DNA of 64,000 bases, from the NCBI GenBank assembly GCA_965197645.1, contig OZ240219.1, positions 3,147,321-3,211,320 on the forward strand. Direction: 5' to 3'. Below the pieces are notes generated by a model that did not search any database, was not told where the DNA came from, and saw nothing but the letters and a program-made list of their open reading frames with translations. How positions within the stretch are numbered: the first letter of the stretch is position 1; each line of letters starts with the position of its first letter. Shown here piece by piece: positions 1 through 64,000 of the stretch. The position numbers were made by a program, and so were the translations under genes. This stretch comes from Dehalococcoidia bacterium. Lineage in GTDB: Bacteria; Chloroflexota; Dehalococcoidia; Plut-88900.

Positions 1-2
1 CG

Positions 3-170
3 GGCTCCTACAGCCGCAGCGTCCGGCTGCCCAAGAACCTCACAACCGCCAAGACGGAGGCTACCTTCGAGGACGGCGTCCTGACCGTTACTATTCCCAA
101 GTCGGAAGACGCCAAACCGGAGACGATCAAGGTCAAGGCTGTCAAGAAGAACGGTGGCGAAGAGGCCTAA
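3..170 (+). CDS. Hsp20/alpha-crystallin small heat-shock protein, 3' end (partial)
   Basis: Manual translation GSYSRSVRLPKNLTTAKTEATFEDGVLTVTIPKSEDAKPETIKVK matches the alpha-crystallin C-terminal motif; TAA at 168-170. Confidence 0.9.
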   Translation, partial: GSYSRSVRLPKNLTTAKTEATFEDGVLTVTIPKSEDAKPETIKVKAVKKNGGEEA

Positions 171-320
171 GGTAGACGACTCTATCCGCTGGAGCCGACA
201 CAGGGCAAACCTCAGGAGGGGCTTTCCGAAGTATCGGAAGGCTCCTCTTCCATTTGTCGACGGATAGGGTCGATTCTCGACCGAAATCTGAGATAATACA
301 CGCAAGGCTCGATAAGAAAG

Positions 321-1532
321 GTGGAAGCCATGGACCAATGGCAGGCTCTAGCAGAGGGCGTAAACGAGGACCGACTTCTGAACACGCTGATGGAGATGGT
401 CGCTATACCCTCGCCCTCGGGAGAAGAGGGTAAGATAGGCAGGTTCATCGCCGAGAAATCCCGGGGATGGGGCCTGGACGTCCAGGTCAAGCCCGTGATC
501 GATGACCGGGTAAACGTGCACGTCGTCCTATCTGCTGAAGAACCCGGGCCCACGTTCCTCTTCAACGGCCACCTGGACACGGAGCCACTGGCGCCTGGCT
601 GGACCCTCTCTCCCTTCGAACCCTTCGTGAAAGATGGATACCTATACGGCTCCGACGCCTCCAACATGAAAGCCGCCAACTCCGCCATGCTGGAAGCTCT
701 TCTCGTGCTTCGGGAGAAGGGCGCCGTGAAAAAGGGCAAGGTGATAATCACCTTCGTGGCCGGCGAGTGCGACAAGCTGGGCATAGGGACCCAGCACACC
801 ATCAAAGACGGTGTGAAAGCCGATGCCGCGCTGGTGGGAGAGCCCAAAGACCTGCAGGTGCTTACGGCCCACTCGTCCGTCCTGCAAGCCAAGGTCACCA
901 CCCACGGTGTACCGGTGCACGTGAGGAACAGGGAGTTGGGCGTATGCGCCATCCAGAAGATGATGAAAATCATCGGCGCCCTGAACGATGACATCCTTAC
1001 GTACACGCCCCAGCCCGACGTGCCGGTGCCTCCCAGGCTGAACGTGGGCTGGATAAAGGGGGGAGCGTTGCCCAGCAGTACGGCCCCCTTCTGCGAAGCC
1101 ATCGTGGAGGTCCGGGGTATCCCCGGCATGTCGGTGGAGGGAGTCATCGAAGACGTGGAGCGGGTCATAGAGAAGCTGCGGCAAGACGATCCCGAGATCG
1201 AAGCGTCGGTTACAGAGCACTCTCCGCTGCCCTTTGGACCGCGCGTTCCCCTATCGACATCACGGGATGAACGAGTTGTGCGGGTTACGAGCGAGGCCAG
1301 CCAGATGGTCACTGGCGAAGAGCCGCGGGCTACTGCACCATCTTCGTACTACGGCTGGTCGGATGCTCCAATCCTTCAGCAGGCAGGCATACCAACCGTG
1401 GTCTGCGGTCCGTTGACCGGCGACCAGGTCAACAAGCCTGACCAGAGGATCGAGTTCGAAAAGATAGTCCAAGCAGCGAAAGCCTACGCCATAGTAGCCG
1501 CCGAGATGACCCAAGGAGGAGACCATGATTAA
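321..1532 (+). CDS. M20 family metallopeptidase/deacetylase (ArgE/DapE-like)
   Basis: IPSPSGEE, FNGHLDT, LVGEP and dimerisation-domain motifs; several metal ligands are atypical. Confidence 0.85.
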   Translation: MEAMDQWQALAEGVNEDRLLNTLMEMVAIPSPSGEEGKIGRFIAEKSRGWGLDVQVKPVIDDRVNVHVVLSAEEPGPTFLFNGHLDTEPLAPGWTLSPFEPFVKDGYLYGSDASNMKAANSAMLEALLVLREKGAVKKGKVIITFVAGECDKLGIGTQHTIKDGVKADAALVGEPKDLQVLTAHSSVLQAKVTTHGVPVHVRNRELGVCAIQKMMKIIGALNDDILTYTPQPDVPVPPRLNVGWIKGGALPSSTAPFCEAIVEVRGIPGMSVEGVIEDVERVIEKLRQDDPEIEASVTEHSPLPFGPRVPLSTSRDERVVRVTSEASQMVTGEEPRATAPSSYYGWSDAPILQQAGIPTVVCGPLTGDQVNKPDQRIEFEKIVQAAKAYAIVAAEMTQGGDHD

Positions 1533-1956
1533 CGACCTGAGCTTTGTGTGTGTTGCAGTCAAAGATATACAGGAGGCCACCGGTCGATACCGGGACCTGT
1601 TCGGCCTCGAGGTGATGGTGCCGCCCACCGACAATGCCGAGCTGGGATTTCGCAGCACCTACCTGGGCAATGGTGTCAAAGTGATAATCGAGCTCATCGA
1701 ACCCCTCGGCGAAAACAGCGCCGTCGGCAGGTTCCTGGAGGCCCGAGGTGAGGGCGTTTATCTGATAACCTTCGAGGTAGATAGCCTCCAAGGGGCGGTG
1801 AACGGTGTTCGGGCGGAAGGTGGCCGTGTGACCGGCATCCCGGAGGCCCAGGAGGCCGGTGCCGACGACATGGTCTGGGTGCATCCCAAGAGCACCCACG
1901 GGGTGTTCGTCGAGCTCCTGCAGAAGGGCCACGGGCCGATGGACGGTAACCCCTGA
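1525..1956 (+). CDS. VOC/glyoxalase family protein (methylmalonyl-CoA epimerase-like)
   Basis: IELIEP, RFLEARGEGVY, HPKSTHGVFVEL motifs; GGAG RBS; overlaps upstream stop. Confidence 0.85.
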   Translation: MINDLSFVCVAVKDIQEATGRYRDLFGLEVMVPPTDNAELGFRSTYLGNGVKVIIELIEPLGENSAVGRFLEARGEGVYLITFEVDSLQGAVNGVRAEGGRVTGIPEAQEAGADDMVWVHPKSTHGVFVELLQKGHGPMDGNP

Positions 1957-1966
1957 GCCCCCTATT

Positions 1967-2109
1967 GAGCTTGTTTCAAAAGTACGGTCGTCTTAGTCCC
2001 AACCGCCCGCCCTCGGAAGGTTTTGTAGCTGGGGGAACATCCCCCAGACCCCCTGCCAGAGGGAAGTTTCCCTCTGGACTCCCTCAAAGCAGGGTTCTGA
2101 GACAGGCCC
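1967..2109. repeat. REP/MITE-like intergenic repeat, family A copy with imperfect terminal inverted repeats
   Basis: Core TCCCAACCGCCC...GGGGGAACATCCCCCAGACCCCCTGCCAGAGGGAAG..CCCTCTGGACTCCC recurs at 4071-4154 and degenerately at 4262-4345; flanks GAGCTTGTTTCAAAA / TTCTGAGACAGGCCC are imperfect IRs. Confidence 0.7.
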
Positions 2110-2115
2110 TATTGC

Positions 2116-2144
2116 TTGACAATATATTGGCCCTCTGCTAGCAT
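2116..2144 (+). promoter_or_regulatory. Sigma70-type promoter for the thrC-like operon
   Basis: TTGACA-17 bp-TAGCAT with extended -10 TG. Confidence 0.7.
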
Positions 2145-2213
2145 CTAGGCCGTTTTTGACCCGACAGGAGGTGGGTCTCCTCCCCGGATGTCACACTCCT
2201 AGAACGCTCCGAA

Positions 2214-3440
2214 ATGTCATACGCAACCGCGCTGAAATGTAAAGAGTGCACCAGGGAATACGCCCTGGAGCCGACTAACGTATGTGAGTTCTGCTTCGGG
2301 CCCCTTGAAGTGGTCTACGACTACCCGGCCATTGCGCGCAAGGTGAACAGGGAGAGCATCGAGGCCGGCCCCCACACCATGTGGCGCTACCGGGACTTCC
2401 TTCCCGTGAACGGGGGCAAGGTAGTGGACCTGGGCACGGGTTTCACGCCCCTGCTCAAGGCCGACAACCTGGGGCGAGAGCTGGGCCTGGACAACCTTTA
2501 CCTCAAGAACGACTGTGGTAACCCCTCCCACTCCTTCAAGGACCGGGTGGTGGGAGTCGCCAGCACGAAGGCCCGAGAGTTCGGGTTCGATACCATCGCC
2601 TGCGCCTCCACGGGCAACCTCGCCGGCTCCGTAGCCGCCCACGCGGCGAAAGCAGGCCTCAAGGCCTACGTCTTCATTCCCGCCGACCTGGAGCTGGGCA
2701 AAGTGGTCTCCGCGGCCATATACGGACCCACCTTGGTGGCGGTCAAGGGCAGCTACGACGAGGTCAACCGGCTTTGCAGCGAGCTGGCCGACAAGTACCG
2801 GTGGGCCTTCGCCAATATCAACGTGCGGCCCTACTACTCGGAGGGTAGCAAGACCCTGGGATTCGAGGTGGCGGAGCAGCTTGGGTGGCGTACCCCCGAC
2901 TGGGCCGTAGTACCCGCAGCATCTGGATCTCTGCACACCAAGATATGGAAGGGCTACGAAGAGCTGGCCGAGGTGGGTATCATCGATCCTCCCAAGACCC
3001 GCATGGCACTGGCCCAGGCCCGGGGCTGCTCGCCCATCGTTACTGCCTTCGAAGAGAACCGGATGGAAGTCAAGCCGGTGAAGCCGGACACCCTGGCCAA
3101 GTCTCTGGCCATCGGCAACCCGGCGGACGGATACTACGCGCTGAAGACCATCGAGGAGACCGATGGCTACGCGGCCGCGGCCACGGACCCCGAGATCGTA
3201 GAAGGGATGGCCATGCTGGCCCGCACCGAGGGCATCTTCGCCGAAACGGCGTCGGGAGTGGTCATATCATCCCTGAAGCAGATGGCGAAAAAGGGCGTCA
3301 TCAAGCGGAACGACCTTACGGTAGCCTACATCACCGGCTCAGGGCTCAAGACCCAAGAGCCGGTGCAGAGCCTGGTCAAGCAGGTGACCGTAGAGCCTAC
3401 GCTGGCTTCCTTCGAAGAGCAGATGAACGGCAACCTGTAG
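2214..3440 (+). CDS. thrC: Threonine synthase-family PLP enzyme with N-terminal Zn ribbon
   Basis: CxxC..CxxC N-terminus, NPSHSFKDR (PLP Lys), CASTGNLA, ITGSGLK. Confidence 0.85.
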   Translation: MSYATALKCKECTREYALEPTNVCEFCFGPLEVVYDYPAIARKVNRESIEAGPHTMWRYRDFLPVNGGKVVDLGTGFTPLLKADNLGRELGLDNLYLKNDCGNPSHSFKDRVVGVASTKAREFGFDTIACASTGNLAGSVAAHAAKAGLKAYVFIPADLELGKVVSAAIYGPTLVAVKGSYDEVNRLCSELADKYRWAFANINVRPYYSEGSKTLGFEVAEQLGWRTPDWAVVPAASGSLHTKIWKGYEELAEVGIIDPPKTRMALAQARGCSPIVTAFEENRMEVKPVKPDTLAKSLAIGNPADGYYALKTIEETDGYAAAATDPEIVEGMAMLARTEGIFAETASGVVISSLKQMAKKGVIKRNDLTVAYITGSGLKTQEPVQSLVKQVTVEPTLASFEEQMNGNL

Positions 3441-3467
3441 CAACGATTTCGATGGGAGCAGCATCAA

Positions 3468-3710
3468 ATGGCTAAGATGCGGTCCAAGTTCACCTTCCCG
3501 CCCAATCTCGTTACCCAACCTATCATCTACGGCCTGGGGAAAAACTTCGACGTGATCACCAATATCCGCCGGGCGGACGTAACCGAAAACCAGGGCTGGG
3601 TGATACTGGAGCTCGAGGGCGAGGAAGCCGAGATCCAGCGAGGCCTGGACTGGGTCAGCGAAAGCGGGGTACGCGTCGATCCCGTAGTCGGCGATATCGT
3701 CGAAGGATGA
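3468..3710 (+). CDS. NIL domain protein
   Basis: QPIIY...VITNIRRADV...GWVILELEG pattern; typical neighbour of thrC/moaD. Confidence 0.85.
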   Translation: MAKMRSKFTFPPNLVTQPIIYGLGKNFDVITNIRRADVTENQGWVILELEGEEAEIQRGLDWVSESGVRVDPVVGDIVEG

Positions 3711-3760
3711 CAGATACTTTATACTGATATTGGCGGTAAGGAATCCAGGAGGTTTACTAG

Positions 3761-4036
3761 ATGAGCGTTACCCTCAAGATCCCGACTCCTCTGCGCAAGA
3801 TGACCAACGGTGTGAGCGACGTTCAGGTCGCTGGGGCAAATCTGTCCGAGTGTATAGGTGACCTCGAGGGTCAGTTCCCCGGGATCAAAGAGAGGCTTAT
3901 CAACGACGCCGGCGAACTCCACCGGTTCGTCAACATCTACGTCAACGGCGAGGATATCCGCTTCCTGGAGGGGCTCAAGACCTCGATCAAGGAGAACGAC
4001 GAGGTCAGCATCGTTCCCGCCGTAGCCGGCGGCTAG
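3761..4036 (+). CDS. MoaD/ThiS/CysO-family ubiquitin-like sulfur carrier
   Basis: IPTPLR...FVNIYVNGEDIR...PAVAGG with C-terminal GG. Confidence 0.92.
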   Translation: MSVTLKIPTPLRKMTNGVSDVQVAGANLSECIGDLEGQFPGIKERLINDAGELHRFVNIYVNGEDIRFLEGLKTSIKENDEVSIVPAVAGG

Positions 4037-4070
4037 CTACGAACCCACCCCAACCCGTGTTACTTTTCCC

Positions 4071-4404
4071 TCCCAACCGCCCTGGGACGTTTACCTTGTA
4101 TATTGGGGGCACATCCCCCTAACCCCCTGCCAGAGGGAAGCCCTCTGGACTCCCCGGGTACGCCCCTTCGTCATTGCGAGCCCCGACTCTGTCGGGGCGT
4201 GGCAATCTAGCTGGGTTTGGTCGTTGATCCGGTAGAGACCATCCCCACCCCAGGTGGTTCTTCCCACCCGCCCTCCCTGAGACGTTTCGTGTATAGGGGC
4301 ACATCCCGCAGCCCCTGCTAGAGTCAGGGCGCGGCCCTGCACCCATAACATGAGATAAGAAGAGGGCGAAGTCCCTTTGCCGGGAGTCTGAGGGTGTCCC
4401 TCAG
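4071..4404. repeat. Composite REP-like repeat cluster between convergent genes (family A x2-3, family B x1)
   Basis: Family A at 4071-4154 and 4262-4345, possible inverted remnant at 4361-4404; family B GTCATTGCGAGCCCCGACTCTGTCGGGGCGTGGCAATCTAGC at ~4170-4220. Confidence 0.75.
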
Positions 4405-4415
4405 GAATTATCTAC

Positions 4416-6146
4416 TTACAGTCCCCGGGCTTCCGCTCTGCGGAGGACGTCTGCGCCGCCGTGCAGCCTGCCCGTCTCCGGGTTGACTGATACGCCTACC
4501 GGCCGGGAGAAGGCGTGCTGCAGGTAGTTGTTCTCCCCCTCTACCATCCGGTGTCCCAAGGAGCTCAACGCCTCGATAGTCGGTCCGTCCAGGCGGTCGT
4601 CGAACAGGGTGTCCATGGCGCTGCAATCTACCCTGGGCGCGGCGATGGCGGCCTGGACTCCCATGCCATGGTCCACCACGTTCATCACTATCTGGGCCAG
4701 CGCGCTTATGATCTTTCGCCCGCCCGGCGCACCTATGCTCAGGAACGGCTTGCCGTCTCGCAGCACTATGAGCGGCCCCATGTTCACCAGCGGCCGTTTG
4801 AACCCGTCTATCGAGTTGGCTCTACCGGGCGCAGGGTTGAACCACACCATGCCGCTGGCGAACTGGATGCCGGTGCCCGGACACACCACCGCCGAGCTGC
4901 TGGCCACGGTGTGAGTGCAGGAGACCATATTCCGGTCCCTGTCCACCACGCCCAGGTGGGTCGTGCTGGTCGATGGCGTCAGGCCCGAAGGTTCGAAGGC
5001 ACTTTTCGGCCTGGGAGAATCATCGAACTGCCAGGGATCGTGGATGGGGTCTTGCGCATAGGCGAGCCAGGGTTGAAGGTCACCAGAGTCTTCCAGCGAA
5101 GCGCTCCGTCTATCGATACCTGCCGCTATCGACGCTCCATACGCCGGGGCGAGCAGCCCCTTCATCGGCACCGGCACATAGTCCGGGTCGCCAAGGTGGG
5201 AATACCGGTCGGCGAAGGCGTGTCTAGCCGCCTCGATGAACAGATGCAGGTACTGTACGTCGTTGTGCTCCAGGGAACCCATGTCGAAGCTGTTCAGGAT
5301 GGAAAGGGTCTCCAGCTCGGTGATGCCGCCGTTGGGAGCCGTGGCCGAGAGCACCTCGTAACCCCGGTAGTCGAGCTTCAGCGGTTCAACGATGCGAGCC
5401 TCGTAGCGCTGCATGTCCTCCTTGCTGAGCAGCCCATCGTTGGCGCGCATGTCCTCGTCTATAGCCGAGGCTATCTCTCCCTTGTAGAAGGCGTCCCTGC
5501 CTTCCCTGGCGACTCGCCGCAGGATCTGGGCCAGGTCCCTTTGCACAAGTCTGTCGCCGATCTTGGGAGGGAACCCTTTGTTCAGCATGATCGAGGAGAA
5601 CTCCCGGAACCTGACTATCCGGTCGATCTCCGAGGCGATCTGGTAAAAGGTATGCCAGTCGATCTCGAAGCCCTCTTCAGCGTGGTGGATGGCCGGTTCC
5701 AAGACCTGCTCCAGCGGTAGGGAACCGTATCTTTCGTGGGCCAAGCAGAACCCGGCCACCGAGCCGGGCACCGACGCCGACCTGTACCCGAAGATGTTCT
5801 CCGCCCCACGCACGTTCTGGATGCCTATCTCCTCGATGGCGGAGTCCTCCAGCTGGTACACGTCGGCGGTGGCGACCATGGGAGCTCGGGGCGGAAACTC
5901 TACCACTACGCTCTTTCCCTCTGCGGCCATGTGGACCAACATGAAGCCGCAGCCGCCGATGCAGGTCATCATCGGTTCCACCACCATGCTGACGAAGGCC
6001 GTAGCGACGGCTGCGTCCACTGCATTGCCACCCTGTTTCAGCATTTCCAGCCCGGCCTCGGTTGCCAGCGGGTGGTTGGCCGCGACCATGCCATGGTCGG
6101 ATACTGCTTCGTCCTTGGTGACGTGGAGTCTGCTGCGAAGGGTCAT
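4416..6146 (-). CDS. ggt: Gamma-glutamyltransferase
   Basis: GGNAVDAAVA, SVPGSVAG, STTHLGVVD (nucleophilic Thr), GAPGGRKI. Confidence 0.92.
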   Translation of the reverse strand: MTLRSRLHVTKDEAVSDHGMVAANHPLATEAGLEMLKQGGNAVDAAVATAFVSMVVEPMMTCIGGCGFMLVHMAAEGKSVVVEFPPRAPMVATADVYQLEDSAIEEIGIQNVRGAENIFGYRSASVPGSVAGFCLAHERYGSLPLEQVLEPAIHHAEEGFEIDWHTFYQIASEIDRIVRFREFSSIMLNKGFPPKIGDRLVQRDLAQILRRVAREGRDAFYKGEIASAIDEDMRANDGLLSKEDMQRYEARIVEPLKLDYRGYEVLSATAPNGGITELETLSILNSFDMGSLEHNDVQYLHLFIEAARHAFADRYSHLGDPDYVPVPMKGLLAPAYGASIAAGIDRRSASLEDSGDLQPWLAYAQDPIHDPWQFDDSPRPKSAFEPSGLTPSTSTTHLGVVDRDRNMVSCTHTVASSSAVVCPGTGIQFASGMVWFNPAPGRANSIDGFKRPLVNMGPLIVLRDGKPFLSIGAPGGRKIISALAQIVMNVVDHGMGVQAAIAAPRVDCSAMDTLFDDRLDGPTIEALSSLGHRMVEGENNYLQHAFSRPVGVSVNPETGRLHGGADVLRRAEARGL

Positions 6147-6174
6147 CTGCTCCTCCTGTGCCGGTGAATCGATT

Positions 6175-6390
6175 CTAATCTACCGTCTCGGGCTCCACTT
6201 TGGGCCTTTCGTCCGGGGGGAATATGCCGACAGCATCGGGTTCGAGGCCGTACCGGGCCTTGAAACCTTCCAGCACCGCAGACTTGATGGTCGAGTGCAA
6301 CAGGGCCGGTGGCAAGGTCCATTGGTCCTTGAACTTTCCCCAGCTTTCGTCACTGAAATCTATACTGGCCTTGAAGGACACTCTTATCAT
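6175..6390 (-). CDS. Small hypothetical protein
   Basis: Co-oriented in the aro-ggt run, protein-like composition, no recognised motif. Confidence 0.5.
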   Translation of the reverse strand: MIRVSFKASIDFSDESWGKFKDQWTLPPALLHSTIKSAVLEGFKARYGLEPDAVGIFPPDERPKVEPETVD

Positions 6391-6415
6391 CGGGCGGCCC
6401 CCTATCGGCGGACTC

Positions 6416-6961
6416 TTACGTGCTTAGCTCCATCTTGCCGTTGGCGAAGTGGCGGGTCTTGAGATAGGAAAACCTGGCCATGGGCACCGAAATGTCGTCT
6501 GGGCAGTGCAGGGCCAGCTCCTCGAAGAAACGGCTGAAGAACACGAAGGCTTCGTGGGCCCCCAGATCGGACTCGGAATACAGAAGGATAGGCTTGGAGC
6601 CCACGACTGTTTTCAGCTCCTCTTCGATCCGTGGAGCGGGACTGCCGCAGGTCCACAGGGCCAACAGCTGGACTGACCGATTATCCAGGACGGTATCCAG
6701 GTAGGCATGCAGCAAAGCGGAGTCTTCAACGTCCGGCCCCGGGCCTTGGCCACCGATGAGCAGGCAGTTGAAGGTATGGGACTCGAGTAGTGGGGCTAGG
6801 GTCTCGGGTGAGGTGGGCTTCAACACACCGTCCCCCTCGACTCGGACCTTTCGCAGCTTCATCGAGCGGAATATCCGCGCCGACGTCTTGTGCTCCCATC
6901 CCCCCAGGTTCTGGGTCGCGTCCACCACCAGCACCCGGGGAGCTCCACTACTAGATGTCAT
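6416..6961 (-). CDS. Hypothetical protein (alpha/beta-like)
   Basis: Directly follows aroKB on the same strand; no recognised family. Confidence 0.6.
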   Translation of the reverse strand: MTSSSGAPRVLVVDATQNLGGWEHKTSARIFRSMKLRKVRVEGDGVLKPTSPETLAPLLESHTFNCLLIGGQGPGPDVEDSALLHAYLDTVLDNRSVQLLALWTCGSPAPRIEEELKTVVGSKPILLYSESDLGAHEAFVFFSRFFEELALHCPDDISVPMARFSYLKTRHFANGKMELST

Positions 6962-6976
6962 TGGACAGCTCGCCTA

Positions 6977-8692
6977 CTACGCCGCCCGCCTCAGCTTGGC
7001 GAGGACGTCTCGGACCAGCTCCAACGGCACGTCATCCCGTATGACAGTCTCTCCTATTCCCTGGACAAGCACCCACCTTAGCGTTTTTCCTCTCACCTTC
7101 TTGTCCAGGGTCATCCCTTGGAGTAGCCGGTCTACGCTTACGTCGGGCAGTGAGGTGGGAAGCCGGTACTTCTTCAGCAGGTTTTCCAGCCGCTCAACCT
7201 GCTGGTGGGGCAGGCCCGCAACCCTGTGACTGATGATAGCCGCCCCCATCATGCCGACGGCGACGGCTTCTCCGTGAAGGTACTGACCGTACCCGGTGGC
7301 CGCTTCCAGGCTGTGACCGATGGTATGGCCAAAGTTAAGGATCATCCTCAGGTCGGACTCTCGCTCGTCCTTGCTGACTACCTTTCCTTTGAGGGCCGCG
7401 CTCCGCATGACCACCTCGGTGGTCCTTTCCCGCTCCAGCCCGCTGATCCGCTGGTGGTCCTGCTCCAACAGGTGCAACAGCTCCGGGTCCATAATCACGC
7501 CGTGCTTGATGGTCTCAGCCCAACCGGAGGTCAGCTCTCGGGCCGGGAGGCTGGAGAGAAGCCCCACGTCGGCGAGCATCATCTTGGGCTGATAGAAAGC
7601 GCCGATCAGGTTCTTGCCCTGGGGGTGATTGATGGCAACCTTGCCGCCGATGGCCGAGTCGGTCATGGCGACCAGTGTTGTAGGCACCTGGACAAGATTG
7701 ATCCCTCGGAGATAGGTGGCGGCGGCGTACCCAGCGAGATCGCCCACTACGCCGCCTCCCATGGCGACGATGGTGCTGCCCCTCTCAATCCGGTGCTCGA
7801 CCAGCCAGTCATAGATCTTCCACAGCTCGTCATGGGACTTGCTGCCCTCGCCTGAGGGAACGGAAAGGGAGAGCGCCTGGAAGCCGGCTTCTCTCAGCGA
7901 CTCTTGCACTCCATCGTTGTGCAGCGCCATTACCTTCTCGTCACCGATGATTGCCGCCGTGCCTTTCATGCCCAACTCTCGCATGCGGCGTCCCAACTGG
8001 TCCAGAATCCCCCAACCGACGAACACCGGGTACTTGGCGGACGCGGTATCGACCGCGAAGGCCGCTCCCATCTCATCGCCGTACGGGGCATCGGACTGAC
8101 AACCCTTCAGCGATGGAGGGGGGAACACGGGCCACTTTTCGGAGGGCCGTTCAAACCTCCGATTGGCGTACCCAACCCCCTTGACAACCTCATCGATAAT
8201 CTCCTCAGTGGTGAGGTCGTCCGTGTGGACTGTCCAGTCGGCCATGCCATAGAAGGGATGGCGATACTCTTTCAGGGCCTCGATGCGTTTGAGAGGGTCC
8301 TCGCCCGCCAGTAGCGGTCGCTCTCTGGCTGAGCCGCCGTTGGTGATGTGCCGGCGGAGCCGACCGAACACGGTGGCGGGCTTGGCTTCCAGGCAGATCA
8401 CAGCGCCGCTGCCCATCATCAGGTTTCGATTATGGGGGTCCAGTACCACTCCTCCACCCGTGGAAACCACCAGATTGCCCCTCTGGCAAACATCCTCCAG
8501 AACGGCCCGTTCCCAGGCGCGAAACCGTCCTTCGCCTTCGTTGGCGAAGATCTCGGGAATGGGGCGGCCCGCCCGGGAAACGATCTCGTCGTCCGTGTCA
8601 ACGAACTGGCGTTTCATGAGACGGGCCAGCCGTCGTCCCACAACCGACTTGCCGGTGCCCGAAAACCCTATGAGGAAAACGTTATGCGACAT
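6977..8692 (-). CDS. aroB: Bifunctional shikimate kinase / 3-dehydroquinate synthase (AroK-AroB fusion)
   Basis: N-terminal IGFSGTGKS, DTD, STGGG, RPLL; C-terminal GGGVVGDLAG, PTTL..DSAIGGK, LNFGHTIGH; start at MSHNVF. Confidence 0.95.
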   Translation of the reverse strand: MSHNVFLIGFSGTGKSVVGRRLARLMKRQFVDTDDEIVSRAGRPIPEIFANEGEGRFRAWERAVLEDVCQRGNLVVSTGGGVVLDPHNRNLMMGSGAVICLEAKPATVFGRLRRHITNGGSARERPLLAGEDPLKRIEALKEYRHPFYGMADWTVHTDDLTTEEIIDEVVKGVGYANRRFERPSEKWPVFPPPSLKGCQSDAPYGDEMGAAFAVDTASAKYPVFVGWGILDQLGRRMRELGMKGTAAIIGDEKVMALHNDGVQESLREAGFQALSLSVPSGEGSKSHDELWKIYDWLVEHRIERGSTIVAMGGGVVGDLAGYAAATYLRGINLVQVPTTLVAMTDSAIGGKVAINHPQGKNLIGAFYQPKMMLADVGLLSSLPARELTSGWAETIKHGVIMDPELLHLLEQDHQRISGLERERTTEVVMRSAALKGKVVSKDERESDLRMILNFGHTIGHSLEAATGYGQYLHGEAVAVGMMGAAIISHRVAGLPHQQVERLENLLKKYRLPTSLPDVSVDRLLQGMTLDKKVRGKTLRWVLVQGIGETVIRDDVPLELVRDVLAKLRRAA

Positions 8693-8786
8693 CCCTTTCA
8701 GTCTACCCGTCCTCCACCGACTCAAGCCACCCTAGTCCACTGTTCGCACGCGAACCCGGCTCTCGACAGGGGCCCAGATACGTCAG

Positions 8787-9953
8787 CTAGGGGCGCTGAA
8801 AGACCGTTTTCAAAAAGCCCTGGTAGTTGCGCCGTGTCTCCTCCAGGTGATCGCCCCCGAACTTCTCCAGGAAGGCATCGGCCAGAACGATGGCCAGCAT
8901 AGCCTCGCCGATGATGCCGGCTGGCGGAACCTGGCACACGTCGCTGCGCTCGTAATGGGCCTGTATCTTCTCACCGGTGTCCAGATCGACGGACGGTAGG
9001 GGATTGGCCAGAGTCGAGATCGGTTTTACCGCCACGCTAACCACCACATCCTCGCCGTTGGTCATGCCGCCCTCCATCCCTCCAGCGTGGTTGCTTGCCC
9101 GCTTCCACGCCCTCTCCTTGGAGCCGTCGAAAGGCTCGATAACGTCGTGGACCTGGGAGCCCGATAGGGTGGTGGAATGAAATCCGGCGCCAATCTCGAC
9201 ACCCTTCATGGCGTTGATGCTCATCATCGCCTGGGCTATCCGTCCGTCCAACTTTCGGTCCCAGTGGACGTGGCTGCCCAGACCCACTGGAACGCCGGTG
9301 GCGACTACTTGAAATACACCCCCTGCCGTGTCTCCCGCCTCCTTCGCCGCGTCGATGGCCGCCATCATCTTTTGCTCCGCCTCAGGGTCGGCGCACCTCA
9401 CCGGCGATTCCTCCACCTTCTCCCAGTCGATGGGGCCGCATTGCCTGGCAACGTGCTCGCCGATGGATACCGTAGAGCTGTGTATGTTGATCCCGAACTC
9501 CTCGAGGAGCCGGCGGCACACTGAGCCTGCCGCGACCCGCGCCGCGGTCTCACGGGCGCTGGCACGCTCCAGGATGTTTCGCACGTCTCTCTGGCCGTAC
9601 TTGAGCACGCCCGGCATGTCCGCATGCCCGGGGCGGAGGCGGGTTACACGTTTGGCCTCCTGCTCTACGGCCTCTATGCTCATCACCTCGGTCCAGTTTT
9701 CCCAGTCCCTGTTCTGAATCCAGAGGCTGATGGGGCTGCCGAGGGTTGTGCCGTGACGAACGCCCCCGAATATCTGGGCCCGGTCCCTTTCGATCTTCAT
9801 CCTGCCGCCCCGCCCGTAGCCCTTCTGACGGCGCGAGAGATCCCGGGCGATGTAGTCTTCGGCCAGGCGTAAGCCCGCAGGCACGCCCTCCACTATCACG
9901 GTCAAGCCTGGGCCGTGGGATTCGCCCGCGGTGAGGTACCTCAGGTTTCCCAT
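8787..9953 (-). CDS. aroC: Chorismate synthase
   Basis: TAGESHG, RPGHAD, ERASARETA, ERSDVC; ATG coupled to aroE stop. Confidence 0.97.
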   Translation of the reverse strand: MGNLRYLTAGESHGPGLTVIVEGVPAGLRLAEDYIARDLSRRQKGYGRGGRMKIERDRAQIFGGVRHGTTLGSPISLWIQNRDWENWTEVMSIEAVEQEAKRVTRLRPGHADMPGVLKYGQRDVRNILERASARETAARVAAGSVCRRLLEEFGINIHSSTVSIGEHVARQCGPIDWEKVEESPVRCADPEAEQKMMAAIDAAKEAGDTAGGVFQVVATGVPVGLGSHVHWDRKLDGRIAQAMMSINAMKGVEIGAGFHSTTLSGSQVHDVIEPFDGSKERAWKRASNHAGGMEGGMTNGEDVVVSVAVKPISTLANPLPSVDLDTGEKIQAHYERSDVCQVPPAGIIGEAMLAIVLADAFLEKFGGDHLEETRRNYQGFLKTVFQRP

Positions 9954-10789
9954 CAGGCCAGCGCCTCTTTGGCAGCCTCGAACATCACTTGGACCGGGGC
10001 ATCCACGCCGGTCCACAGACGAAACGCCTCAGCGCCCTGGTAGACCAGCATTGGGAGTCCGCCCACAGTCCTGGCGCCCCTCTCTCTAGCGGCTTCGATG
10101 AGCCGGGTCTCCGAAGGATTATATACCAAGTCATATACCAAGGCCCCCGCACGAATCAGGTCGTCAGCGATGGGCAGCATCCCCTCCGTTTCGCTGTGCC
10201 TGGTCCCGATGGAAGTGCAATTGACCAGCAGGTCGTAGCGGGTGTCTTGTTCAAGCCGCCCCGAGGCCTCCAGAGAGACGTCTTTGAAGGCTGCCCGAAG
10301 ATCCCTCGCCAAGCTCCGGGCCCTCTCCGGTGTCCTGTTGACAATGGCCAGGAACGATACTTCCGCCGCCGCCAGCGAGTAGGCCACAGCCCTGGCGGCG
10401 CCTCCGGCGCCGATCACCACCACCCTTGTTCCTCTCGGCTCGAAGGCGCCGTCCTCGCACAGGCCCCGCATGAAGCCGGGAGCATCGGTATTGAAGCCTT
10501 TGAGCCGTCCCCTTTGATTCACTATCGTGTTGACCCCTCCGATCGCGCTGGCAACCTGATCCAGCTCATCGAGGAGCGGGATGATCGACTCCTTGTGGGG
10601 GATGGTCACATTGGCGCCCATCACCTCATCGCTGCGAAGCTGCTCCACCCTATTCGGGAGGTCCTGGGGGGTGGTGGGCCAGGAGTCGTATCGAGCGTCT
10701 ATGCCCAGGTGGTCCAGGGCTGCCTGCTGAAAAGCCGGGGATATGGAGTGGGCCAAAGGGTAGCCCAATATGCCGAGTTGTTTGGTCAA
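9953..10789 (-). CDS. aroE: Shikimate dehydrogenase
   Basis: HSISP, NVTIPHK, NTD, GAGGAARA, NRT, DLVYNP. Confidence 0.96.
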   Translation of the reverse strand: MTKQLGILGYPLAHSISPAFQQAALDHLGIDARYDSWPTTPQDLPNRVEQLRSDEVMGANVTIPHKESIIPLLDELDQVASAIGGVNTIVNQRGRLKGFNTDAPGFMRGLCEDGAFEPRGTRVVVIGAGGAARAVAYSLAAAEVSFLAIVNRTPERARSLARDLRAAFKDVSLEASGRLEQDTRYDLLVNCTSIGTRHSETEGMLPIADDLIRAGALVYDLVYNPSETRLIEAARERGARTVGGLPMLVYQGAEAFRLWTGVDAPVQVMFEAAKEALA

Positions 10790-10807
10790 GAGAGAACGCT
10801 CGCCCCG

Positions 10808-11266
10808 TTACTCCCTCGGCGTCAAAGGAAGGGGGGCCTGTCGGTTCCTGCCGTCCAGGTACTGTTGCAGTATCACAGCAGCCGCAGCGGCATCTCTCAG
10901 GTCTTTACGGCGAGTTTTTGGGACGCCGGCTTGACGCATCATCTCGCCGGCCTCGAAGGTGGAATAGCTCTCGTCCCAGGTGACGACGGGAACGGTGAGC
11001 ATAGCCTCTAGCTCGGATAGGAAATCTCGGACTTTTTGCGCCTGGGGCCCGATGTGACCGTCGAGGGATACCGGCAGTCCCACCACCATCTGTCCCACCC
11101 GGTGTTCTCCAACGAGCTCGACGATACGCCGGATAGCCCGGTCTCGGGTCTTGACTCTGATGGTGTCCAATGGGGAGGCTAAGGTGCCTGTTGCATCGCT
11201 CAGGGCGACGCCAATGCGGGCGTCTCCCACGTCCAGCGACAGCGTTCTTCCTACCCCGCTCTCCAT
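10808..11266 (-). CDS. ruvX: Holliday junction resolvase-like / pre-16S rRNA nuclease RuvX (YqgF)
   Basis: LDVGDARIGVALSD, VGLP, WDESYST, DAAAAAVILQ; canonical position after alaS. Confidence 0.93.
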   Translation of the reverse strand: MESGVGRTLSLDVGDARIGVALSDATGTLASPLDTIRVKTRDRAIRRIVELVGEHRVGQMVVGLPVSLDGHIGPQAQKVRDFLSELEAMLTVPVVTWDESYSTFEAGEMMRQAGVPKTRRKDLRDAAAAAVILQQYLDGRNRQAPLPLTPRE

Positions 11267-11274
11267 GCCCGCCT

Positions 11275-13908
11275 TTAGCACTTTCCGCCCCTGATGGCCG
11301 GCAGTACGGCTTCCAGGGCCTGGCCTATCTTCGATGGGTCCTTGCCCCCAGCCTGGGCCAACTCCGGCCGTCCACCCCCACCGCCGCCCGTAGCAGCCGC
11401 CACCTGCTTGGCGATGTTGCCGGCGTGAATGCCCCTGTCCACCAGGTCCGGCGTAACCATGGTCACGAACATTGGACGCTGATTGATTATCGATGCAAGC
11501 ACTATCACCACGCTGTTCAACCGGTCCTTCAGAAGGTCGCCCATCTCTCGCATAGATTCCACGTTTGGTGCCTTGACGCGGGCCGCCACCAGGCTGACTC
11601 CATCGACCTGCTGCACCTGCCCGACAAGCTCTTCGGCCTCTTGGCGTGCCAGGCCGCGCTCCAGGTTGCCGGCCCGTTTTCTCTCGGATTCCAGGTCCTC
11701 AGATAGGGCGGCGATTCTTTCCGGCAGCTCGGCGGGTGTGGTGTTCAGGTCTCGAGCTAGTGAGTCTACGATGTCGAACCTTTCGGCCACCATCTCCTGG
11801 GCCACTACCCCGGTTACCGCCTCGATCCTTCTTAAGCCCGAGCCTATGCTGCCCTCGTCGACGACCTGCAAGTACCATACCTCGCCGGTGTAAGCGACGT
11901 GAGTGCCGCCGCACACCTCGTAGCTAAACGGATCCTCGTTACCCATCTCGACCACCCGCACTGTTTCCCCGTACTTGTCACCGAAGAAGGCCAGCGCTCC
12001 GGAGGCGACAGCGTCGGCGTAGCGCATCTCGTCGATGCTCACCGCCAGGTCCGCCCGTACCTGCTCATTGGTCAGCTTCTTGACATCGGTTAGCTCGGCG
12101 CTGCTCAGACCGACGGGATGGGTAAAGTCGAACCGGAGCCGGTTTGGGGTCACCAGCGAGCCGCCCTGTCGCACGTGCTCACCCAGCACTTTTCGGAGCG
12201 CGGCGTGAAGAAGATGGGTGCCGGTGTGGTTCCGGGTCGCATCCCTGCGATGGGTTGGGTCCACTCGCATCGACACCGGATCGCCGATGGCGATGATACC
12301 GTTCTTGACCGATCCCTTGTGGGTGATCAGGCCCGGCATAGTCAGCTGGGTATCCTCCACCCCAAGCAGTCCCTGGGGGCCGTTTACGTCGCCCCTGTCT
12401 CCGACCTGTCCCCCGCCCTCCGAATAGAAAGGCGTTTCCACGGTTATGACCTCGGCCTCGTCCCCCTCCGATGCCCTCTCAACCGATCGGCCTTCCACCA
12501 GCAGCCCGACTACTACCGATTCGCCTTGGATGGCCTCGTAGCCGGTGAAGCGGGTAGCGCCGAGACCGAGAGACCCGTAGGTCTCTCCCTCGGTCAGGTG
12601 GGCCTTGAAGGTCTGGGCGGCGCGGCCTCGTTGCCGCTGGCTCTCCATCTCTTGTCGGAAGCCGTCAGCGTCCACCGAGAATCCCTGCTCCTTCGCCACC
12701 TCTTCAGTCAACTCGGCGGGAAAACCGTAGGTATCGTACAGCCGGAACGCGTCGGCGCCCGAGACCACCGAGACCTTGTTCCTGGCGGCCTCAGCTGTAA
12801 TATCGTCCAGGAGACTCAAACCGGCTTCCAGGGTGTGGTGAAATCGGGACTCTTCGTTTTCGATGACTTTCAGAATGAACTGCCGGTTCTGCACCAGCTC
12901 CGGATAGACGGCGCCCATCTTCTGCATAACCGTTTGGGCGATCTCAGGCAGGACAGGCTCCTCGACTCCGAGCTTGCGGGCGAAGGTCACAGCCCTGCGT
13001 AGAATGCGGCGCAGCACGTATCCCCGCCCCTCGTTGCTGGGCACCACTCCGTCGGCGATGAGGAATGTGATGCTGCGTCCGTGCTCGGCGAGTACCCTCA
13101 TGGCCGGATCGGTCTCGTCAGATTCGCCGTAGGTCTTCCCCGTGAGCCGGGAGACGGACTCCATGATCTCCTTGAAGGGGTCGGCCTCGTAGACGTTGGT
13201 AACACCCTGGAGAATTGCGGCCGTCCGCTCGACTCCCATCCCGGTATCTATGTTCCCGTTCGGGAGCAGGGTGCGGTTCCCCTCTCTGTCCTGGTAGTAC
13301 TCAGTGAGCACCAGGTTCCAGTACTCGGTGAAGCGGTTGCAGTCGCACGCCGGTCCACAATCGGGCTTGTCGCAGGCGTACTCCTCTCCGAAGTCGTAGT
13401 AGAGCTCGGTGCAAGGGCCGCAGGGGCCTTCGTCTCCGGGCGGGCCCCACCAATTCTCCGCTTCGTCGTACCGGACTATCCGCTCAGCGGGCACGCCCAT
13501 GTCCAGCCAGTATTGATGGGACTCGTCGTCGTCCAGGAATACCGACGCCCATATCCGTTCCGGGGGTATCTTCAGCCTTTCGATGGAGAACTCCCAGGCC
13601 CACTCGATGGCCTCTTTCTTGAAGTAGTCCGCTACGCTGAAGTTCCCCAGCATCTCGAAGAAGGTGAGGTGATCGGCATCGCCTACACTATCGATGTCCG
13701 TGGCGCGGAAGCATTTCTGGCAGGAGGCGAGGCGGGGTGCGGGTGGAACGGCATCCCCGGTGAAGAAGGGCTTGATCTGGACCACACCGGCGCTGGTCAG
13801 GAGCAGGGTTGGGTCGCCGATGGGAATCAGCGATGAGCTGGGCAGCACCACGTGCTTCTTGGACTCGAAGAATCTGAGGTATTCGTTTCGCAGCTCGTCG
13901 CTGTTCAA
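11275..13908 (-). CDS. alaS: Alanine--tRNA ligase
   Basis: DPTLLLT, HLTFFEMLGNFS, GRGYVLRRILRRA, NHTGTHLLH, CGGTH, GGGGGRPELAQAGG. Confidence 0.98.
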   Translation of the reverse strand: MNSDELRNEYLRFFESKKHVVLPSSSLIPIGDPTLLLTSAGVVQIKPFFTGDAVPPAPRLASCQKCFRATDIDSVGDADHLTFFEMLGNFSVADYFKKEAIEWAWEFSIERLKIPPERIWASVFLDDDESHQYWLDMGVPAERIVRYDEAENWWGPPGDEGPCGPCTELYYDFGEEYACDKPDCGPACDCNRFTEYWNLVLTEYYQDREGNRTLLPNGNIDTGMGVERTAAILQGVTNVYEADPFKEIMESVSRLTGKTYGESDETDPAMRVLAEHGRSITFLIADGVVPSNEGRGYVLRRILRRAVTFARKLGVEEPVLPEIAQTVMQKMGAVYPELVQNRQFILKVIENEESRFHHTLEAGLSLLDDITAEAARNKVSVVSGADAFRLYDTYGFPAELTEEVAKEQGFSVDADGFRQEMESQRQRGRAAQTFKAHLTEGETYGSLGLGATRFTGYEAIQGESVVVGLLVEGRSVERASEGDEAEVITVETPFYSEGGGQVGDRGDVNGPQGLLGVEDTQLTMPGLITHKGSVKNGIIAIGDPVSMRVDPTHRRDATRNHTGTHLLHAALRKVLGEHVRQGGSLVTPNRLRFDFTHPVGLSSAELTDVKKLTNEQVRADLAVSIDEMRYADAVASGALAFFGDKYGETVRVVEMGNEDPFSYEVCGGTHVAYTGEVWYLQVVDEGSIGSGLRRIEAVTGVVAQEMVAERFDIVDSLARDLNTTPAELPERIAALSEDLESERKRAGNLERGLARQEAEELVGQVQQVDGVSLVAARVKAPNVESMREMGDLLKDRLNSVVIVLASIINQRPMFVTMVTPDLVDRGIHAGNIAKQVAAATGGGGGGRPELAQAGGKDPSKIGQALEAVLPAIRGGKC

Positions 13909-13971
13909 TGGGGCACCCGGTTGAAAATTGTAACAATATAGGGCTTACCCGTACGGTAGCCCTTCATGTCG

Positions 13972-14000
13972 ATTTTATGGAAACTTACGCACACTGTCAA
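13972..14000 (-). promoter_or_regulatory. Sigma70 promoter of the alaS operon
   Basis: Minus strand TTGACA-17 bp-TAAAAT. Confidence 0.75.
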
Positions 14001-14021
14001 CGCAGGGGAACCCGTCTCACG

Positions 14022-14051
14022 TTGACACTTTCGAAGGGTGTCTGGTAGTCT
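14022..14051 (+). promoter_or_regulatory. Divergent sigma70-like promoter upstream of the otsA leader
   Basis: TTGACA-18 bp-TAGTCT, back-to-back with the alaS -35 box. Confidence 0.55.
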
Positions 14052-14057
14052 GGATTT

Positions 14058-14245
14058 ATCGGGCCATTCCTCCTCTAGAACCGATGCCCGACAGGAGCGG
14101 CGCCGGGACGTGGTGGTGCAGCCAGACCACCGGGCCGAGAGCTTGAACACCAGTTTCGAGACCTACCGAAACTCCCCATGTTCATGTTCCCCGGCTTCGC
14201 CGTGAACCAGTCCCGCGGAACGAGGACCAAAGTAGGTGGGAGCGT
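14058..14245 (+). ncRNA. Candidate structured leader or small RNA (unclassified)
   Basis: Nested complementary stems CGGGAC/GTCCCG, GGTGGT/ACCACC, CCGGG/CCCGG, TGAACA/TGTTCA, AGTTTCG/CGAAACT. Confidence 0.35.
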
Positions 14246-14252
14246 TAGCCAA

Positions 14253-15779
14253 GTGCCAGTTTCATACTCCGACAAAGCGGTACGGCAGGACTCTCTTTCA
14301 GCTGTCTGCGAGCGGCTCCTGGACCTGCGCAACTTGGTCCTGGTGAGCAACCGGGGACCAGTCGAGTACTATCTGGACGCCGATGGCGAACCCCTGGCGA
14401 GGCGCGGCGCGGGCGGGTTGGTGACGGCGCTGGACCTCCTGTGCCGGTACGAAGGCCTCACCTGGATAGCCAGCGCCATTGGGGAGGGAGACCGGCGCGT
14501 GGGCGAGGAGGCGACGTGGGGAAGAATAAAGTCTCCTCTGTCTGGTCACAAGCTCAGTATCCGGTTCATAAACTCCTCCCGCCAGACGTATCACCAGTAC
14601 TACAACGTGATCTGCAATCCACTGCTCTGGTTCCTCCAGCATTACATGTGGAACACTCCCTACGCGCCCAACGTTGACCTCGCGGTGCAGGAAGCCTGGG
14701 ACAATGGATACGTCGCCATGAACCGGGCATTTTCAGACGCGGTGGTCGAAGAGGCCAAGGGCTCGGAGCGAGCGCCCGTGGTGATGCTGCAGGACTATCA
14801 TCTGTACCTGGCAGGGCGGTTCATCCGTGAGGAGCTGCCCGACGTGGTCCTCCAGCACTTCACCCACATCCCCTGGCCCAACGCCGACTACTGGCCGCTG
14901 CTCCCCGCCAAGATGAGACGGGAGATATGCGAAGGCATGTGCGCCGTCGATTTTGTTGGTCTGCAGACGCCCCGGGACGTGCGCAACTTCCTGGAGACCT
15001 GTGAGGACTTCCTGCCGGGCACCACCGTCGACTACACAGGCCAGACGGTACAGTACGACGGACGGACCACCAGCGTCAGAGCCTATCCCGCTTCGATCAG
15101 CGTCAAGGACTTGAGGAATACAGCGGAGTCGGTCCGAGTACGGGACTACGAGCAGCAGCTAAGGCCCCACTTCGGAGAGAAGACCATCGTACGGGTGGAC
15201 AGGATTGATCCCAGCAAGAACATCCTGCGAGGCTTCCAGGCTTTCGAAACCTTGCTGGAACGCCACCCTCAGTTCAGAGGTGTAGTGAATTTTGTCGCCT
15301 TCCTGGTGCCCTCTCGGTCCGACATAGCGCAGTACGAACGGTACACAGACGAGGTCCACGCCCTGGCAGGGCGAATCAACGGGAAGTACAGCACCGAAAA
15401 GTGGCAACCGATCACCATCTACTACGAAAACAACTATACTCAGGCCATCGCCGCCATGCGGCTCTACGACGTCCTCATGGTCAACTCGGTTATCGATGGC
15501 ATGAATCTGGTGGCCAAAGAGGGTCCGATTGTTAACCGGAAGGACGGGGTACTGGTGTTGTCCGAGGGCGCGGGCGCACATCAACAGCTCTCGGAGGGAG
15601 CGCTCTCCGTGGCCCCGGCCGATCTGGAAGGCACGGCCCAGGCGTTGCATACCGCTCTCACCATGTCACCGGAAAAGAGGAGAGAACGAGCGGAGACGTT
15701 GGTTTCGTCCATAGAGAAGGCAGACGCGGACGACTGGCTCTACCAGCAGCTCCGCGACGTATATGAGGTTCTTGAATAA
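14253..15779 (+). CDS. otsA: Trehalose-6-phosphate synthase (GT20)
   Basis: VSNRGP, AGGLVTAL, QDYHL, FTHIPWP, RVDRIDPSKNI, DGMNLVAKE; GTG start with GGGAG RBS chosen. Confidence 0.93.
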   Translation: MPVSYSDKAVRQDSLSAVCERLLDLRNLVLVSNRGPVEYYLDADGEPLARRGAGGLVTALDLLCRYEGLTWIASAIGEGDRRVGEEATWGRIKSPLSGHKLSIRFINSSRQTYHQYYNVICNPLLWFLQHYMWNTPYAPNVDLAVQEAWDNGYVAMNRAFSDAVVEEAKGSERAPVVMLQDYHLYLAGRFIREELPDVVLQHFTHIPWPNADYWPLLPAKMRREICEGMCAVDFVGLQTPRDVRNFLETCEDFLPGTTVDYTGQTVQYDGRTTSVRAYPASISVKDLRNTAESVRVRDYEQQLRPHFGEKTIVRVDRIDPSKNILRGFQAFETLLERHPQFRGVVNFVAFLVPSRSDIAQYERYTDEVHALAGRINGKYSTEKWQPITIYYENNYTQAIAAMRLYDVLMVNSVIDGMNLVAKEGPIVNRKDGVLVLSEGAGAHQQLSEGALSVAPADLEGTAQALHTALTMSPEKRRERAETLVSSIEKADADDWLYQQLRDVYEVLE

Positions 15780-16529
15780 ATGAAACTGAAAGACCACGTG
15801 ACGGTAGTCACGGGAAGCAGCCGGGGTATAGGCAAAGCCATAGCGTTGGGGTACGCCCAGGAGGGAGCCAAGGTGGTGGTAACGGCCAGGACTGAGGCTT
15901 CCGACCAGAGCAAGCTGCCCGGCACTATCCACCACACCGCCGAGGAGATCAAAGCGGCGGGCGGCGACTGCCTCGCAATCCGCTGCGACCTCAGCAACGA
16001 AGATGATGTCGACCAGCTCGTCGATCGGGTGGTGGAGCATTACGGCCGCCTTGACGTTATCGTCAACAATGCCGCAATCATCCTCCACACGCCGGTCGTC
16101 GACACGAAAATCAAGCACTGGAGGCTGATGGTAAAGATCAACCTGGAATCTCCGGTTATCCTGTGCCAGAAGGCGATCCCCCACATGATCGAGCAGGGGG
16201 GCGGCAGCATTATCAACATCAGCTCCGAGTCGGCCACCGATTACGAAGGGGGCACCCACCTCTACGGGGCCGCGGATGCAGCCATCGACAGGTTCTCCCG
16301 GGGTCTGGCCCACGAGCTGAAAGAGCACAACATCGCCGTGAACTCGCTGGACCCGGGAAGGGTGAAGACAGAAGGCGCTCTCTACACCTTCCCTCCCGAC
16401 ACCGATTGGACGGGATGGAAAGAGCCCGCAGAGGTGGCGCCGTCGGCCGTATACCTCGCCGATCCTGCCAACAGGTCCTATACCGGCCAAGTGGTCTGCG
16501 CCGACGACTTTGGCACGGCGTGGCCCTAA
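15780..16529 (+). CDS. SDR family oxidoreductase
   Basis: TGSSRGIG, VNNAA, INISS; YGAAD in place of YxxxK. Confidence 0.9.
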   Translation: MKLKDHVTVVTGSSRGIGKAIALGYAQEGAKVVVTARTEASDQSKLPGTIHHTAEEIKAAGGDCLAIRCDLSNEDDVDQLVDRVVEHYGRLDVIVNNAAIILHTPVVDTKIKHWRLMVKINLESPVILCQKAIPHMIEQGGGSIINISSESATDYEGGTHLYGAADAAIDRFSRGLAHELKEHNIAVNSLDPGRVKTEGALYTFPPDTDWTGWKEPAEVAPSAVYLADPANRSYTGQVVCADDFGTAWP

Positions 16530-16535
16530 GAACGA

Positions 16536-17417
16536 GTGGTGGTCAACCCTAACAACAGCCCCCAGGCTTTCAAAGCGGAAGTTGGAAACACAACCATCCA
16601 CTACGTGACGGCGGGCTCCGGCGAACCCGTGGTCCTACTCCACGGCCTGGGCACCTCGGTCTATTCCTGGCACAGGAACATCGGCCCTCTTTCTCAACGG
16701 TATCGGGTCATAGCTCCGGACCTGCCGGGCCACGGCTATTCGGTCAACCACGATGGCCGATACGAGCTGCCCTCCGCGCTGGAGTTCCTGGACGGTTTCC
16801 TGGACCACCTCGATATCTCCCGGGTCAATCTAGTCGGCAGCTCGATGGGCGGATGCATCGCTCTCAGGGCATCGTTGGACCTGCCCCGTCGGGTGCGGAG
16901 GTTGGTGCTGGTGAGCAGCGCGGGACTAGGTCGAGAGGTAGCTTATTTCCTCCGCCTGACCGGTCTTCCGGGAGTGGGAAAGCGGTTGTCAAAGCCGAGC
17001 CGGAAGAAGACTTTGTGGTCCTTGAAACGCCTTGTCTACGATCACTCGTTGATTACCGATGAATTGATCGACGAGTGTCACCGGTATCGAGCGATGTCCG
17101 GCGCTAACCACACCACCGCCAAGGTCCTTCGCTACGGCGTCGACGTGCTGGGCCAGAAGGACCGGGTTATCATGTTGGACCGCCTGGGGGAGCTCGACAT
17201 TCCGGTGCAGATCGTCTGGGGAGCGCAGGACCGGTTCATTCCGCTGAGGCACGGCTACGCCGCCCTTGAACGTATCCGAAATGCCAAGCTCCACATTTTC
17301 GACCGGTGCGGTCACTGGCCCCACATGGAGAAGGCCGATGCCTTCAACCTCACGGTCTCGCAGTTTCTGGACGAGAGCGGGGCGGAAGAGGACGCCGTAT
17401 CCACGACGGCGGCGTAG
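16536..17417 (+). CDS. Alpha/beta hydrolase
   Basis: LLHG, PDLPGHG, GSSMGG nucleophile elbow, WGAQD, CGHWP. Confidence 0.92.
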   Translation: MVVNPNNSPQAFKAEVGNTTIHYVTAGSGEPVVLLHGLGTSVYSWHRNIGPLSQRYRVIAPDLPGHGYSVNHDGRYELPSALEFLDGFLDHLDISRVNLVGSSMGGCIALRASLDLPRRVRRLVLVSSAGLGREVAYFLRLTGLPGVGKRLSKPSRKKTLWSLKRLVYDHSLITDELIDECHRYRAMSGANHTTAKVLRYGVDVLGQKDRVIMLDRLGELDIPVQIVWGAQDRFIPLRHGYAALERIRNAKLHIFDRCGHWPHMEKADAFNLTVSQFLDESGAEEDAVSTTAA

Positions 17418-17473
17418 TCCCTCCATTCGTCTCCGGTCCAATTTCAACGAGAGGCCCGGTATATAGTGACGGT

Positions 17474-18340
17474 ATGGGCCTCATCAACAAAGTCGTAATC
17501 CCAGCGGCGGGTCGGGGGACCCGGTTCCTACCAACGACCAAGGCCGTGCCCAAGGAGCTGATTCCCCTCTTGGACAAACCAGTGATCCACTACGGGGTCG
17601 AAGAGGCGGGAAACTCCGGTATCACTCAAGCCATCGTGGTCACGTCTACCGGTAAGGGGGCTATCGAAGAGTATTTCAGGTCCAACCCGGACCTGGAAGA
17701 GCTGCTCAGGGACAAAGGCCGCATTGAGCTGCTGCAAGATGTCCAAGAGGCATCGAGTCTGGCCGAGATGCAGTACGTGATACAGGAGGAGCAGCTGGGT
17801 CTCGGCCACGCTATCCTGGTCGCCGCCGATGCCGTTGGCAAAGAGCCTTTCGCCGTCCTTCTTCCCGATGATGTCATTCCCGGTGAGGTGCCTGTCCTCA
17901 AGCAGATGCTGGACCTGTACCGGCGTTACGAGGCCAGCATCGTCGCTGTTGAGAAGGTCACTCCCGAGCAGGTGTCGGGATACGGCATCGTGAGTCCAGA
18001 AGAGGAAGTAGCGCCCGGCTTCTACAAGCTGAACGGGCTGGTCGAGAAGCCAAGTCTGCAAGATGCACCATCGGACCTGGGTATCGTCGGCCGGTATGTC
18101 TTCACCCCCGCCATATTCGATGCACTAAGGGAAACGAGACCCGGTGCCCTGGGCGAGCTCCAGCTAACCGATGGCATGGCCAACCTTCTGAAATCAGAGC
18201 CGCTCTACGCCTACCAGCTCCAAACCGTCCGCCACGATGCCGGCACTCCCCTGGGCCTCATCAAGGCCTCGATACAGATGGGGCTGAGAGACGAAGCCAT
18301 CGGCGGAGGACTGCGGGAATTTCTGGATAGCATGCACTGA
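17474..18340 (+). CDS. galU: UTP--glucose-1-phosphate uridylyltransferase
   Basis: VIPAAGRGTRFLPTTKAVPKEL, QLGLGHA, LPDD, VEKP, GELQLTD. Confidence 0.96.
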   Translation: MGLINKVVIPAAGRGTRFLPTTKAVPKELIPLLDKPVIHYGVEEAGNSGITQAIVVTSTGKGAIEEYFRSNPDLEELLRDKGRIELLQDVQEASSLAEMQYVIQEEQLGLGHAILVAADAVGKEPFAVLLPDDVIPGEVPVLKQMLDLYRRYEASIVAVEKVTPEQVSGYGIVSPEEEVAPGFYKLNGLVEKPSLQDAPSDLGIVGRYVFTPAIFDALRETRPGALGELQLTDGMANLLKSEPLYAYQLQTVRHDAGTPLGLIKASIQMGLRDEAIGGGLREFLDSMH

Positions 18341-18435
18341 GTTGGCCCCATCCCGGCGCAGAACACCCAACGGTCCCTCGGCTTCATGACGGCGGTCTGC
18401 GCCCTCGATCTTGATCAACGGACACGTAAGTCTCG

Positions 18436-19728
18436 ATGACTGATAAATCCGAAAAAGCTTCCCTCTGGAAACTGATCAGGTCGCGCAACTTCAGCCTGCT
18501 GTGGGGGGCCGGAGGTCTATCTGCCATCGGCGACCAGTTCGATCTGATTGCGTTCCCTTGGCTGGTGCTGGTTGTCACCGGAGACCCCCTGGCGATTGGC
18601 CTTGTCATAGCGGTGGGCAACATTCCCACTTTCTTCTTCTTGCTCTTGGGCGGGTCGCTCGTCGATCGGTTCTCACCGCGCATCATGATGCTGACCAGCG
18701 ACGGCATACGGGTTGTGCTGTGTGCATCTCTGGCCGCTCTGATCCTGACCGATATCACCTACCTGTGGCTTATATACCTGTTCGCGTTACTCAAGGGAAT
18801 CACGGACTCCTTCTACTATCCCGCACATTTTGCGATACTGCCGCGCATAGTGCCTATGGGCCTGTTGCGACAGTCCAACGCCGTTGTGCTTACAACGACC
18901 GAGCTTAGCAGCTTCATAGGCCCTGCGCTGGCCGGCGGCCTCATAGCGTTGTTCAGCGGCGGCCCGGCCTCCGCGTCCAGCGCGGACAAGACCGGCATAG
19001 GGCTGGCGTTCGCCGTGGCGGTAGTCCCCTTCGCGGTCTCGGCGCTGATGCTTCTGCTGATGCGAATGAATGACTCCGGCCCCGAAGTATCCAGCAAAGA
19101 CGTAGAGGGGACTGGGGTGCTGGCGTCCATTGGGCAGGGGCTTCGGTACGTGGGCGCAGACGGAGCTATGCTCGCTGCTTTCCTGCTCATCGCCGGGGTG
19201 GACCTTCTCATAGAAGGGCCGCTGATAGTGGGACTGCCGATTCTGGCGGATACTAGGCTTGCGGAAGGCGCGTTGGCATTGGGAGTCATCACTTCCGCAT
19301 TTGCCGGAGGATCGGTACTCGGCGCTGTCCTGGCGGGTACACTACCCGCACCGGGTCGTGGACTGGGGCCCATCTTCGTTATACTCACCGCTCTATCCGG
19401 CTTGCTCATGATGCCTGTCGGGTTTCTGGGAGCGATGTGGGCGGCGGCGGGCATCGCGTTGGGGATTGGGTTGACGGCAGGACACGTGGACATCTTGTTC
19501 ACGTCGTGGCTTCAGGGCCGCGTGCAGCGGGCGATGCTGGGCCGGGTGATGAGCCTGCTGATGGTCGTAACGGTTGGACTATCGCCTATCTCTATCGCGG
19601 CTTCGGGTGCGCTGATAAGGCTGAGCCTGGAATGGGTAATCTTCGGCGCGGGCGCCCTGATGGCGATGTTCACCCTCGCCCTGGGCCTGCGGCGTGAAAT
19701 ACGCACGATAAGAATGACCGAGAAATAG
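18436..19728 (+). CDS. MFS transporter (DHA3/MefA-EntS-like)
   Basis: RNFSLLW, GGSLVDRF, ~12 hydrophobic segments, LGRVMSL. Confidence 0.9.
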   Translation: MTDKSEKASLWKLIRSRNFSLLWGAGGLSAIGDQFDLIAFPWLVLVVTGDPLAIGLVIAVGNIPTFFFLLLGGSLVDRFSPRIMMLTSDGIRVVLCASLAALILTDITYLWLIYLFALLKGITDSFYYPAHFAILPRIVPMGLLRQSNAVVLTTTELSSFIGPALAGGLIALFSGGPASASSADKTGIGLAFAVAVVPFAVSALMLLLMRMNDSGPEVSSKDVEGTGVLASIGQGLRYVGADGAMLAAFLLIAGVDLLIEGPLIVGLPILADTRLAEGALALGVITSAFAGGSVLGAVLAGTLPAPGRGLGPIFVILTALSGLLMMPVGFLGAMWAAAGIALGIGLTAGHVDILFTSWLQGRVQRAMLGRVMSLLMVVTVGLSPISIAASGALIRLSLEWVIFGAGALMAMFTLALGLRREIRTIRMTEK

Positions 19729-19761
19729 ACCAACTGCCCCGTCGCTCGCAACGACGGCGTT

Positions 19762-19812
19762 GTCATTGCGAGCTCCGACTTTGTCGGGGCGTGGCAATCT
19801 AGCCAGGTTTGG
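19762..19812. repeat. REP-like palindromic repeat, family B copy
   Basis: GTCATTGCGAGCTCCGACTTTGTCGGGGCGTGGCAATCTAGC, near-identical to the ~4170-4220 copy; between convergent genes. Confidence 0.8.
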
Positions 19813-19900
19813 CCGAACGGGGTTTTCGGCACTCAGTTAGTACTGAGAGACGGGCTCGGGGAGTGATTACTGGTACCGGGGCACCCGATACGGCTACCGG

Positions 19901-21739
19901 CTACTTCCCCACCTTCAGTATGGACATGAAGGCCTCCTGGGGAATCTCCACGTTGCCCACCCGCTTCATCCGCTTCTTGCCCTCGGCCTGTTTCTCCAAC
20001 AGCTTCCGCTTGCGGGTAACGTCGCCGCCGTAGCACTTGGCCAGAACGTTCTTCCGAAGCTGCTTTATCGTCTCCCGGGCGATTATCTTGTTGCCGATGG
20101 CAGCCTGGAGGGGCACGTCGAAAAGCTGGCGAGGAATCAGGCTGCGAAGGGATTGGACCAGCGCCCGGCCCCGGTGGTAGGCCTGCTCCGAATGCACGAT
20201 GAGCGATAGTGCGTCCACCGGCTGTTCGTTTACCAGGACGTCCAGCTTGACCATCTGTGCTTTCCTGTACTCCAGGAAGGTGTAGTCCAAGGTGGCGTAC
20301 CCCCGGGTGCTGGACTTGAGGTGGTCGTAGAAATCGACCAGCATCTCCGATAGAGGCATCTCGAACTCCAGCACAACCCGTCGTTGGCCCTGCGCTACTG
20401 AGTCCGTATGGCCTGCCCCCAGGTAGTCCATCTTGGCGTAAACGCCTCGCCTGGCTTTCACCAGCTCCATGACCGGACCGATGTACCTGTCCGGCGTGAC
20501 GATGCTTAGCTCCAGCCACGGCTCCTCTATCGATTCGATCTCCTGGTGGGGCGGCATATCGGCAGGGGACTCTATGATCCGCTCACCGCCCGTGTCCAGG
20601 TTCAGCTTGTAGGCTACGCTGGGAGAGGTGGTGATAAGGTCCAGCCGGTACTCTCTTTCCAACCGCTCCTGTACTATCTCCATGTGGAGCAGCCCCAGAA
20701 ACCCACAGCGGAATCCGGGACCCAGCGCCCCGCTCTCTTCGGGTTCGTAGACCAGCGAGGCATCGTTGAGGGTCAGCTTGTCCAGCGCCTCTCGCAGCAT
20801 CGGGTAGTCGTGGGTATCGACGGGATACAGACCGGCGAACACCATGGGTTTCATGGGCCTGTATCCGGGCAATGGCTCCAAGGCGGGGGTGTCATCGCTG
20901 GTAATGGTATCTCCAACGCGACAGCGGGCCACGTCTTTCAGTCCTGTAGCTACACCACCCACTTCCCCCTGCCCCAGGGCGTCGACTTCCTCGGTCCGGG
21001 GGCTGAACACCGAGACCTCCAGCCCCTCGAAGCGGACCCCATTGGACATGACCCTCAACGCCTCTCCCTTGGAGATCCTACCGTCGAACAGACGGACGTG
21101 TGCAACGACGCCTTTGTAGGGATCGTACTTGGAATCAAAGATCAGCGCTCTCAGGGGAGCCACGCCATCGGTCTCGGGGGGAGGTATACGCTCCACTATG
21201 GCATCCAAAATCTCCTCGGTGCCGAGGCCATCCTTCGCCGAGGCGAGAATCACCTCGTCTCGGGAGTACCCCAGCGCCTCCCCGATCTCGTCTATCACCC
21301 GGTCCGGGTCGGCATTGGGCAGGTCTATCTTGTTGACCACGGGGACGAGGTACAGGTCCTGGTCCAAGGCCATGTAGACGTTAGCCAAGGTCTGGGCCTG
21401 AATGCCCTGGGAGGCGTCCACCACGAGGATGGCGCCTTCGCAGGCGCTCAGACTGCGGGATACCTCGTAGCTGAAGTCCACGTGGCCCGGCGTATCGATG
21501 AGGTTGAGCTCGTAGGACTGGCCGCCGTTGCTGCGATAGTTCAGCCGTACCGCCTTGGCCTTGATGGTGATGCCCCGCTCCCGCTCCAGGTCCATATCGT
21601 CCAGGAGCTGCTCCCGCATCTCTCGCGGGGCAATGGCCCCGGTGTATTCCAGAAGCCTATCCGCCAGGGTGGACTTGCCGTGGTCTATGTGGGCAATTAT
21701 GCAGAAGTTTCGGATGTACTTCGGGTCCATATTGGACAA
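19901..21739 (-). CDS. lepA: Translation elongation factor 4 (LepA)
   Basis: [46 protein letters not shown]. Confidence 0.98.
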
Positions 21740-21750
21740 GGCGTTAGTCT

Positions 21751-22941
21751 TTAGCTTCCCGGCGTCGCAGCCGTTTTCACCTGGCTCTTGAACGCGGGCA
21801 TGACCTCTTCACCGAACCGCTGCAGCTGCTCCACAATCACCGCTTGGGGAGTGCCGATGCCGTGGCCCACGTGAATCTCTTCCAGGCCGGGGTACTGCTC
21901 CTGCACCCGCATGAGCTTTTCGATGATCATCTCCGGAGTGCCACAGAGCCACTCGCCGGCCTTGGCCGCTCCCTCTATACCCGGCAGACCGGCTGCCGGG
22001 GCTGCTTTAGGGTCGCCCAGCTGCACGATCTGCTCGTCGGACAGACCCCGCACCATGTTCAGGGGGGCGAACATCTTCATGTCCTCGAAGTAGTACTTCT
22101 CCGCTTCCCGTATCGCCTTCTCTTCCGTCTCGGCGATGTGGAAGGAGAAGCCGAACACGCTATCACCTCCCAGCTCCGTCTCCCGACCATGCTGGGCCAG
22201 GGTCTCCTGCCAGGATCGGGCCACGTTCTCGCTGGCGCCGCCGGGGGCTACACCGCCGCCGATGATCGCCTTGATACCGTGCTTGGCCATGAAGTTCAAG
22301 CCCCTGGGACTGGCGCTGACCACGGGCTGATAGCAATCGACGGGCAGGGTGCGCGGCCTAGGCACCAGGGTGATCTCTTCCAACTCGTAACCCCGGTAGG
22401 GGACCTTGGGCGGGATCTCATAGTGCTTGCCGTGGTGGGAGAAGCTCTGCTCGTTGAAGGACTTGAATATCAGGTCCACCTGCTCTTCGAACAGCTCACG
22501 GTTCGCATCCTGGTCCAGCAGGGGGTTGCCGAAGACCTCGACTTCCCGCGTATGATAGCCCCGTCCCACGCCGAAGATCACACGTCCCTTCGTGAGGTGG
22601 TCCACTATGGCGAAGTCCTCGGCCAACCGCAGCGGATGCCACATGGTTGTGATGTTGAAACCGCTCCCCACCTTGATGTTCTTGGTGCGGTGGCATATCT
22701 CCATGGCGAACAGCATTATGTTGGGGATGCACTCGTAGCCCTCCCGTTGGAAGTGGTGCTCCGCCAGCCAGATAACGTCGAACCCCATATCGTCCATGCA
22801 CTTTGCCATGGCGAGGGTCTTATCGAAGATCGTCGCCAGGTGATCATCGGAGAACCACCTATCGTTGACCGCGGTGCCTTCGAGACCGACGTTGTCCATG
22901 TCCACGTGCCCTGCGAATAGACTGCCAAACCTGGTAATCAT
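21751..22941 (-). CDS. LLM class flavin-dependent oxidoreductase
   Basis: [34 protein letters not shown]. Confidence 0.92.
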
Positions 22942-22957
22942 CTCTTACCTCCCTTTC

Positions 22958-23719
22958 TTAGGCCCAGCCGCCGAATACTGCGTGACCGGCCCTCATCCAG
23001 AAACAATCGGCGTCTTTGAACCCGGCCTCTCTCATCCAGACCAGCTGGTCCGCCAACCTGGAAGGCTGGTCGAACTCGTCGGGTACTTCGACGTCATAGA
23101 AGTTCCATCCGTCGTCTCGGAAGAAGTCGAAAGCCTTCAGCTCGCCCGTCTTCTCCATGCTTTGAGCCCGAACGGCCCGGTACCACTGCGCGGCGAAGAC
23201 GCCCTTGGCTTCTTCCGACATCGGCTCCGCCAGGTCCATCACGATGAACGCTCCGCCCGGCTCCAGCCGGGACGCTATGTCCCGAAACAGCTTGCGCTTT
23301 CCCTCGGCGTCCAGGTGGTGCACGATCAAAGAGGCCAGGACGCATCGCAACGCGCCGGGCAGCTCCTCTCGCCAGTCGTCGTCAACCAGCTCAAAGTGGG
23401 TTACCTGGAACCGCTCCCCGAAGGGAGCAAGCATCTCGTTCAGCCTTCGGCGCATCATCGGCGAGCCGTCCTTCGCCAGGTACCGGCAGTTGGGGTAGGC
23501 CTGCAGAACGGCCCGGGCCAGCGTTCCGTCCCCGGCGCCCAACTCAACGACGGTGAAGGCCTCGTCGTGCCGGGCTGGTATCAGGCCCGTTATCGTATCG
23601 ATCAACTCCGGCCGGGAGGGCACGAAGATGTCCGCCTGATCGACGAACACCTCGGAGGCGTCTTCGTCCCAGCCCTGGACCTGCACTGTATTTGTCTCTT
23701 CGCTCAACCTGTTTACCAA
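22958..23719 (-). CDS. Class I SAM-dependent methyltransferase
   Basis: VELGAGDG, DGSPMM, SLIVHHL, LEPGG. Confidence 0.9.
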   Translation of the reverse strand: MVNRLSEETNTVQVQGWDEDASEVFVDQADIFVPSRPELIDTITGLIPARHDEAFTVVELGAGDGTLARAVLQAYPNCRYLAKDGSPMMRRRLNEMLAPFGERFQVTHFELVDDDWREELPGALRCVLASLIVHHLDAEGKRKLFRDIASRLEPGGAFIVMDLAEPMSEEAKGVFAAQWYRAVRAQSMEKTGELKAFDFFRDDGWNFYDVEVPDEFDQPSRLADQLVWMREAGFKDADCFWMRAGHAVFGGWA

Positions 23720-23766
23720 TTTCTAACTTAGGCGTAAGAACGATATTGCCATTGACCCGACCTCTT

Positions 23767-24381
23767 CTAGTGGGCCGGCGAGAAGGAGGATGGGACCATG
23801 ATCTTGTTCTGCATCACGTTGATGAACTCGCCCGTATTCGGGGGCCATGCGCCCGCGTCGATCGCCGCTTGCCGGATTCGCGCCCTCTCCTCCAAGCTCT
23901 CGTAGGGCCAGATGTGGATCAGCTTGGAAAGGGTTCCCAGGTCGGTGTATCCGCAGGCGAAGCACTTGGAGTACTCCTCCCGCCCGGGGATCTTCTCGCC
24001 CCACCGTTTCATGATCTCCGGCATGGTCCCCGGTGCACAGTTGTACATCCGCATTTCGTATACATGTCCATAGTGACCCGGCTCGATGGGGCTCATGAAC
24101 GGCGCCGGCACCATTATCTCCGATTCCTGCTGTACTATCAGGTGCCCATCGTTGGGCGGCCAATGGGGGTCCTTCATGGCCGCCTCGCGCACCTCGGTCC
24201 GGTGTTTCAGGTCGTCGTAGCCCCACATGTGAATGATCTGGTTCAACGGGCCGATCTCCGTGTGCCAGCACCCCGCCAGCTTGGAGTATTTCTCCCGATG
24301 GGGCAACGCCTCGGCGAACTCCTTCTCGAACTGGGGCATCGCTCCCGGTTGCAGAATATATGACCTGATTTCGTATAGCAT
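23767..24381 (-). CDS. NIPSNAP family protein (two domains)
   Basis: YEIRSY...HTEIGPLNQIIHMW and YEMRMY...LIHIWPY repeats. Confidence 0.92.
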   Translation of the reverse strand: MLYEIRSYILQPGAMPQFEKEFAEALPHREKYSKLAGCWHTEIGPLNQIIHMWGYDDLKHRTEVREAAMKDPHWPPNDGHLIVQQESEIMVPAPFMSPIEPGHYGHVYEMRMYNCAPGTMPEIMKRWGEKIPGREEYSKCFACGYTDLGTLSKLIHIWPYESLEERARIRQAAIDAGAWPPNTGEFINVMQNKIMVPSSFSPAH

Positions 24382-24399
24382 TTCTTCCCTCCAGCTGCG

Positions 24400-25353
24400 C
24401 TAGTTTGAGGCCAAGGGCATGATCTTCGTGGCGAAGAGTTCCATCTCCGAGAGTTGGGCGTCTACCGTTTCTCCGAAGAAGGGGAACATCATAGTCTGCA
24501 CGCCCACCTCGTCGAAGGATTTGATGTCGTCCGCCACCTGTTGAGGGGTGCCTGTGAACAGGCTTCGTTCGCCTTCGGGGCCCTTCTCAACTTCATGCGG
24601 ATTGTAGGTGGCGGGATAGTAGGCTATGCCAATCTCGTCCGGGTCTCTGCCGATCTTTTCAGCGTTGGCCCGTATGCGAGACCTGTATTCTACCAGCCGC
24701 TCCTTCGTGTCCACCGGAAATCTGGGGTTGTTGCCGATGGGGAACCAAGCATCTCCCAGCCGGGCGGTCCGCCGCAGCGCCGGCGGACTCTCGCCGCCGA
24801 CCCACAGAGGAGGGTGCGGCTTCTGCACCGGTTTGGGCTCGAAGTTTATGTCCGAGAAACTGCAGTACTTCCCATCGAAGGTGGGGTTGTCGCTGGTCCA
24901 AAGCTCCTTGAACGCGGCGAGATACTCGTCGCTTATGGCACCCCTCTCCTCGAAGGGAGGTGATCCCAGGGCTTGGAACTCCTCCTCCATCCATCCCACG
25001 CCGCAACCCAGTATCAGGCGGCCGTTGCAAAGCACGTCAATCGTCGCCAGAATCTTGGCGGTGAAGATGGGGTCTCGATAGGGAAGGACCATGACCGCCG
25101 AGACCAGCTTTGCCTTGGACGTCTGCCCTGCCAGAAAGCTCATCGTCGAGAGCATCTCCAGGCAATCGGTGCCGCCGGGCCACGCGCCCGAGTCGTTATA
25201 GGGATAGATAGAGTCGATCGTTTTCGGCATCACAAGGTGGTCGCTGACGCTGATCAGCCCGAAGCCCATCTCCTCGCCGCCCCTGGCGACGGCCGCTATG
25301 TTATCGGGAGTCGCTACTGGGCCGCTGTCCGGGACGCCGAATCCGAATTCCAT
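24400..25353 (-). CDS. LLM class F420-dependent oxidoreductase (Rv2161c-like)
   Basis: SDHLVMP, AKILATIDVL.NGRLILG.GVGWMEEEF, PKPVQKPHPP.WVGG. Confidence 0.9.
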   Translation of the reverse strand: MEFGFGVPDSGPVATPDNIAAVARGGEEMGFGLISVSDHLVMPKTIDSIYPYNDSGAWPGGTDCLEMLSTMSFLAGQTSKAKLVSAVMVLPYRDPIFTAKILATIDVLCNGRLILGCGVGWMEEEFQALGSPPFEERGAISDEYLAAFKELWTSDNPTFDGKYCSFSDINFEPKPVQKPHPPLWVGGESPPALRRTARLGDAWFPIGNNPRFPVDTKERLVEYRSRIRANAEKIGRDPDEIGIAYYPATYNPHEVEKGPEGERSLFTGTPQQVADDIKSFDEVGVQTMMFPFFGETVDAQLSEMELFATKIMPLASN

Positions 25354-25447
25354 TTTCTTATCCCTTCTGGTCGGCTACATATACCGGGATGTACCCAAGC
25401 TTCCTACGCTGCACCGGTTTTCTGGAGGGTTCTTGATGAATGTTAGC

Positions 25448-25532
25448 TGGTGCGGAAGGTGGGACTCGAACCCACACGCCCGAAGGCACATGATCCTAAG
25501 TCATGCTCGTCTGCCAATTCCGACACTTCCGC
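25448..25532 (-). tRNA. tRNA-Leu (anticodon TAG)
   Basis: Minus strand GCGGAAGTGTCGGAATTGGCAGAC...CATGA-CTTAGGA-TCATG, long variable arm, GTTCGAGTC T-loop, encoded CCA. Confidence 0.96.
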
Positions 25533-25620
25533 CGGCGGATGATGGCCGGTAGACGTAATCCTACCATACCGAGCCTGTTTTAGAATGCCCCATCGAGATA
25601 GTGCAGAGGAATCCTTTCCT

Positions 25621-26940
25621 CTACTCTTCATACCACCCCGATCCAAATATCAGCCCATCATAGAGCACTGCCCAAGTGTGCTTCTGCCGGTCATCCCCCG
25701 TTTCAGGATTCAACAGCACGTAGTCAACCCAACGTCCCGACTCGGTGGCGCCCAGCAGGTCGTCACCGTAGAAGTAACCGGTGGCATCGACGCGAAGGGC
25801 AGGGTCCCGGCCTCTAAACATCGGGTTATGGTGGGATATGGTGTAGCCGTTCTCGTCTACGATGAAGACGTACCACTGGCCGTCCACGCTCTCCCTTGTG
25901 TTGTAGTAAGCGACTGTGGCATCGCGGCCGATGGCAGTGTAGAGGTTGATGGCCCTCGTCACGAAGTCCTGCGTGTATGAGGGTGCGTCGTGCTTACCGG
26001 CCGCCTGCTCATACCAGCCTGATCCAAAGGTTATACCGTCATGTTCAACCATCCAGGAGTGCTTGGCCTCGAAGCCCCCGGTGGCGGGGTTAGCGAAGGT
26101 GTAGCTGAACCACTCACCATCCTCATCGGCCACTGCAATTACCGCTTCTCCGGCGGGATAGTCGTTAGGTCCGATGGCCTCCGAGGCGGGCCGGCCGACT
26201 AGGTCCGGGTTGGCGGCGTGGGCCAGCATCGTGTCATCGTCGAGGATGAACATGTACCACTGGCCATCAATGCTCTCATCGGTGTTGTAGTAGGCGACGG
26301 TATCTTCCAGGCCCAGGGCGTTGTAGAGGTTTATGGAGTTCGCCACGAAGTCCTGCGTGTATGCTGGAGCGTCGTGCTTGCTGGTTAACGTCTCATACCA
26401 ACCCGATCCAAAGGTCAAGCCGTCATGTTTGACCATCCAGGAGTGTTTGGTCCCGGCGGTGCCCGAGACCCTGTACTCGAAGGGGTAGCTGAACCATTCA
26501 CCATCCTCATCGGCCACTGCAATTACCGCTTCTCCGGCGGGATAGTCGTTAGGTCCGACGGCCTCCGAGGCGGGCCGGCCGACTAGGTCCGGGTTGGCGG
26601 CGTGGGCCAGCATCGTGTCATCGTCGAGGATGAACATGTACCACTGGCCATCAATGCTCTCATCGGTGTTGTAGTAGGCGAGAGTGGCATCGAGACCTTC
26701 CGAGTTGTACTTGTTGATGGCCGCTTTAACAAAGTACTTGGTGTACTCGTCGGGCTCCCACTTGGGAGGTACGGTCGCCTGCGCCTGCTGCTGCTCGATG
26801 ATGTCTGCGATGGCAGCCTCATCTATGGAGGCGGATTCTCCCGGAGGCCCCGCAGGTCCAGCGGGTCCGGCTTTTCCCTGGCAGGCGGCAACCAGCAGGA
26901 CAAGAACGAGGATCGGGACTATCACGAAAGGTGCTCGCAT
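25621..26940 (-). CDS. Exported lipoprotein with three tandem single-Cache-like domains
   Basis: Lipobox LVAAC, GPAGPAGPPG linker, three units with DGQWYxFI...H...W..Y...KH(S/T)W...DG..FGSGWYE. Confidence 0.8.
   Translation of the reverse strand: MRAPFVIVPILVLVLLVAACQGKAGPAGPAGPPGESASIDEAAIADIIEQQQAQATVPPKWEPDEYTKYFVKAAINKYNSEGLDATLAYYNTDESIDGQWYMFILDDDTMLAHAANPDLVGRPASEAVGPNDYPAGEAVIAVADEDGEWFSYPFEYRVSGTAGTKHSWMVKHDGLTFGSGWYETLTSKHDAPAYTQDFVANSINLYNALGLEDTVAYYNTDESIDGQWYMFILDDDTMLAHAANPDLVGRPASEAIGPNDYPAGEAVIAVADEDGEWFSYTFANPATGGFEAKHSWMVEHDGITFGSGWYEQAAGKHDAPSYTQDFVTRAINLYTAIGRDATVAYYNTRESVDGQWYVFIVDENGYTISHHNPMFRGRDPALRVDATGYFYGDDLLGATESGRWVDYVLLNPETGDDRQKHTWAVLYDGLIFGSGWYEE
26101..26681. 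repeat. 197-bp near-identical intragenic duplication (26101-26297 and 26485-26681)
   Basis: Direct comparison by eye shows two substitutions; offset 384 bp = 128 codons. Confidence 0.9.
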
Positions 26941-27039
26941 TATCGCTCGTTGAGTTTGGGCGGTCTTTGTCTAGGCCTTGAGCGGCCCCACATGATCGGG
27001 AGCAATTGGGGGAGTATCTCCCGCATAACCAACGCAAGA

Positions 27040-29682
27040 CTAGCCCTCTTGGCTGATAAACGGGCCCCCATGCAGCCGTTTGAAAACACCCTTGACTTCT
27101 TCGACTAATACGGGTGGCGTATGTTCCAAAACCAGGTGATAGATATCCTCATCTTCGGGACTATCAGATGTCGTAACGTATAAGCCCTCCGGGACGTATT
27201 CCAGAAAGTACGCTCTTAACGCCGATAACCACGCTTCTTCACCCATGACATCTCGCAGCCTCAACAAGAAATGCTGGCCCATCGCATACTTACACGTGTC
27301 CCATAATGGGCCACCTCCCAAATCGTTCAAGTCTTGAAGAGTTTGGAGTCCATTTTCTGCACAATAGTCCGGAAACTCTGTGGTCGGGATATTCCCATCG
27401 TTGTTAATGAAGTCCCTGATTACATGAGCGCAGCCCTCATTAAACCACGCTGGGCCTGCATTACAATAGTAGTGGGCTGTTTCATGGAACATGGTCGATG
27501 CCTCCACGTTCCCACGAAACGAATCAAGAAACATTATGATACCTATATGTCGACCCCGGGTTCCTGGCTCTAAGACGTAGAGGATCACGTTCTCTACGGG
27601 AAATGGAATCGACCAGAACTCCTCGGATCCTCTCACGGCTCGTTCCATCGTAGCAAGGGTGTTCTGGGGACTAAACTGGTGGTAACCCACCACCCATAGA
27701 TTCACAGGGCCTGCCAGGGGCAGTTCTATAGCCTTAGTCTCAATGGTGTAGGGGTCGCCGAGTCGGTCTTCCTCTGAGGTAATTGCGGCGATCAGATATA
27801 CCCGCTCTTTTCGATCCAAGCCGTCAGCGATCCACGGTTCCATAAACAAGCGATTAAGTCGGTCTGGGTTGTGTGTTTCCAAACCGGTCTGCACACTGAA
27901 TGAGGGGTGCTCACGAAGATTGCCCAGAGATTGGATGAGGCTGAGGTCAAGGACGCCGGGAGGATACTTGATTAGCCCCAAAATCTTCCTAGCCATCTGA
28001 GGATCGGCTGAATCGGTATCAGGTGAAATCGCTATATCCTTCAAAGTGTTAATGCCAAACAAGACCTCCAAGAATGTCACGCCGTCCGTCACCCAAGGTG
28101 ATGCAGCCAGCTCCATGGCAAAATCGGGCTGGTTCCAATAAACCAATTCGTAGAGGCGGCCAACCGCGCTGGTCTCCCATCTGTCTATGTTGTCGGCCAA
28201 CCACGGAAAGCGGAGTAGGAGTCTCGCCAATTCAGGCGCATTCTCGTCTAGAAATCGCATATACTCGAGAATACTGGTTTCATTGATAACAAGCTGCTCG
28301 TCAAATATCCAAGACCATGCCAGTATCGTTTTAGCCAATTCCGAATTGTTATTGTCAATTCTCTGTAATGCTTCGAGCGCTCTCCACTCTGTGTAGGATG
28401 GATCTGCAGTGAAGTCAGTGATGCCATCCCGGTACCAACTGGTTGCCTCAACCAGTTCCATTAGCGGAGGGGTTTGTATGAAAGCTTCTGAGAACGCATA
28501 GAGCGTAACGATGTACATAGATTCGTCTTCCGTAATGTCGGCATAGGAAAAATCGGTAACGGCCAGGAGGACCTCGGCATGGTCGATAGTGCCGCTTTCA
28601 TCGATATCGTATTGATCTAAAAGATTGTCCTCAATGAAGGGGTTCGACCCCTGGGGAGCAGCGAAGGTGGCGATCCAGAAGTCGGGTGATCGATTCTGGT
28701 CTGCGATAGCTCCGAGCTTCTGCAACAGTAGAGTCTCAGCTTCGTCCAAGCCATCGTCTAACCACGTCCTTCCCACCACGGCGTTGAACACGTCACTATC
28801 ACGAGACGCTAGAGCACCCAGAGCGCCCACCTGTGGCACATCGACGTCTTCCACAGTTTCCAGGAAGGGCATGGAAAGAATCAGCAGAGCCGCCTCTTCG
28901 CTACTCTCTGTAAGTGCTAGAAGCCCCTCTACTACCAAGATTTCATGTTCGCCGAGGCCATCCGCCACCCAGGGCTTGTCGACGGTGGTTCGGAAGAGGT
29001 CCGGCTGGTCCGCCGCTATACCCGCTAGAAGCTCCACGGCACCGGCGTCGACCTGTCCATGTGTATCCAAGAATGCCAGTCCTACAAGGAGTTGCCCGTC
29101 AGATTCGTTGCGGACTACGAGCTCTCGAATTCGCAGAATGACGGAGGACTCCAATTCATCCACGCCATCCCTGACCCACGGCTTGTCCGTGAGGGCAGGA
29201 TAGGAGTCCAAACCAACCGAGGCTTCGATGTCCACCAAGCCCTGGACGGCTTGTTGTTCGGCATCGTCTATGCCATCGGCGACCCAGACCAGGGACGTGA
29301 TGGCTGACGCCAATGTGGGCCTGTTCTGTTCCAGCCAGCGGCCGTTCGTGAAGGCTCGGAGAGAGAACGAAGCAACCGTTGGGATAGCCGAGGGTGTAGC
29401 TGTAGACGTCTTAGTCAGCGTAGGAGTTGGCGTAGCGGAGAGTGTAGGCGTGCGCGTGGGGAAGGGCGTTTCGGTTGGAGTGGATGAGGGCAGCGGTGTT
29501 GGAGTGCTGGCTGGCGTCGGAGATGGAGTTGGGGACGCTACAGATACTGGCGCTGGGGTCTGAGCAGGACTCGACGTAGTCCCAAGGTCACACGAAAGTA
29601 GCGACGCGGCTGCTAGGGCCGTAAGCAGGCCAGCCCATACTGCCCGATGGATTCTCTCCTGCGAACCAAGAAAGCGAGGCAT
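27040..29682 (-). CDS. Large lipoprotein: Pro/Thr stalk, helical repeats, EF-hand-like motif, C-terminal gluzincin metallopeptidase-like domain
   Basis: LLSC lipobox, PT-rich stretch, repeated W..DG.D..E units, DIDESGTIDHAE, HETAH...WFNEG. Confidence 0.7.
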   Translation of the reverse strand: MPRFLGSQERIHRAVWAGLLTALAAASLLSCDLGTTSSPAQTPAPVSVASPTPSPTPASTPTPLPSSTPTETPFPTRTPTLSATPTPTLTKTSTATPSAIPTVASFSLRAFTNGRWLEQNRPTLASAITSLVWVADGIDDAEQQAVQGLVDIEASVGLDSYPALTDKPWVRDGVDELESSVILRIRELVVRNESDGQLLVGLAFLDTHGQVDAGAVELLAGIAADQPDLFRTTVDKPWVADGLGEHEILVVEGLLALTESSEEAALLILSMPFLETVEDVDVPQVGALGALASRDSDVFNAVVGRTWLDDGLDEAETLLLQKLGAIADQNRSPDFWIATFAAPQGSNPFIEDNLLDQYDIDESGTIDHAEVLLAVTDFSYADITEDESMYIVTLYAFSEAFIQTPPLMELVEATSWYRDGITDFTADPSYTEWRALEALQRIDNNNSELAKTILAWSWIFDEQLVINETSILEYMRFLDENAPELARLLLRFPWLADNIDRWETSAVGRLYELVYWNQPDFAMELAASPWVTDGVTFLEVLFGINTLKDIAISPDTDSADPQMARKILGLIKYPPGVLDLSLIQSLGNLREHPSFSVQTGLETHNPDRLNRLFMEPWIADGLDRKERVYLIAAITSEEDRLGDPYTIETKAIELPLAGPVNLWVVGYHQFSPQNTLATMERAVRGSEEFWSIPFPVENVILYVLEPGTRGRHIGIIMFLDSFRGNVEASTMFHETAHYYCNAGPAWFNEGCAHVIRDFINNDGNIPTTEFPDYCAENGLQTLQDLNDLGGGPLWDTCKYAMGQHFLLRLRDVMGEEAWLSALRAYFLEYVPEGLYVTTSDSPEDEDIYHLVLEHTPPVLVEEVKGVFKRLHGGPFISQEG

Positions 29683-29733
29683 GTGAGGGGTAGCCCTCCT
29701 GTAGAGACATCTTTCAACATTCCAGCTTGAACT

Positions 29734-31365
29734 TCAAGGTGAAGATTCTTGTGATCCAATTGACACGCACTCAGGCTGAGGGGACTCAGGGTCAGGAGAA
29801 TCAGGGTCTGAGGAATCATCGTCGATGGGTATAGCCAGCGTGATGTCCACGTTGTTGTCCTTGTCGATGATGACCTGTTCCACGAGCATCTGGAGATAAT
29901 CGTGACGTTCCTCGGAGGTCAACTCGTCCAGGCCCTGGCCGAACTCTCTCGCCCAGGCTAGGACCTCCTCCATCAGTCGCCGCTTCTCAGTTCCACTCGC
30001 CTCCTGAGCACGGTAATCGTCCAGCTTCGCCCTGGCGCTCTCAAGCCGCTCGGTGATGAACCTGCGCTGGAGGTCGAGTTGGGCCTCGGTGATCTTCCCC
30101 GACACGAACAGCCTGATGGCGCGGTCCTCTTCCATCTGGATGCTTCGCAGGTCTCGCTCGGCCTGGGCGATCTCCTCCTCCATTCCGCCGCCCTCCTGAG
30201 AATCGAGGGTGGCGATACCGGCGACGATCAGGTCGGGGTTCTGGAGTACCCGCTTCACCTCGCTCCATATCGGCTCCTCCAACTGCTCCGCCCGGATGTA
30301 GGGCTTCTCCCGGCAGCGCAGGCGCATACCCTGCATCCCGTTGCACATGTAGTAGCGGCGGGGGGTGGTCAGGTCGTAGGTGTAAGCCTTGCCCTTGCGA
30401 ACGCTGGTGGTTGTCCAGGAGGACCTCGTATGGAAGTTGCGGCCGCACTCGCCGCATTTCAGCAGATGCTGCAACTGGTAGAGCACCTTAGTGTTCCTCC
30501 TGGCCTTCGTGCTCCGCTGCTTCTTCAGCTTCTGCGCCCGTTCCCAGGTCTTATCGTCGATCACCTGCGGGACCGGAATCTCAATCCAGGTGTCCTTGGG
30601 CTGGTCGTATACCTTCATGCCGTCCTCAGTGGCGACGTGGCGGTACTTGCCGTAGACCCAGGAGCCCGTGTAGGTGGCATTCCCCAGAATGTGGTGCACG
30701 CGGGACTGAAGCCACGTCAGCTTGCCGGTCTGTGTGGGAACCTCCTCGTCGGTCAGCCGCACGGCAATGGAGTAGGCCCTCATTCCCTCATGGACGTACA
30801 TGTGGAAGATGCGGCGGACGACCTCCGCCTGCTCCTCAACCACCTCGGGCCTGCCGCCTTCCCCGATACGGTAACCGTAGGGGAGGCCGCCGGTGGGCAC
30901 CCGTCCCTGCTTGGCAGTCCCCCGCTTGCCCATAGTGGACCGCTCCCGGAAGTTGTCCAGTTCAATCTTGCCGATGGCCGCCATGAGTCCGAAGGTCTTC
31001 ATGTCGATGGCGTCCAAGACGGCTTCGAGCCGAATCTGATGGGCCTCGACGACCTCCATGAGTGCGGCGGCGGGGTACATGCCCCTGCTGAGGCGGTCGG
31101 ACTTCCAGCACACGATGGTGTCGAAGCGTCCCTGCCTGGCGTCGGCCAGCATTCTTTGGAACTCGGGGCGCTTCTTCGACCAGCCCCTGCCGACCTCCTG
31201 GTAGCGCGCGGCGATGGTCAGCCCCTTGCTCTCGCAGTAGGCTTCCATGTCGCCTGTCTGCTCGGCGATGGAAGTCTTGTCCTCCCCATCCTGGCTCTTG
31301 TCTGAGACGCGGGCGTAGATGGCCGCCCGGTTCGCCTCCGTCCTCCTCTTGGTGGTTCTCGCCAT
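29734..31365 (-). CDS. Large serine recombinase (integrase)
   Basis: AAIYARVS catalytic Ser, DRLSR, LPYGY recombinase domain, CGECG...YYMC Zn ribbon, coiled coil; GGAGGAG RBS. Confidence 0.95.
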   Translation of the reverse strand: MARTTKRRTEANRAAIYARVSDKSQDGEDKTSIAEQTGDMEAYCESKGLTIAARYQEVGRGWSKKRPEFQRMLADARQGRFDTIVCWKSDRLSRGMYPAAALMEVVEAHQIRLEAVLDAIDMKTFGLMAAIGKIELDNFRERSTMGKRGTAKQGRVPTGGLPYGYRIGEGGRPEVVEEQAEVVRRIFHMYVHEGMRAYSIAVRLTDEEVPTQTGKLTWLQSRVHHILGNATYTGSWVYGKYRHVATEDGMKVYDQPKDTWIEIPVPQVIDDKTWERAQKLKKQRSTKARRNTKVLYQLQHLLKCGECGRNFHTRSSWTTTSVRKGKAYTYDLTTPRRYYMCNGMQGMRLRCREKPYIRAEQLEEPIWSEVKRVLQNPDLIVAGIATLDSQEGGGMEEEIAQAERDLRSIQMEEDRAIRLFVSGKITEAQLDLQRRFITERLESARAKLDDYRAQEASGTEKRRLMEEVLAWAREFGQGLDELTSEERHDYLQMLVEQVIIDKDNNVDITLAIPIDDDSSDPDSPDPESPQPECVSIGSQESSP

Positions 31366-31390
31366 GACTCCTCCTCTCTCGAATCCTCTG

Positions 31391-31426
31391 AAAGCAAAAA
31401 GGCCCGCCTCCTGTCGGGAGCGGGTC
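31391..31426 (-). terminator. Intrinsic terminator just upstream of the integrase start
   Basis: Minus strand GACCCGCTCC-CGACA-GGAGGCGGGCC followed by TTTTTGCTTT. Confidence 0.75.
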
Positions 31427-31519
31427 TGCGAGTAGTACAATCTATTCGCATCACCTGTTACCGCAGGTGGCGCCACGACCCGGGGTGTTAGCGCACCGCC
31501 GGGTCAACTTCTGCTTCGC

Positions 31520-31549
31520 ATTATACCCTCCAGGCCAAAGTCCGGTCAA
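31520..31549 (-). promoter_or_regulatory. Sigma70 promoter facing the integrase
   Basis: Minus strand TTGACC-18 bp-TATAAT. Confidence 0.7.
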
Positions 31550-31676
31550 AGCGATGTGCGGTAACAGAGTCAGTGACAGGGGAGGACACATAGGTCTGAA
31601 ATGAACGGAGTCAACAGCCCTCGCTCACATGGCCACTGGCCCACAACAATGTCACAGTCATCGGACAACCTGCCAG

Positions 31677-34600
31677 TTATAGCAAGCCTTCCTCTGCGGC
31701 TTTGGCCAACCAATAGTCTGCGTGCTCTCTAGTGAAAAACAATGACACTGGGGTCTGACGCTGAGGAGGTCGGATAGTGACGACCTTGCCTTGAATAGAA
31801 TTGGACACGCCATTGTCTGAGTTGAACATCAGCCTGCGGTTGCTCGCCTGGCCCAAGACTCTAGTGACCTCAGTCCGAGTAACGGCATCGCCAAGTGCGC
31901 CATGGTGGTAATGACATAGCAGGAGGATATTACCTGCATGGCGTGCTCCACCAGCGTTAACGTGATCGCAATGTTGCGCTTCCATAATCCGGCGTCGGTT
32001 TTCGGAGTCCTCTACATAGCTCGATAGCGGTGCCAGCGTTTTGGGTTCGGCCCAGGCAAGACAGGCTTGGCAATGCCACGCATATTGCTTCTCTTTGAGG
32101 TCGGCTATTTGAGCATTCTCATCTGCCGACTGGGGCCGACTACTCTCTCTTCTAGGCTTGCTGACATTTCTGATGACTCCATCACCTTGAGGAATGGGAC
32201 CGGGGTTAGGAATGTTTTTCGACGGGTCAGGCTTAGGCACTGAATGAATAGCTGATGTCGCCGAAGGACTTGAATCCAAACTATGTTGACTAGTGGTATC
32301 GTCAATCTCGCCATCCTCTTGAGGTTGTACCCCGTCTAAATGCTCCAGAGGATAGCGCTCTCTCATCTCCATCTTGTACGCCTGATCAAGCACGGAGCCA
32401 TAGTACTTCTTGGGCAGTTCGAAGACGTGTTCAGCGACTACGTCGAAGAAGACCCCCCGTAGGTCGGTATCTGATCTGATCCAGAGCGTACCGGACTCTT
32501 TGTCGAGCTTCCCATATACTGGTACGGAGAACCTGTACCGCCCTAGCTTATAGATAGCAGTGACAGAATCCGCAGTCCTTATGCCTTGAACACTTGCTAG
32601 GCGTTCACGCCAGTTGCTCCTGAGCGCGCTCTCGGAAGTGTCAAGGTCAAGTTTGGCAAGCCGCTTTTGTAGCTGCCTTCCCTTCAGACCAGATTGGAGA
32701 GAATCAAGAATCCCCTTAAAATCGAAGTTTGAAGGGAGTAGGTTTTGTCTCCCCGTGCCAACTGCCCCTACTGGGTCCCCCACATAGTCGCTCAGAGTGC
32801 GCAGTCCGAGCTCTCGTAGGTGGGCAGTGACCGGCTCCCTTACTCGGCGACTCTCTACGATCGCCATCTCCACGGGGCGCCTCGTTGGATGCCGTCTTAT
32901 CGCCTCTTCAAGCTCTTCGAAGTCAGGGATTACAACCTTGCTCCTTGTCTTGGTAGCATCCGACTTCGTCACAAGCCGTACTCTGGCTCCGTCGGACTCG
33001 ATCATAATGAACGGAACCTGAGGAAACTCATCGCTCCATGCACGTGGTCCAGATTGATGATTGATATGACGTAGGATTTGATCAGCATGCCTAGCGACGA
33101 CGTCAGTATCCTGAGATGCTAGCCACTGGAAGAATCTTCTAGAACTATTGAAGTTGGGTGTCCCACCAACGACACCAACAAGTCCGTACAGCCTTTGCGT
33201 TTCAGCATTGATGTCAGTCACTGGCACACGTATCTTCCAGTCGCCCCAGAAATCGCGACTTCCTCGCAACGCAATTTCATTTGGAGAGCGCAGTTTCCCT
33301 TCTACCGGAATGCAGGGGACATCAATCAATCCGACGGGTTCTATGCTTTCGCGTTTGGATTGCCTCACGTACTCTTGAAGCCTCGGTACATGTGCATCAA
33401 AGCGGGCACCATCCCCTTGAAGGGTGTCAACGATCTGATCCGCAGAGGGAGCAGTCCGCGGTTTCCAGCCATCGATTCGATCCAAAATGCTAATGGGCCG
33501 GTCAATGACGTGCTCATCTAGCAAATTAAGACGCTGCAACCCCCCTGCATCTCTTACCAATTCACCAGGATCTCTCAGGCTTCCGCCTTTATCTAAGGCA
33601 CAGCGGTAATCTTTATCTAGCTCACCGAGGTATTCCTTTAGCCGTGGTGTAGAAGAGGCAAGGACGGCAAGATCTTTCTCAACCTTGTGAAATTCACGTC
33701 GTTCATTAGCGGTCAGTTTCCTATCACGGGCAAATCGGTCAATATGCTCTATCAGGAATTCCTCAAACTCCTGAAATGAAGGCGTATGCCTGAAAGTCAG
33801 GCGGCCCCTGCCAGCCCTGCTTACAAGGCCAACTTTCAGGAGCTCGCGAGAGGGTCGCACTATTGCGTTTCCCATGACTGACGCGACGCGAGGACTGCGA
33901 GGCTCACAAAGACTATCCAATGGCAGTAGGCTACCGTTGGCACTCGGCCACACTGGGAAGTTGGCGGTCCGTATAAGCGTTTGTCGCCGCTTAACGGTTC
34001 TCCAGTTGTCGCGGAGCCAAGTCCAAAACGACTTACGCTCCAAAAGTGAAGCCGTCTCAAGCTGGGCTTTATCGAGGTAGTCCTCTAACCTGAATGGTTT
34101 GGGCTTCCATGCTCTCTTCCTCAGAAGGCGATGGCCTTGCAATTCTGGATGGAGGAGGGGCACATACTCTTGCTGACCGAGATTCGGCGGCAGGTTTACA
34201 GCGCTGAACATCCCTACTAGCGGTCGTGCCCTAGACCTTTCGTCGGGTAGGTAGGTGTTCTGTATGACTTCCGATTCAGATTCCAGTTTATCTCTTTGAA
34301 TAGTCTCGTATAGGACATCCAAGTAGACCTTGGCGACTGATGGGTTACCGAGAGCTGCCTGCCATTCAAACTTGTCCTGCCAAGGAAAGTAATTGGCTTC
34401 CAGTTTAGGCTGTAGTCGTTCGGCAACATCGTTTTCGTCAAAAGTGATCACATCCGTCTTGTTGACCAGACAACTCAAAATAGGGCCAGGAACGGTCCTG
34501 TTGATTTGGTCTTCTTCCCCTGGGCAAATCTCCGAGAGCAGAGGGGCAATTCGCTCTTGATCCCATGTGAACATCGGCAAGACGACTCTACGAAGAGTGC

Positions 34601-35882
34601 CAGCCGATATCTTCCTGGGGCCTAAGGCAATCCGCCTAATGCGCTTTGATACTTTTGACACCCTGTCTGCAAGTGGTAACGCTCGTCTGTCGATTGTGCG
34701 CTCTACAAGGTCATTGAGCGTTTCATCTTCTGCATCACCAGGACTGGCCATGTAGAGCTCCATCGCCCTTCCACCATGACGTTGGAGCAGGTAGCTAGAC
34801 ATGATATCCACAAGCGCGTCTTTGCACGCATCGTCAATATAGGCGTTCAGGGAATTCATATGGCTGGTGCCGTGTCTCCCAGCATCAGAAATGTACGGAC
34901 CTGAGAAGTGGATGCCCACGCCGGTAAGTGAGGCGTCCGAAGTGCCGTCATATCCTATCGGGTACCTCCGAACTCCTTTGGCTGACTTAGGCATGCCTCT
35001 CTTGTCTGTGAGCCACGCTATCTCCGCTAAAAAGGATTTCCTGTCCCTAAAGAAGAAGTCTGGTATCTCTGGCCGCTTTCCCGCAGGGAACGGTAGCCTG
35101 AATACACAGGCCCGTTCGTGGATTACAGTTGAAGGAACGCGGGGTGCCTTCGAGGAAGTGTCACATTCCCTACTGAATACGCCAAACCGTCTCTGGCCTC
35201 TGCCAGTGACGGTCCGTCCTCTCTTGGCTCGCCAATGAATCTCGACGGACCCCAGAGCATGGTGGCTCAGAGAAAGTGTGTACTGATCACGAAGTCCAGG
35301 ACGAACTACGCCCAACAGTCTGTCTGGCAAAAGCTCGCATGCATTCCTGAAGAGTCCTTCTAGGGAACTCTCTTCAGGAATCCCAATTGTCAATTCTTCA
35401 CCCTTCGTAATTACTAGCTCTTGCTTCCGATAAGGAACTTCAATCGAGCACCCGATAGGCGGAGCGCTACCGTCCGGGACCGGCTCCCGAAGTGTTCCTG
35501 GCGATGGCTGCTTGTCATAGCCGTCCTTGTACAGGGTCTGGATCATTCTGAGGCCATCTGATCGCACAATGATTTCATCGCCGAGCCAGAAACACGCCTT
35601 TAGGCCGTGGTTCTTGATTCCTATTTGGAACCGTTTGCTTTCAACCTCGACACCCGCACCCATGACAAAGGATAGTCGTCGCCAGCCGTTCTCAGTCACG
35701 GGTTCACCGTCTCCACGACAGATTAGTCGGTCAGCAGTGAAGGTGATGGACGTACGCGATGCATTGGCGTCCAAATCATTCTGAATAAGCTCAACTATCA
35801 GGTCATCAGAGTGCAAGCCCCTAAGGAACTGCCAAAACTGTGGCTCCGCGTCAAACCTCTGGACGAATTCCGAAACGTACAA
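31677..35882 (-). CDS. 1401-aa protein: N-terminal sacsin-like GHKL ATPase, C-terminal HNH nuclease
   Basis: IVELIQNDLDA, IGIKNHGLKA, IHFSGPY (sacsin/NOV-like); CQAC...EAQHCDH...GNILLLCHYHH. Confidence 0.75.
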   Translation of the reverse strand: MYVSEFVQRFDAEPQFWQFLRGLHSDDLIVELIQNDLDANASRTSITFTADRLICRGDGEPVTENGWRRLSFVMGAGVEVESKRFQIGIKNHGLKACFWLGDEIIVRSDGLRMIQTLYKDGYDKQPSPGTLREPVPDGSAPPIGCSIEVPYRKQELVITKGEELTIGIPEESSLEGLFRNACELLPDRLLGVVRPGLRDQYTLSLSHHALGSVEIHWRAKRGRTVTGRGQRRFGVFSRECDTSSKAPRVPSTVIHERACVFRLPFPAGKRPEIPDFFFRDRKSFLAEIAWLTDKRGMPKSAKGVRRYPIGYDGTSDASLTGVGIHFSGPYISDAGRHGTSHMNSLNAYIDDACKDALVDIMSSYLLQRHGGRAMELYMASPGDAEDETLNDLVERTIDRRALPLADRVSKVSKRIRRIALGPRKISAGTLRRVVLPMFTWDQERIAPLLSEICPGEEDQINRTVPGPILSCLVNKTDVITFDENDVAERLQPKLEANYFPWQDKFEWQAALGNPSVAKVYLDVLYETIQRDKLESESEVIQNTYLPDERSRARPLVGMFSAVNLPPNLGQQEYVPLLHPELQGHRLLRKRAWKPKPFRLEDYLDKAQLETASLLERKSFWTWLRDNWRTVKRRQTLIRTANFPVWPSANGSLLPLDSLCEPRSPRVASVMGNAIVRPSRELLKVGLVSRAGRGRLTFRHTPSFQEFEEFLIEHIDRFARDRKLTANERREFHKVEKDLAVLASSTPRLKEYLGELDKDYRCALDKGGSLRDPGELVRDAGGLQRLNLLDEHVIDRPISILDRIDGWKPRTAPSADQIVDTLQGDGARFDAHVPRLQEYVRQSKRESIEPVGLIDVPCIPVEGKLRSPNEIALRGSRDFWGDWKIRVPVTDINAETQRLYGLVGVVGGTPNFNSSRRFFQWLASQDTDVVARHADQILRHINHQSGPRAWSDEFPQVPFIMIESDGARVRLVTKSDATKTRSKVVIPDFEELEEAIRRHPTRRPVEMAIVESRRVREPVTAHLRELGLRTLSDYVGDPVGAVGTGRQNLLPSNFDFKGILDSLQSGLKGRQLQKRLAKLDLDTSESALRSNWRERLASVQGIRTADSVTAIYKLGRYRFSVPVYGKLDKESGTLWIRSDTDLRGVFFDVVAEHVFELPKKYYGSVLDQAYKMEMRERYPLEHLDGVQPQEDGEIDDTTSQHSLDSSPSATSAIHSVPKPDPSKNIPNPGPIPQGDGVIRNVSKPRRESSRPQSADENAQIADLKEKQYAWHCQACLAWAEPKTLAPLSSYVEDSENRRRIMEAQHCDHVNAGGARHAGNILLLCHYHHGALGDAVTRTEVTRVLGQASNRRLMFNSDNGVSNSIQGKVVTIRPPQRQTPVSLFFTREHADYWLAKAAEEGLL

Positions 35883-35884
35883 TG

Positions 35885-36736
35885 TCAGTTCTCCTCCAAC
35901 TGTCGCTGTCGAAGAAGTTCGATATTGATACTTTTGATAAGTTTCAGCCGGGCCTCAGTAGAAAGGTTAGACACGTGCGCCAATGCCACAGAGTCGAGGT
36001 TTAAGCCTTCCGCAACCGACACGACCCCGTTCTCACAGAGCCGGAACACTCCCCCATCAAATGCCCTATGGCAATATGCACACAGACCAATCCCATTGGC
36101 GGGATTTGCTCGATTCTTCACGTCAGTTGAATACCTGCTGATGTGCGCCACATCTAGCACTTCTCTGAGTGTCGTTCCGCAGATTGCACAGGCAAAGCCT
36201 TGGCGCAGCAGCACTGTCTGCTTGAAGCGCTCTACGCTGTGCCTCCTCTTGACGAATGACCAAGCATCAGGCACAGAGTAGTCTGGAGCGTCCGGCGGTG
36301 CAATCGCTATGCAATGCCGCCGGTATGCCAACTCGATGATACTTGTAAACAAGTCAGGGCTGACTTGTGCTATGGAGCGTGACCAGCCCAACTTGTTCAC
36401 ATCCGTGATCCCCAGTGACGCTCGATTCCTCTTACCCTCAACATTAAATGGGCGAATATCCAGCGAACGAGCGTACTGAACAAAGTCGCCAAGTGTAGCA
36501 GTAAAGACACGACTAACTCTGAATTGGCCTTGTTCTGTGGTTTCGGCGGTTCTAGTTGACACCTGGGTAACAATGCCGTGTCCCGCGAAACCGTAACCAC
36601 CGCCCCGCTTGTCAAGGTACACAAAGGAGTCACCGGGCTTCACCCTAACGGAGTGTCTATTGTCGTAAACATAGGTCTGCCCCGGTTCGTCAGGGTACTG
36701 CTCTTGCTCAGATTGCTTGAAAATCCAGAAGGTCAC
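35885..36736 (-). CDS. PUA/EVE-like domain + HNH endonuclease (putative modification-dependent nuclease)
   Basis: N-terminal FWIFK...VKPGDSFVYL...FAGHGIV; C-terminal CAICG...LDVAHI...NGIGLCAYCHRAFD. Confidence 0.75.
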   Translation of the reverse strand: MTFWIFKQSEQEQYPDEPGQTYVYDNRHSVRVKPGDSFVYLDKRGGGYGFAGHGIVTQVSTRTAETTEQGQFRVSRVFTATLGDFVQYARSLDIRPFNVEGKRNRASLGITDVNKLGWSRSIAQVSPDLFTSIIELAYRRHCIAIAPPDAPDYSVPDAWSFVKRRHSVERFKQTVLLRQGFACAICGTTLREVLDVAHISRYSTDVKNRANPANGIGLCAYCHRAFDGGVFRLCENGVVSVAEGLNLDSVALAHVSNLSTEARLKLIKSINIELLRQRQLEEN

Positions 36737-36746
36737 TGTGAGTCCC

Positions 36747-37682
36747 TCATTTGTTCATGATCCAAGCTATTCTTCCATCAAGCCAATTAATCAACTCAAG
36801 CTTTAAGGGGCCAGGAATCCATACAAGCTCGGGGTCAGCTTGTGCCAGAAGCCTATACCTATCGACCAACAGACCGCCGGCTCGATTGCTTTGGCGACGC
36901 AACTCTCGCTCATCAAGTGCAAAAGGAAGGGAGAAGGCTTTGTTGGGAGGAGCTGCAAAGTCCACGATCTTCGCCCACTCCTTGATGTTCGGCTCGTTAA
37001 CCTTCTCTGCCCAGTTCTTTCCGCTTGCGCATTGGGCAAGGTAAACTGGCGTACCGCCACGGGAATCGGGGAAGCGTAGATGCCACACGAGGTCGACCCC
37101 CGCATCCTTGGCGTTCAAATCGAGGTAGTCATCGGGATTGCCTTTCCGTTCATCGATGGCCACTGTCAGTTCATCGATGACTGAAGCCAACTTGGTGGTG
37201 TTATCCGTGCTCCATCCTGTCTGGAGGAACCTCCAACCACTAAAGCGGGCCTCCATGGCTGCCCTCGTGATGGACTCAAATAGCCTGCCTTGCTCAACAT
37301 AGTTGGGTCCAAATGTGGTATGCCAGTCCTCGTATCTGGACCCGAGCGATACGACCAAGCAGTAGCTATGGGCAGGAATATCTTGCCAATTCACCCTTCT
37401 GGCCATCCACCTGTCTTTGAAGACAATGGGAGCGTGTGATCCCATCCAGGACATGCGTCTCTGGAGAGCCGTCCACGCGGACAACACAAACTCGGATGCG
37501 CTGTCTTGATCCTCAAAGACTTGCTCCTGGACCAGATGGTCGACGACGTCGGTTTGGGAGAGTTCTTCCTCCAAGAACAGGTTGGTTGCCTCCAGCCAGT
37601 CAAGAAACACGGAGTTTTCCAGGTCTGGATCACGAGCAACCTTCAGGAAATCGCTTGGGTGGCTAAGCATTGTCACCGTCAC
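36747..37682 (-). CDS. Restriction-endonuclease-fold protein (PD-QxA variant, Mrr-like)
   Basis: GRLFE...KDAGVDLVW...YLAQCASGKNW pattern; overlaps the ParB-like gene. Confidence 0.6.
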   Translation of the reverse strand: MTVTMLSHPSDFLKVARDPDLENSVFLDWLEATNLFLEEELSQTDVVDHLVQEQVFEDQDSASEFVLSAWTALQRRMSWMGSHAPIVFKDRWMARRVNWQDIPAHSYCLVVSLGSRYEDWHTTFGPNYVEQGRLFESITRAAMEARFSGWRFLQTGWSTDNTTKLASVIDELTVAIDERKGNPDDYLDLNAKDAGVDLVWHLRFPDSRGGTPVYLAQCASGKNWAEKVNEPNIKEWAKIVDFAAPPNKAFSLPFALDERELRRQSNRAGGLLVDRYRLLAQADPELVWIPGPLKLELINWLDGRIAWIMNK

Positions 37683-38790
37683 CCTTCCCTAGTCCGATCT
37701 GCTCAGCAATCGATGGGAACTTGGATACAAGCTCCTTTGCGTTTAGAGCCAGCCGCAGCATAGCCGTCTGAATCGGCTCAGAATGCACGTACAAATGCAC
37801 TTTGCTCAAAGCCAACTCCATTTGAATGCTGGCCTCTTTGAGTTGCGTCTCAATTTCCTCATTCTCGACTCCGGCCTTTTGCAGAGCCACGTCAAAGCTG
37901 GGCACAGGCGAAGACCTGAGATACTCGACAGCCTCAGGATTCGACAGAATCTTGGCAAAGCTGCTAATGTACCTGGAATCAGCGAAGAGCGGCCGCTGCT
38001 TGTCCGTACCAAACAACCACCTCGCAAAGTCTGACAGATTGTGCTCCATTGCATGTGATACTGGGACCTTGGCTTCAATGGGCTCAACTCCTAGGTCAAT
38101 ACCTAGAAAGGATCGAACACCCCCTTCCCGAAGGGAAAGGAAGAGCACACTAAATCTGCTCTCAAGACCCTGCTCAGATACTTCAATGTCGAGAGACTCA
38201 ATCTGTTTCACAACGCGGTAGGCGATATAGTTTCTTCGTACTGTATCGGTCTGCATTCCAATCTGTTTACGGACAGTGTCATAGGACATCTCCATATCAT
38301 CTACCATGCTGGCGATGAACTCTGCCTTTTGTGTTGGGTCCCATTGCTTGATTCCCGTTACGTGCCTAAAGCCAAGGTAAGCTATGACATCTGCGCGCGA
38401 GTCAGCAAGGATGTAGGGTATTTGGATGAATAGCTCACTGCTGGGCGTAACGCCTTCTACCAGCGTGCGCCAAGTCCTCGAAGGATGATTGCCGTCAAAC
38501 GCGCGTTGAAGATACCTCAACGCAGCGATTCGGCGATTGCCCTCCACCACTACTAGTGTGTCAGGCTGGTTATACAGCCCTTCTTTGACGACAATTACAG
38601 CTTCTTGTGGCCAGAATCCGTTCTCCAAGAATGAGACGGCCAACTCTTCCAAGTTCCAACCTCGCATTAGCTCCAGGACGCGCTCCTGAGTAGCCAACGG
38701 TTCAGCAGCACCGAGGCCCAATCGAGGGTTACGGGGGTCAAGTGAGAGTTGCTCTAAGGAAACAAACTCAATTGTGTGAGAAAGAGGCAT
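37663..38790 (-). CDS. ParB/Srx N-terminal domain protein
   Basis: LSLDPRNPRL, SFLENGF, VVVEGNRRIAAL, LGFRHVTGIKQW; GAGGTG RBS before ATG at 38790. Confidence 0.8.
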   Translation of the reverse strand: MPLSHTIEFVSLEQLSLDPRNPRLGLGAAEPLATQERVLELMRGWNLEELAVSFLENGFWPQEAVIVVKEGLYNQPDTLVVVEGNRRIAALRYLQRAFDGNHPSRTWRTLVEGVTPSSELFIQIPYILADSRADVIAYLGFRHVTGIKQWDPTQKAEFIASMVDDMEMSYDTVRKQIGMQTDTVRRNYIAYRVVKQIESLDIEVSEQGLESRFSVLFLSLREGGVRSFLGIDLGVEPIEAKVPVSHAMEHNLSDFARWLFGTDKQRPLFADSRYISSFAKILSNPEAVEYLRSSPVPSFDVALQKAGVENEEIETQLKEASIQMELALSKVHLYVHSEPIQTAMLRLALNAKELVSKFPSIAEQIGLGKGDGDNA

Positions 38791-38892
38791 GATCTGCACC
38801 TCGCTTATGGGTGTTCAATTGCTTCTGTGACATGGTTGCAGTCCGTCCCGGATTTGGGCGACCAGCTTGAACTATGTTAGTTGCATGCCACA

Positions 38893-39597
38893 TTAGACTA
38901 CTCGCTTTTGCATTCTGGCCTCACGAGAGCCGACGGAGCAGTCCCGTAACAGAGGACAGCTGGGGCAGTCGGGCTTATTGGGGCGGCAGTAGGCCGACCC
39001 TATGTCGATGAGGCCCAAGTTGAACTCGCGTGCATGGCGGCGGGGGAGAAGTCCATTGGCGAACTCCGCAAGGCGAGTGTCGGAATATGCCGGACCGGCG
39101 CTAGGAAAGCCCAGTACACGCCGCAGAACACGCCCCGATCCTTCGTCAATCATCGGTAGGGGATGATTGAAAGCCATGCACAAAGTCGCTCGGGCACTGT
39201 ACCTCCCGATACCCGGGAGCGATTGCAGTTCCCCTAGGTCTTCTGGCACTTGTCCCCCGTAGTCTCGCAGCAAGCGGCGCGCGCACTCGACCAGTCTGTC
39301 AGCACGTAGGACGAGACCGAGAGGTCTAAACCACCAACGCAGAGCTTCGACATCGGTCGCTGCCAGTGAGGCAGGGTCAGGGTATGTGGTAACGAGATGG
39401 GTGTAAGGGCTGACCACCCTGGCTGCCTGGGTCTGCCGAAGCAAGACCTCTGCTATCAAAATGTGGAACGGGTTCCTAGTGTCCCGCCAAGGGAACTCTC
39501 GCCCATTGCTACGGAACCAACTCACGACAGAGGCTGCGAGCTCTTTGCTGCTCCCCAGAGCTCTGTCTCTGTTCGGCTGTCGTTCTGCTTGAATCAC
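38893..39597 (-). CDS. HhH-GPD DNA glycosylase with 4Fe-4S loop (MIG/short MutY-like)
   Basis: GREFPWR, AEVLLRQT, LPGIGRYSA, MID, CRPNKPDCPSCPLLRDC; no MutY C-terminal domain. Confidence 0.85.
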   Translation of the reverse strand: MIQAERQPNRDRALGSSKELAASVVSWFRSNGREFPWRDTRNPFHILIAEVLLRQTQAARVVSPYTHLVTTYPDPASLAATDVEALRWWFRPLGLVLRADRLVECARRLLRDYGGQVPEDLGELQSLPGIGRYSARATLCMAFNHPLPMIDEGSGRVLRRVLGFPSAGPAYSDTRLAEFANGLLPRRHAREFNLGLIDIGSAYCRPNKPDCPSCPLLRDCSVGSREARMQKRVV

Positions 39598-39600
39598 CGC

Positions 39601-40587
39601 TCACCTACTCACTGAAATGGGGACAGCGCACCATGGACGCAACCACGCATCTAGCTCCGTCGCCGTGACTCTCGGCGCTGTTGAGAGGTCCACCTTGTAA
39701 CGGGTCTCTGTTACTCCTGGAGGCTCTGGTACCCGAAAGTGCGGGATATCCATCGAACGGAACCAGGCGAGGTTCTGCTCTGCTTCAGCAGCATCGATTA
39801 CTGGACCAGGCTCTGCTGATGACTCCATGCCAGCCTGGCGCACTGCTTTCTCAAGCTTCAGGTAGTCAGGCGTTCCGAGCAGAGCATTCCTACATTCGTC
39901 GATCAACTGCCGTAAGCTGAGGCCAGAGTCATCCTCGGTCGCAACTATCGATGCAACAACTATCTCTTCGCCTTCAGTGGCAAATATCTGCCTGTGGGAG
40001 AAGTGGTGCATGCGCTCTGGTCGCGTCGTGACCTTGACCTCGACTCGATTGCGGCCACAAGAGAAGTCGAATCGCCTCTCAACTTCGCTGTGCCAGAAGG
40101 GGGCCCAGAATCGAAAACCCTGCACACGGCTCATCATGAACAGCTCACCCCATAGGCCGCGTCTCTCCGCCTGGAGGTCTTTGGCTGGCGTGACAGCGAA
40201 TAGGCGGACCATAGAGCGGAAGAACGAAGTTAGAGCATGCCGGTCTACCCTTCCCGCCTCATGGCGCGCCAAGAATGCCTCCGCGAGCAAGAGAAAGGTC
40301 TCCACATCCGCCGAGTCCGATGTCTCACAGCGTAGAGCGTGCAGCAGCTCAACCCTCGGGGAGTCGTACATGCCGGCCAGGCTGTAGCTCTGCCCAATGT
40401 GGAGAGAGAGCTTGTTAGTGCGCAGCGGGGGCTCTTGAGCTCCCGCTTCAGCCACAACAAAGAGGACGGGGTAACCGGTAATATCAATCCCAAGGAGGAC
40501 TCCGTAGCTTCCCGGTACGGGAGCAACAGTAAATGCGTGGCCAGATGGCCTGTCCCTAAGCTCTGATAGAAGGGCGGCGAGCCTCAT
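39601..40587 (-). CDS. PD-(D/E)XK protein, DUF4420-like
   Basis: RGLWGEL...W......RFDF.....VEVKVT; ATGA-coupled to the Z1 gene. Confidence 0.85.
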   Translation of the reverse strand: MRLAALLSELRDRPSGHAFTVAPVPGSYGVLLGIDITGYPVLFVVAEAGAQEPPLRTNKLSLHIGQSYSLAGMYDSPRVELLHALRCETSDSADVETFLLLAEAFLARHEAGRVDRHALTSFFRSMVRLFAVTPAKDLQAERRGLWGELFMMSRVQGFRFWAPFWHSEVERRFDFSCGRNRVEVKVTTRPERMHHFSHRQIFATEGEEIVVASIVATEDDSGLSLRQLIDECRNALLGTPDYLKLEKAVRQAGMESSAEPGPVIDAAEAEQNLAWFRSMDIPHFRVPEPPGVTETRYKVDLSTAPRVTATELDAWLRPWCAVPISVSR

Positions 40588-42734
40588 AGGTTGTCATCCC
40601 GGACTACATATCTGAGGTCGAAGCGCGGATCCTCGCTCGGCACAAAAAGGCCGAGCGCTGTGGTCTCTACCGGATCGGATAGTCCATCCCCGCTAACTCG
40701 AATCACGTGCACCTGGAGCTGGACACGACCCTCGTGGATGTTCTCGTCGCCGGGATAGAACCTGGGATCGGGGGGATCCCTGCCCGGGGTGCGACCCTGC
40801 ATGGGGTTCACGCGACCTTGCCGCTTGGTTCTCTCTCGTGTTCGACCTCCCGTCATATATACAAGGTCCATAGATGGGAGCACCCCTGCAAGCAGCAATC
40901 GTGCCAGGTACTCACTTGTATAGGATGCGTCCCAGTCGGTCCCCTCTGCTTCGATTTTGGCTAGCAGCCCTGCTATGACCTCTTCAGTCGAACAGTCCTC
41001 AGCAACAAGGTGCTCGACGTTCCCAAAGCGCTTGAGAGACGTCTCCTCTCGCTGGGCAAAGAAAGTCCTCACTGATTGGAGATTGCGTGCAGCGACGACC
41101 TCATCCTCTACGAGGCGGTTCTGTATGTCCCAGCCTCCGCCTCTGAATCGCCGATAGCTAGCTACATTCGACCTGGTTGGCTTTAGGCCCATGTTCATAT
41201 CCAGCGAGAGCATGCGAGGCCACTCCCGAATGGATAGTCGTTGCCGCTGGTTTCGGCGAAGCGCCTCCCAAAAGTCGTCCTCATGCCTCAAGAGCTCTGT
41301 GTAGTCGTCTCGAAGCTGCGAGGTTACGAATATGCGACAGACATCAAGGTAGTCATTCTTGTAGCCGAACCATCGAGCTCGCTGCTCCATGGTGTCGGCA
41401 TTTGTCTCGTTCTTCGCCCGGCGAGTGATGTACGTGACCGCTAATCCCTCAATTGTGACTCCTCGGCCAAGCATGTTGCCGCCGACGAGGATGTTGTTCT
41501 TTAGCCTGAAGGGTGTCCCAATGGGGTCGCGGCCCAAGGGTAGGCTATTGACCATCCACACCTCGACGAGCCAAACCTCGTCACGCAACTGCTCGAGCAC
41601 CTCTTCCCAAGCAGGGGGATCTTGTACCGTGGAGCACAGATCGTCATAGGCCGCCCGCATGAGAGATATCAGCTCATGTCTAGCGGGATCGTCGTCCGAA
41701 AGGCTGAGACTCTCACGCCAAAGCCCAATGAGATTGCGGACAGCTGTCTGGAGTCTCTCGTGGTCGGCACGTAGGTTGCTGTTGTGAATGAGCATCGAAT
41801 GCCATGCATTGGACTCGCGTCGGTGTCGAATAGCGCCGCCGACAAGGAAGGTCGCGATGGCCTGCCTGAGGCCATCGGGGATTCCCCAGACGTGCTCGTC
41901 TTCAGCCTCTGCCAAGGGCACGGGCCTCACATATCGATCGCGATCTGACCCGAAGAAAGTGGCTCCGCCACAGTATCCGTGTCCCGGCTCAACGAGAACC
42001 CCAAAATCAGGTGAGAGGCCATCGATCCCAGATATGAGAAGGTTCGCTTGAGGAGTTGCTGTGTACGCCACATAGGCGTGGACGCGAAGAGCAGCCCTTA
42101 GCCTAAGGATGCTCTCATAGATAGCAGATCGTCTCCCGCGGCGGAACTGGGTGTTGAGGGACGCTTCGTCCCCCTCATCATCGATGATGAGGGTTGGGAA
42201 GCCACTGAGCTCGGAGGTGGCTAGGACCCGCCTTGCATCTTCAAGCCGCTTGCGGTTTTTCAGCACTACGATCAATGCGTGCCCACCACCATGAAGCACG
42301 CTTCTAATGACCTCAGCGTCTTGGGGGATTGGGTTCCTGAAGGGCGTTAGATTCGGGCGCCTAGCTTCCAGGTCGTTGTACAGCCGGGTGTAGTTCTGCT
42401 CCAAGAGGGGGTTCTTCGTACCAGCCAGCACTACCGTTATACGGTACCCGTTGTCTATGGCCAGGGCGATTAGAGATGTGTAGGAGAGGGTTTTGCCACT
42501 CTGGACCTTGCCAAGCGCAAGTCCAGTGACTCTCCTATCGTTGTCCGCTGGAGTTGGGCACCGACCAAGAATTGATGCGGCAGTCTCTACAACATCGTCC
42601 CACTCGTCGTCGCCGACACGCTCCTGATACCTGCTCCTCAGGCGTTGAATCTCTTCACCATCGATAGATGGCCCCCAAAGATCCGTTGCCGTCGACAAGG
42701 GATCAATACCGATAGTCATGCTAGGCTCGACCAT
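40584..42734 (-). CDS. Z1 domain-containing SF2 helicase-like protein
   Basis: GKVQSGKT, IIDDEGDEASLNT, YTATPQAN, HSMLIH, GGNMLGRGVTIEGL, DTMEQRARWFGYK. Confidence 0.9.
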   Translation of the reverse strand: MVEPSMTIGIDPLSTATDLWGPSIDGEEIQRLRSRYQERVGDDEWDDVVETAASILGRCPTPADNDRRVTGLALGKVQSGKTLSYTSLIALAIDNGYRITVVLAGTKNPLLEQNYTRLYNDLEARRPNLTPFRNPIPQDAEVIRSVLHGGGHALIVVLKNRKRLEDARRVLATSELSGFPTLIIDDEGDEASLNTQFRRGRRSAIYESILRLRAALRVHAYVAYTATPQANLLISGIDGLSPDFGVLVEPGHGYCGGATFFGSDRDRYVRPVPLAEAEDEHVWGIPDGLRQAIATFLVGGAIRHRRESNAWHSMLIHNSNLRADHERLQTAVRNLIGLWRESLSLSDDDPARHELISLMRAAYDDLCSTVQDPPAWEEVLEQLRDEVWLVEVWMVNSLPLGRDPIGTPFRLKNNILVGGNMLGRGVTIEGLAVTYITRRAKNETNADTMEQRARWFGYKNDYLDVCRIFVTSQLRDDYTELLRHEDDFWEALRRNQRQRLSIREWPRMLSLDMNMGLKPTRSNVASYRRFRGGGWDIQNRLVEDEVVAARNLQSVRTFFAQREETSLKRFGNVEHLVAEDCSTEEVIAGLLAKIEAEGTDWDASYTSEYLARLLLAGVLPSMDLVYMTGGRTRERTKRQGRVNPMQGRTPGRDPPDPRFYPGDENIHEGRVQLQVHVIRVSGDGLSDPVETTALGLFVPSEDPRFDLRYVVRDDNL

Positions 42735-44292
42735 ACTCGACCTCGATCTCGCCAGCCCGCCTGAGTACCTTGTTCATGTACATGCGAAAGTCGCTTGGGC
42801 TTACAAGTCCATTGGAAGAGATCTGAAGAGCCATGCGCTCGGCCAAGGCTAAGGACAGGACAAACTTCTGAAGCAAGGCAAGTGAGTCCCTGTTTTCTAG
42901 GTAGGGTGCTAGAAAGGGATGGGCAGTGTTTAGGAAGACATCAATCTCGTTCTCACGCGGGACGCTTAGCTGCATCCAGTGGGCGTCACTTAGCTGGTCT
43001 TGCCAGTGAAGCCTGAATAGCCAGACCTCCGCGCCGACCTCAAGACGATACGAGACAGGACCACTGCTGGCAGCTCGAATCAGCTCGGTGTCGGCGCGCT
43101 CCGTCTCCGCGGACTTCGGAGGATCAGGCAGTCTGATCTCCTCGTGAACTGCGTTGCCGAACCTCTGGTCGGAGAAGACCTGCCTAAGGGGCTCCGACAC
43201 AACCTCCATGACCGGCTGGGTGATGGGCTTGCCGCGCTCTCGGTAGCCCTCGGCTTTGTCCATGTAGTCTTGGCAGACTCGCTTCAGTTGCTCAATGAAA
43301 TCATCCTCCAGCCCACCGGACCAGTCGAAGGCATCCTTCGCTTGCGTTACCGGCCAAGCATCCATCTTGATCTCACCGACAAGACGCTGAGAGCGAAAGG
43401 TATTGCCCTGGCCGAAAATCTCGGCCGGCTTGTAGCCTTCCCCCGGCCCCCCCACGATGACCCGTCCGCGCCTTAGCAAGGCGAACCCCGCATCCCGCTG
43501 GCTTCCAGGCGTTCGCACTCCAACCCAGCCGTTGGCGCGAAGTGTCGTTCCTTCAGACTCCCACGGCACATCAATGGTGAAGCTCTTTCTCCAAACGTTA
43601 TTGACCCCGCCTGGCAAGTCCTCTTCAAGGAAGCTGGGCTCCTGAAATGTGATGGGCTCGCCATTCCAGAGAATCTGGATCTCTCCTGAGCGAAGGTCCT
43701 CTCGGTACATGCTGCCAAGCTGGTCCTTCACTCGGCCTTGCGTTCTTCCCCGGATTGGCTTGTAGAGTCCCTCGATCGTGATAGACGTGTAGTGGGTCTC
43801 CGGCGCGGAATGTCCCACCTCGACGGCAATGCTGTCCATATGACTGTCCACAAGCTCTGGTACGTGTACACGGGCCGTGTACTCACTGGCAGAGCCGAGC
43901 TTACTGCTTCGAATCGTCCAGGTTGTACCGAACCAGCAAGCTGCCGTCTTGAGCCCCATGCCGAACTCGCAGCGCCCTGTGGGATCTGGGGGTGGCCTAT
44001 CAAGCACAACCGCCCTGGTGAGCTCCTCCATCTCCATTCCATGCGCGTTGTCGACTATCGTCAGCGCATTTCTATCGCTGTCATAGGCGACCTCGACTCG
44101 TAAGCTGCCGGGGCCTCCTTCGAGCTTGTATCCTCCAATCAGCTCCGCTCGATGGTCGTAGTAGCTCTGCGTAGAGTTGTCTACGAACTCGGCAATGGCG
44201 TACCACGGCTGATAGCTCAGTCGCCTGTAGGTAGCGTAAACGCTTACGGCTGGTCGAATGTCTATTGTTAGCTGGCCCTCAGAAGCAACCAT
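42721..44292 (-). CDS. MORC/MutL-like GHKL ATPase
   Basis: AIAEFVDNS, DNAHGM, EFGMGLKTAA, QRLVGEI; GAGGAGG RBS before ATG at 44292. Confidence 0.9.
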   Translation of the reverse strand: MVASEGQLTIDIRPAVSVYATYRRLSYQPWYAIAEFVDNSTQSYYDHRAELIGGYKLEGGPGSLRVEVAYDSDRNALTIVDNAHGMEMEELTRAVVLDRPPPDPTGRCEFGMGLKTAACWFGTTWTIRSSKLGSASEYTARVHVPELVDSHMDSIAVEVGHSAPETHYTSITIEGLYKPIRGRTQGRVKDQLGSMYREDLRSGEIQILWNGEPITFQEPSFLEEDLPGGVNNVWRKSFTIDVPWESEGTTLRANGWVGVRTPGSQRDAGFALLRRGRVIVGGPGEGYKPAEIFGQGNTFRSQRLVGEIKMDAWPVTQAKDAFDWSGGLEDDFIEQLKRVCQDYMDKAEGYRERGKPITQPVMEVVSEPLRQVFSDQRFGNAVHEEIRLPDPPKSAETERADTELIRAASSGPVSYRLEVGAEVWLFRLHWQDQLSDAHWMQLSVPRENEIDVFLNTAHPFLAPYLENRDSLALLQKFVLSLALAERMALQISSNGLVSPSDFRMYMNKVLRRAGEIEVEYGRA

Positions 44293-44302
44293 CCGACCTC
44301 CT

Positions 44303-45667
44303 CTAGCCGGCGCTGACAGCGACAGGGCTTTGAGCGCTTCCCTTACTGGATTCTTCAACGCGCAGAAGTCTCCTGGTGATCTCATACACAACGTCTACGT
44401 GTACCGCGTTCCCGAGTGCCTTGAACGTCGCCGTCCTGGATTCAGGAACACACAGGTCATCGTCGAAGCCCTGCAGCCGGAGCCCTTCGACCCTGGACAG
44501 ATGTCGCTGCTCAGGTCCGAGGATTGGAATCTGTGTGCTTGTCATTGCGACGAGCGACGGGCAGCTTCGGTATCTCTTGACGCGCAGTCCAGAGGGCCTG
44601 AACTGCAGAATGTGGTTCCACAGGTTCCTTTCCTCGCCCTGACAGTTCCACTCAAGCTTGCGGAGAGATGGAGGGAACGTACGAAGGCTAGCCAGCCACT
44701 GTTGGGGGAGAGCATTCCGAATCGATGTATACCAGTCACGATTCGACCTGATGAAACGAACCTTCCAATCCGGGAACTCCACAGCCTCAGTCCGTGCGTA
44801 CCTCGGTAAGGCCTCGAAGCTTACTCGGGACGAGACCCTCCCATTCTTGCTATCCGTCTGGCCAACTGTCGCAGCGAGCAGTTGAGCCCAAGGAGTAGTC
44901 CCTTCGTAGGCGTAACGTGCACCAAACTCATCCGCCCATATGGGAAATGACGGCAGGTCAACCTTCTCCTCCGGGAGAGCATTGAGGAAGGAGTTCCAGT
45001 GATCGATGCATCGCCGGTGCTGGTCTAAGATGAGTGTTTCGCTGTAGTCGGACTGGGACAGGTCGTCCTTATGCTGCACGATGGCAGACATTGAGGTGAG
45101 TGCACTTCGGTTTCTCGGAGGGAAGGTCTCTTCGGGCAGGCCCTCACGAGAGGCTACTGCGAAGAAGCGCTCTCGGTGATGTGGAAACCCGAGATGGTGT
45201 GGGGAGAGCAGCCCTTCACCACCACTGGCTATATGCTCTGTTCCCTTGACGTCATAGCCGAGCCTTCGCAGGCTGGTCTTGACGATGCGCCACGTTTGAC
45301 CGTCGTCATGACGCTCGAAGTTTCCAACATTCTCTAGAATCACATACGTAGGCTTATGCGCCTCCAGGATCTCCAGAATCTCATGGAAGAGTGTCCCTGA
45401 AGTCTTGTCCTTCATTCCGACCTGAGTCCCTGACTTGGAGAATGGCTGACAAGGGAACCCGGCGCACAGTATGTCGTGAGGTGGTACATGGTCCTTGGCT
45501 TGTCTAATGTCTCCGAGGATCGCAGGTCCCTCGGGGAAGTTCCGGTTGTAGACTTGCTGAAGCTCGCTATCAACCTCAGAGGCAAAGACGCACTCGTGTC
45601 CGAGTTGCTCAAGTGCAAGACGGAATCCACCAAGACCTGCAAAGAGATCGACAAATCTCATTGCCAA
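44303..45667 (-). CDS. DNA (cytosine-5)-methyltransferase
   Basis: DLFAGLGG, AGFPCQPFS, LENV, PHHRER, LRLQGF, LGNAV (motifs I, IV, VI, VIII, IX, X). Confidence 0.96.
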   Translation of the reverse strand: MAMRFVDLFAGLGGFRLALEQLGHECVFASEVDSELQQVYNRNFPEGPAILGDIRQAKDHVPPHDILCAGFPCQPFSKSGTQVGMKDKTSGTLFHEILEILEAHKPTYVILENVGNFERHDDGQTWRIVKTSLRRLGYDVKGTEHIASGGEGLLSPHHLGFPHHRERFFAVASREGLPEETFPPRNRSALTSMSAIVQHKDDLSQSDYSETLILDQHRRCIDHWNSFLNALPEEKVDLPSFPIWADEFGARYAYEGTTPWAQLLAATVGQTDSKNGRVSSRVSFEALPRYARTEAVEFPDWKVRFIRSNRDWYTSIRNALPQQWLASLRTFPPSLRKLEWNCQGEERNLWNHILQFRPSGLRVKRYRSCPSLVAMTSTQIPILGPEQRHLSRVEGLRLQGFDDDLCVPESRTATFKALGNAVHVDVVYEITRRLLRVEESSKGSAQSPVAVSAG

Positions 45668-45739
45668 CGCCCTAGTGTGGAGTAGACGTCTGAAAGCAGC
45701 CCTTTCATATGGTCCTCTTCACTACTGCAACCGTATCGC

Positions 45740-45901
45740 TCAAGAAGTCTCGGCCTGGCCCTTGTAGAAGGCGAGAATCTCATTGAGCTTCTGACCGATT
45801 GTCTTTCCTTCAAGTGCGGCCTGGGCCTTGAGCCACCGCCAAAGATGTTGATCCACCCCGCGGATGTTGGTCGGTCCGGCGGAGGTACGCTGAGAGATCA
45901 C
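45740..45901 (-). CDS. 53-aa ribbon-helix-helix-like regulator (absent from the ORF track)
   Basis: GAGG RBS + GTG; MISQRTSAGPTNIRGVDQHLWRWLKAQAALEGKTIGQKLNEILAFYKGQAETS fits the RHH pattern. Confidence 0.7.
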   Translation of the reverse strand: MISQRTSAGPTNIRGVDQHLWRWLKAQAALEGKTIGQKLNEILAFYKGQAETS

Positions 45902-45921
45902 TGAGACACCTCGTTCCTTCT

Positions 45922-45975
45922 TGTCATGACAGGTGCGAGCTTATCAAATGTATTGTTTGTAGTGCACACTGTCAA
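45922..45975 (-). promoter_or_regulatory. Promoter and palindromic operator of the defence operon
   Basis: Minus strand TTGACA-17 bp-TACATT; perfect palindrome TGTCATGACA at 45922-45931. Confidence 0.6.
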
Positions 45976-46151
45976 TAGAAGGAGAGCAGTAGAAAGTACA
46001 CGTAGAGAGGTTCAGCATGAAGCGCCTAGGCGGTCTGCGCTGACAGTAGAGACATCTGCCCTGTCCCGCGCTGCCTTTGTCCAGGGGGTCGGGCTTCGAG
46101 TGCCTTAAATGGTGGGGGCAAACCTTAAGAGCTTGCGAGTCTGGAGGAGCC

Positions 46152-46763
46152 CTACTCTATCGGTGCAGCTTGACCTCCCAGCGAAAAGTTCGCAGTTCGG
46201 TATGCCCCTGCCCACCAGTCGGCGCAGTAACTGCGGGATATCCCAGCCTCGATTAGAGGGTAGCGGTTCGTCATCCACCGGTCGCGGGAGGTCCTCATGC
46301 GTATGGCCTCGTCGGTAGAGATGCCGAGCCACAGTTCGACGGTGGTTCCGGCGGGGACGCGCTGCCTCGGCCTGAGTCCCAGCATCTCCCGAATCCTGCG
46401 TCGTATGGGCCTGATCTTGTAGTTGTCGGTGCATTGGCGCCTGCCGATGCCGTCGCCCTCCCCGTCGCCTCCCTTCAGGTAGACGGGTATGTCCACGTAG
46501 TTTCGGGAGCCCGAGTGGTTGGTGAGGGCCTTCACGTCCTCGCGGAGACTGCGCCCGTTGTCCACGACGTGCAGGGGAAAGCTCAGCCGGTCTTTCAACC
46601 ACGCCAGGTGCTCGTAGATGCTGGGGGGCTCCCACCGGGTGTCGGCGAAGATGGCGCAGTCGGGAACGCGGTCGAATGCCCCCTCGTTTGCCATGAGCGC
46701 CATGACCGAGGACGGGACGCCCCCGCCCAGGCTGATGACGGTGAGGGTAGGCTGGGGACGCAT
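46152..46763 (-). pseudogene. 3'-truncated PAPS-reductase-like (PP-loop) gene
   Basis: ISLGGGVPSS, IFADT.WEP, RQCT..YKI.PI, GISTDE..RM, RYPLI; ends before the expected Cys-rich C-terminus, where composition shifts. Confidence 0.65.
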
Positions 46764-46981
46764 CAGCCCTGCTCCTCGGCGTGGCCTTCAGCCCGCGCGG
46801 CGGCGTCCCGCACCGGCTCGGACTGCCTGTCCCTGGCGGCGTGCTTGATCATCATGGTGATGATGCGGCGCAGGCGGTCCCGGGCGTCGGGTGCGGGCCT
46901 GGAAGAGACCGTGATGACGCCTATCTCAAAGGCGCCGCCGCGGGGCTTCCTCCGTCCGTTCTGTTTCTTCTCATTCTTCAT
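46763..46981 (-). CDS. Small hypothetical protein
   Basis: Stop coupled to the next ATG; PAPDARDRLRRI motif. Confidence 0.55.
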   Translation of the reverse strand: MKNEKKQNGRRKPRGGAFEIGVITVSSRPAPDARDRLRRIITMMIKHAARDRQSEPVRDAAARAEGHAEEQG

Positions 46982-47165
46982 ATAGGTCTATTCCATCGGC
47001 CATATCGCGGGGCGCACGAGGCCCCTGCGCTCACCCCATCGTCTTTGTCGGAAGCCGCCGGTCTATCGCGTTCTCCTGATGTCGGTCGTGCTCCCTTCGC
47101 ACCTCGGTGCGAGCGTTCTTGAAGCCTGGAGCTGTCCTGTCCGGGGGCCGCGTAGGCCCCCGCGT

Positions 47166-47468
47166 CTATCCGGCCCGGACGCCTTCCGCCGGACCGCTGA
47201 CGGGCACCTTTATGACCCTTATGGGTGGAAGCAGGTGTCCGAGTCCCCTGCTCTCGGCCAGGTCCTGAATGGCGAGGAGATAGTCGGTGCTGGGTCTGAT
47301 CCCCGCGTTTCGCCATCGCCACAGGGTGGCGGTGGTGGTGCCCAGCAGCCAGGCGATCTCGTCCCAGGTCATCCCTAAAGCCTCCTTGAAGCGCTCCAGG
47401 GCCTGGGGGAAGTCGTCGGGGAAGACATCGGGACGGACGCTCCCGTTATGTGTGCTCTGGCAGGTCAT
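47166..47468 (-). CDS. XRE-like HTH protein
   Basis: FPDDFPQALERFKEALGMTWDEIAWLLG...LWRWR...RPS. Confidence 0.8.
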   Translation of the reverse strand: MTCQSTHNGSVRPDVFPDDFPQALERFKEALGMTWDEIAWLLGTTTATLWRWRNAGIRPSTDYLLAIQDLAESRGLGHLLPPIRVIKVPVSGPAEGVRAG

Positions 47469-47475
47469 GAGGGTG

Positions 47476-47838
47476 TCAGTCCTGCTGGTCGTCCTGGTCG
47501 TGCCGGTCGTGCCGGTCCTCCCAGTCCTGCCAGAGGTACATCTGGAACCCGTCCCCCATGAGGATGTCGAGGCCCCCCGGTATGAGGGCCGCGAGCTTCA
47601 CGAGGGCGTGGTAGCCGTCGCCGTCGGGCTTGACGCCCCTGCGCCACCTGTGGACGCGCTTCTTGTCGACGCCGAGGGCGTCGGCGAAGGCGTTCCAGGT
47701 GAGGCCGCTGGCCTCCCAGAGCCGTTCGAGGCGCTTGGGGAAGTCCTTGGGCAGGACGCCGCTCAGGTAGGGTGCGATGTGGCCGGCGATGACGATGCCG
47801 GCCACCTGTTTAAGGGTCTCCATCTTGCTCCTCCTCAT
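47476..47838 (-). CDS. XRE-like HTH protein (paralog of neighbour)
   Basis: LPKDFPKRLERLWEASGLTWNAFADALGV...HRWR.G.KP. Confidence 0.8.
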   Translation of the reverse strand: MRRSKMETLKQVAGIVIAGHIAPYLSGVLPKDFPKRLERLWEASGLTWNAFADALGVDKKRVHRWRRGVKPDGDGYHALVKLAALIPGGLDILMGDGFQMYLWQDWEDRHDRHDQDDQQD

Positions 47839-48097
47839 CGAGCTTGAAGAGCTCGTGAAAGTCCTCGAATCCGAGGGCCTTGAGCATCCTTCTGCGGATG
47901 CGTCCGGAGGGTGCGCGGCCTGCCGTGACCAGCTTGGACATATAGCCGGAGCTGATCCCTATCTCCTGGGCGAGCCAGTTCTGGGAGCGGTTCAGCAGCG
48001 CCAACCGCGCCCAGAGCGACCGGGCGTTGAGGCGCACTGTTGAGCGAGCGCCCCGCCTCCGGCGGCCTCTCGGTTCTTCGTTCCGTTCCGGTTCCAT
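47810..48097 (-). CDS. XRE-family HTH regulator
   Basis: SQNWLAQEIGISSGYMSKL..GRAPS; GGAGG RBS. Confidence 0.85.
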   Translation of the reverse strand: MEPERNEEPRGRRRRGARSTVRLNARSLWARLALLNRSQNWLAQEIGISSGYMSKLVTAGRAPSGRIRRRMLKALGFEDFHELFKLDEEEQDGDP

Positions 48098-48163
48098 GTG
48101 TTGAAGACCTCCTTTCGGTACTGGGCGGGAGCCGCCGCTGCACTCCCGTCCCGTACGGCGTGT

Positions 48164-49795
48164 TCAGCGGGCCAGCAGGACGTGGGCGGGCTCCCAGTCG
48201 CCTGGAGACCGCCACGCCCTTCCCAGCGGGCCCAGCGCGTCGATGACGGCGCTGTGGGAGACCCACAGGGGCACGCTGACCCCGGCGCGGTCCATCTCGT
48301 CCCTCGCCACTCTCAGGAAGTTGGTGGCGGCGATGTCGTCGTCGAAGACGATCAGGACGGAGGGCCTGGCGCCGTGGTCGTCGATGGGACCGTGAGATAA
48401 GTAGTAGCGCAGATAGGGGGCGATCCGCGTCGCCATTGTCGAGGGGCGCACCGCTCGCCTCTCCCACTCCAGGAAGAAGGGCGAGGCGGCCGGGCCTCTT
48501 CGGAGGACGCCGAAGGCGTCGGGGTTGACGGAGCGGTTCCGTCCCTCGTGCTTGAAGTGCCTCGACGCGCTCCTGGGCGGGTCGATCTGGGCCAGCTCCC
48601 ACCCCAGGGCGTGGGCCTGCCGCGCCAGGGCGGCGACGAAGGCGTGAACGGCCCCGGTGTGCTCGATGTTCCTGAGCAGCTGGCGGCTCCTGCCGCCGGA
48701 GACGTTGCGCCAGTCGCATGGGGCTTCGGCGTCCACGGGAGCGACGCTCCATCGCCTCCTCGCGACGGCGACGGAGGTGCGGTCCCTACGGGCCAGGAGC
48801 GCCACGCCCCGGTCGGTGAGGGCGAGTCGTCCGCTCCCGTCGATGGGCCGGGTCACGAGGCCGAACCCTTCCAGGGGGTTGACGAGCTGGGAAGCGCGGC
48901 GCTCGGAGACGGCCATCAGGCTCGCCAGCTCGGTGCGGAGCAGCCAGGGCCAGTCATAGATAAGGTCGAGGGCGCGCTTCTCGGCGGGTTTGAGAAGGAC
49001 GGGCAGAGCGCGGTCTGCGTCCGGGGCGCCGTCGCCGGGCAGGTCCGCCTGCGAGGGGTTAGCCTCCACGGGCAGCTCTCCTCCGGGAGCCAGTTGCCCC
49101 AGGGCGTTCCGCAGATTGGCGGGCGGGCCGGAGGCGGCGGGACGCCACACCTCGTCCTCGGGTCCGGCGAGGGCCGCGTCCCGTTCCAGGGCCAGCAGCG
49201 CCTCCACGGTGCGGGGCAGCATCTTGCGGGCGTGTCTGAGCCGCACCTCGTCGGTGACCAGGACGAGGACCGTTCCGGGGCGCGGCCCGTCCCGCAGCTT
49301 CCAGAGCCGCCGTGAGAAGCCCGTCCTGTCGGCGGCGTGTCCCTGCCTTGCGATCCCCACGGTCCGCCCGCCAGGAAGGGTCATGGCGGCGTCGAGGGGA
49401 CCGGCCCGGTACAGGCGGAGGCCGACCGGGTGGGCGACGCCGGCTACGGTCGAGGCCAGGCGGTATACGACGGCCAGGGCGTCGAGCCGGTCCATCAGGA
49501 TGCGCAGCCACTGGACGGAGACGGGGCGGGAGCGCAGCAGGTCGTCGGGGGTGGAGCCCTCGCTCTCGGCCAGCGCGCCCAGTCCCCTGGCGGTGAGGTG
49601 GTAGCGGCGGGTCGGCGGTATCAGGTCCGCCGCGTGGGGCACGTGGGCGACGAGGCCCGCGTCCTCCAGCCCGCCGACCGCCTCGTAGACCGCGCTCCTC
49701 GACGCGCCGGACATGGCGGCCAGCTCCAGCCGGTCGGCGAAGGGGCACGACGCGATGACGCCGAGCGTCTCCCGTTCACTGCCGTTGATCTTCAT
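48164..49795 (-). CDS. Replication-relaxation (Replic_Relax) family putative relaxase with duplicated architecture
   Basis: Two wHTH-like halves; EHTGAVH...VNPDAFG...FFLEWER motif; directly after VirD4. Confidence 0.75.
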   Translation of the reverse strand: MKINGSERETLGVIASCPFADRLELAAMSGASRSAVYEAVGGLEDAGLVAHVPHAADLIPPTRRYHLTARGLGALAESEGSTPDDLLRSRPVSVQWLRILMDRLDALAVVYRLASTVAGVAHPVGLRLYRAGPLDAAMTLPGGRTVGIARQGHAADRTGFSRRLWKLRDGPRPGTVLVLVTDEVRLRHARKMLPRTVEALLALERDAALAGPEDEVWRPAASGPPANLRNALGQLAPGGELPVEANPSQADLPGDGAPDADRALPVLLKPAEKRALDLIYDWPWLLRTELASLMAVSERRASQLVNPLEGFGLVTRPIDGSGRLALTDRGVALLARRDRTSVAVARRRWSVAPVDAEAPCDWRNVSGGRSRQLLRNIEHTGAVHAFVAALARQAHALGWELAQIDPPRSASRHFKHEGRNRSVNPDAFGVLRRGPAASPFFLEWERRAVRPSTMATRIAPYLRYYLSHGPIDDHGARPSVLIVFDDDIAATNFLRVARDEMDRAGVSVPLWVSHSAVIDALGPLGRAWRSPGDWEPAHVLLAR

Positions 49796-52358
49796 CGGGA
49801 CGCTCCTTCCTCTGCGCCTTGCGCCTGCTGGTCCGCTTCCACCTATCGGGGCCGTGGGGAGTCTTCTTCTCTTCTGTCTGCGGGCCGGTCTCGTTCAGGG
49901 TCTCGACTCCCCTGCGGAACTCCTCCACCTTCCCGTGGCCCTGGGCCTCGGCGAAGGCGAGCTGCTGGGCCGAGACGGTGTATGCGGAGCTGGCCCTACG
50001 GATGCGGTCCGCCCCGTCCCGGTCTCCCCTCTCCGGCTTTCTCACCTCCATCGAGAAGGAGTCCATCCGCTCCGTGCCGACGGTGGCTCGGACGTAGCAG
50101 TGGTGGACGGGCAGCGACACGATGTCCTCCTCGGTCACCCTGTCCTTGCCCAGCTCCCAGACCAGGTGGCGGGCGTCGGAGCCGGCCACCTGGAAGACGG
50201 CGAGGCACCCGACGTTGGCGAGCAGGGTGTCCCGCATGGTGCGGGAGAGGTCGTCGAGCTTGGCGAGGCTCTGGGTGGCGAGGATGAAGGAGGCGCCGAA
50301 CTTGCCCAGCTCGCTGAGCATCGACTCGTAGTCGACGCCGGGCATGGTCTGCATCTCGTCCACGACCACCAGCGCGCCCCGCCGCTCCCGCAGGGACACG
50401 CTTCCCTGTTCCCGTATCACGGCGTCCACGAGGTTGAGCAGGGACGCGCCCACCAGGGCGGCCACGTCCCTGCCGACGGTCCCCTGGGAGGTGGAGACCA
50501 GCAGGACGCCGCCGTTGAGGATGGTCTCGCGAATGTCGATGGTGGAGCGGCGCTGGCCGAGGATGGCCCGCGCCCGCTTGGAGGAGGCGTAGTAGGACAG
50601 CCGGGTCTGGACGGGGGCGAGGGCCTCGGCGCGGTACTGGCGGTGCCAGCTGCCGAAGTCCCTGGCCCACCATTCGAGGAGGTAGGGGTCGGAGACCTTC
50701 GCCAGGACGGCGTTCCGGTACGGGTCGTTGGACAGGAGGCGCAGCCCGTCCAGAATGGTGTGCTGCTCGTTCTCGTCGGTCTCGGGGTGCTCGTTGGCCT
50801 CGTGGAGGGTCTTGACCGTCTGTTCGAGGATGGACTGCATCCTCGGCCCCCACTGCTCCCACAGGCCCTTGGCGACGCGCACCACCGAGTCGGCGGTGCG
50901 GTCGCGGTCGGCGAAGACGCGGGTGTCGAGGAGGTTGATGCCGGGGGAGCGGGAGGGGTCCGACAGGTCTATCAGGCGCACCCTGTCGGTGAGGGAGTCG
51001 GGGACGTGTTCGAGGATGCCGTCGACGAGATCGGTGTGGGGGTCTATGACGACGATGGCGTCGTGGTCCCTTCCCTCGGCCTTCTCCCGCATCTTGTGGA
51101 CGGCTATGTGGTGCATGAGGGTGGACTTGCCCATGCGGGTGCGCGCCACATAGAGGTGGTGGCGGCGAAGCAGGTCCTCGGGGAAGTGGACGGGCATGGG
51201 CTTGCCCGCGGTGGTGTCTCCCACCAGCGCGCCTCCCCTGATCCCCCTGGCCGAGGGGATGAGCCCCTTAGCGCCGGAGCGCTCCACCAGGGGCGTCTCG
51301 TCGCCCGCTCCGGGCGGGTGCCAGAGGGCGGCCGCCTCGCGGACTCCCAGGACGCTGCGCCCCCCGAACAGCCCTGGGCCTGCCGGGTGGAGCAGCGACG
51401 GGTCGGGCGCGACGGGTTTCACCTTGTCCACCTTGAACCGGGCTCCTGCGGGGTTGTCGAAGTGGCGGTAGGCCGCGCCCACCGGCCCCAGGAGCTCGGC
51501 GGCGCGCTGCTGCCCCGTCGCGGCGGGCAGGACCGCCGTGACCTGTATCTCGGCGTCGAAGGCGATGCGGGAGACCTTCTCCTTGATGAGCAGAGGGTCT
51601 TCCACCCGCTTGCTGGCCTTCTTCCAGCGGTGCCACGCCCACCCGCCCACGGCCAGCCCCAGGGCCGTGACCGTGCCCAACAGCGCCGCCTTCCATACCT
51701 CGCCGTCCTGCACCCACAGGTAACCCTTGAGGGCGGCCAGCGCCCCGATGCCGAGGACGGCCATCGTGATGCCGTCCATCTGGAGGGGCTTGGTCTGGTA
51801 GGTGTAGGCGGGCTCCCTCGGCTCCATGCCGGGCCGCTTGTGGGCCTTGTCCATGTGGACCTGGGACCAGTCGGGTCCCAGGGAGCGCAGCATCAGCCGC
51901 GCCACCACTCGCTCCCCCTCGTTGAGGGCCGAGAGCGCCCCCATGAGGGCGATGAGGGGGTCGGAGCCGGGGTCAAGCAGGTCGTCGTCCCTGAAGGTGC
52001 GCAGGGGGACGTACTCGGGGCCGTCGGCCCGCAACGTGGTCGACCACGCCTGCTCGCCCTCGCCCAGGCGCAGGGGGTCGTCGCCGGGGTCCACCTTACG
52101 GATGCGGGCCTGGGGGTAGTGGGCGGAGAGCTGGCCGCGCACCACCTGGTCGTCGAGGCAGCGGGCCATGAGGGTCACGCCGTCCATGTCCCCGGCCAGC
52201 TCCAGGGAGAAGGGCTCGGGGACGGCGATGGACTGGAGCAGGTTCTCAACGCCCAGGAGCGTGCGCTCCCCCGTCCTGGGCGGCGTCACCGCCAGCAGGA
52301 CGGGGTCCTTCCTGTCGCTGCCGTCTCCAAAGAGGATTTCCTTCGGGTTCAGCTTCAT
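49776..52358 (-). CDS. VirD4/TraD-like type IV coupling protein
   Basis: Two TM segments, ARTRMGKST Walker A, IDPH.DL, VVDEMQ, KFG..FILATQ. Confidence 0.9.
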   Translation of the reverse strand: MKLNPKEILFGDGSDRKDPVLLAVTPPRTGERTLLGVENLLQSIAVPEPFSLELAGDMDGVTLMARCLDDQVVRGQLSAHYPQARIRKVDPGDDPLRLGEGEQAWSTTLRADGPEYVPLRTFRDDDLLDPGSDPLIALMGALSALNEGERVVARLMLRSLGPDWSQVHMDKAHKRPGMEPREPAYTYQTKPLQMDGITMAVLGIGALAALKGYLWVQDGEVWKAALLGTVTALGLAVGGWAWHRWKKASKRVEDPLLIKEKVSRIAFDAEIQVTAVLPAATGQQRAAELLGPVGAAYRHFDNPAGARFKVDKVKPVAPDPSLLHPAGPGLFGGRSVLGVREAAALWHPPGAGDETPLVERSGAKGLIPSARGIRGGALVGDTTAGKPMPVHFPEDLLRRHHLYVARTRMGKSTLMHHIAVHKMREKAEGRDHDAIVVIDPHTDLVDGILEHVPDSLTDRVRLIDLSDPSRSPGINLLDTRVFADRDRTADSVVRVAKGLWEQWGPRMQSILEQTVKTLHEANEHPETDENEQHTILDGLRLLSNDPYRNAVLAKVSDPYLLEWWARDFGSWHRQYRAEALAPVQTRLSYYASSKRARAILGQRRSTIDIRETILNGGVLLVSTSQGTVGRDVAALVGASLLNLVDAVIREQGSVSLRERRGALVVVDEMQTMPGVDYESMLSELGKFGASFILATQSLAKLDDLSRTMRDTLLANVGCLAVFQVAGSDARHLVWELGKDRVTEEDIVSLPVHHCYVRATVGTERMDSFSMEVRKPERGDRDGADRIRRASSAYTVSAQQLAFAEAQGHGKVEEFRRGVETLNETGPQTEEKKTPHGPDRWKRTSRRKAQRKERPDEDQRQ

Positions 52359-52374
52359 GGTGTTATTCCTTTCT

Positions 52375-54652
52375 CTAATGGCGTCCGGGCCGCCACTCGA
52401 TGACCTCCGCCTCCTCCGGGGTGGCCTCGATGCGGACGGGGAAGCGGTGTCCCTTCGCCAGCAACAGGCCGTCTCCACGGGGGCAGGACAGGAGCCAGCG
52501 CTGGAGGTCCTCGGGCAGATCGAAGGCGTCGCCGACCGCGCCTACGGCGGCGGCGTCCTGCTGGAGAAGCAGCTTGAAGGCGGCGTTCTGGAGGAGCGCC
52601 CTGCCGGAGTGTCCGGTGATGGTCCTCGACGTGTCCTCGGAGAGCAGGTCCTGGACGTCCTGGGTGATGAACTGGAGGCCGAGCCTGTGCTTCCTGGCCC
52701 GCTTCGCCATCGAGACCATGAAGGCCGCGCCTTCGGGGTGCTGCATGATCGACCACACCTCGTCCACCACCAGCAGCCGGGGCTTGGGGTCCTGGGCGGC
52801 TGCGGCCCACACCGTCTCGGTGCAGACCATCGCGGCGGCGGGCCTCAGCTCCGGCTCCAGGAGGTGCAGGTCGAACACGGTGATCAGGGCCTCGTTTCCG
52901 AGAAGGTCGTCTCCCTCGTCGGAGAGCAGGTGTCTGAGGCTGCCGGTGGCAAAGGGCCTGAGCAGCCTTGCAAGAGCGGCGTCACCCGCCTCGTCTTCTC
53001 GCAGATATGTGTAGAAATCACGGAAGCCGGTGCGCTCCCTGGGGCGGGCGTAGTAGCCCGCCAGGGCGTGGTCGAGGGAGGCGCGGCGCTCCGCGCCGAG
53101 ACTCTCGCCCACCATCACCTCGATGAGGCGTCTCAGGCTGCCGATGCGCTGGAGCATCTCCTCGGAGTCGCCCCGCTCGATGACGAAGGGGTTCATCCCC
53201 TCGCCCGGCACGCCGGGGCTGAGAACGCGCCCGCCCGCAGCGCGGGCCATGTCCGCGTACTCGCCCTCGGGGTCGATGGCGTAGGCGGTCACTCCCCTGG
53301 TAAGGCCCCGCAGCATCCCCAGCTTGGTGGCAAAGGACTTGCCGCTGCCGGAGCGGGCGAGGACGGCGGTGTTGGCGTTCAGATGGGTGCCGTCCCAGGG
53401 GTCGTAGACCACGGGGGAGCAGGCCCGCATGTCGATGCCGTAGAGGGTGCCGCTTCTCGTGTCCATGTCGGGCGGCGAGAAGGGGAAGAGCCGGGCGATG
53501 CTGGACGTGTCCAGGCTGCGCCACTCGGCCACGGCGTTCAGGGCCAGGGGCAGCGTGGAGAGAAGCCCCTCGCGCTGGCGGAAGGCCAGGTTGTCCAGCT
53601 TGCCCAGGGTGGCGGCGAAGTGGGCCTTGGCCCGCTGGGTCATCTCCCTCAGCGACGCCTCGTCCCTGGCATGGAGGGTCACGGACAGGGAGGCGTGGAA
53701 CAAGCCGCTCCCGGCCCCGCTGCACCTCGTCCCTGAGACGGGTGATGTCCTCCAGGGCGATCTCCGCCTCGGGCGACATGGTGCGGCCCCGCTTGAAGGA
53801 GAGGGACTGGGCCGACTCGAAGCGCACCTTCTGCCACTCAAGGGTCCTCGCCGCCTGCTCCGCCGGTATCGGGCCGACGTGGACGGAAAGGTCCATCGGC
53901 GCGCCCGCCGCCATCAGCCCTTGCAGGAATCCGGGGGCCAGGGAGCGGGGCCAGCGGCCCAGGTGCAGGGAGCGGACCAGGCGGTCTCCGACGCGCATGT
54001 CTCGGCGGCCTATCTCCACCTCGACCGGCGTCTCCTCGTCGTGCTCGGATGGGGAGCCGCCAAGGGCGGCTGCTATGAAAAACATGCGGAGCTGCCTGCC
54101 CTTCAGCCGGTGGACCGACAGCCCCGCTCTCGCGAGCAGGCCGCGCAGGTCGTCGATGCGGGCCGCCTCGCACACGGCGTAGAAGCGCCGGTCGAGGATG
54201 CCGTCGCGGGCCTCCAGGTCGGTCAGCAGACGACCAAGGGACTCGGCGGCGGCCCGCGTCTGCGGGGGCAGGCCCTCCGGCTGGGCCTGCTTGAGGTTCT
54301 CCCTCAGCCCTCCCAGGCGGGGCGGGTGCTGCCGGATGAGGAGCTGGGCCGGGAAGTCCAGGGCGTTGAGCGCCCCGGCGAAGGCCCCCAGCTTCGGCTC
54401 GTCCAGCTCCAGGCCCATCACCTCGCAGACGCCGAGCTTCACGCCGTCCAGGCGGACCGGCCCGTCGTCGTCCAGGTGCGACAGCATGAAGAACAGGGGC
54501 AGCTCGGGCGGGAGCTTGGGGAACGGGACCGTTGCCTCGGCGTTCTGCGGATTGGCCGGAAGCCTCTCTTCCGGCGTCTCGTGCGGAGCGTCGGCCGCCT
54601 CCGGCGACCCAACCTCTCCTCGTCTCAACAGTTGTCGAATAAGCTCTTTCAA
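52375..54652 (-). pseudogene. VirB4-like conjugation ATPase split by a 1-nt insertion at ~53702
   Basis: N-part in ORF 53018-54652 up to RGRERL; C-part in ORF 52375-53841 from FHASLSV with RSGSGKS, IDPEGEY, VVDEVW, RARK, ITQD. Confidence 0.85.
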
Positions 54653-54671
54653 AGAAGTGGTCTCCTCTGCT

Positions 54672-54986
54672 CTATGGGGTTGGGAAGTCCACGAGGCCGC
54701 TGCTCAGCAGCGCGGCCACGCCCTTGGCCGACAGCACCAGGACGAGGCCGACGACCGCCATGACGACGGCGGCCTTTGCCCTGCCTCCGCCGCGCTCCTC
54801 GCCTCCCTCGGCCATCAGGACGAAGCCCGCCCAGACGATGGCGAAGACTGCGAGCCCGGCGCCCGCGTAGGCCATCGCCGTGAGCGCCCGGTCGAAGACG
54901 TGGAGCATTGCTTCCTCTTCCGGCGTGGCCCCCATGAAGATGAGGGCCGCGCCGGTGAGAGGCATCAGAGTCGCGTAGCGCCTCAC
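54672..54986 (-). CDS. TrbC/VirB2-like pilin
   Basis: Two hydrophobic helices around AGFVLM.EGG....AK.A...A.VG; GTGA coupling. Confidence 0.75.
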   Translation of the reverse strand: MRRYATLMPLTGAALIFMGATPEEEAMLHVFDRALTAMAYAGAGLAVFAIVWAGFVLMAEGGEERGGGRAKAAVVMAVVGLVLVLSAKGVAALLSSGLVDFPTP

Positions 54987-56698
54987 CAGGGCCACTCCCA
55001 TCCCAGCAGGTCGAACCAGCCCCGCAGTCCGTCGGCAGACTCCTGCTCAGCGGGCGGGTCTTCTGGCTCAGGCTCCGGCAGCGCCAGGGCCTCGAACGGG
55101 TCGTCGCTGCCCACGCCGGACTCCAGGGCCAGTGTTTCGCCCCTCGCCCTCGTGATGGGCGAGCGCTCCACCACCTCGGCCTTCACGTGTTCCTTGTGTA
55201 GGACATCCACCGTCACCTCCCTGGCGATGGTGGCGCTGGGGACGTAGGCGTAGGCCGTCGCGGTGGCGGACTCCGTGGTGCCGTCCTCGTTGGTCACGGT
55301 CACCGTCTCGCTGTCATAGTCGCTGTCCCCCGGGCGATGGAGGTGCACGGTCCTGGTGACCTGCTCGACCCGCTCCGGGTGGTGGGTGAGCTGGGTCAGC
55401 GGGGGGATGGGGATGCTCAGGGACGCCTCCAGGCTCACGTCCACGCTCACGGCGTGAATCGCCGCGCCCGTGGGCACGCTGAGACTGAAGCGGGTGTCGC
55501 CGTTGGGGACGAAGGCGACGCTGGTATGCGACACTCCGGTCGCGGCGGCGACGGTCCCGGTGATGGCCGTCACCTGGGCGTCCAACAGGGCCGTCTCGGT
55601 GACGCTCTGGTGCCCGGCCACCGTCTGAAGCTCGATGGGCTCCTCGACGGCGGACACGCACTCCGACTCGATGACCCCGCTGACCGCTCCGGGCGTCCAG
55701 CCCAGGGAGGTCATGCGAAGGTCGCAGAGCTCCCCCTCCACAGCAGGAAGGGGGTACGGGATCCGGTCGTGTTCGACCGTGAGGGCTCCCGCCTGCCCCA
55801 GCGTGTCCTCCCACGAGACGGTGAAGGACGGCGCCGGTCCGTGGAGGGGGAGCGAGTAGTCGATGCGCTCCCCCTCCGCCAGGGTGCCCGACCCCCAGAA
55901 GCGGAGCCACGTGCCTTCAGGACCGCCGTAGGCCCGCACCCGGATGTCCAGGGCGGTTGCGGCGCGGAATGTGACGGCGGCGCGGTCGCCGGAGACGGTC
56001 AACCTCTCGACGAATATCCGCCGTCCTTCGACCGGCTCCTCGACCTTGAAGTCGATCTCGTCCCGCCAGGGCTCGTGGTCGTCGGCCAGGGCCGCCTGGG
56101 GGACGGTTGCGACCGCCGCCATCAGGACGGCCAGGGCCACGACCGGAATCCAGCCCATGCGGGGTTTCCTCCGCCTCGTCTCCAGCGTCGCGGCCCGGTG
56201 GTCGCGGGCCTGCTGGTTCCCGGCGTCCTTTCCCCTACGCTTGCCGAACCAGCGCATCCGCCCGTTGCGGCGTTCCTTGTTCTTGCGGGTCTTCCTGCGC
56301 TTGCGCAGCCTTCCCAGGCCGCGCCCGGCGCGTTTCGCCATCAGGCTCAGTGGGCCGGGGCCGCTCTTGACCGGCTGCGCCGGCGCGGGCGGCTCCGCTC
56401 TCACTAGCTGGGACACCTGCCCGGCGTAGACTCTCGCCCCCAGCCGGTACTTCAGCAGGTCGGCGGCCACCAGGGGCAACCGCCGACCGCCAATCTTCCC
56501 CACGACCATCGCTACGCCGAAGAGTCCGAAGACGACGGCCAGGGCCATGCGCACCTCGGAGGGGCCGACGGGGGCGTAGCGGTATGCGCCGTAGGAAATG
56601 GCGCACACCGCCGTCACCGCCACGATCTGCGGAAAGGTCAACCCCAATAGCACCCGGTCCTCGGCCTGGACGTGAGTCGGTACCTCGTGTTCTCTCAT
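54983..56698 (-). CDS. PrgI-family membrane protein fused to a large extracytoplasmic domain
   Basis: VPTHVQAEDRVLLGLTFPQ PrgI-like start, 2 TM, basic linker, third TM/signal-like segment, beta-rich C-terminus. Confidence 0.7.
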   Translation of the reverse strand: MREHEVPTHVQAEDRVLLGLTFPQIVAVTAVCAISYGAYRYAPVGPSEVRMALAVVFGLFGVAMVVGKIGGRRLPLVAADLLKYRLGARVYAGQVSQLVRAEPPAPAQPVKSGPGPLSLMAKRAGRGLGRLRKRRKTRKNKERRNGRMRWFGKRRGKDAGNQQARDHRAATLETRRRKPRMGWIPVVALAVLMAAVATVPQAALADDHEPWRDEIDFKVEEPVEGRRIFVERLTVSGDRAAVTFRAATALDIRVRAYGGPEGTWLRFWGSGTLAEGERIDYSLPLHGPAPSFTVSWEDTLGQAGALTVEHDRIPYPLPAVEGELCDLRMTSLGWTPGAVSGVIESECVSAVEEPIELQTVAGHQSVTETALLDAQVTAITGTVAAATGVSHTSVAFVPNGDTRFSLSVPTGAAIHAVSVDVSLEASLSIPIPPLTQLTHHPERVEQVTRTVHLHRPGDSDYDSETVTVTNEDGTTESATATAYAYVPSATIAREVTVDVLHKEHVKAEVVERSPITRARGETLALESGVGSDDPFEALALPEPEPEDPPAEQESADGLRGWFDLLGWEWPW

Positions 56699-56725
56699 GT
56701 TCTGTTCCTCCTTCCTCACGTCCGC

Positions 56726-57031
56726 CTAGCTGTTCGGCGTTGGGGTTGCCGCGTCCGGCGCTTGCGGTTCGGGCAGCACGTCGTCGATCTCGATTCCCGG
56801 GTCCACGACGGCGTTCATCACCAGCTCCACGACGCCGTAGGCGACCAGGGCCAGGACGATGCCCGCCAGGGCGGTCATCATGGCGCTCTTGCCGCGCTCC
56901 ATCTGGTGGGGCGCTCCGCTGGCGGTCAGGTACAGGTACGCGCCGTAGATGAAGAAGCCGACGCCTATCGCTCCCACCACTCCCAGCAGGATGCCCACCA
57001 GGTTCGATATGGTCTGTGTCAGTTGCTCCAT
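56726..57031 (-). CDS. TrbC/VirB2-like pilin
   Basis: IYGAYLYLTASGAPHQMERGK.....ALAGIVL. Confidence 0.85.
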   Translation of the reverse strand: MEQLTQTISNLVGILLGVVGAIGVGFFIYGAYLYLTASGAPHQMERGKSAMMTALAGIVLALVAYGVVELVMNAVVDPGIEIDDVLPEPQAPDAATPTPNS

Positions 57032-57179
57032 TCCTTTTCTCCTCTCTGCCGCCGGCGCCCTCTCGCGGCCCCGGCGTTCATCTCTTCGTCTTCTCGCCTC
57101 TATGACTCCCCGCTACTTGCACATTTCTCCCCCTTTGCCTTACTTATCGACGCGAAAGCTGTCGCTCGCATGTTTGTCG

Positions 57180-58157
57180 TTACTCCCCGCTGCTCCGGGG
57201 CTCTCCGCCGCCGTCTCCGCCTGCCGATGGGGTCGCCATCGAGGCCGCCGAGCTGAGGCCGCTGGCGGCTGCCGAAACGCCCGCGCTGGCCGCCATCGCG
57301 CCCACCGCCATGCCTCCCGGTCCTCCGGCGGCTCCGCCCGCCACCAGCCCGATGGTCTTCGCCGCGCGCACCATCGACGAGGGCAGGTTCATGCCGAAGT
57401 AGAGCATCGAGAGCCAGGAGTCGAAGGTCCCGGCGTTGCCCAGCATCGAGGGGACGCGGGTCGCCATGTAGACGAAGGCCAGGGACAACAGCAGCTTCCA
57501 GATCAGGTCCTGCACCGGCTCGAATGCGGCGATGGCGGCGACCTCGTTGAGGAAGCCGAAGCCCAGGGCCAGCGCGATGAGCTGGATGGCCTGCTGGAAC
57601 ACCGTCGTCATGAAGAGACGGAGCCAGTGGCGGCCCCATCCCGCCGTGTGGGGCAATATCCACAGCCCCAACGCGATGGGGGCCAGGGCCAGCAGGAGGT
57701 CGATCAACGCCAGGCGCAGAACCATCTGCACGATCACGTAGAGGACGAAGAAGCCGTAGACGAGGTAGAGGACGGCAAGCAGCAGGGCCATGCCCACGCT
57801 CCCGGCCTGCACGCCGGTCATCAGGGTGTGGAGGGTGGAGCGGAGCAGGTCGCCCGCCGTGACGTTCAGGGAGACGGCTATGAATCCCGACACGGCGTCG
57901 GCCACGTCCAGGACCAGGGCGCACCACCAGAGGGACGATGCGGCGGCCACGAGGCCGAGCACCAGTCGGGGGACCATCTCCCGCCATCCCGTCTGCTGGC
58001 GGCCCAGGTGCTCGGAGACGATGAGGCTGAGCCCCATCCAGCCGAGGATCACCACCAGCGCGCCCGACGTGATGGCCCAGACGACCAACCACGCCTGGCG
58101 CACCAGGTCGTGGGCGTAGGTGAGGTCGGGGGGAGTGCCGGTGAGGATGTCGCTCAT
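57180..58157 (-). CDS. VirB6/TrbL-like conjugation membrane protein
   Basis: Multi-TM; VPRLVL, RLALIDLLLALAPIAL..WILP.T..W...W; Gly/Ala-rich tail. Confidence 0.85.
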   Translation of the reverse strand: MSDILTGTPPDLTYAHDLVRQAWLVVWAITSGALVVILGWMGLSLIVSEHLGRQQTGWREMVPRLVLGLVAAASSLWWCALVLDVADAVSGFIAVSLNVTAGDLLRSTLHTLMTGVQAGSVGMALLLAVLYLVYGFFVLYVIVQMVLRLALIDLLLALAPIALGLWILPHTAGWGRHWLRLFMTTVFQQAIQLIALALGFGFLNEVAAIAAFEPVQDLIWKLLLSLAFVYMATRVPSMLGNAGTFDSWLSMLYFGMNLPSSMVRAAKTIGLVAGGAAGGPGGMAVGAMAASAGVSAAASGLSSAASMATPSAGGDGGGEPRSSGE

Positions 58158-58765
58158 CTGCCGGATTCCCTCCGGCAGTTGTCGGCGTCCTCGCCGCTGG
58201 CACGCTCAACCACGCCGCAGAGGGTCCCGTGGACGCCCTCGATGACCCAGCCGGCGAAGGCCCTCGCCCAGCGTCCGGGGTTGAGGGCGGACAGTATCTT
58301 GTCCCAGATGCGGCCCGGCTCGTGGAAGGGTATGACGGCGTAGAAGTCGCCCCTCAACCCGTCCACTGACTCCGCCAGCATGACCAGCAGGTAGGCCCGG
58401 TCCCGGTCGAGCTCGGGGTGCTCGTCCAGGTCGGGGTACTCCCATGAGTACTCCCAGCCGTCGCTTCGCTCCTTCTCGCCGCCCCTGACCCGGTACATGG
58501 CGCTTATCCAGTCGCCGGTGTCGGCGTCCCGGACGGCGTAGAAGAGGCTCTCGATCTGCCGGTCGAAGAGGGGGCGGGCGACGAACTCGCCGCCGCCCTT
58601 GCGCTCGACGAAGTCCCGGTCGGCGTTGACGAGGGTCAGCTCGTCAGGAGGGGACTGGGCCAGGGCGATGTTGCTTGCGGGGATTGCCACAAGCGCCGCC
58701 AGAAGCAGCGCGGATGCCAGGGATATTAGCCGCCTTGCCGACCGGAGTTTCGATTTCAGCGCCAA
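58154..58765 (-). CDS. Exported hypothetical protein, first gene of the transfer operon
   Basis: GAGGTG RBS + TTG; signal peptide ending ALA; ATGA-coupled to the VirB6-like gene. Confidence 0.65.
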   Translation of the reverse strand: MALKSKLRSARRLISLASALLLAALVAIPASNIALAQSPPDELTLVNADRDFVERKGGGEFVARPLFDRQIESLFYAVRDADTGDWISAMYRVRGGEKERSDGWEYSWEYPDLDEHPELDRDRAYLLVMLAESVDGLRGDFYAVIPFHEPGRIWDKILSALNPGRWARAFAGWVIEGVHGTLCGVVERASGEDADNCRRESGR

Positions 58766-59068
58766 CTCGTTCACCTCTATGCGGTTTGATGCGATACATC
58801 GGAGTGCATCGCCCGCAAAAGAGTGTGTACAGCCGGATGGCGATTCGGAACCTCCCATGGGGCGGTGCAAAGCTGCACCGGGTGCATGAATGCACTGCCC
58901 TGCGAGGGCTTACGAAACACCCCCCTTTGGTGCTGTAGTTGGGGTGTACAGGGAATGGACGTTGGTGGCAGAAAGCCAAGCGGGGTCGTGGGCAAGCTGA
59001 AACGGGGTAAATCACCCCCCTACAGGACGTAAACGGGAAGCACTTTTTGGGAAGTCCTCCTTCCGGCG

Positions 59069-59137
59069 GGGACTTGGACAAAACGGCGTCCCAGGGACTT
59101 GGATTCATACAAGCCGGAAATTCGGGAGGGACTTGGA
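59069..59137 (+). repeat. Three GGGACTTGGA direct repeats in the divergent promoter region
   Basis: Exact 10-mers at 59069, 59094 and 59128. Confidence 0.8.
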
Positions 59138-59182
59138 TAATCCCCGGCGGTGACTCGGGGTTTTTGGAAGGAGGCGTTGACG

Positions 59183-60007
59183 ATGAAATCACGGGAGCCG
59201 GTCTTCGAGAAGAGCCGGAGCGTTGAGGACGTGCACCACCTGCGGCTGATGGCGCTGCTGCGGGAGCTGGTGCGAAACAAGGGGGTGATGAAGGCGACCC
59301 AGGAGCTGAGCGTGGACTACAGAACGCTGACCAACAGTCTGAAGGACGGCAGGCTGTCCAGGCGGATGCGCCAGGCGTTGGAGAAGGCGCTGCTGGAGGG
59401 CGGGGGCTCGCCCGCAGCCGAGCAGCGGGAGCGCAACGACGGGCTGGAGGAGGAGCTGAAGGAAGTGAAGGGACAGGTCGAGGCGTTGGCGAAGGACCTG
59501 AGCAAGGGCGTCGCGGCAGTCCAGGGGGACGGGAAGGCGCTCAGAGACGAGCATGCGCAGCTGAAGCGCCGGGTGGCGGCGCTCGAAGCGGGCGGCGACG
59601 CTGAGGACCCGGGGGAGGAGGCGAACGAGGCGGGCGGGCCGGCGAAGGGGCGGACCGCGCCCTGGCGGGAGTACCCCGATCTCGTGACCCGTGAGGCTGC
59701 GGAGGGCGACGAGGAGGTCTTCGGTAAGGCCTGGCCGCTCATCGCAGAGTGGCGGGAGCTGAGGGACGCGCACCCGAACCGGGGCGGTGGCCCTGAGTGG
59801 CTGCGGTCCGAGGAGCGTCTGCTGGTGATGGAGCTGACGCTGCTCGAAGAGCACGGCATGACGCTTCCGCCGGAGAAACAGCCGCTGCGGGACTTCGCTC
59901 GGAACGGGCAGATCAACTGGCGCAGGACAGCGCTCTCCGACACGCGGAGGGCGCTGAGAAAGTGGGAGCTTCTGCGGCGGTTGACCTTCGGGCTGTGGGG
60001 GCGGTAG
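59183..60007 (+). CDS. HTH-like + coiled-coil protein
   Basis: AAGGAGG RBS; KGVMKATQELSVDYRTL HTH-like segment; heptad-rich middle. Confidence 0.7.
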   Translation: MKSREPVFEKSRSVEDVHHLRLMALLRELVRNKGVMKATQELSVDYRTLTNSLKDGRLSRRMRQALEKALLEGGGSPAAEQRERNDGLEEELKEVKGQVEALAKDLSKGVAAVQGDGKALRDEHAQLKRRVAALEAGGDAEDPGEEANEAGGPAKGRTAPWREYPDLVTREAAEGDEEVFGKAWPLIAEWRELRDAHPNRGGGPEWLRSEERLLVMELTLLEEHGMTLPPEKQPLRDFARNGQINWRRTALSDTRRALRKWELLRRLTFGLWGR

Positions 60008-60251
60008 CGGGCCACTTTCTGCGTCACGCAGTTTGAGGCAACTTTTCGGCAAGAAAAAAGCCACCAAAGAGCCATCAAAGGCAGTGATTCGTGCGGGGGG
60101 TCACGAAAGACCTTTCCATCGGGTGTCGGCTGCGGTAATAATTGATGCAGTTTCAGGCTTTTCCAGCGTTTCCCGCCCTAGAAACCTGGGGGCATTTCCC
60201 TAAAGCCCGGGCTGCACCGAAAAGGTCGCCCAAGAGGGATGCTGCCGATGC

Positions 60252-60603
60252 GGAGTGACTAAGCCCTTCGCAGGCAGCGTTGGCCGAATCGACGGAGTGA
60301 TAAGCCCTTCGTCCTCGGCCTCGTTCGGTGGGTTGGAGTGATAAGCCCTTCTCCCACCGGGCACGTTCGGCGGTTGGAGTGATAAGCCCTTCTCCCGCCG
60401 GGCACCTGTCTGGCGGTTGGAGTTTGATCGCTTCATCCGCTGGACACCTTGTCTTACGGTCGGGGTTGATCGCTCCTTCCGTTGGGCACCCGTCCGGCGA
60501 GATGGAGTTTGATCGCTTCTCCGCTGGACGACGGGGACGGAGCGCCTTCTGCGCCTCGTCCTCACCCGGTCGGTCGGAGTGCGTTTTCGCCCCGGCCGAC
60601 TCC
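60252..60603. repeat. Degenerate tandem array, ~42-bp period, 7 clear and 2 decayed units
   Basis: Unit starts at 60252, 60294, 60335, 60376, 60419, 60462, 60504, 60539, 60576; cores GGAGTGATAAGCCCTTC and GGAGTTTGATCGCTTC. Confidence 0.85.
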
Positions 60604-60858
60604 ACATGCCTGCGACGTGGCTGTCTGACAGTCATGCCGCAGCTTCGACACGCGCCGGTCTGCGACTGAGAAGCAGGCTGGCCGCTTCACGTCAGGCAGC
60701 TTTCCCCAACCCGGACGCTATCCACCCTGGGCGAGCTGCGTCTTCTTTCACCCCACTCCGTCTTCCGCGTTCGACATGCGTCAGTGGGCGGAGTGCGTCT
60801 TCGGAACGGAGTCACGGGTTCAACGGCAACGGCACACACATCAGCAAGGAGGTAACGA

Positions 60859-61377
60859 ATGGCGGCAACGGAACGGACACAGGCCAATGAAGGAGGTACG
60901 GGCATGGCGGAACAGTACGTGGGACCGAGCGCGATCAGGATCGCCAACCTGCTGGGGCACCGGGTCAGCTTCGAGCGGGGCTGGTTCTGGACGACGACGG
61001 CGGTCTGTCACGGCGGCAAGTCGGACGGGCTGGCGTTTCGGCAGCGACCGGACGGCAACGGCATCGAGGTCAAGTGCCACACCGGGGGCTGCTCGGCCGG
61101 CGTGGTGATAACCGAGCTTGAGGCGCTCATCGGGCTGCCCATCTGGACGGCCTACGCACAGGTGCATGACACCCCGGTCAAGGCCCCTGAGAAGCAGCCG
61201 TGGTGGAAGCGGAAGAAGGTCATGGTGGCCGGGGCGGTGGTCCTGGTCGTTGCGGCGCCGCTGATAACCGGCGACGTGGAGCTGTTCTTCCTGAACCTCG
61301 TCGGGCTGGGCATCGGGGCGCTGCTGCTCCGCCGGTTCATGCCCCGGCGTCCGGTAGGCAGGCCGCCTCGACGCTGA
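60859..61377 (+). CDS. Zn-finger-like domain with C-terminal membrane hairpin
   Basis: VCHGG...VKCHTGGC resembles a primase-type Zn-binding domain; WWKRKK then two TM helices. Confidence 0.65.
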   Translation: MAATERTQANEGGTGMAEQYVGPSAIRIANLLGHRVSFERGWFWTTTAVCHGGKSDGLAFRQRPDGNGIEVKCHTGGCSAGVVITELEALIGLPIWTAYAQVHDTPVKAPEKQPWWKRKKVMVAGAVVLVVAAPLITGDVELFFLNLVGLGIGALLLRRFMPRRPVGRPPRR

Positions 61378-61419
61378 CAACGGGGGTCTCAGGCTCCTTC
61401 ATACCCATTCCCAACACGC

Positions 61420-61457
61420 AAGGGCCGTCTCCCATCCGGGGGCGGCCCTTCTTCTTT
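61420..61457 (+). terminator. Probable intrinsic terminator
   Basis: AAGGGCCGTCTCC...GGGGGCGGCCCTT hairpin followed by CTTCTTT. Confidence 0.6.
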
Positions 61458-61514
61458 GCCCGCAAGCGGGCGCAGATCGAAGGCAACAAATCAAGGGCAC
61501 TTAGGAGGTGCACG

Positions 61515-62000
61515 ATGACGACGGCAACACTGGTAGCAGGCAATCGGACGATGGACACGGTGGACAGGCCCCGGCGCAGCCTGGAGGAGCTGGTCGACCA
61601 GCTCATGGCGGCGATGGGATTCAAGGAGCAGGAGCCGCAGACGGCATCGGCGACGGAGATACCGAGCGTGGCCAAGAGCGTCCACGAGGCCCGGCGTCTC
61701 CGTCAGGCGGGAGACGTCGACGGCGCGCTGGCGGTCCTCGCCGGCGTGGACGCGGCGACAGCGGAGACGAAGGAGGCTCGGTGGGCCTTCTCCGAGTGGA
61801 CGCAGCTGGTGAAGCGGCGGTTCGGCGGCCGCGGCGCCCTGGTCTACAGCCAGGGCACGGGACGGGCCGCTGCGCTGGTTCCCACCGGCGACGGCGGGAC
61901 GCTGGAGGTCGCGGCGGTCCTGGGGATGCGCTGGCGGCCGGGCAAGGTCGTCTCGGGGCGCAGCCTCCGGGGGCTCAGGCCCCTGACCGGAGGCGCGTGA
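61515..62000 (+). CDS. Hypothetical protein
   Basis: AGGAGG RBS before ATG at 61515; TGATG-coupled to the primase. Confidence 0.7.
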   Translation: MTTATLVAGNRTMDTVDRPRRSLEELVDQLMAAMGFKEQEPQTASATEIPSVAKSVHEARRLRQAGDVDGALAVLAGVDAATAETKEARWAFSEWTQLVKRRFGGRGALVYSQGTGRAAALVPTGDGGTLEVAAVLGMRWRPGKVVSGRSLRGLRPLTGGA

Positions 62001-63064
62001 TGGTCACGGTCAACGTGGACATACCCGCGCTGAAGGCCCGGCACCCGCTGGGCGACACGGTGGAGGCCGCCGGGGTGCGGCTCAGGGGACGGGGCAGGGT
62101 CCGCCAGGGCGTCTGCCCCTTCCACGACGAAGTCGAAGGCAGCTTCACGGTGTACGCCGACTCGGAGCGCTTCTATTGCTTCGGGTGCGGACTCGGCGGC
62201 GACGTGCTGGACTTCATCCAGCAGGCCGAGGGGCTGTCGCTGCCGGAGGCCATCGCGCGGCTGGACGGCAGCCCAGGGCTTGCGCCCCGGTCTGCCACTC
62301 GTCCAGCCCCACCGCGGCGGACCTGGGACGCCGCGCTGCCTCCCAGGGACCCCGCCTTGCTGACGGCGGCGGGGCGCTTCTACGCCGGACGGCTCCGGCG
62401 TTCTTCAGAAGCGCGGGCGTACCTGGCCTCCCGGGGCGTCGGCCTGGACGCCGCAGCCCGCCTGGGCCTCGGCTACTCGCCGGGCAACGGGCTGCGGCTG
62501 GCCCTGGAGTCCCTCGGCTTCTCCGAGAAGCGCATCAGGGACTCCGGGCTGTTCATGGAGCGGGGAGCGGAGCGGTTCGCCGGAATGGTCGTCGTCCCCG
62601 ACCCCGTATCGAGTACGGGGCAGGCAGGCGGCCTCGTCCGCTGGCTCGCCGGGCGAGCGGTCGATCCCGACCGGACACCCCGCTTCCAGGCCCTCCCCGG
62701 CCCCAAGCCGGTCCTGGGTCTCGGGCGTCTCGGCCCCGCCCCTGATTGGGCGGTCGTGGCCGAGGGGCTGTTCGACTGGCTCGCCCTTACCGGATGGGGC
62801 ATCCCATCCTGCGCCGCTCTCGGCACGCAGGGCGTTGAGCGGGTCGCCTCGGCCCTCCGGGGCTGCCCCCGCGTCTTCCTCGCCTTCGATGGCGACGACG
62901 CGGGCCTTGAGGCGACGGAGCGGCTTCTGACCCTGCTGGGTCGCAGGGCCGCCGCCGTCACCCTCCCCCAGGGCGTCGGCGACGTGGGCGAGCTTGCGGC
63001 CCTCCCTCACGGACAGGCCGCCTTCCTCCGCCTGCTCTCCCTGGCGGCACGCTCCGCCCGCTAG
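62000..63064 (+). CDS. DnaG-like primase (CHC2 zinc finger + Toprim)
   Basis: CPFHDE...FYCFGCG.GGD, AYLASRG, VAEGLFD, LAFDGDDAG. Confidence 0.9.
   Translation: MVTVNVDIPALKARHPLGDTVEAAGVRLRGRGRVRQGVCPFHDEVEGSFTVYADSERFYCFGCGLGGDVLDFIQQAEGLSLPEAIARLDGSPGLAPRSATRPAPPRRTWDAALPPRDPALLTAAGRFYAGRLRRSSEARAYLASRGVGLDAAARLGLGYSPGNGLRLALESLGFSEKRIRDSGLFMERGAERFAGMVVVPDPVSSTGQAGGLVRWLAGRAVDPDRTPRFQALPGPKPVLGLGRLGPAPDWAVVAEGLFDWLALTGWGIPSCAALGTQGVERVASALRGCPRVFLAFDGDDAGLEATERLLTLLGRRAAAVTLPQGVGDVGELAALPHGQAAFLRLLSLAARSAR
62602..62625. repeat. 24-bp palindromic insert encoding PVSSTGQA (copy 1)
   Basis: CCCCGTATCGAGTACGGGGCAGGC; second copy at 63381-63404. Confidence 0.8.
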
Positions 63065-63315
63065 CGGCTCCCCGCCGCTCCCCAGCGGGCTTCCCCGCCC
63101 GTAGTTCACCCCCCCCACCCTTTCCCTCTATCGGAGCCTGCCGCGCTCCGCTCTCTGGCGGGCTTCCCGGCCCGCTTCTTGCCCATTCCCACTCAAGCCG
63201 CACAGGAGGTCCTATGCCCGATTCACGACGGGCTTCGCCCGCCCACGGATTCCCATAGGGGGAGTCCGCCCATCGGCCATTCGCTACAGGAACACACCAC
63301 AAGAAGGAGATTGAG

Positions 63316-64000
63316 ATGTTCAACAAGAACGGAAGCAACAACGGAAACGGGAGCGCGAACGGCGTCCACAAGGAGACCGCCCCCGTGTCGAGCACGGGGC
63401 AGGCTATTGCCGCCCGGAACGGCAACGGGCACAAGCCCGACGCCGCCATCCCCGCCGAGCACGACCTGCTCTGGGACGGGCTCTCGCCCGCCGTCACGCA
63501 GGCGCTCGGACAGCCCCTAGACTCCGAGTTGGTCTCCCAGCGCAAGGGGCGCGGCGGCAAGTCCTTCGACTACCTCGAAGGCCACCTCGTCATCGCCCAG
63601 GCCAACCGGATATTCGGCTACGGCGGCTGGGGCTACGAACTGGTCGGGGACGTCACCCTGCGCCGGATCGAGACGGTCAACCCCCAGACCGGCGAGGTGA
63701 AGGTGGAACAGGGCTACAGCGCCCCGGTGCGGGTCTCCGTGGCGGGCGCCCTGCCCCGCACGGATGTCGGCGTCCACCCGGTGGCGGAGGAGACCTTCGA
63801 CGGCCACGACACGGCCATCAAGGGCGCGGTCACGGACGGATTGAAGCGGGCGTTCCGCAGCTTCGGCGTCCAGTTCGGCAACGCTTTCTACGGCGACCAG
63901 CCGCAGGTCGGCAACCAGCCGCAACCGCAGCGCGTCCCCGCCCCGTCCAACGGCAGGTCCGGGCAGGCCCAGGCCAACGGCAAGGGCCGCAATGAGTCCC
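63316..64000 (+). CDS. Rad52/Rad22 (Sak)-family ssDNA annealing protein (3' partial; absent from the ORF track)
   Basis: Manual translation: VSQRKGRGGKSFDYLEGHLVIAQANRIFGYGGW...AIKGAVTDGLKRAFRSFG.QFGN; AAGGAG RBS. Confidence 0.92.
   Translation, partial: MFNKNGSNNGNGSANGVHKETAPVSSTGQAIAARNGNGHKPDAAIPAEHDLLWDGLSPAVTQALGQPLDSELVSQRKGRGGKSFDYLEGHLVIAQANRIFGYGGWGYELVGDVTLRRIETVNPQTGEVKVEQGYSAPVRVSVAGALPRTDVGVHPVAEETFDGHDTAIKGAVTDGLKRAFRSFGVQFGNAFYGDQPQVGNQPQPQRVPAPSNGRSGQAQANGKGRNES
63381..63404. repeat. 24-bp palindromic insert encoding PVSSTGQA (copy 2)
   Basis: CCCCGTGTCGAGCACGGGGCAGGC; compensatory A-T to G-C change versus copy 1. Confidence 0.8.

Follow-up and report, generated by a model that had tools for sequence, protein, structure and literature searches.

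A 14-kb cargo block of an integrative conjugative element from a Dehalococcoidia bacterium: three separable modules, probably for defence

A block of ten co-oriented genes (g01–g10) in a Dehalococcoidia bacterium splits into three modules across related loci and genomes, and the original prediction that the ten genes form one system was not upheld. We propose that an integrative conjugative element (ICE) carries this 14-kb block as variable cargo and that the block holds three separable defence modules, probably co-transcribed; we put the probability of this explanation as a whole at about 0.6. Module A (g01–g06) would be an ATP-dependent restriction system of the MORC/Z1 type against which methylation protects, and module C (g09–g10) an accessory pair against modified phage DNA, in which a type IV-like EVE-HNH enzyme is joined by a large protein of GHKL-HNH type. 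Module B (g07–g08) would be an uncharacterised two-gene restriction-type effector. Judged from sequence, modification probably blocks restriction by this module, which here would have its methyltransferase in common with module A. Module B is the novel part of the block: the pair may be an undescribed kind of restriction enzyme, and it is a good candidate for a system not described so far.

The block and its core module

The window is a 64,000-nt stretch of contig OZ240219.1 (assembly GCA_965197645.1, positions 3,147,321 to 3,211,320 of the forward strand). All ten ORFs lie on its minus strand at 31677–45901, with the place and spacing originally predicted: the gaps are 77 nt between the RHH and methyltransferase (MTase) genes and 93 nt before the ParB-like gene, and all remaining junctions have a gap of 2–10 nt or an overlap of 4–20 nt (ORF coordinates). 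The lower GC content claimed for the block was confirmed (0.51–0.60, versus 0.66–0.74 at 48–64 kb), as was the ICE setting. A coupling protein, a TraG/VirB4-like ATPase, a relaxase-like protein and a primase are encoded at 48–63 kb, the large serine recombinase of the ICE flanks the cargo block (29734..31476, minus strand; Resolvase, Recombinase and Zn_ribbon_recom domains) and a tRNA-Leu gene lies at 25448–25532. Contigs from other runs diverge from the window at ~31.3–31.5 kb and at 46.17–46.21 kb. In three DNA runs, the summed contig depth rises 4- to 15-fold at the g09/g08 boundary. A single promoter for the whole block, as first suggested, is plausible: a sigma-70-like site (TTGACA-17-TACATT; 45947..45975, minus strand), known from its match to the consensus at 10 of 12 positions, lies 5′ of g01 and begins at the coordinate given in the prediction, 45975. 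Such sites are no more numerous here than in shuffled sequence (4 observed in the region versus 7.2 expected).

The comparison set comprised 94 related loci, one plasmid and ~640 genomes; the metagenome loci are not independent, with 83 distinct tree rows among 91. The domain content originally predicted was supported to differing degrees. Matches over the curated Pfam cut-off were obtained for the core (PF00145, PF13589, PF10593, PF14390 and PF00730) and for HNH_2, and the PUA/EVE-HNH assignment was supported by fold. The RHH and sacsin assignments are sub-threshold only, and the ParB-like one comes from PADLOC, weak HTH_ParB matches and Atlas neighbours.

Module A opens with g01 (45739..45901), an RHH-like putative controller of 53 aa (FitA-like RHH, E 0.01, 16 bits against a cut-off of 27), which is found 5′ of the MTase gene at 53–91% identity in six related loci (L001–L004, L006 and L008). 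The C5 cytosine DNA methyltransferase g02 (44303..45661; PF00145, 4e-62; TIGR00675, 2e-58; PADLOC DruM2-type model, 4e-85) would mark host DNA. Next come g03 (42721..44292), a GHKL ATPase (PF13589 HATPase_c_3, 2e-14) labelled MORC-like, of either the MORC or the paraMORC kind, on the basis of an operon setting like that in PMC2292703, and g04 (40584..42734), a DEAD-Z1 helicase-like translocase of the H.CglI type (PF10593 Z1, 8e-46). Residues 48–529 of g04 match the PADLOC "Type II helicase domain protein" (Helicase_II) at 4e-56. Its sequence carries GKVQSGKT and DTMEQRARWFG, in agreement with the unusual Walker A motif and the DThhQXuRhFG motif of PMC5861437 and PMC2292703. The last two genes encode a DUF4420 PD-(D/E)XK nuclease-like protein, g05 (39601..40587; PF14390, 1e-20), and an HhH-GPD glycosylase with an Fe-S cluster loop, g06 (38893..39597; PF00730 and HHH). 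Over its full length g06 matches the PADLOC "Type II nicking endonuclease" (2e-37), and it falls below the NCBIfam cut-offs of the MutY/Nth models.

In the proposed mechanism, the DEAD-Z1 protein would translocate on unmethylated DNA, as inferred from H.CglI, and the GHKL ATPase and the DUF4420 protein would provide DNA handling and cleavage. In related loci g06 occupies the place of Vsr, and it is probably the T:G repair partner of the 5mC methylase, correcting mismatches that arise from 5mC deamination. This type of restriction–modification (RM) operon was predicted in 2008 (Iyer, Abhiman & Aravind, PMC2292703), and its motor has been characterised in CglI (PMC5861437). The set from the RHH gene to g08 is kept in order, at 53–94% identity, in 6 of 14 genome loci.

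A ParB-like protein and its constant partner

The first half of the pair, g07 (37663..38799), is a ParB-like protein with the conserved motifs LDPxNPRLG and VVEGNRRxAAL. Only its N-terminal part matches PADLOC models (PDC-M38A, 2e-19; PD-Lambda-5_A, 3e-16). There was no Pfam match of g07 to ParB_N itself; HTH_ParB matched weakly in 5 of 17 relatives, and ParB_N occurs in 12–46% of the members of its Atlas neighbours. The second half, g08 (36747..37682; likely true start at Met5, 37670), is a 311-aa protein of no named family, with a winged-helix-like N-terminal part and a restriction-endonuclease-like C-terminal part. It had no match in Pfam, NCBIfam or PADLOC, and its family counts 2253 representatives at E <= 0.001. 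Four residues (D197, G221, K227 and R275) do not vary among 43 diverse members, and four others (E136, Q217, C218 and A219) hardly vary. The invariant D/K/R together with the nearly invariant E and the QCA motif would fit a variant PD-(D/E)XK site, in which alanine takes the position of the canonical (D/E)xK lysine. A restriction-endonuclease-like fold is not established: pLDDT is below 50 over residues 158–279 of the g08 model, Foldseek returned nothing for this model at E <= 0.001, and the fold leads are weak (Mrr_cat, SdaI and winged helix; VIA rows at only Z 4.7–5.9; Atlas Mrr_cat neighbours at TM ~0.44).

The two genes adjoin in all 14 genome loci and in 66 of the 68 loci where 1200 nt or more of upstream sequence are available. 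We counted their neighbours in the 47 loci whose flanks each reach 1500 nt or more. A C5 MTase gene lies within 8 kb in 40 of these and dnd phosphorothioation genes occur in 3. In the other four, L012 has an N6_N4 MTase directly upstream, the contig of L018 ends inside MORC, the pair in L009 has no modification gene within 10 kb, and the fourth is L054. The usual order is ParB-like gene, g08 and then the MTase gene 24–90 nt on, or ~0.5–1 kb on if Vsr intervenes. MORC, Z1 and DUF4420 accompany the pair in only 13 of the 47 loci; far more often its company is a lone C5 MTase, to which Vsr may be added, or a set of dnd genes, and not the core. dndBCDE-A adjoins it in L045, L049, L058 and L065, and L049 and L065 hold pbe-like genes besides. 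At the 28 usual-order loci we scanned 62 of the 134 immediate flanking ORFs listed, and none carried a restriction-endonuclease Pfam domain; 37 had a match, mostly housekeeping, and 25 had none. The methylase of these minimal cassettes is therefore without another visible restriction partner in the scanned flanks.

We propose that g08 binds and cuts DNA and that g07 serves as a nucleotide-dependent loader or regulator. The pair would act only on DNA that lacks the host mark. Here the mark would come from the one methyltransferase that serves module A as well, and elsewhere from the pair's own C5 methylase (with or without Vsr), an N4/N6 methylase or dnd phosphorothioation genes. Sharing is awkward in one respect, in that two sequence-specific nucleases on one methylase need the same specificity, unless the modules cooperate or one of them reads the mark generically.

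The last two genes and alternative readings

The first gene of module C, g09 (35885..36736), encodes an EVE-like (PUA superfamily) domain and an HNH nuclease and is type IV-like (HNH_2, 2e-8; model pLDDT 88.6). Its best Foldseek match is VcaM4I (6yex), followed by TagI, ScoMcrA and EVE/ASCH/YTH domains. The last gene, g10 (31677..35882), encodes 1401 aa that begin with a GHKL-type region and end in an HNH domain; the NCBIfam sacsin N-terminal domain matches at 9e-8 and 32.4 bits against a cut-off of 50. Residues E31, N35, D38, G57 and G59 and the C-terminal H/N/H and Cys residues are invariant in 14 homologues, and none of 108 homologue clusters has a functional name. Among genomes g10 was found in 2 of 401, 0 of 5, 0 of 176 and 1 of 57. 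Its surroundings vary: in genome G098 it stands beside a type I RM system with only a remnant of a g09-like gene, and in L003 the module C slot is filled by a Tiamat gene (TmtA, 1.5e-112).

A single obligate system of ten genes, with all products acting around one methyltransferase, is highly improbable. Tight co-oriented packing, one promoter-like site and the recurrence of all ten genes in the same order in L002 make functional coupling of all ten possible, and a 210-nt RNA-library contig spans the glycosylase/ParB-like gap, with DNA carry-over a possible source. Against this, of the 14 genome loci four have g09 and a single one has g10, which an insertion sequence interrupts there; five genomes that hold the pair lack g10 anywhere, and another genome has g10 at 80% identity with the core absent. 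In a 401-genome sample of the phylum, Z1 occurs in 16 genomes and g08 relatives in 5, and the two overlap only in the window's own genome (G000). Synteny of the tail genes with the core, which the original prediction had set beforehand as its refutation test, was thus found in part: the pair recurs with MTase-MORC-Z1-DUF4420, but it usually lies elsewhere, and g09 and g10 are inconstant. We therefore regard the block as several separable modules stacked together.

Two other readings concern the pair. It would be a regulator or maintenance device, and not a nuclease, if a DndB-like ParB-family repressor and a DNA-binding partner tuned the methylase or dnd genes, or if the two formed an addiction pair; we consider this unlikely. 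DndB, a ParB-superfamily protein reported to be a negative regulator of phosphorothioate modification, offers a precedent (PMC10853773). The sole confident part of the g08 model is the winged-helix-like DNA-binding domain, the canonical nuclease-motif lysine is missing and the pair tracks modification genes of three chemistries, all of which suit a regulator. However, DndB (4e-132) is already encoded in the dnd loci where the pair occurs, D197, K227 and R275 (invariant) with E136 and Q217 (nearly invariant) resemble an active site and not a mere binding surface, and a regulator would leave the minimal-cassette methylase without a restriction partner in the scanned flanks. Moreover, an RM controller is usually one small protein, and in this operon the RHH protein is already a candidate for that role. 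It is distinctly unlikely that, in loci with both sets, the pair works with MORC-Z1-DUF4420 as one machine, with the ParB-like protein and g08 recognising unmethylated sites and passing the DNA to the translocase-nuclease. Such a machine would explain how one methylase serves both sets, and loci that hold both do have a single C5 MTase (67 MTase ORFs in 66 loci). The association also comes in three gene orders, lies at scattered places on the g08 tree and is seen on a Neorhizobium (alphaproteobacterial) plasmid, with core proteins at only 24–40% identity in L007, L013, L014, L023, L055, L074 and L093. Yet each set is found far more often without the other, and defence genes cluster in islands without interacting. 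We prefer separable modules, with the pair as a restriction-type effector.

Comparison with known systems

As originally predicted, the whole set is without a name in any profile library used. Module A most resembles the MORC/SFII-Z1/RE-fold RM operons of type 3 (PMC2292703), with which it shares a GHKL ATPase, a Z1 helicase with DThhQXuRhFG, an RE-fold protein (now DUF4420), a cytosine methylase and a deamination-repair gene. The repair gene is an HhH-GPD glycosylase here and Vsr there, and here an RHH gene comes first. ParB has no occurrence in the text of PMC2292703 used for this comparison, and the downstream pair is not described in it. CglI and NgoAVII (PMC5861437, PMC4267653) also combine a C5 methylase with a DEAD-Z1 H-subunit, which g04 resembles in its PADLOC match and unusual Walker A motif; in place of their B3/PLD R-subunit the block has the DUF4420 protein and the GHKL ATPase. 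Mza likewise has a Z1 protein beside a GHKL ATPase and a DUF4420-like protein (PADLOC, NCBIfam MzaC). The original prediction rightly set the block apart from Mza: the MzaC model covers the Z1 part only (141.9 bits, far below the 1500 required), PADLOC gave no Mza match for g03 or g05 and no other Mza matches were seen, a methylase is present, and the AIPR domain, predicted to be missing, was found by Pfam and PADLOC in none of the ten proteins.

PD-Lambda-5_A models match g07 over its first ~160–220 residues (up to 3e-16), and the PADLOC candidate PDC-M38A matches it over residues 38–296. Vassallo et al. (2022, PMC9519451) describe PD-Lambda-5 as an RM+Abi system in compacted form that includes a methyltransferase domain. 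We rejected it as an identity for the pair, since the match is confined to the N-terminal ParB-like part of g07 and g08 has no PADLOC model. DndFGH and PbeABCD, which act as the restriction side of phosphorothioation systems, adjoin dnd genes, as the pair does in four loci, and Pbe genes are reported beside methylases as well (PMC6459918, PMC10853773); we saw no sequence relation between the pair and either system, and the window itself, unlike their loci, has no dnd genes.

Like Tiamat (TmtA) and "Tiamat-like" proteins, g10 exceeds 1000 aa, has a sacsin-type GHKL start and a C-terminal nuclease domain, and neighbours methylases and RM genes (bioRxiv 10.64898/2026.09.30.754977). It did not match the PADLOC TmtA model, and hhalign against the TmtA of L003 gave nothing. 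The HNH domain of g10 keeps its H/N/H and Cys residues, whereas the HNH-like type of that preprint is typically without catalytic residues. In size and two-domain layout g09 equals VcaM4I, an EVE-HNH restriction enzyme that depends on modification. Foldseek matches the two at E 3e-9 with probability 1.00, the HNH part also matches by sequence (E 0.0017), and identity is 16–17%. Unlike VcaM4I, g09 lies in an operon with a 5mC methylase, where an EVE-HNH enzyme could be self-toxic if it cut 5mC DNA, so the specificity of g09 must then differ.

Layout of the gene block and its ICE setting

Ten consecutive minus-strand ORFs span 31677–45901 and encode an RHH-like protein (g01), a C5 methylase (g02), a GHKL ATPase (g03), a Z1 protein (g04), a DUF4420 protein (g05), an HhH-GPD glycosylase (g06), a ParB-like protein (g07), a 311-aa protein (g08), an EVE-HNH protein (g09) and a 1401-aa protein (g10). 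By their coordinates, 77 nt separate the RHH gene from the methylase gene and 93 nt precede the ParB-like gene, and the remaining junctions are gaps of 2–10 nt or overlaps of 4–20 nt. The ORFs and junction lengths bear out the co-oriented, tightly packed arrangement seen in the original prediction, which read the block as a single undescribed defence operon of ~ 14 kb. We refer below to g01–g06 as module A, to the ParB-like/g08 pair as module B and to g09–g10 as module C. A consensus scan placed a sigma-70-like site (TTGACA-17-TACATT, minus strand) at 45975–45947. A single promoter for the block is plausible, and we put it no higher because promoter-like sites were no commoner in the block than in shuffled sequence. 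Terminator-like sites likewise did not exceed their number in shuffles, so that the scan supports no internal promoter or terminator.

The GC content is 0.51–0.60 in the block versus 0.66–0.74 at 48–64 kb, in agreement with the predicted contrast to the ICE backbone. The backbone itself (48000–64000, 66–74% GC) exceeds the host chromosome at 1–25 kb (about 60%), which suggests that the element came from a higher-GC donor. The ICE setting was confirmed by a tRNA-Leu gene (25448–25532), a large serine recombinase (29734–31476) and, at 48–63 kb, a coupling protein, a TraG/VirB4-like ATPase, a relaxase-like protein and a primase. Below 25.3 kb lie housekeeping genes (alaS, aroC, lepA and others), and the window is the final 64 kb of one 3.21-Mb contig. 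At the island edge, the gene of a Cache-domain protein (25621–26940, minus strand) adjoins tRNA-Leu; its Cache match runs from residue 225 to the last residue, and the gene may have been cut or fused by integration. Between the tRNA-Leu side and the serine recombinase, an 880-aa ORF (27040–29682, minus strand, GC about 0.51) had no Pfam and no PADLOC match and may be a further cargo or defence gene. A PAPS-reductase-like ORF (46152–46763, minus strand) lies at the upper cargo edge.

The summed depth of contigs covering the block in three DNA runs, each from a different study, stepped up from the g09 side to the g08 side (4.2 to 25.3, 0.9 to 13.3 and 1.6 to 5.6), which fits carriage of g09–g10 by fewer strains than the rest of the block. 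Outside about 31.5 kb and 46.2 kb the depth was a further 10- to 400-fold higher, with hundreds to thousands at the cargo edges versus about 20 inside, and many contigs leave the window sequence at 46172–46205 and at about 31337–31510. This pattern agrees with an ICE backbone that is abundant and whose cargo slot varies: taken together, the edge depth and the contig departures indicate that the backbone is very abundant and that the slot is filled by different cargo in most copies. In an RNA run from one sponge metatranscriptome (X20), the library of which may hold DNA, short contigs fell on g01, g02, g04 and g07, with hardly any on g10, and one contig bridges the g06/g07 gap; DNA carry-over is possible throughout.

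Association of the modules across related loci

We used g08 as the probe for related loci because 10 kb of flank in each direction takes in the entire operon. An alignment of g08 relatives (A1) led to 14 loci in genomes and, in metagenomes, to 80 (the best of 124 relatives). The ten window proteins were compared by tblastn with the 14 genome loci and with all 94 loci, and the ORFs of all 94 were clustered. The loci are partly non-independent, with 83 of the 91 rows of the g08 tree distinct.

The genes of the ParB-like protein and g08 are adjacent in all 14 genome loci and in 66 of the 68 loci with at least 1200 nt upstream of g08. The complete set from RHH to g08 occurs in window order in six of the 14 genome loci (L001–L004, L006 and L008; 53–94% identity). 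By comparison, g09 is present in four and g10 in one (L002), where it is split by a 1.25-kb insertion whose ORF clusters with an rve-family transposase. Synteny of the tail genes with the MORC–Z1–DUF4420 core, a question raised with the original prediction, was found for the pair in those six loci and was less constant for g09 and g10, and the pair often occurs without the core: any of MORC, Z1 or DUF4420 lies within 8 kb at 13 of 47 loci where g08 is flanked by at least 1500 nt on either side. Equal "longest contig" lengths in the homologue tables of g08, g09 and g10 hint that the three may share contigs, a sign too indirect for us to count.

Sets of MORC, Z1 and DUF4420 only 24–40% identical to those of the window accompany the pair in three layouts: the set lies upstream of it in the window clade and in L018, follows downstream of the methylase gene in L013, L014, L074 and L093, and is inverted in L007, L023, L055 and L061. 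In a quick maximum-likelihood tree of g08, for which SH-aLRT supports alone were calculated, loci with a MORC set are scattered among those with the methylase only, and those linked to dnd fall into a single clade. On a conjugative plasmid of Neorhizobium, genes for dcm, a DUF262 protein, a Z1 protein and a "PD-(D/E)XK motif protein" precede homologues of g07 and g08 (35% identity), both annotated "hypothetical protein". In a 401-genome sample of the window's phylum, 16 genomes have Z1, a count that takes in the window's own genome and the unpublished genome G344, and five have the g08 profile, four of them with distant relatives (E 4e-6 to 7e-17); the two sets overlap in the window's genome alone. 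We conclude that modules A and B attract each other and that neither requires the other.

In L006 and L008, identity to the window is 86–90% for MORC and Z1 and about 75% for g09, compared with 66% for the ParB-like protein and 54–55% for g08; the pair appears to have been swapped by recombination inside an otherwise conserved operon.

The ParB-like/g08 pair and DNA-modification genes

No Pfam or NCBIfam family matched g07. In PADLOC it matched PDC-M38A (2e-19), and its N-terminal part matched PD-Lambda-5_A models (3e-16) over the first ~ 160–220 positions only. Its relatives share the motifs LDPxNPRLG, VVEGNRRxAAL and GFRHVTGIKxW, the NPR and GNRR elements of which we take to resemble the nucleotide-binding boxes of ParB. 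Weak HTH_ParB matches were seen in five of 17 relatives (best E 0.0037), and in the Atlas neighbour clusters of g07 ParB_N was found in 12–46% of members, some of them fused to AAA_15/AAA_21 ATPases. A profile search of the PDB with g07 returned chance-level rows only.

The g08 protein had no match in Pfam (even at E 0.5), NCBIfam or PADLOC, and its profile matched no PDB sequence. Its family is of constant length, about 310 aa; at E thresholds of 0.001, 1e-10 and 1e-30, a library of 50%-identity clusters holds 2253, 995 and 237 representatives of it, respectively. Across 43 members with 26–40% identity to the window protein, P9, D197, G221, K227, W236 and R275 are invariant and E136, Q217, C218, A219, D206 and D274 nearly so; the resulting pattern, E...D...QxA...K, is compatible with a variant PD-(D/E)XK site and makes this a candidate fold. 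An AlphaFold model built from 20 sequences had a mean pLDDT of 65 and was confident for residues about 20–150 only, with residues 158–279 mostly under 50; Foldseek against the PDB found nothing at E ≤ 0.001. In a VIA-wide structure comparison, the confident part weakly resembled winged-helix DNA-binding domains (Z about 5), and residues 128–279, where the model is poor, aligned in one row with the catalytic part of SdaI (Z 4.7, also weak). The nearest named neighbours of the Atlas model of a g08 homologue were Mrr_cat endonucleases, again weakly (TM about 0.44). We treat these modelled resemblances to winged-helix, SdaI and Mrr_cat folds as leads only. An idea that plays no part in our reading is that the three restriction subunits of BsuMI from Bacillus subtilis, which are of similar size, might resemble g07 and g08.

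The neighbours of the pair within 8 kb were counted for those 47 loci in which g08 has 1500 nt or more of flank in both directions. A C5 methylase was present at 40, a Vsr or HhH-GPD glycosylase at 25 and dnd genes at three. In the commonest metagenome layout the ParB-like gene and g08 are followed by a C5 methylase that starts 24–90 nt downstream, or about 0.5–1 kb downstream of g08 when a Vsr gene intervenes. Neither a C5 methylase nor dnd genes were found at L012, which has an N6_N4 methylase directly upstream; at L018, where the contig ends inside MORC; at L054, which has a convergent AspBHI-like HNH gene; or at L009, which has nothing else of the kind.

At L045, L049, L058 and L065 the pair adjoins a convergent dndB-C-D-E-A cluster, identified by matches to DndB (4e-132), DndE (2e-29), PAPS_reduct, an SMC-like ATPase and a class V aminotransferase. 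At two of these, L049 and L065, a helicase gene, an SMC-like ATPase gene and a small ORF are also found upstream of the pair; they resemble the PbeA, PbeC and PbeD of PMC6459918. In these two loci the Pbe-like genes, the pair and the convergent dndBCDE-A genes occupy one stretch (L049:3894–17422 and L065:695–15615), and one phosphorothioation module would there have two candidate restriction partners. The pair thus tracks modification genes as such and not one modification chemistry.

We also scanned the immediate flanks of 28 loci that consist of the pair plus a methylase, covering 62 of the 134 flanking ORFs listed. None of the 62 carried a restriction-endonuclease Pfam domain; 37 had a match, mostly to unrelated housekeeping proteins (MurJ, ABC transporters, sulfate permease, GHMP kinase), and 25 had none. 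Flanks free of such domains indicate that the cassette is a self-contained insert, in which the methylase has no other visible restriction partner.

Two further gene arrangements were seen beside the pair. Divergent from it at L076:2495–8690 are genes for a C5 methylase, a Vsr protein and a 456-aa protein with an McrB-like N-terminal domain, together with 682-aa and 335-aa proteins without Pfam matches; this may be another multi-subunit restriction set that shares the methylase. A small conserved ORF (132–173 aa) follows g08 at L009:10991–11512, L010:2603–3109 and L012:10977–11375, the three loci without a C5 methylase. It had no Pfam, NCBIfam or PADLOC match and could be a third component or a replacement partner.

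The interesting part of the locus is module B, an unnamed pair of genes that is widespread and tied to DNA-modification genes of three chemistries. We found no description of it in the literature searched, to which REBASE and the supplements of the cited papers did not belong; the Caulobacter ScmA/Vsr paper proved to be unrelated. Our overall picture, in which module B is a predicted modification-blocked restriction effector, has in our estimate a probability of roughly 0.6. Considerably more tentative, and on balance doubtful, is the specific proposal that the pair represents a new class of modification-blocked restriction enzyme, in which a ParB-type nucleotide-gated DNA clamp or loader would license a winged-helix PD-(D/E)XK-variant nuclease on unmarked DNA. 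Such an enzyme would be plug-compatible with 5mC, N4/N6 methylation and phosphorothioate marks, and it could rely on one methyltransferase together with a translocating nuclease of MORC/DEAD-Z1 type; a single mark would then protect from two killing mechanisms that are independent of each other.

For all its size, the g08 family is covered by no model in Pfam, NCBIfam or PADLOC, although its members almost always accompany DNA-modification genes. Should the pair prove to be a restriction effector, many environmental cytosine methylases now classed as "solitary" would be parts of complete restriction-modification systems, and ParB-type proteins would acquire a role in discriminating self from non-self DNA. 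The locus would then offer a natural example of two different restriction machines and a type IV-like enzyme packaged with one methylase. Carried on a conjugative element abundant in sponge-associated communities, the locus is a useful case for the stacking and exchange of defence modules.

Comparison with known systems

PD-Lambda-5 is, according to its discoverers, a compacted restriction-modification and Abi system with a methyltransferase domain (PMC9519451). Its A protein has an N-terminal part in common with g07; we rejected it as an identity for the pair, since g07 matches the A models N-terminally only and g08 matches no PADLOC family.

In module C a rare GHKL-HNH protein stands next to a protein of known type IV architecture. 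The HNH_2 match of g09 (2.4e-8) exceeds the curated Pfam cut-off, and its model (pLDDT 88.6) was closest to the EVE-HNH modification-dependent enzyme VcaM4I (E 3e-9), followed by TagI, ScoMcrA and many EVE, ASCH and YTH domains (probability about 1.0). The N-terminal PUA-superfamily fold and C-terminal HNH of g09 are therefore as predicted. The sacsin N-terminal match of g10 (NF047352) was sub-threshold, at 32.4 bits against a cut-off of 50. Its family, 108 homologue clusters of about 1400 aa, has a conserved ELIQNDLDA/GDGEP pattern at the N-terminus, with E31, N35, D38, G57 and G59 invariant, and an HNH-type H/N/H-plus-cysteine pattern at the C-terminus. Three of the clusters have a source name, two "hypothetical protein" and one (P0196) "HNH endonuclease signature motif containing protein". 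A PDB profile search and a scan of viral_contigs found no match to g10.

The distribution of g10 is sporadic: it occurs in two of the 401 phylum-sample genomes, none of the five other pair-holding genomes, none of 176 genomes from the phylum of genome G404 and one of 57 from the order of genome G098. In G098 a copy 80% identical to the window's comes after the split remnant of a g09-like gene; modules A and B are absent, and the neighbours are an IS110 transposase and a type I restriction-modification system in which a TIR gene is embedded. The TIR-domain gene, of CAP12/Pycsar type, lies between hsdR and hsdS of that system (HsdR, HsdS and HsdM; L097:5327–13336).

At L003:11889–15269 a full-length Tiamat gene (TmtA 1.5e-112, sacsin domain 1e-18, NOV_C) directly follows the pair, in the slot of g09–g10. 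We considered g10 itself as a TmtA and rejected this: it matched no PADLOC family, BLASTP against the L003 TmtA gave nothing, and hhalign of the g10 family against it gave a probability of 0.6%. Tiamat ends in a NOV_C/DUF3883 PD-(D/E)XK nuclease, whereas g10 carries the HNH-type pattern instead; g10 had no Pfam match even at E 0.5, and so no NOV_C/DUF3883 was found.

In module A, over curated cut-offs, g02 is a C5 DNA methylase (PF00145, 4.2e-62) and g06 contains HhH-GPD and HHH; g03 is a GHKL ATPase, either MORC or paraMORC (PF13589 HATPase_c_3, 2.4e-14, 53.9 bits versus a cut-off of 25), and g04 and g05 contain Z1 (PF10593, 7.6e-46) and DUF4420 (PF14390, 1e-20). The RHH match of g01 is sub-threshold (E 0.01). 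In PADLOC, the whole length of g06 matched a "Type II nicking endonuclease" model (2e-37) and residues 48–529 of g04 the REBASE-derived "Type II helicase domain protein" (Helicase_II, 3.9e-56), a stronger match than that of its Z1 part alone to MzaC (4e-34). We rejected Mza: the NCBIfam MzaC score was 141.9 bits against an equivalog cut-off of 1500, with the Z1 part alone aligned, and none of the ten proteins matched AIPR (MzaE) in Pfam or MzaA, B, D or E in PADLOC. This agrees with the original view that AIPR is absent and the locus is not Mza.

The H-subunit of CglI/NgoAVII, a DEAD-Z1 motor, is matched by g04, but the R-subunit (B3 recognition and PLD nuclease) has no counterpart, with no PLD or B3 among the Pfam matches of the ten proteins. 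The GKVQSGKT of g04 corresponds to the unusual Walker A reported for the H.CglI motor (PMC5861437), and its DTMEQRARWFG to the DThhQXuRhFG motif given for Z1 helicases of MORC operons (PMC2292703). Module A agrees with the type 3 MORC operon of Iyer 2008 in the GHKL ATPase, the Z1 helicase with its motif, the RE-fold protein and the cytosine methylase, and an HhH-GPD glycosylase occupies the usual Vsr position. Module A is thus not new: it is of a known kind, predicted in 2008, whose motor has been studied in CglI.

Follow-up and report, generated by a model that had tools for sequence, protein, structure and literature searches.

The described elements closest to the locus analysed here are the STAXI motif (Rfam RF01728) and the radC RNA motif (RF01754), two structured, tandemly arranged motifs whose mechanism is left unexplained in the part of the original report that deals with them (Weinberg et al. 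2010, PMC2864571). According to the sections of that report and of Cury et al. (2017, PMC5587801) that concern them, their neighbours in conjugative elements are ssb, anti-restriction, integrase or radC genes, and for STAXI the choice between RNA and single-stranded DNA was left open (PMC2864571). As for TIGR arrays, the relevant part of Faure et al. (2025, PMC12045711) describes units with two spacers of ~9 nt that do not covary, box C/D motifs and the need for a Nop-domain Tas protein; one variant consists of tandem stem-loops, and the Tas protein combines a coiled coil with a C-terminal RNA-binding domain.

The present locus lies in a 64,000-nucleotide stretch of Dehalococcoidia DNA, hereafter called the window, in which degenerate repeats of about 42 bases stand ahead of primase and Sak genes. 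Plasmid iterons and centromere repeats are likewise regularly spaced direct repeats beside replication genes, and ToxI-type (type III) antitoxin arrays consist of a promoter, near-identical units in tandem, each some tens of bases long, a terminator and the ToxN ORF. CsrB and RsmZ are multi-hairpin RNAs that titrate a protein and expose GGA motifs in loops; P4 CI and P1/P7 c4 are immunity RNAs derived from leaders, while nut and put are attenuating or antiterminating leaders. With STAXI and the radC RNA, our locus shares tandem structured units and the SSB, RadC and methylase genes behind the array. It departs from these motifs, as the sections cited above portray them, in its simple two-tier hairpin instead of a pseudoknot, in its nine units instead of two or three, in the placement of the unit within an RNA of 0.55-0.7 kb with conserved 5' and 3' domains, and in its host, Chloroflexota and not Proteobacteria. 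The covariance models of both motifs gave no match (E up to 1) in 58000-64000.

The repeat units were delimited by reading the sequence:

60252, 60294, 60335, 60376, 60419, 60462, 60504, 60539 and 60576, plus strand: starts of the array units, from the sequence

The unit-to-unit spacings are 42, 41, 41, 43, 43, 42, 35 and 37, identical to those of the initial annotation, and the two core types that it had distinguished are also confirmed: units 1-4 carry the type-1 core GGAGTGA(C)TAAGCCCTTC and units 5-7 the type-2 core GG(A/G)GTT(T)GATCGCT(T/C)C. Tandem Repeats Finder reported a period of 41 at 60294-60423 (3.1 copies, 86% matches, score 156) and of 42 at 60369-60529 (3.8 copies, 72% matches, score 155). 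The 17-base type-1 core has three exact occurrences in the window vs. 0.17 expected, a count reached by none of 100 shuffles, and the same array architecture is present in three further copies of this genome and in 17 of the 20 loci collected via the upstream protein. As a whole, the array is no chance feature of a single sequence. Its linkers, 19-27 bases long, are mutually related and mutually paired, and the type-1 core differs between the co-resident copies of this genome. Concerning the AT-rich stretch noted earlier at ~60040-60160, it is real (49.6% G+C, against 64-69% in the neighbouring stretches) and contains a predicted promoter, but no evident unwinding element was found in it.

A coding role for the array was considered and rejected. 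On the plus strand, stops interrupt all three frames across the array in the window. On the minus strand, 41 of 43 long arrays have at least one frame free of stops, and in the window such frames measure 160 and 135 codons; however, orthologous units vary in length by single bases (42/41/41/43/43/42 vs. 42/41/41/42/42/42), and the 160-codon ORF of the window passes through one and the same core in three different frames. A Pfam scan found no family in three ORFs across the array. In annotation, these stop-free minus-strand frames should not become gene calls.

The initial annotation had drawn hairpins from self-complementary linkers. This register is wrong, pairing within linkers being 5.46 vs. 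5.71 ± 0.09 in swapped half-linkers; in the true register, each core is enclosed by pairing between the 3' half of one linker and the 5' half of the linker that follows. Nine hairpins result (60241-60601), with 2-5 unpaired bases between them, and two more are predicted behind:

60241-60278, plus strand: hairpin H1, type-1 core, outer stem GCTGCC/GGCAGC (sequence and predicted fold)
60282-60320, plus strand: hairpin H2, type-1 core, outer stem GGCCGA/TCGGCC (sequence and predicted fold)
60323-60362, plus strand: hairpin H3, type-1 core, outer stem GTTCGGTGGG/CCCACCGGGC (sequence, fold and pairing analysis)
60365-60403, plus strand: hairpin H4, type-1 core, outer stem GTTCGGCGG/CCGCCGGGC (sequence, fold and pairing analysis)
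60408-60445, plus strand: hairpin H5, type-2 core, outer stem GTCTGGCGG/CCGCTGGAC (sequence and pairing analyses)
60451-60487, plus strand: hairpin H6, type-2 core, outer stem GTCTTACGG/CCGTTGGGC with one mismatch (a row of the type-2 alignment, A2)
60492-60529, plus strand: hairpin H7, type-2 core, outer stem GTCCGGCG/CCGCTGGAC (sequence and predicted fold)
60533-60563, plus strand: hairpin H8, 13-pair stem GGGGACGGAGCGC/GCGCCTCGTCCTC with one mismatch, loop CTTCT (sequence and predicted fold)
60568-60601, plus strand: hairpin H9, 34 bases, loop TTTT, GGAG present again (predicted fold)
60608-60685, plus strand: two further hairpins, at ~60608-60643 and ~60652-60685 (predicted fold and comparison of paralogues)

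A unit is composed of an outer stem of 6-10 pairs supplied by neighbouring half-linkers, a GGRG/CYYC inner stem and a conserved apical part (UGAUAAGCC in type 1, UUGAUCG in type 2), to which most units add a small internal loop. In paralogues, the outer stem of H1 is changed on both sides, to GCTGG/CCAGC in copy B and to GCTGCT/AGCAGC in copy C, and the hairpins of 60608-60685 are the first part of a module found one to three times. The 42-base period is due to hairpin size (37-40 bases plus 2-5 unpaired ones) and not, as had been proposed from 42 bp being four turns, to helical phasing. The other reading offered at that time, a row of RNA hairpins in which GGAG...CTTC/CTCC closes a stem, finds support in structure and transcription.

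Pairing was quantified on 295 distinct hairpins from 93 related loci or regions. The two flanks of the same core form 6.28 contiguous pairs on average, vs. 4.88 ± 0.09 with shuffled partners (maximum of 5.17 in 500 shuffles). In an alignment of 75 distinct type-2 hairpins, 96.3% of the 1050 cells pair, slid partners pairing in just 34-54% of cells but column shuffles in 93.5%; cells changed on both sides number 42 vs. 17.3 ± 4.8 expected (0/500 shuffles), while the count of pairs changed on both sides, 5 vs. 4.2 in shuffles (197/500), is not above them. Part of the pairing potential is therefore compositional. As for type-3 cores, their four central bases vary and the flanking GAC/GTC remain complementary. 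Stem runs average 3.40 if only Watson-Crick pairs count, 6.28 with G-U pairs and 3.94 with the G-U pairs of the minus strand, and 371 of the 1449 outer-stem pairs (26%) are G-U. Folded as RNA, 60225-60625 reaches -215.2 kcal/mol on the plus strand (z -6.76, none of 100 shuffles as good) and a z of -1.91 on the minus strand; the DNA folds give -3.24 (0/100 shuffles) and -1.28, respectively, and the whole leader -5.72 on the plus and -1.44 on the minus strand. In the minimum-energy fold, several of the middle units do not form local hairpins but are nested in a single long stem. The hairpin fold is under selection on the plus strand, and the linkers are constrained by one-strand base pairing with many G-U pairs, not by duplex-DNA conservation or free drift.

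The hairpin row is bordered by the following features:

60113-60142, plus strand: sigma-70-like promoter, TTTCCA, 18 bases, AATAAT, with the -10 at 60137-60142
60156-60189, plus strand: conserved 5' motif, GGCTTT-N-CCA-NN-GTTTC-N7-AGAAACCTGG, holding the first hairpin (60163-60189)
60695-60749, plus strand: terminator-like element, stem GGCAGC...GCTGC then GTCTTCTTTC, putative terminator
60754-60852, plus strand: conserved 3' domain, CACTCCG...CGGAGTG at 60754-60795, then GCGTC..., up to the ribosome-binding site
61420-61450, plus strand: intrinsic terminator-like hairpin, 13 pairs, tail CTTCTTTG, from the terminator scan

This promoter-like site is the only one in 58700-61600, where shuffles average 0.2, and the predicted transcript start falls near 60149-60151. 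A -35/-10 pair at the same fixed distance was found in 61 of 118 distinct upstream regions, and a promoter upstream of the array is, judging from the sequences, conserved across the family. The inverted repeat at 60163-60189 has a single occurrence in the element. The terminator-like element at 60695-60749 received no call in the terminator scan and is kept across the family (GCTGCG, then a T-rich run); relatives, like copies C and D, carry the tail CTTCTTTG again ~95 bases past their short ORF. The proposed CACTCCG/CGGAGTG stem pairs in 90.7% of cells, with covariation not beyond that of shuffles and with its 3' side imposed by the search pattern through which the sequences were selected, and RNAalifold on 34 sequences of the 3' domain returned a 5-pair hairpin only. 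Directly after this domain stands the ribosome-binding site AAGGAGG (60846-60852), as expected of a leader.

Sponge metatranscriptomes provided contigs on 60164-60691 at 95-100% identity in all four runs. One 363-base contig covers 60222-60584 with two differences, and the summed depth is 45-86 in the bin 60276-60509; at the upstream gene stretch 59106-59807 and at 60744-62381, of which 60744-61500 belonged to the query stretch by which the runs were found, it is 0 in all four. The RNA-library contigs are confined to this segment, and they are assembled contigs from one study, devoid of strand, ends or true depth and from libraries that may contain DNA. A relative's contig extends 143 bases upstream of 60159, beyond the predicted start. 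Taken together, a transcribed and structured plus-strand RNA is very probable.

The 5' motif (60156-60189), used as a search pattern on genome contigs, retrieved at least 120 stretches, nearly all from Dehalococcoidia assemblies; it is present in 23 of the 301 sampled genomes of the class, its reversed control in none. The RNA recurs six times in this genome, with up to eight copies in another one, almost always after the gene of a protein of ~275 residues and before primase, Sak, SSB, RadC and methylase genes. A genome search found no hairpin cores outside the six leader loci. Scanning 58000-64000 with Rfam 15 (E up to 1) gave three chance-level hits, all to other families.

The genes on either side are:

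59183-60007, plus strand: gene of the adjacent ~275-residue protein (274 here), "p285", from the ORF list (listed ORF start 59150)
60859-61377, plus strand: first ORF after the RNA, 172 aa, with a Cys/His-rich N-terminal part and C-terminal membrane helices

The p285 gene is the one most tightly linked to the RNA, with a homologue in 73 of the 80 loci collected by the RNA motif alone. By alignment and modelling, the protein begins with a helical, HTH-like domain, continues as a long coiled coil and ends, at about residues 155-274, in a conserved three-helix domain rich in Trp, Arg and His. The protein has at least 1502 homologues, with no name or Pfam domain among the 120 matches listed, and itself yielded no Pfam family above the cut-off, no significant PDB sequence match and nothing at E <= 0.001 with Foldseek; in the fold search, the top structural Z of 7.7 corresponds to generic helical bundles. 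Atlas leads are weak (0.80) for the N-terminus, towards HTH families and thus a weak likeness to DNA-binding HTH domains, and absent for the C-terminal domain. None of these Pfam, PDB sequence, structural and atlas searches recognised an RNA-binding domain in p285. The 172-aa ORF matches no Pfam family and is variable in the family. Further downstream, primase and Rad52 genes (Pfam), then SSB, RadC and methyltransferase genes follow in the same orientation. A single relaxase-like gene (Replic_Relax, 48164-49795, minus strand) lies ~10.4 kb from the array. Among the neighbouring ORFs scanned, no Rep, ParA or ParB family was found, and the adjacent proteins belong to no recognised family.

We favour, with slightly better than even confidence, the reading that the 42-base repeats are a row of hairpins in a long structured plus-strand RNA, a leader or non-coding RNA of the establishment operon of a conjugative element, in which the hairpins probably serve as binding modules controlling read-through. 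The array would be the central domain of an RNA of ~0.55-0.7 kb with its own promoter, and this RNA the leader of an operon encoding the 172-aa membrane protein, a DnaG-type primase, a Rad52/Sak recombinase, SSB, RadC and a DNA methyltransferase. An RNA-binding factor, dimeric or oligomeric, would dock on the successive hairpins, and the adjacent p285 is the sole candidate in hand for it. Binding of this factor would decide between a stop at the terminator-like module(s) of ~60695-60749 and reading on into the operon; a terminated, stable leader would therefore accumulate, with the operon silent in the resident element. That a cis-acting leader or attenuator is the main role of the RNA is put forward tentatively, at somewhat under an even chance. 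The arrangement recalls P4 CI and P1 c4, stable RNAs from the leader of a replication/primase operon that are abundant in the resident state and have terminators behind; this is an analogy, no homology being claimed. It differs from these and from nut and put in that no complementary targets were found here and in its reiterated hairpin architecture, which has no counterpart there.

A more far-reaching version is unlikely, though not negligible: a class of modular ribonucleoprotein RNAs of conjugative elements, with the C-terminal domain of p285 docking on the hairpins and the RNA acting as a switch for zygotic induction. In a recipient lacking the protein, the leader would be read through and the establishment genes would fire; once accumulated, the protein would coat the hairpin row and force termination. 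Immunity between the several related elements of a genome would likewise be set by this abundant RNA, its specificity lying in the type-1 hairpins, which can be swapped.

Rather than a leader, the RNA might be a stable trans-acting one, i.e. a multi-site protein sponge or scaffold, or an immunity RNA among co-resident related elements, a possibility to which we give about one chance in a few. It would agree with the abundance of the RNA segment in RNA libraries that leave the ORFs behind it uncovered, with the number of copies per genome and their differing type-1 cores, and with the p285 gene, whose product has the Trp/Arg/His-rich C-terminal domain, being adjacent in most loci. It would also suit the 11 of 37 loci reduced to promoter, RNA and an ORF shrunk to 3-20 codons, six of them with the conserved terminator tail behind that ORF. 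CsrB and RsmZ offer a likeness, many small reiterated hairpins with a GGA-containing element in one abundant RNA; here, however, GGRG makes up the 5' side of the inner stem, where it pairs in 100% of cells, and does not lie in loops, and CsrA (PF02599) had no match in this 94.5%-complete single-contig genome (control positive in 3/14 genomes). A trans-target scan of the element with loops and spacer gave no complementary site (up to two mismatches) except the array's own antisense, the genome holds no hairpin copies elsewhere, and the 3' domain, reaching the ribosome-binding site, is leader-like. Activity of the hairpins as plus-strand single-stranded DNA during transfer or rolling-circle replication, either as priming signals (ssi/sso) or as a Frpo-like single-strand promoter, is improbable. 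The array does stand ahead of primase, Sak, SSB, RadC and methylase genes in a block that resembles a leading region, its folding is strand-specific, with the plus strand beating shuffles as DNA too, and the choice between RNA and single-stranded DNA is likewise open for STAXI in the report part cited at the outset. Yet 26% of the outer-stem pairs would be G-T, stems of Watson-Crick pairs averaging only 3.4, and the RNA fold is farther from shuffles than the DNA fold (z -6.76 vs. -3.24). A single-strand promoter would moreover need the template (minus) strand, which folds no better than shuffles (z -1.28); a conserved promoter lies directly upstream, the RNA-library contigs are limited to the segment, and the relaxase gene is 10 kb distant.

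Duplex repeats bound by a protein, be they iterons, a centromere-like site or operators for the HTH-coiled-coil protein, were the main proposal of the initial annotation, together with oriT accessory sites. Conserved cores every ~42 bp near replication genes, as in iterons, an AT-poorer/AT-richer junction with the primase gene close by, an adjacent protein with a weakly HTH-like N-terminus and a coiled coil, and core types that vary between co-resident copies as incompatibility determinants would, all fit this idea. Phased binding to duplex DNA is nevertheless not upheld and is now very improbable, as selection acts on single-strand pairing with G-U and on folds asymmetric between strands: the linkers are neither fixed nor free but covary in pairs round the cores, with G-U on one strand only, the type-3 cores with a variable centre between complementary GAC/GTC point to a stem-loop rather than a binding site, and Rep, ParA and ParB families are missing among the ORFs scanned. 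Lowest of all do we rate a guide or antitoxin array from which small RNAs one unit long would be cut, be it CRISPR-like, TIGR-like or of the ToxI-like type III. A tandem ~42-base unit under a promoter, with terminators and an ORF downstream, follows the ToxI order, the unit size is within the type III antitoxin range, and TIGR arrays, in the part of their description cited above (PMC12045711), offer tandem units of similar size, a stem-loop variant and a coiled-coil associated protein. But the variable segments here pair with each other, whereas TIGR spacers, in that same description, do not covary; unique spacers between identical repeats, as in CRISPR, are absent, and so is any CRISPR array in the genome. 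The Nop domain (PF01798) was found neither in the neighbours nor in the genome (control positive in 4/14 genomes), fold searches of p285 for a Nop-like match returning generic helical matches only. The repeats are not near-identical as in ToxI, having two core types and variable, covarying stems, and the downstream ORF is not ToxN-like, variable and often vestigial; a genome search for ToxN gave no match, with a control that also matched nowhere. Finally, the RNA-library contigs run over many units (363 bases).

Two other candidates were set aside. The likeness of the type-2 core to a Shine-Dalgarno sequence (9/10 positions of the complement of the genome's 16S 3' end) was judged a post-hoc resemblance. 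As for mimicry of CRISPR repeats (an RNA anti-CRISPR), no CRISPR array turned up when the genome was scanned by simple k-mer matching, so that there is nothing here for the hairpins to mimic.

A literature search, which was not exhaustive, found no published description of this array, and within that search the hairpin-bearing leader is the first sign found of RNA-level organisation heading the establishment operon of a Chloroflexota conjugative element. It represents a large, abundant and well-conserved structured RNA family absent from Rfam 15, on mobile elements of an uncultivated, ecologically important class. With conserved ends, two-tier hairpins that differ in number and two to three hairpin types that can replace one another, it provides natural variants for structure-function work, and the RNA comes with a candidate partner protein of no known fold family, open to test. 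The family parallels STAXI and the radC RNA motif of proteobacterial elements, themselves still without an explanation, and understanding one of these could explain the others.

The array of degenerate repeats (60252..60603) lies in an 850-base gap between an ORF of 274 residues and one of 172 residues, the latter being followed by a DnaG-type primase gene and then by a Rad52/Sak gene. The features of this region, drawn from the sequence itself, family comparison and a terminator scan, are as follows.

59183-60007, + strand: 274-residue ORF, upstream of the array
60252, 60294, 60335, 60376, 60419, 60462, 60504, 60539 and 60576, + strand: starts of the array units
60241-60278, 60282-60320, 60323-60362, 60365-60403, 60408-60445, 60451-60487, 60492-60529, 60533-60563 and 60568-60601, + strand: nine hairpins
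60695-60749, 3' of the array: after two further hairpins, a conserved stem plus GTCTTCTTTC
From after that terminator-like module to the ribosome-binding site at 60846-60852, + strand: 3' domain, defined by family conservation
60859-61377, + strand: 172-residue ORF, downstream of the array
61420-61450, after this first ORF: intrinsic-terminator-like hairpin (terminator scan)

The unit spacings of 42, 41, 41, 43, 43, 42, 35 and 37 bases reported in the initial annotation were recovered from the sequence, together with its two core types, GGAGTGA(C)TAAGCCCTTC in units 1-4 and GG(A/G)GTT(T)GATCGCT(T/C)C in units 5-7. Tandem Repeats Finder detected a 41-base period (score 156) and a 42-base one (score 155), and a 17-base core is present in three exact copies vs. 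0.17 expected, a number reached in none of 100 shuffles. The stretch at 60040-60160 is indeed relatively AT-rich, with 49.6% G+C vs. 64-69% in its surroundings. It contains, downstream of the protein gene and upstream of the promoter, 2.4 copies of an 11-base repeat, AAAGAGCCACC (60055-60080, + strand).

The hairpin register was worked out by comparing paralogues of the array. Alignment of the paralogues shows each core enclosed by a stem formed from the 3' half of the linker before it and the 5' half of the linker after it, so that each unit corresponds to one hairpin. The outer stem GCTGCC/GGCAGC of the window becomes GCTGG/CCAGC in copy B and GCTGCT/AGCAGC in copy C (two paralogous loci of the same genome), and within the window CGGTGGG/CCCACCG stands beside CGGCGG/CCGCCG. 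Each hairpin comprises an outer stem of 6-10 pairs, a small internal loop in most units, and an inner stem GGRG/CYYC topped by a type-specific apical part; the earlier suggestion that GGAG...CTCC could close a stem is supported. Adjacent hairpins are separated by 2-5 bases, and hairpin plus spacer account for the 42-base period. As for the hairpins proposed within self-complementary linkers, no cognate signal was obtained (5.46 vs. 5.71 +/- 0.09 for swapped half-linkers).

For the statistical analysis, cores were chosen by pattern alone, ignoring their flanks, in 148 regions with the family 5' motif (60156..60189 in the window), and tandem ones were retained, giving 420 hairpins (295 distinct) from 93 regions. 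Cognate flanks formed on average 6.28 contiguous pairs, vs. 4.88 +/- 0.09 across different hairpins (maximum 5.17 in 500 shuffles). This mean fell to 3.40 with Watson-Crick pairs only and was 3.94 when these were supplemented by the pairs that are G-U on the - strand rather than by G-U; G-U pairs made up 371 of the 1449 outer-stem pairs. When 75 distinct type-2 hairpins (the core class of units 5-7) were aligned, 96.3% of 1050 cells were paired, column shuffles reaching 93.5%, and pairing dropped to 34-54% of cells when partners were slid by 1-3 columns. Cells changed on both sides numbered 42 vs. 17.3 +/- 4.8, and the covariation score was 0.336 vs. 0.276 (0/500 shuffles in both cases), whereas pairs with any change on both sides were not significantly more numerous (5 vs. 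4.2 in shuffles). In the type-3 cores of paralogues, the central four bases vary (GTTG, GCTG, GTAA, ACTG, CCCG, ATTG) while the flanking GAC/GTC remain complementary. Folded as RNA, 60225-60625 gave -215.2 kcal/mol and a z of -6.76 on the + strand (0/100 shuffles as good) vs. -1.91 on the - strand; the corresponding DNA values were -3.24 and -1.28. For the whole leader, the z was -5.72 on the + strand vs. -1.44 on the - strand.

A promoter scan of 58700-61600 found a single promoter-like site, TTTCCA and AATAAT separated by 18 bases (60113-60142). The distance from the -10 element to the conserved 5' motif is fixed across the family, and 61 of its 118 distinct upstream regions passed the -35/-10 test. 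A short CTGCG-TCA-CGCAG hairpin with a TTT tail (60019-60034, + strand) sits right behind the stop of the 274-residue gene and is kept in close relatives; it may be a weak terminator dividing this gene from the promoter of the RNA. The element at 60695-60749 is read as terminator-like, though the terminator scan made no call there, and paralogues carry one to three repeats of this module. The first ORF has only 3-20 codons in 11 of the 37 loci with a recognisable start, and the conserved terminator tail follows it in 6 of these 11. A conserved 9-codon ORF, M(H/R)V(N/D)EV(H/Q)RR, lies behind the RNA at loci L048, L050, L079 and L024 and in genome copies C and D, and about 95 bases separate its start from the conserved terminator tail; this ORF is the truncated beginning of the small membrane protein that occupies the same place in other loci.

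Four sponge metatranscriptome runs from one study yielded contigs on 60164-60691 with 95-100% identity, among them one of 363 bases on 60222-60584 (2 differences), one on 60164-60382 (1 difference) and one on 60369-60691 (3 differences). These data are assembled contigs, which carry no strand, ends or true depth. Summed contig depth in the bin 60276-60509 was 45-86, a figure that pools repeats and relatives in libraries that can contain DNA. Depth was 0 in all four runs over 59106-59807 and 60744-62381, of which 60744-61500 belonged to the stretch used for finding the runs. The contig of one relative reaches 143 bases upstream of 60159.

A search with the upstream protein returned 20 loci, all in Dehalococcoidia assemblies, 17 of which have the array, in one case interrupted by the end of the contig. 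With the RNA 5' motif alone as query, at least 120 stretches were matched; the matches listed (80 loci) came from Chloroflexota assemblies, apart from a single contig in an Acidimicrobiia bin. Of 301 genomes sampled from the class Dehalococcoidia, 23 carried the motif, in up to eight copies each, vs. no match for the reversed control. An upstream-protein homologue was present at 73 of the 80 listed loci, ending mostly 110-270 bases ahead of the motif, and primase, the 172-residue ORF and Sak were found at 41, 27 and 18 of them, respectively, counts that are bounded by the 3-kb flanks.

The genome of the window is one circular contig of 3.21 Mb, its circularity following from the Rad52/Sak ORF (292 aa), which spans the junction (window 63316-64000 plus genome bases 1-195). 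Besides the copy in the window, it contains the entire non-coding region three more times with an array and twice with a single such hairpin; hairpin cores were found nowhere else in the genome outside these leader loci. The RNA 5' motif occurs six times on the contig:

1365940, 1954410, 2543539, 2976242, 3035376 and 3207476: copies of the RNA 5' motif

Six copies in 3.2 Mb imply several related elements; the highest number, eight, was found in another genome of the family. The type-1 hairpin carried differs between genome copies, and copy C mixes two types.

The element of the window is conjugative and consists of two blocks.

On the - strand: Replic_Relax relaxase-like gene, coupling protein, VirB4, VirB6/TrbL and pilins
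+ strand, in this order: protein gene, RNA, primase, Sak, DUF7007, TSCPD, SSB, RadC and DNA methyltransferase

The second block resembles an establishment or 'leading' region. The high-GC element extends into the first 6000 or so bases of the genome, where DUF7007, TSCPD, SSB, RadC and a DUF6094 methyltransferase are encoded. The VirB4-like gene (52375-54652, - strand) is spread over two ORFs, 53018-54652 and 52375-53841, which overlap and differ in frame; Pfam matches are in the second only, and the overlapping ends translate implausibly. This may reflect a frameshift or an assembly error, or the gene may be a pseudogene. Ahead of the 70% G+C element, a low-GC block (27000-39000, 51-54% G+C) and, just outside that element, a C-5 cytosine DNA methylase and a HATPase_c_3 protein (42721-45667) may represent another island or defence locus.

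The upstream protein matches no Pfam family; it has at least 1502 homologues, and those listed (120) likewise lack a Pfam domain and a name. In its model (mean pLDDT 77), a small helical domain at the N-terminus (weak HTH-like leads) is followed by a coiled coil (78-136) and by a C-terminal domain of three helices that contains invariant Trp, Arg and His residues; structure comparison gave no convincing relative. Three exact copies of GGGACTTGGA (59069-59078, 59094-59103 and 59128-59137, + strand; spaced by 25 and 34 bp) are situated in the intergenic region from which the T4SS operon and the gene of this protein diverge, and could be operators. Since the window holds 8 matches at no more than one mismatch vs. 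5.95 expected, it is only the local clustering of exact copies that stands out.

The initial reading of the array as iterons or a centromere-like site was not supported, the constraint being on single-strand pairing and Rep or Par genes not being seen among the ORFs scanned. A coding array was rejected on the + strand, where the window has stops in all frames. Of 43 long arrays, 41 have stop-free frames on the - strand; orthologous units, however, differ in length by single bases, which shifts any such frame, a single core appears in three frames of one ORF, and no family matched. CRISPR, TIGR and ToxI-like arrays were dismissed, as unique spacers are missing. TIGR spacers do not covary and a Nop protein is required (PMC12045711); none was found in the neighbouring ORFs or the genome, and the ORF downstream of the array did not match ToxN. 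Concerning a CsrB-type sponge, the GGA is paired and CsrA was not found in the genome. Rfam 15 families gave no match for the array at E up to 1.

By context, the closest known counterparts are the STAXI and radC RNA motifs, which are tandem and structured and occur in proteobacterial conjugative elements next to ssb, anti-restriction and radC genes; their authors also weighed RNA against single-stranded DNA (PMC2864571, PMC5587801). The array matches neither model, and its unit differs, its copies are far more numerous, its RNA is much longer and its phylum is another; it is therefore placed outside both families. In the literature searched, no description of it was found.

The data show the array as a conserved, strand-specific, transcribed row of hairpins within a non-coding region running from promoter to ribosome-binding site. 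A role of these repeats as single-stranded DNA is improbable, given the G-U load of the stems and a template strand that does not fold. A trans-acting sponge or immunity RNA ranks higher but is still rather unlikely; in its favour are the loci whose ORF is down to a handful of codons, and the large number of co-resident copies in which hairpin types are swapped. We tentatively favour, as the most likely role of the RNA, an attenuating leader, because the non-coding segment is abundant while the ORFs behind it are silent, one to three terminator-like modules are present, and conservation continues up to the ribosome-binding site. The nine near-copies of one two-tier hairpin suggest that such a leader would offer reiterated docking to a dimeric or oligomeric factor, for which the neighbouring coiled-coil protein, a putative RNA binder, would be the sole candidate.
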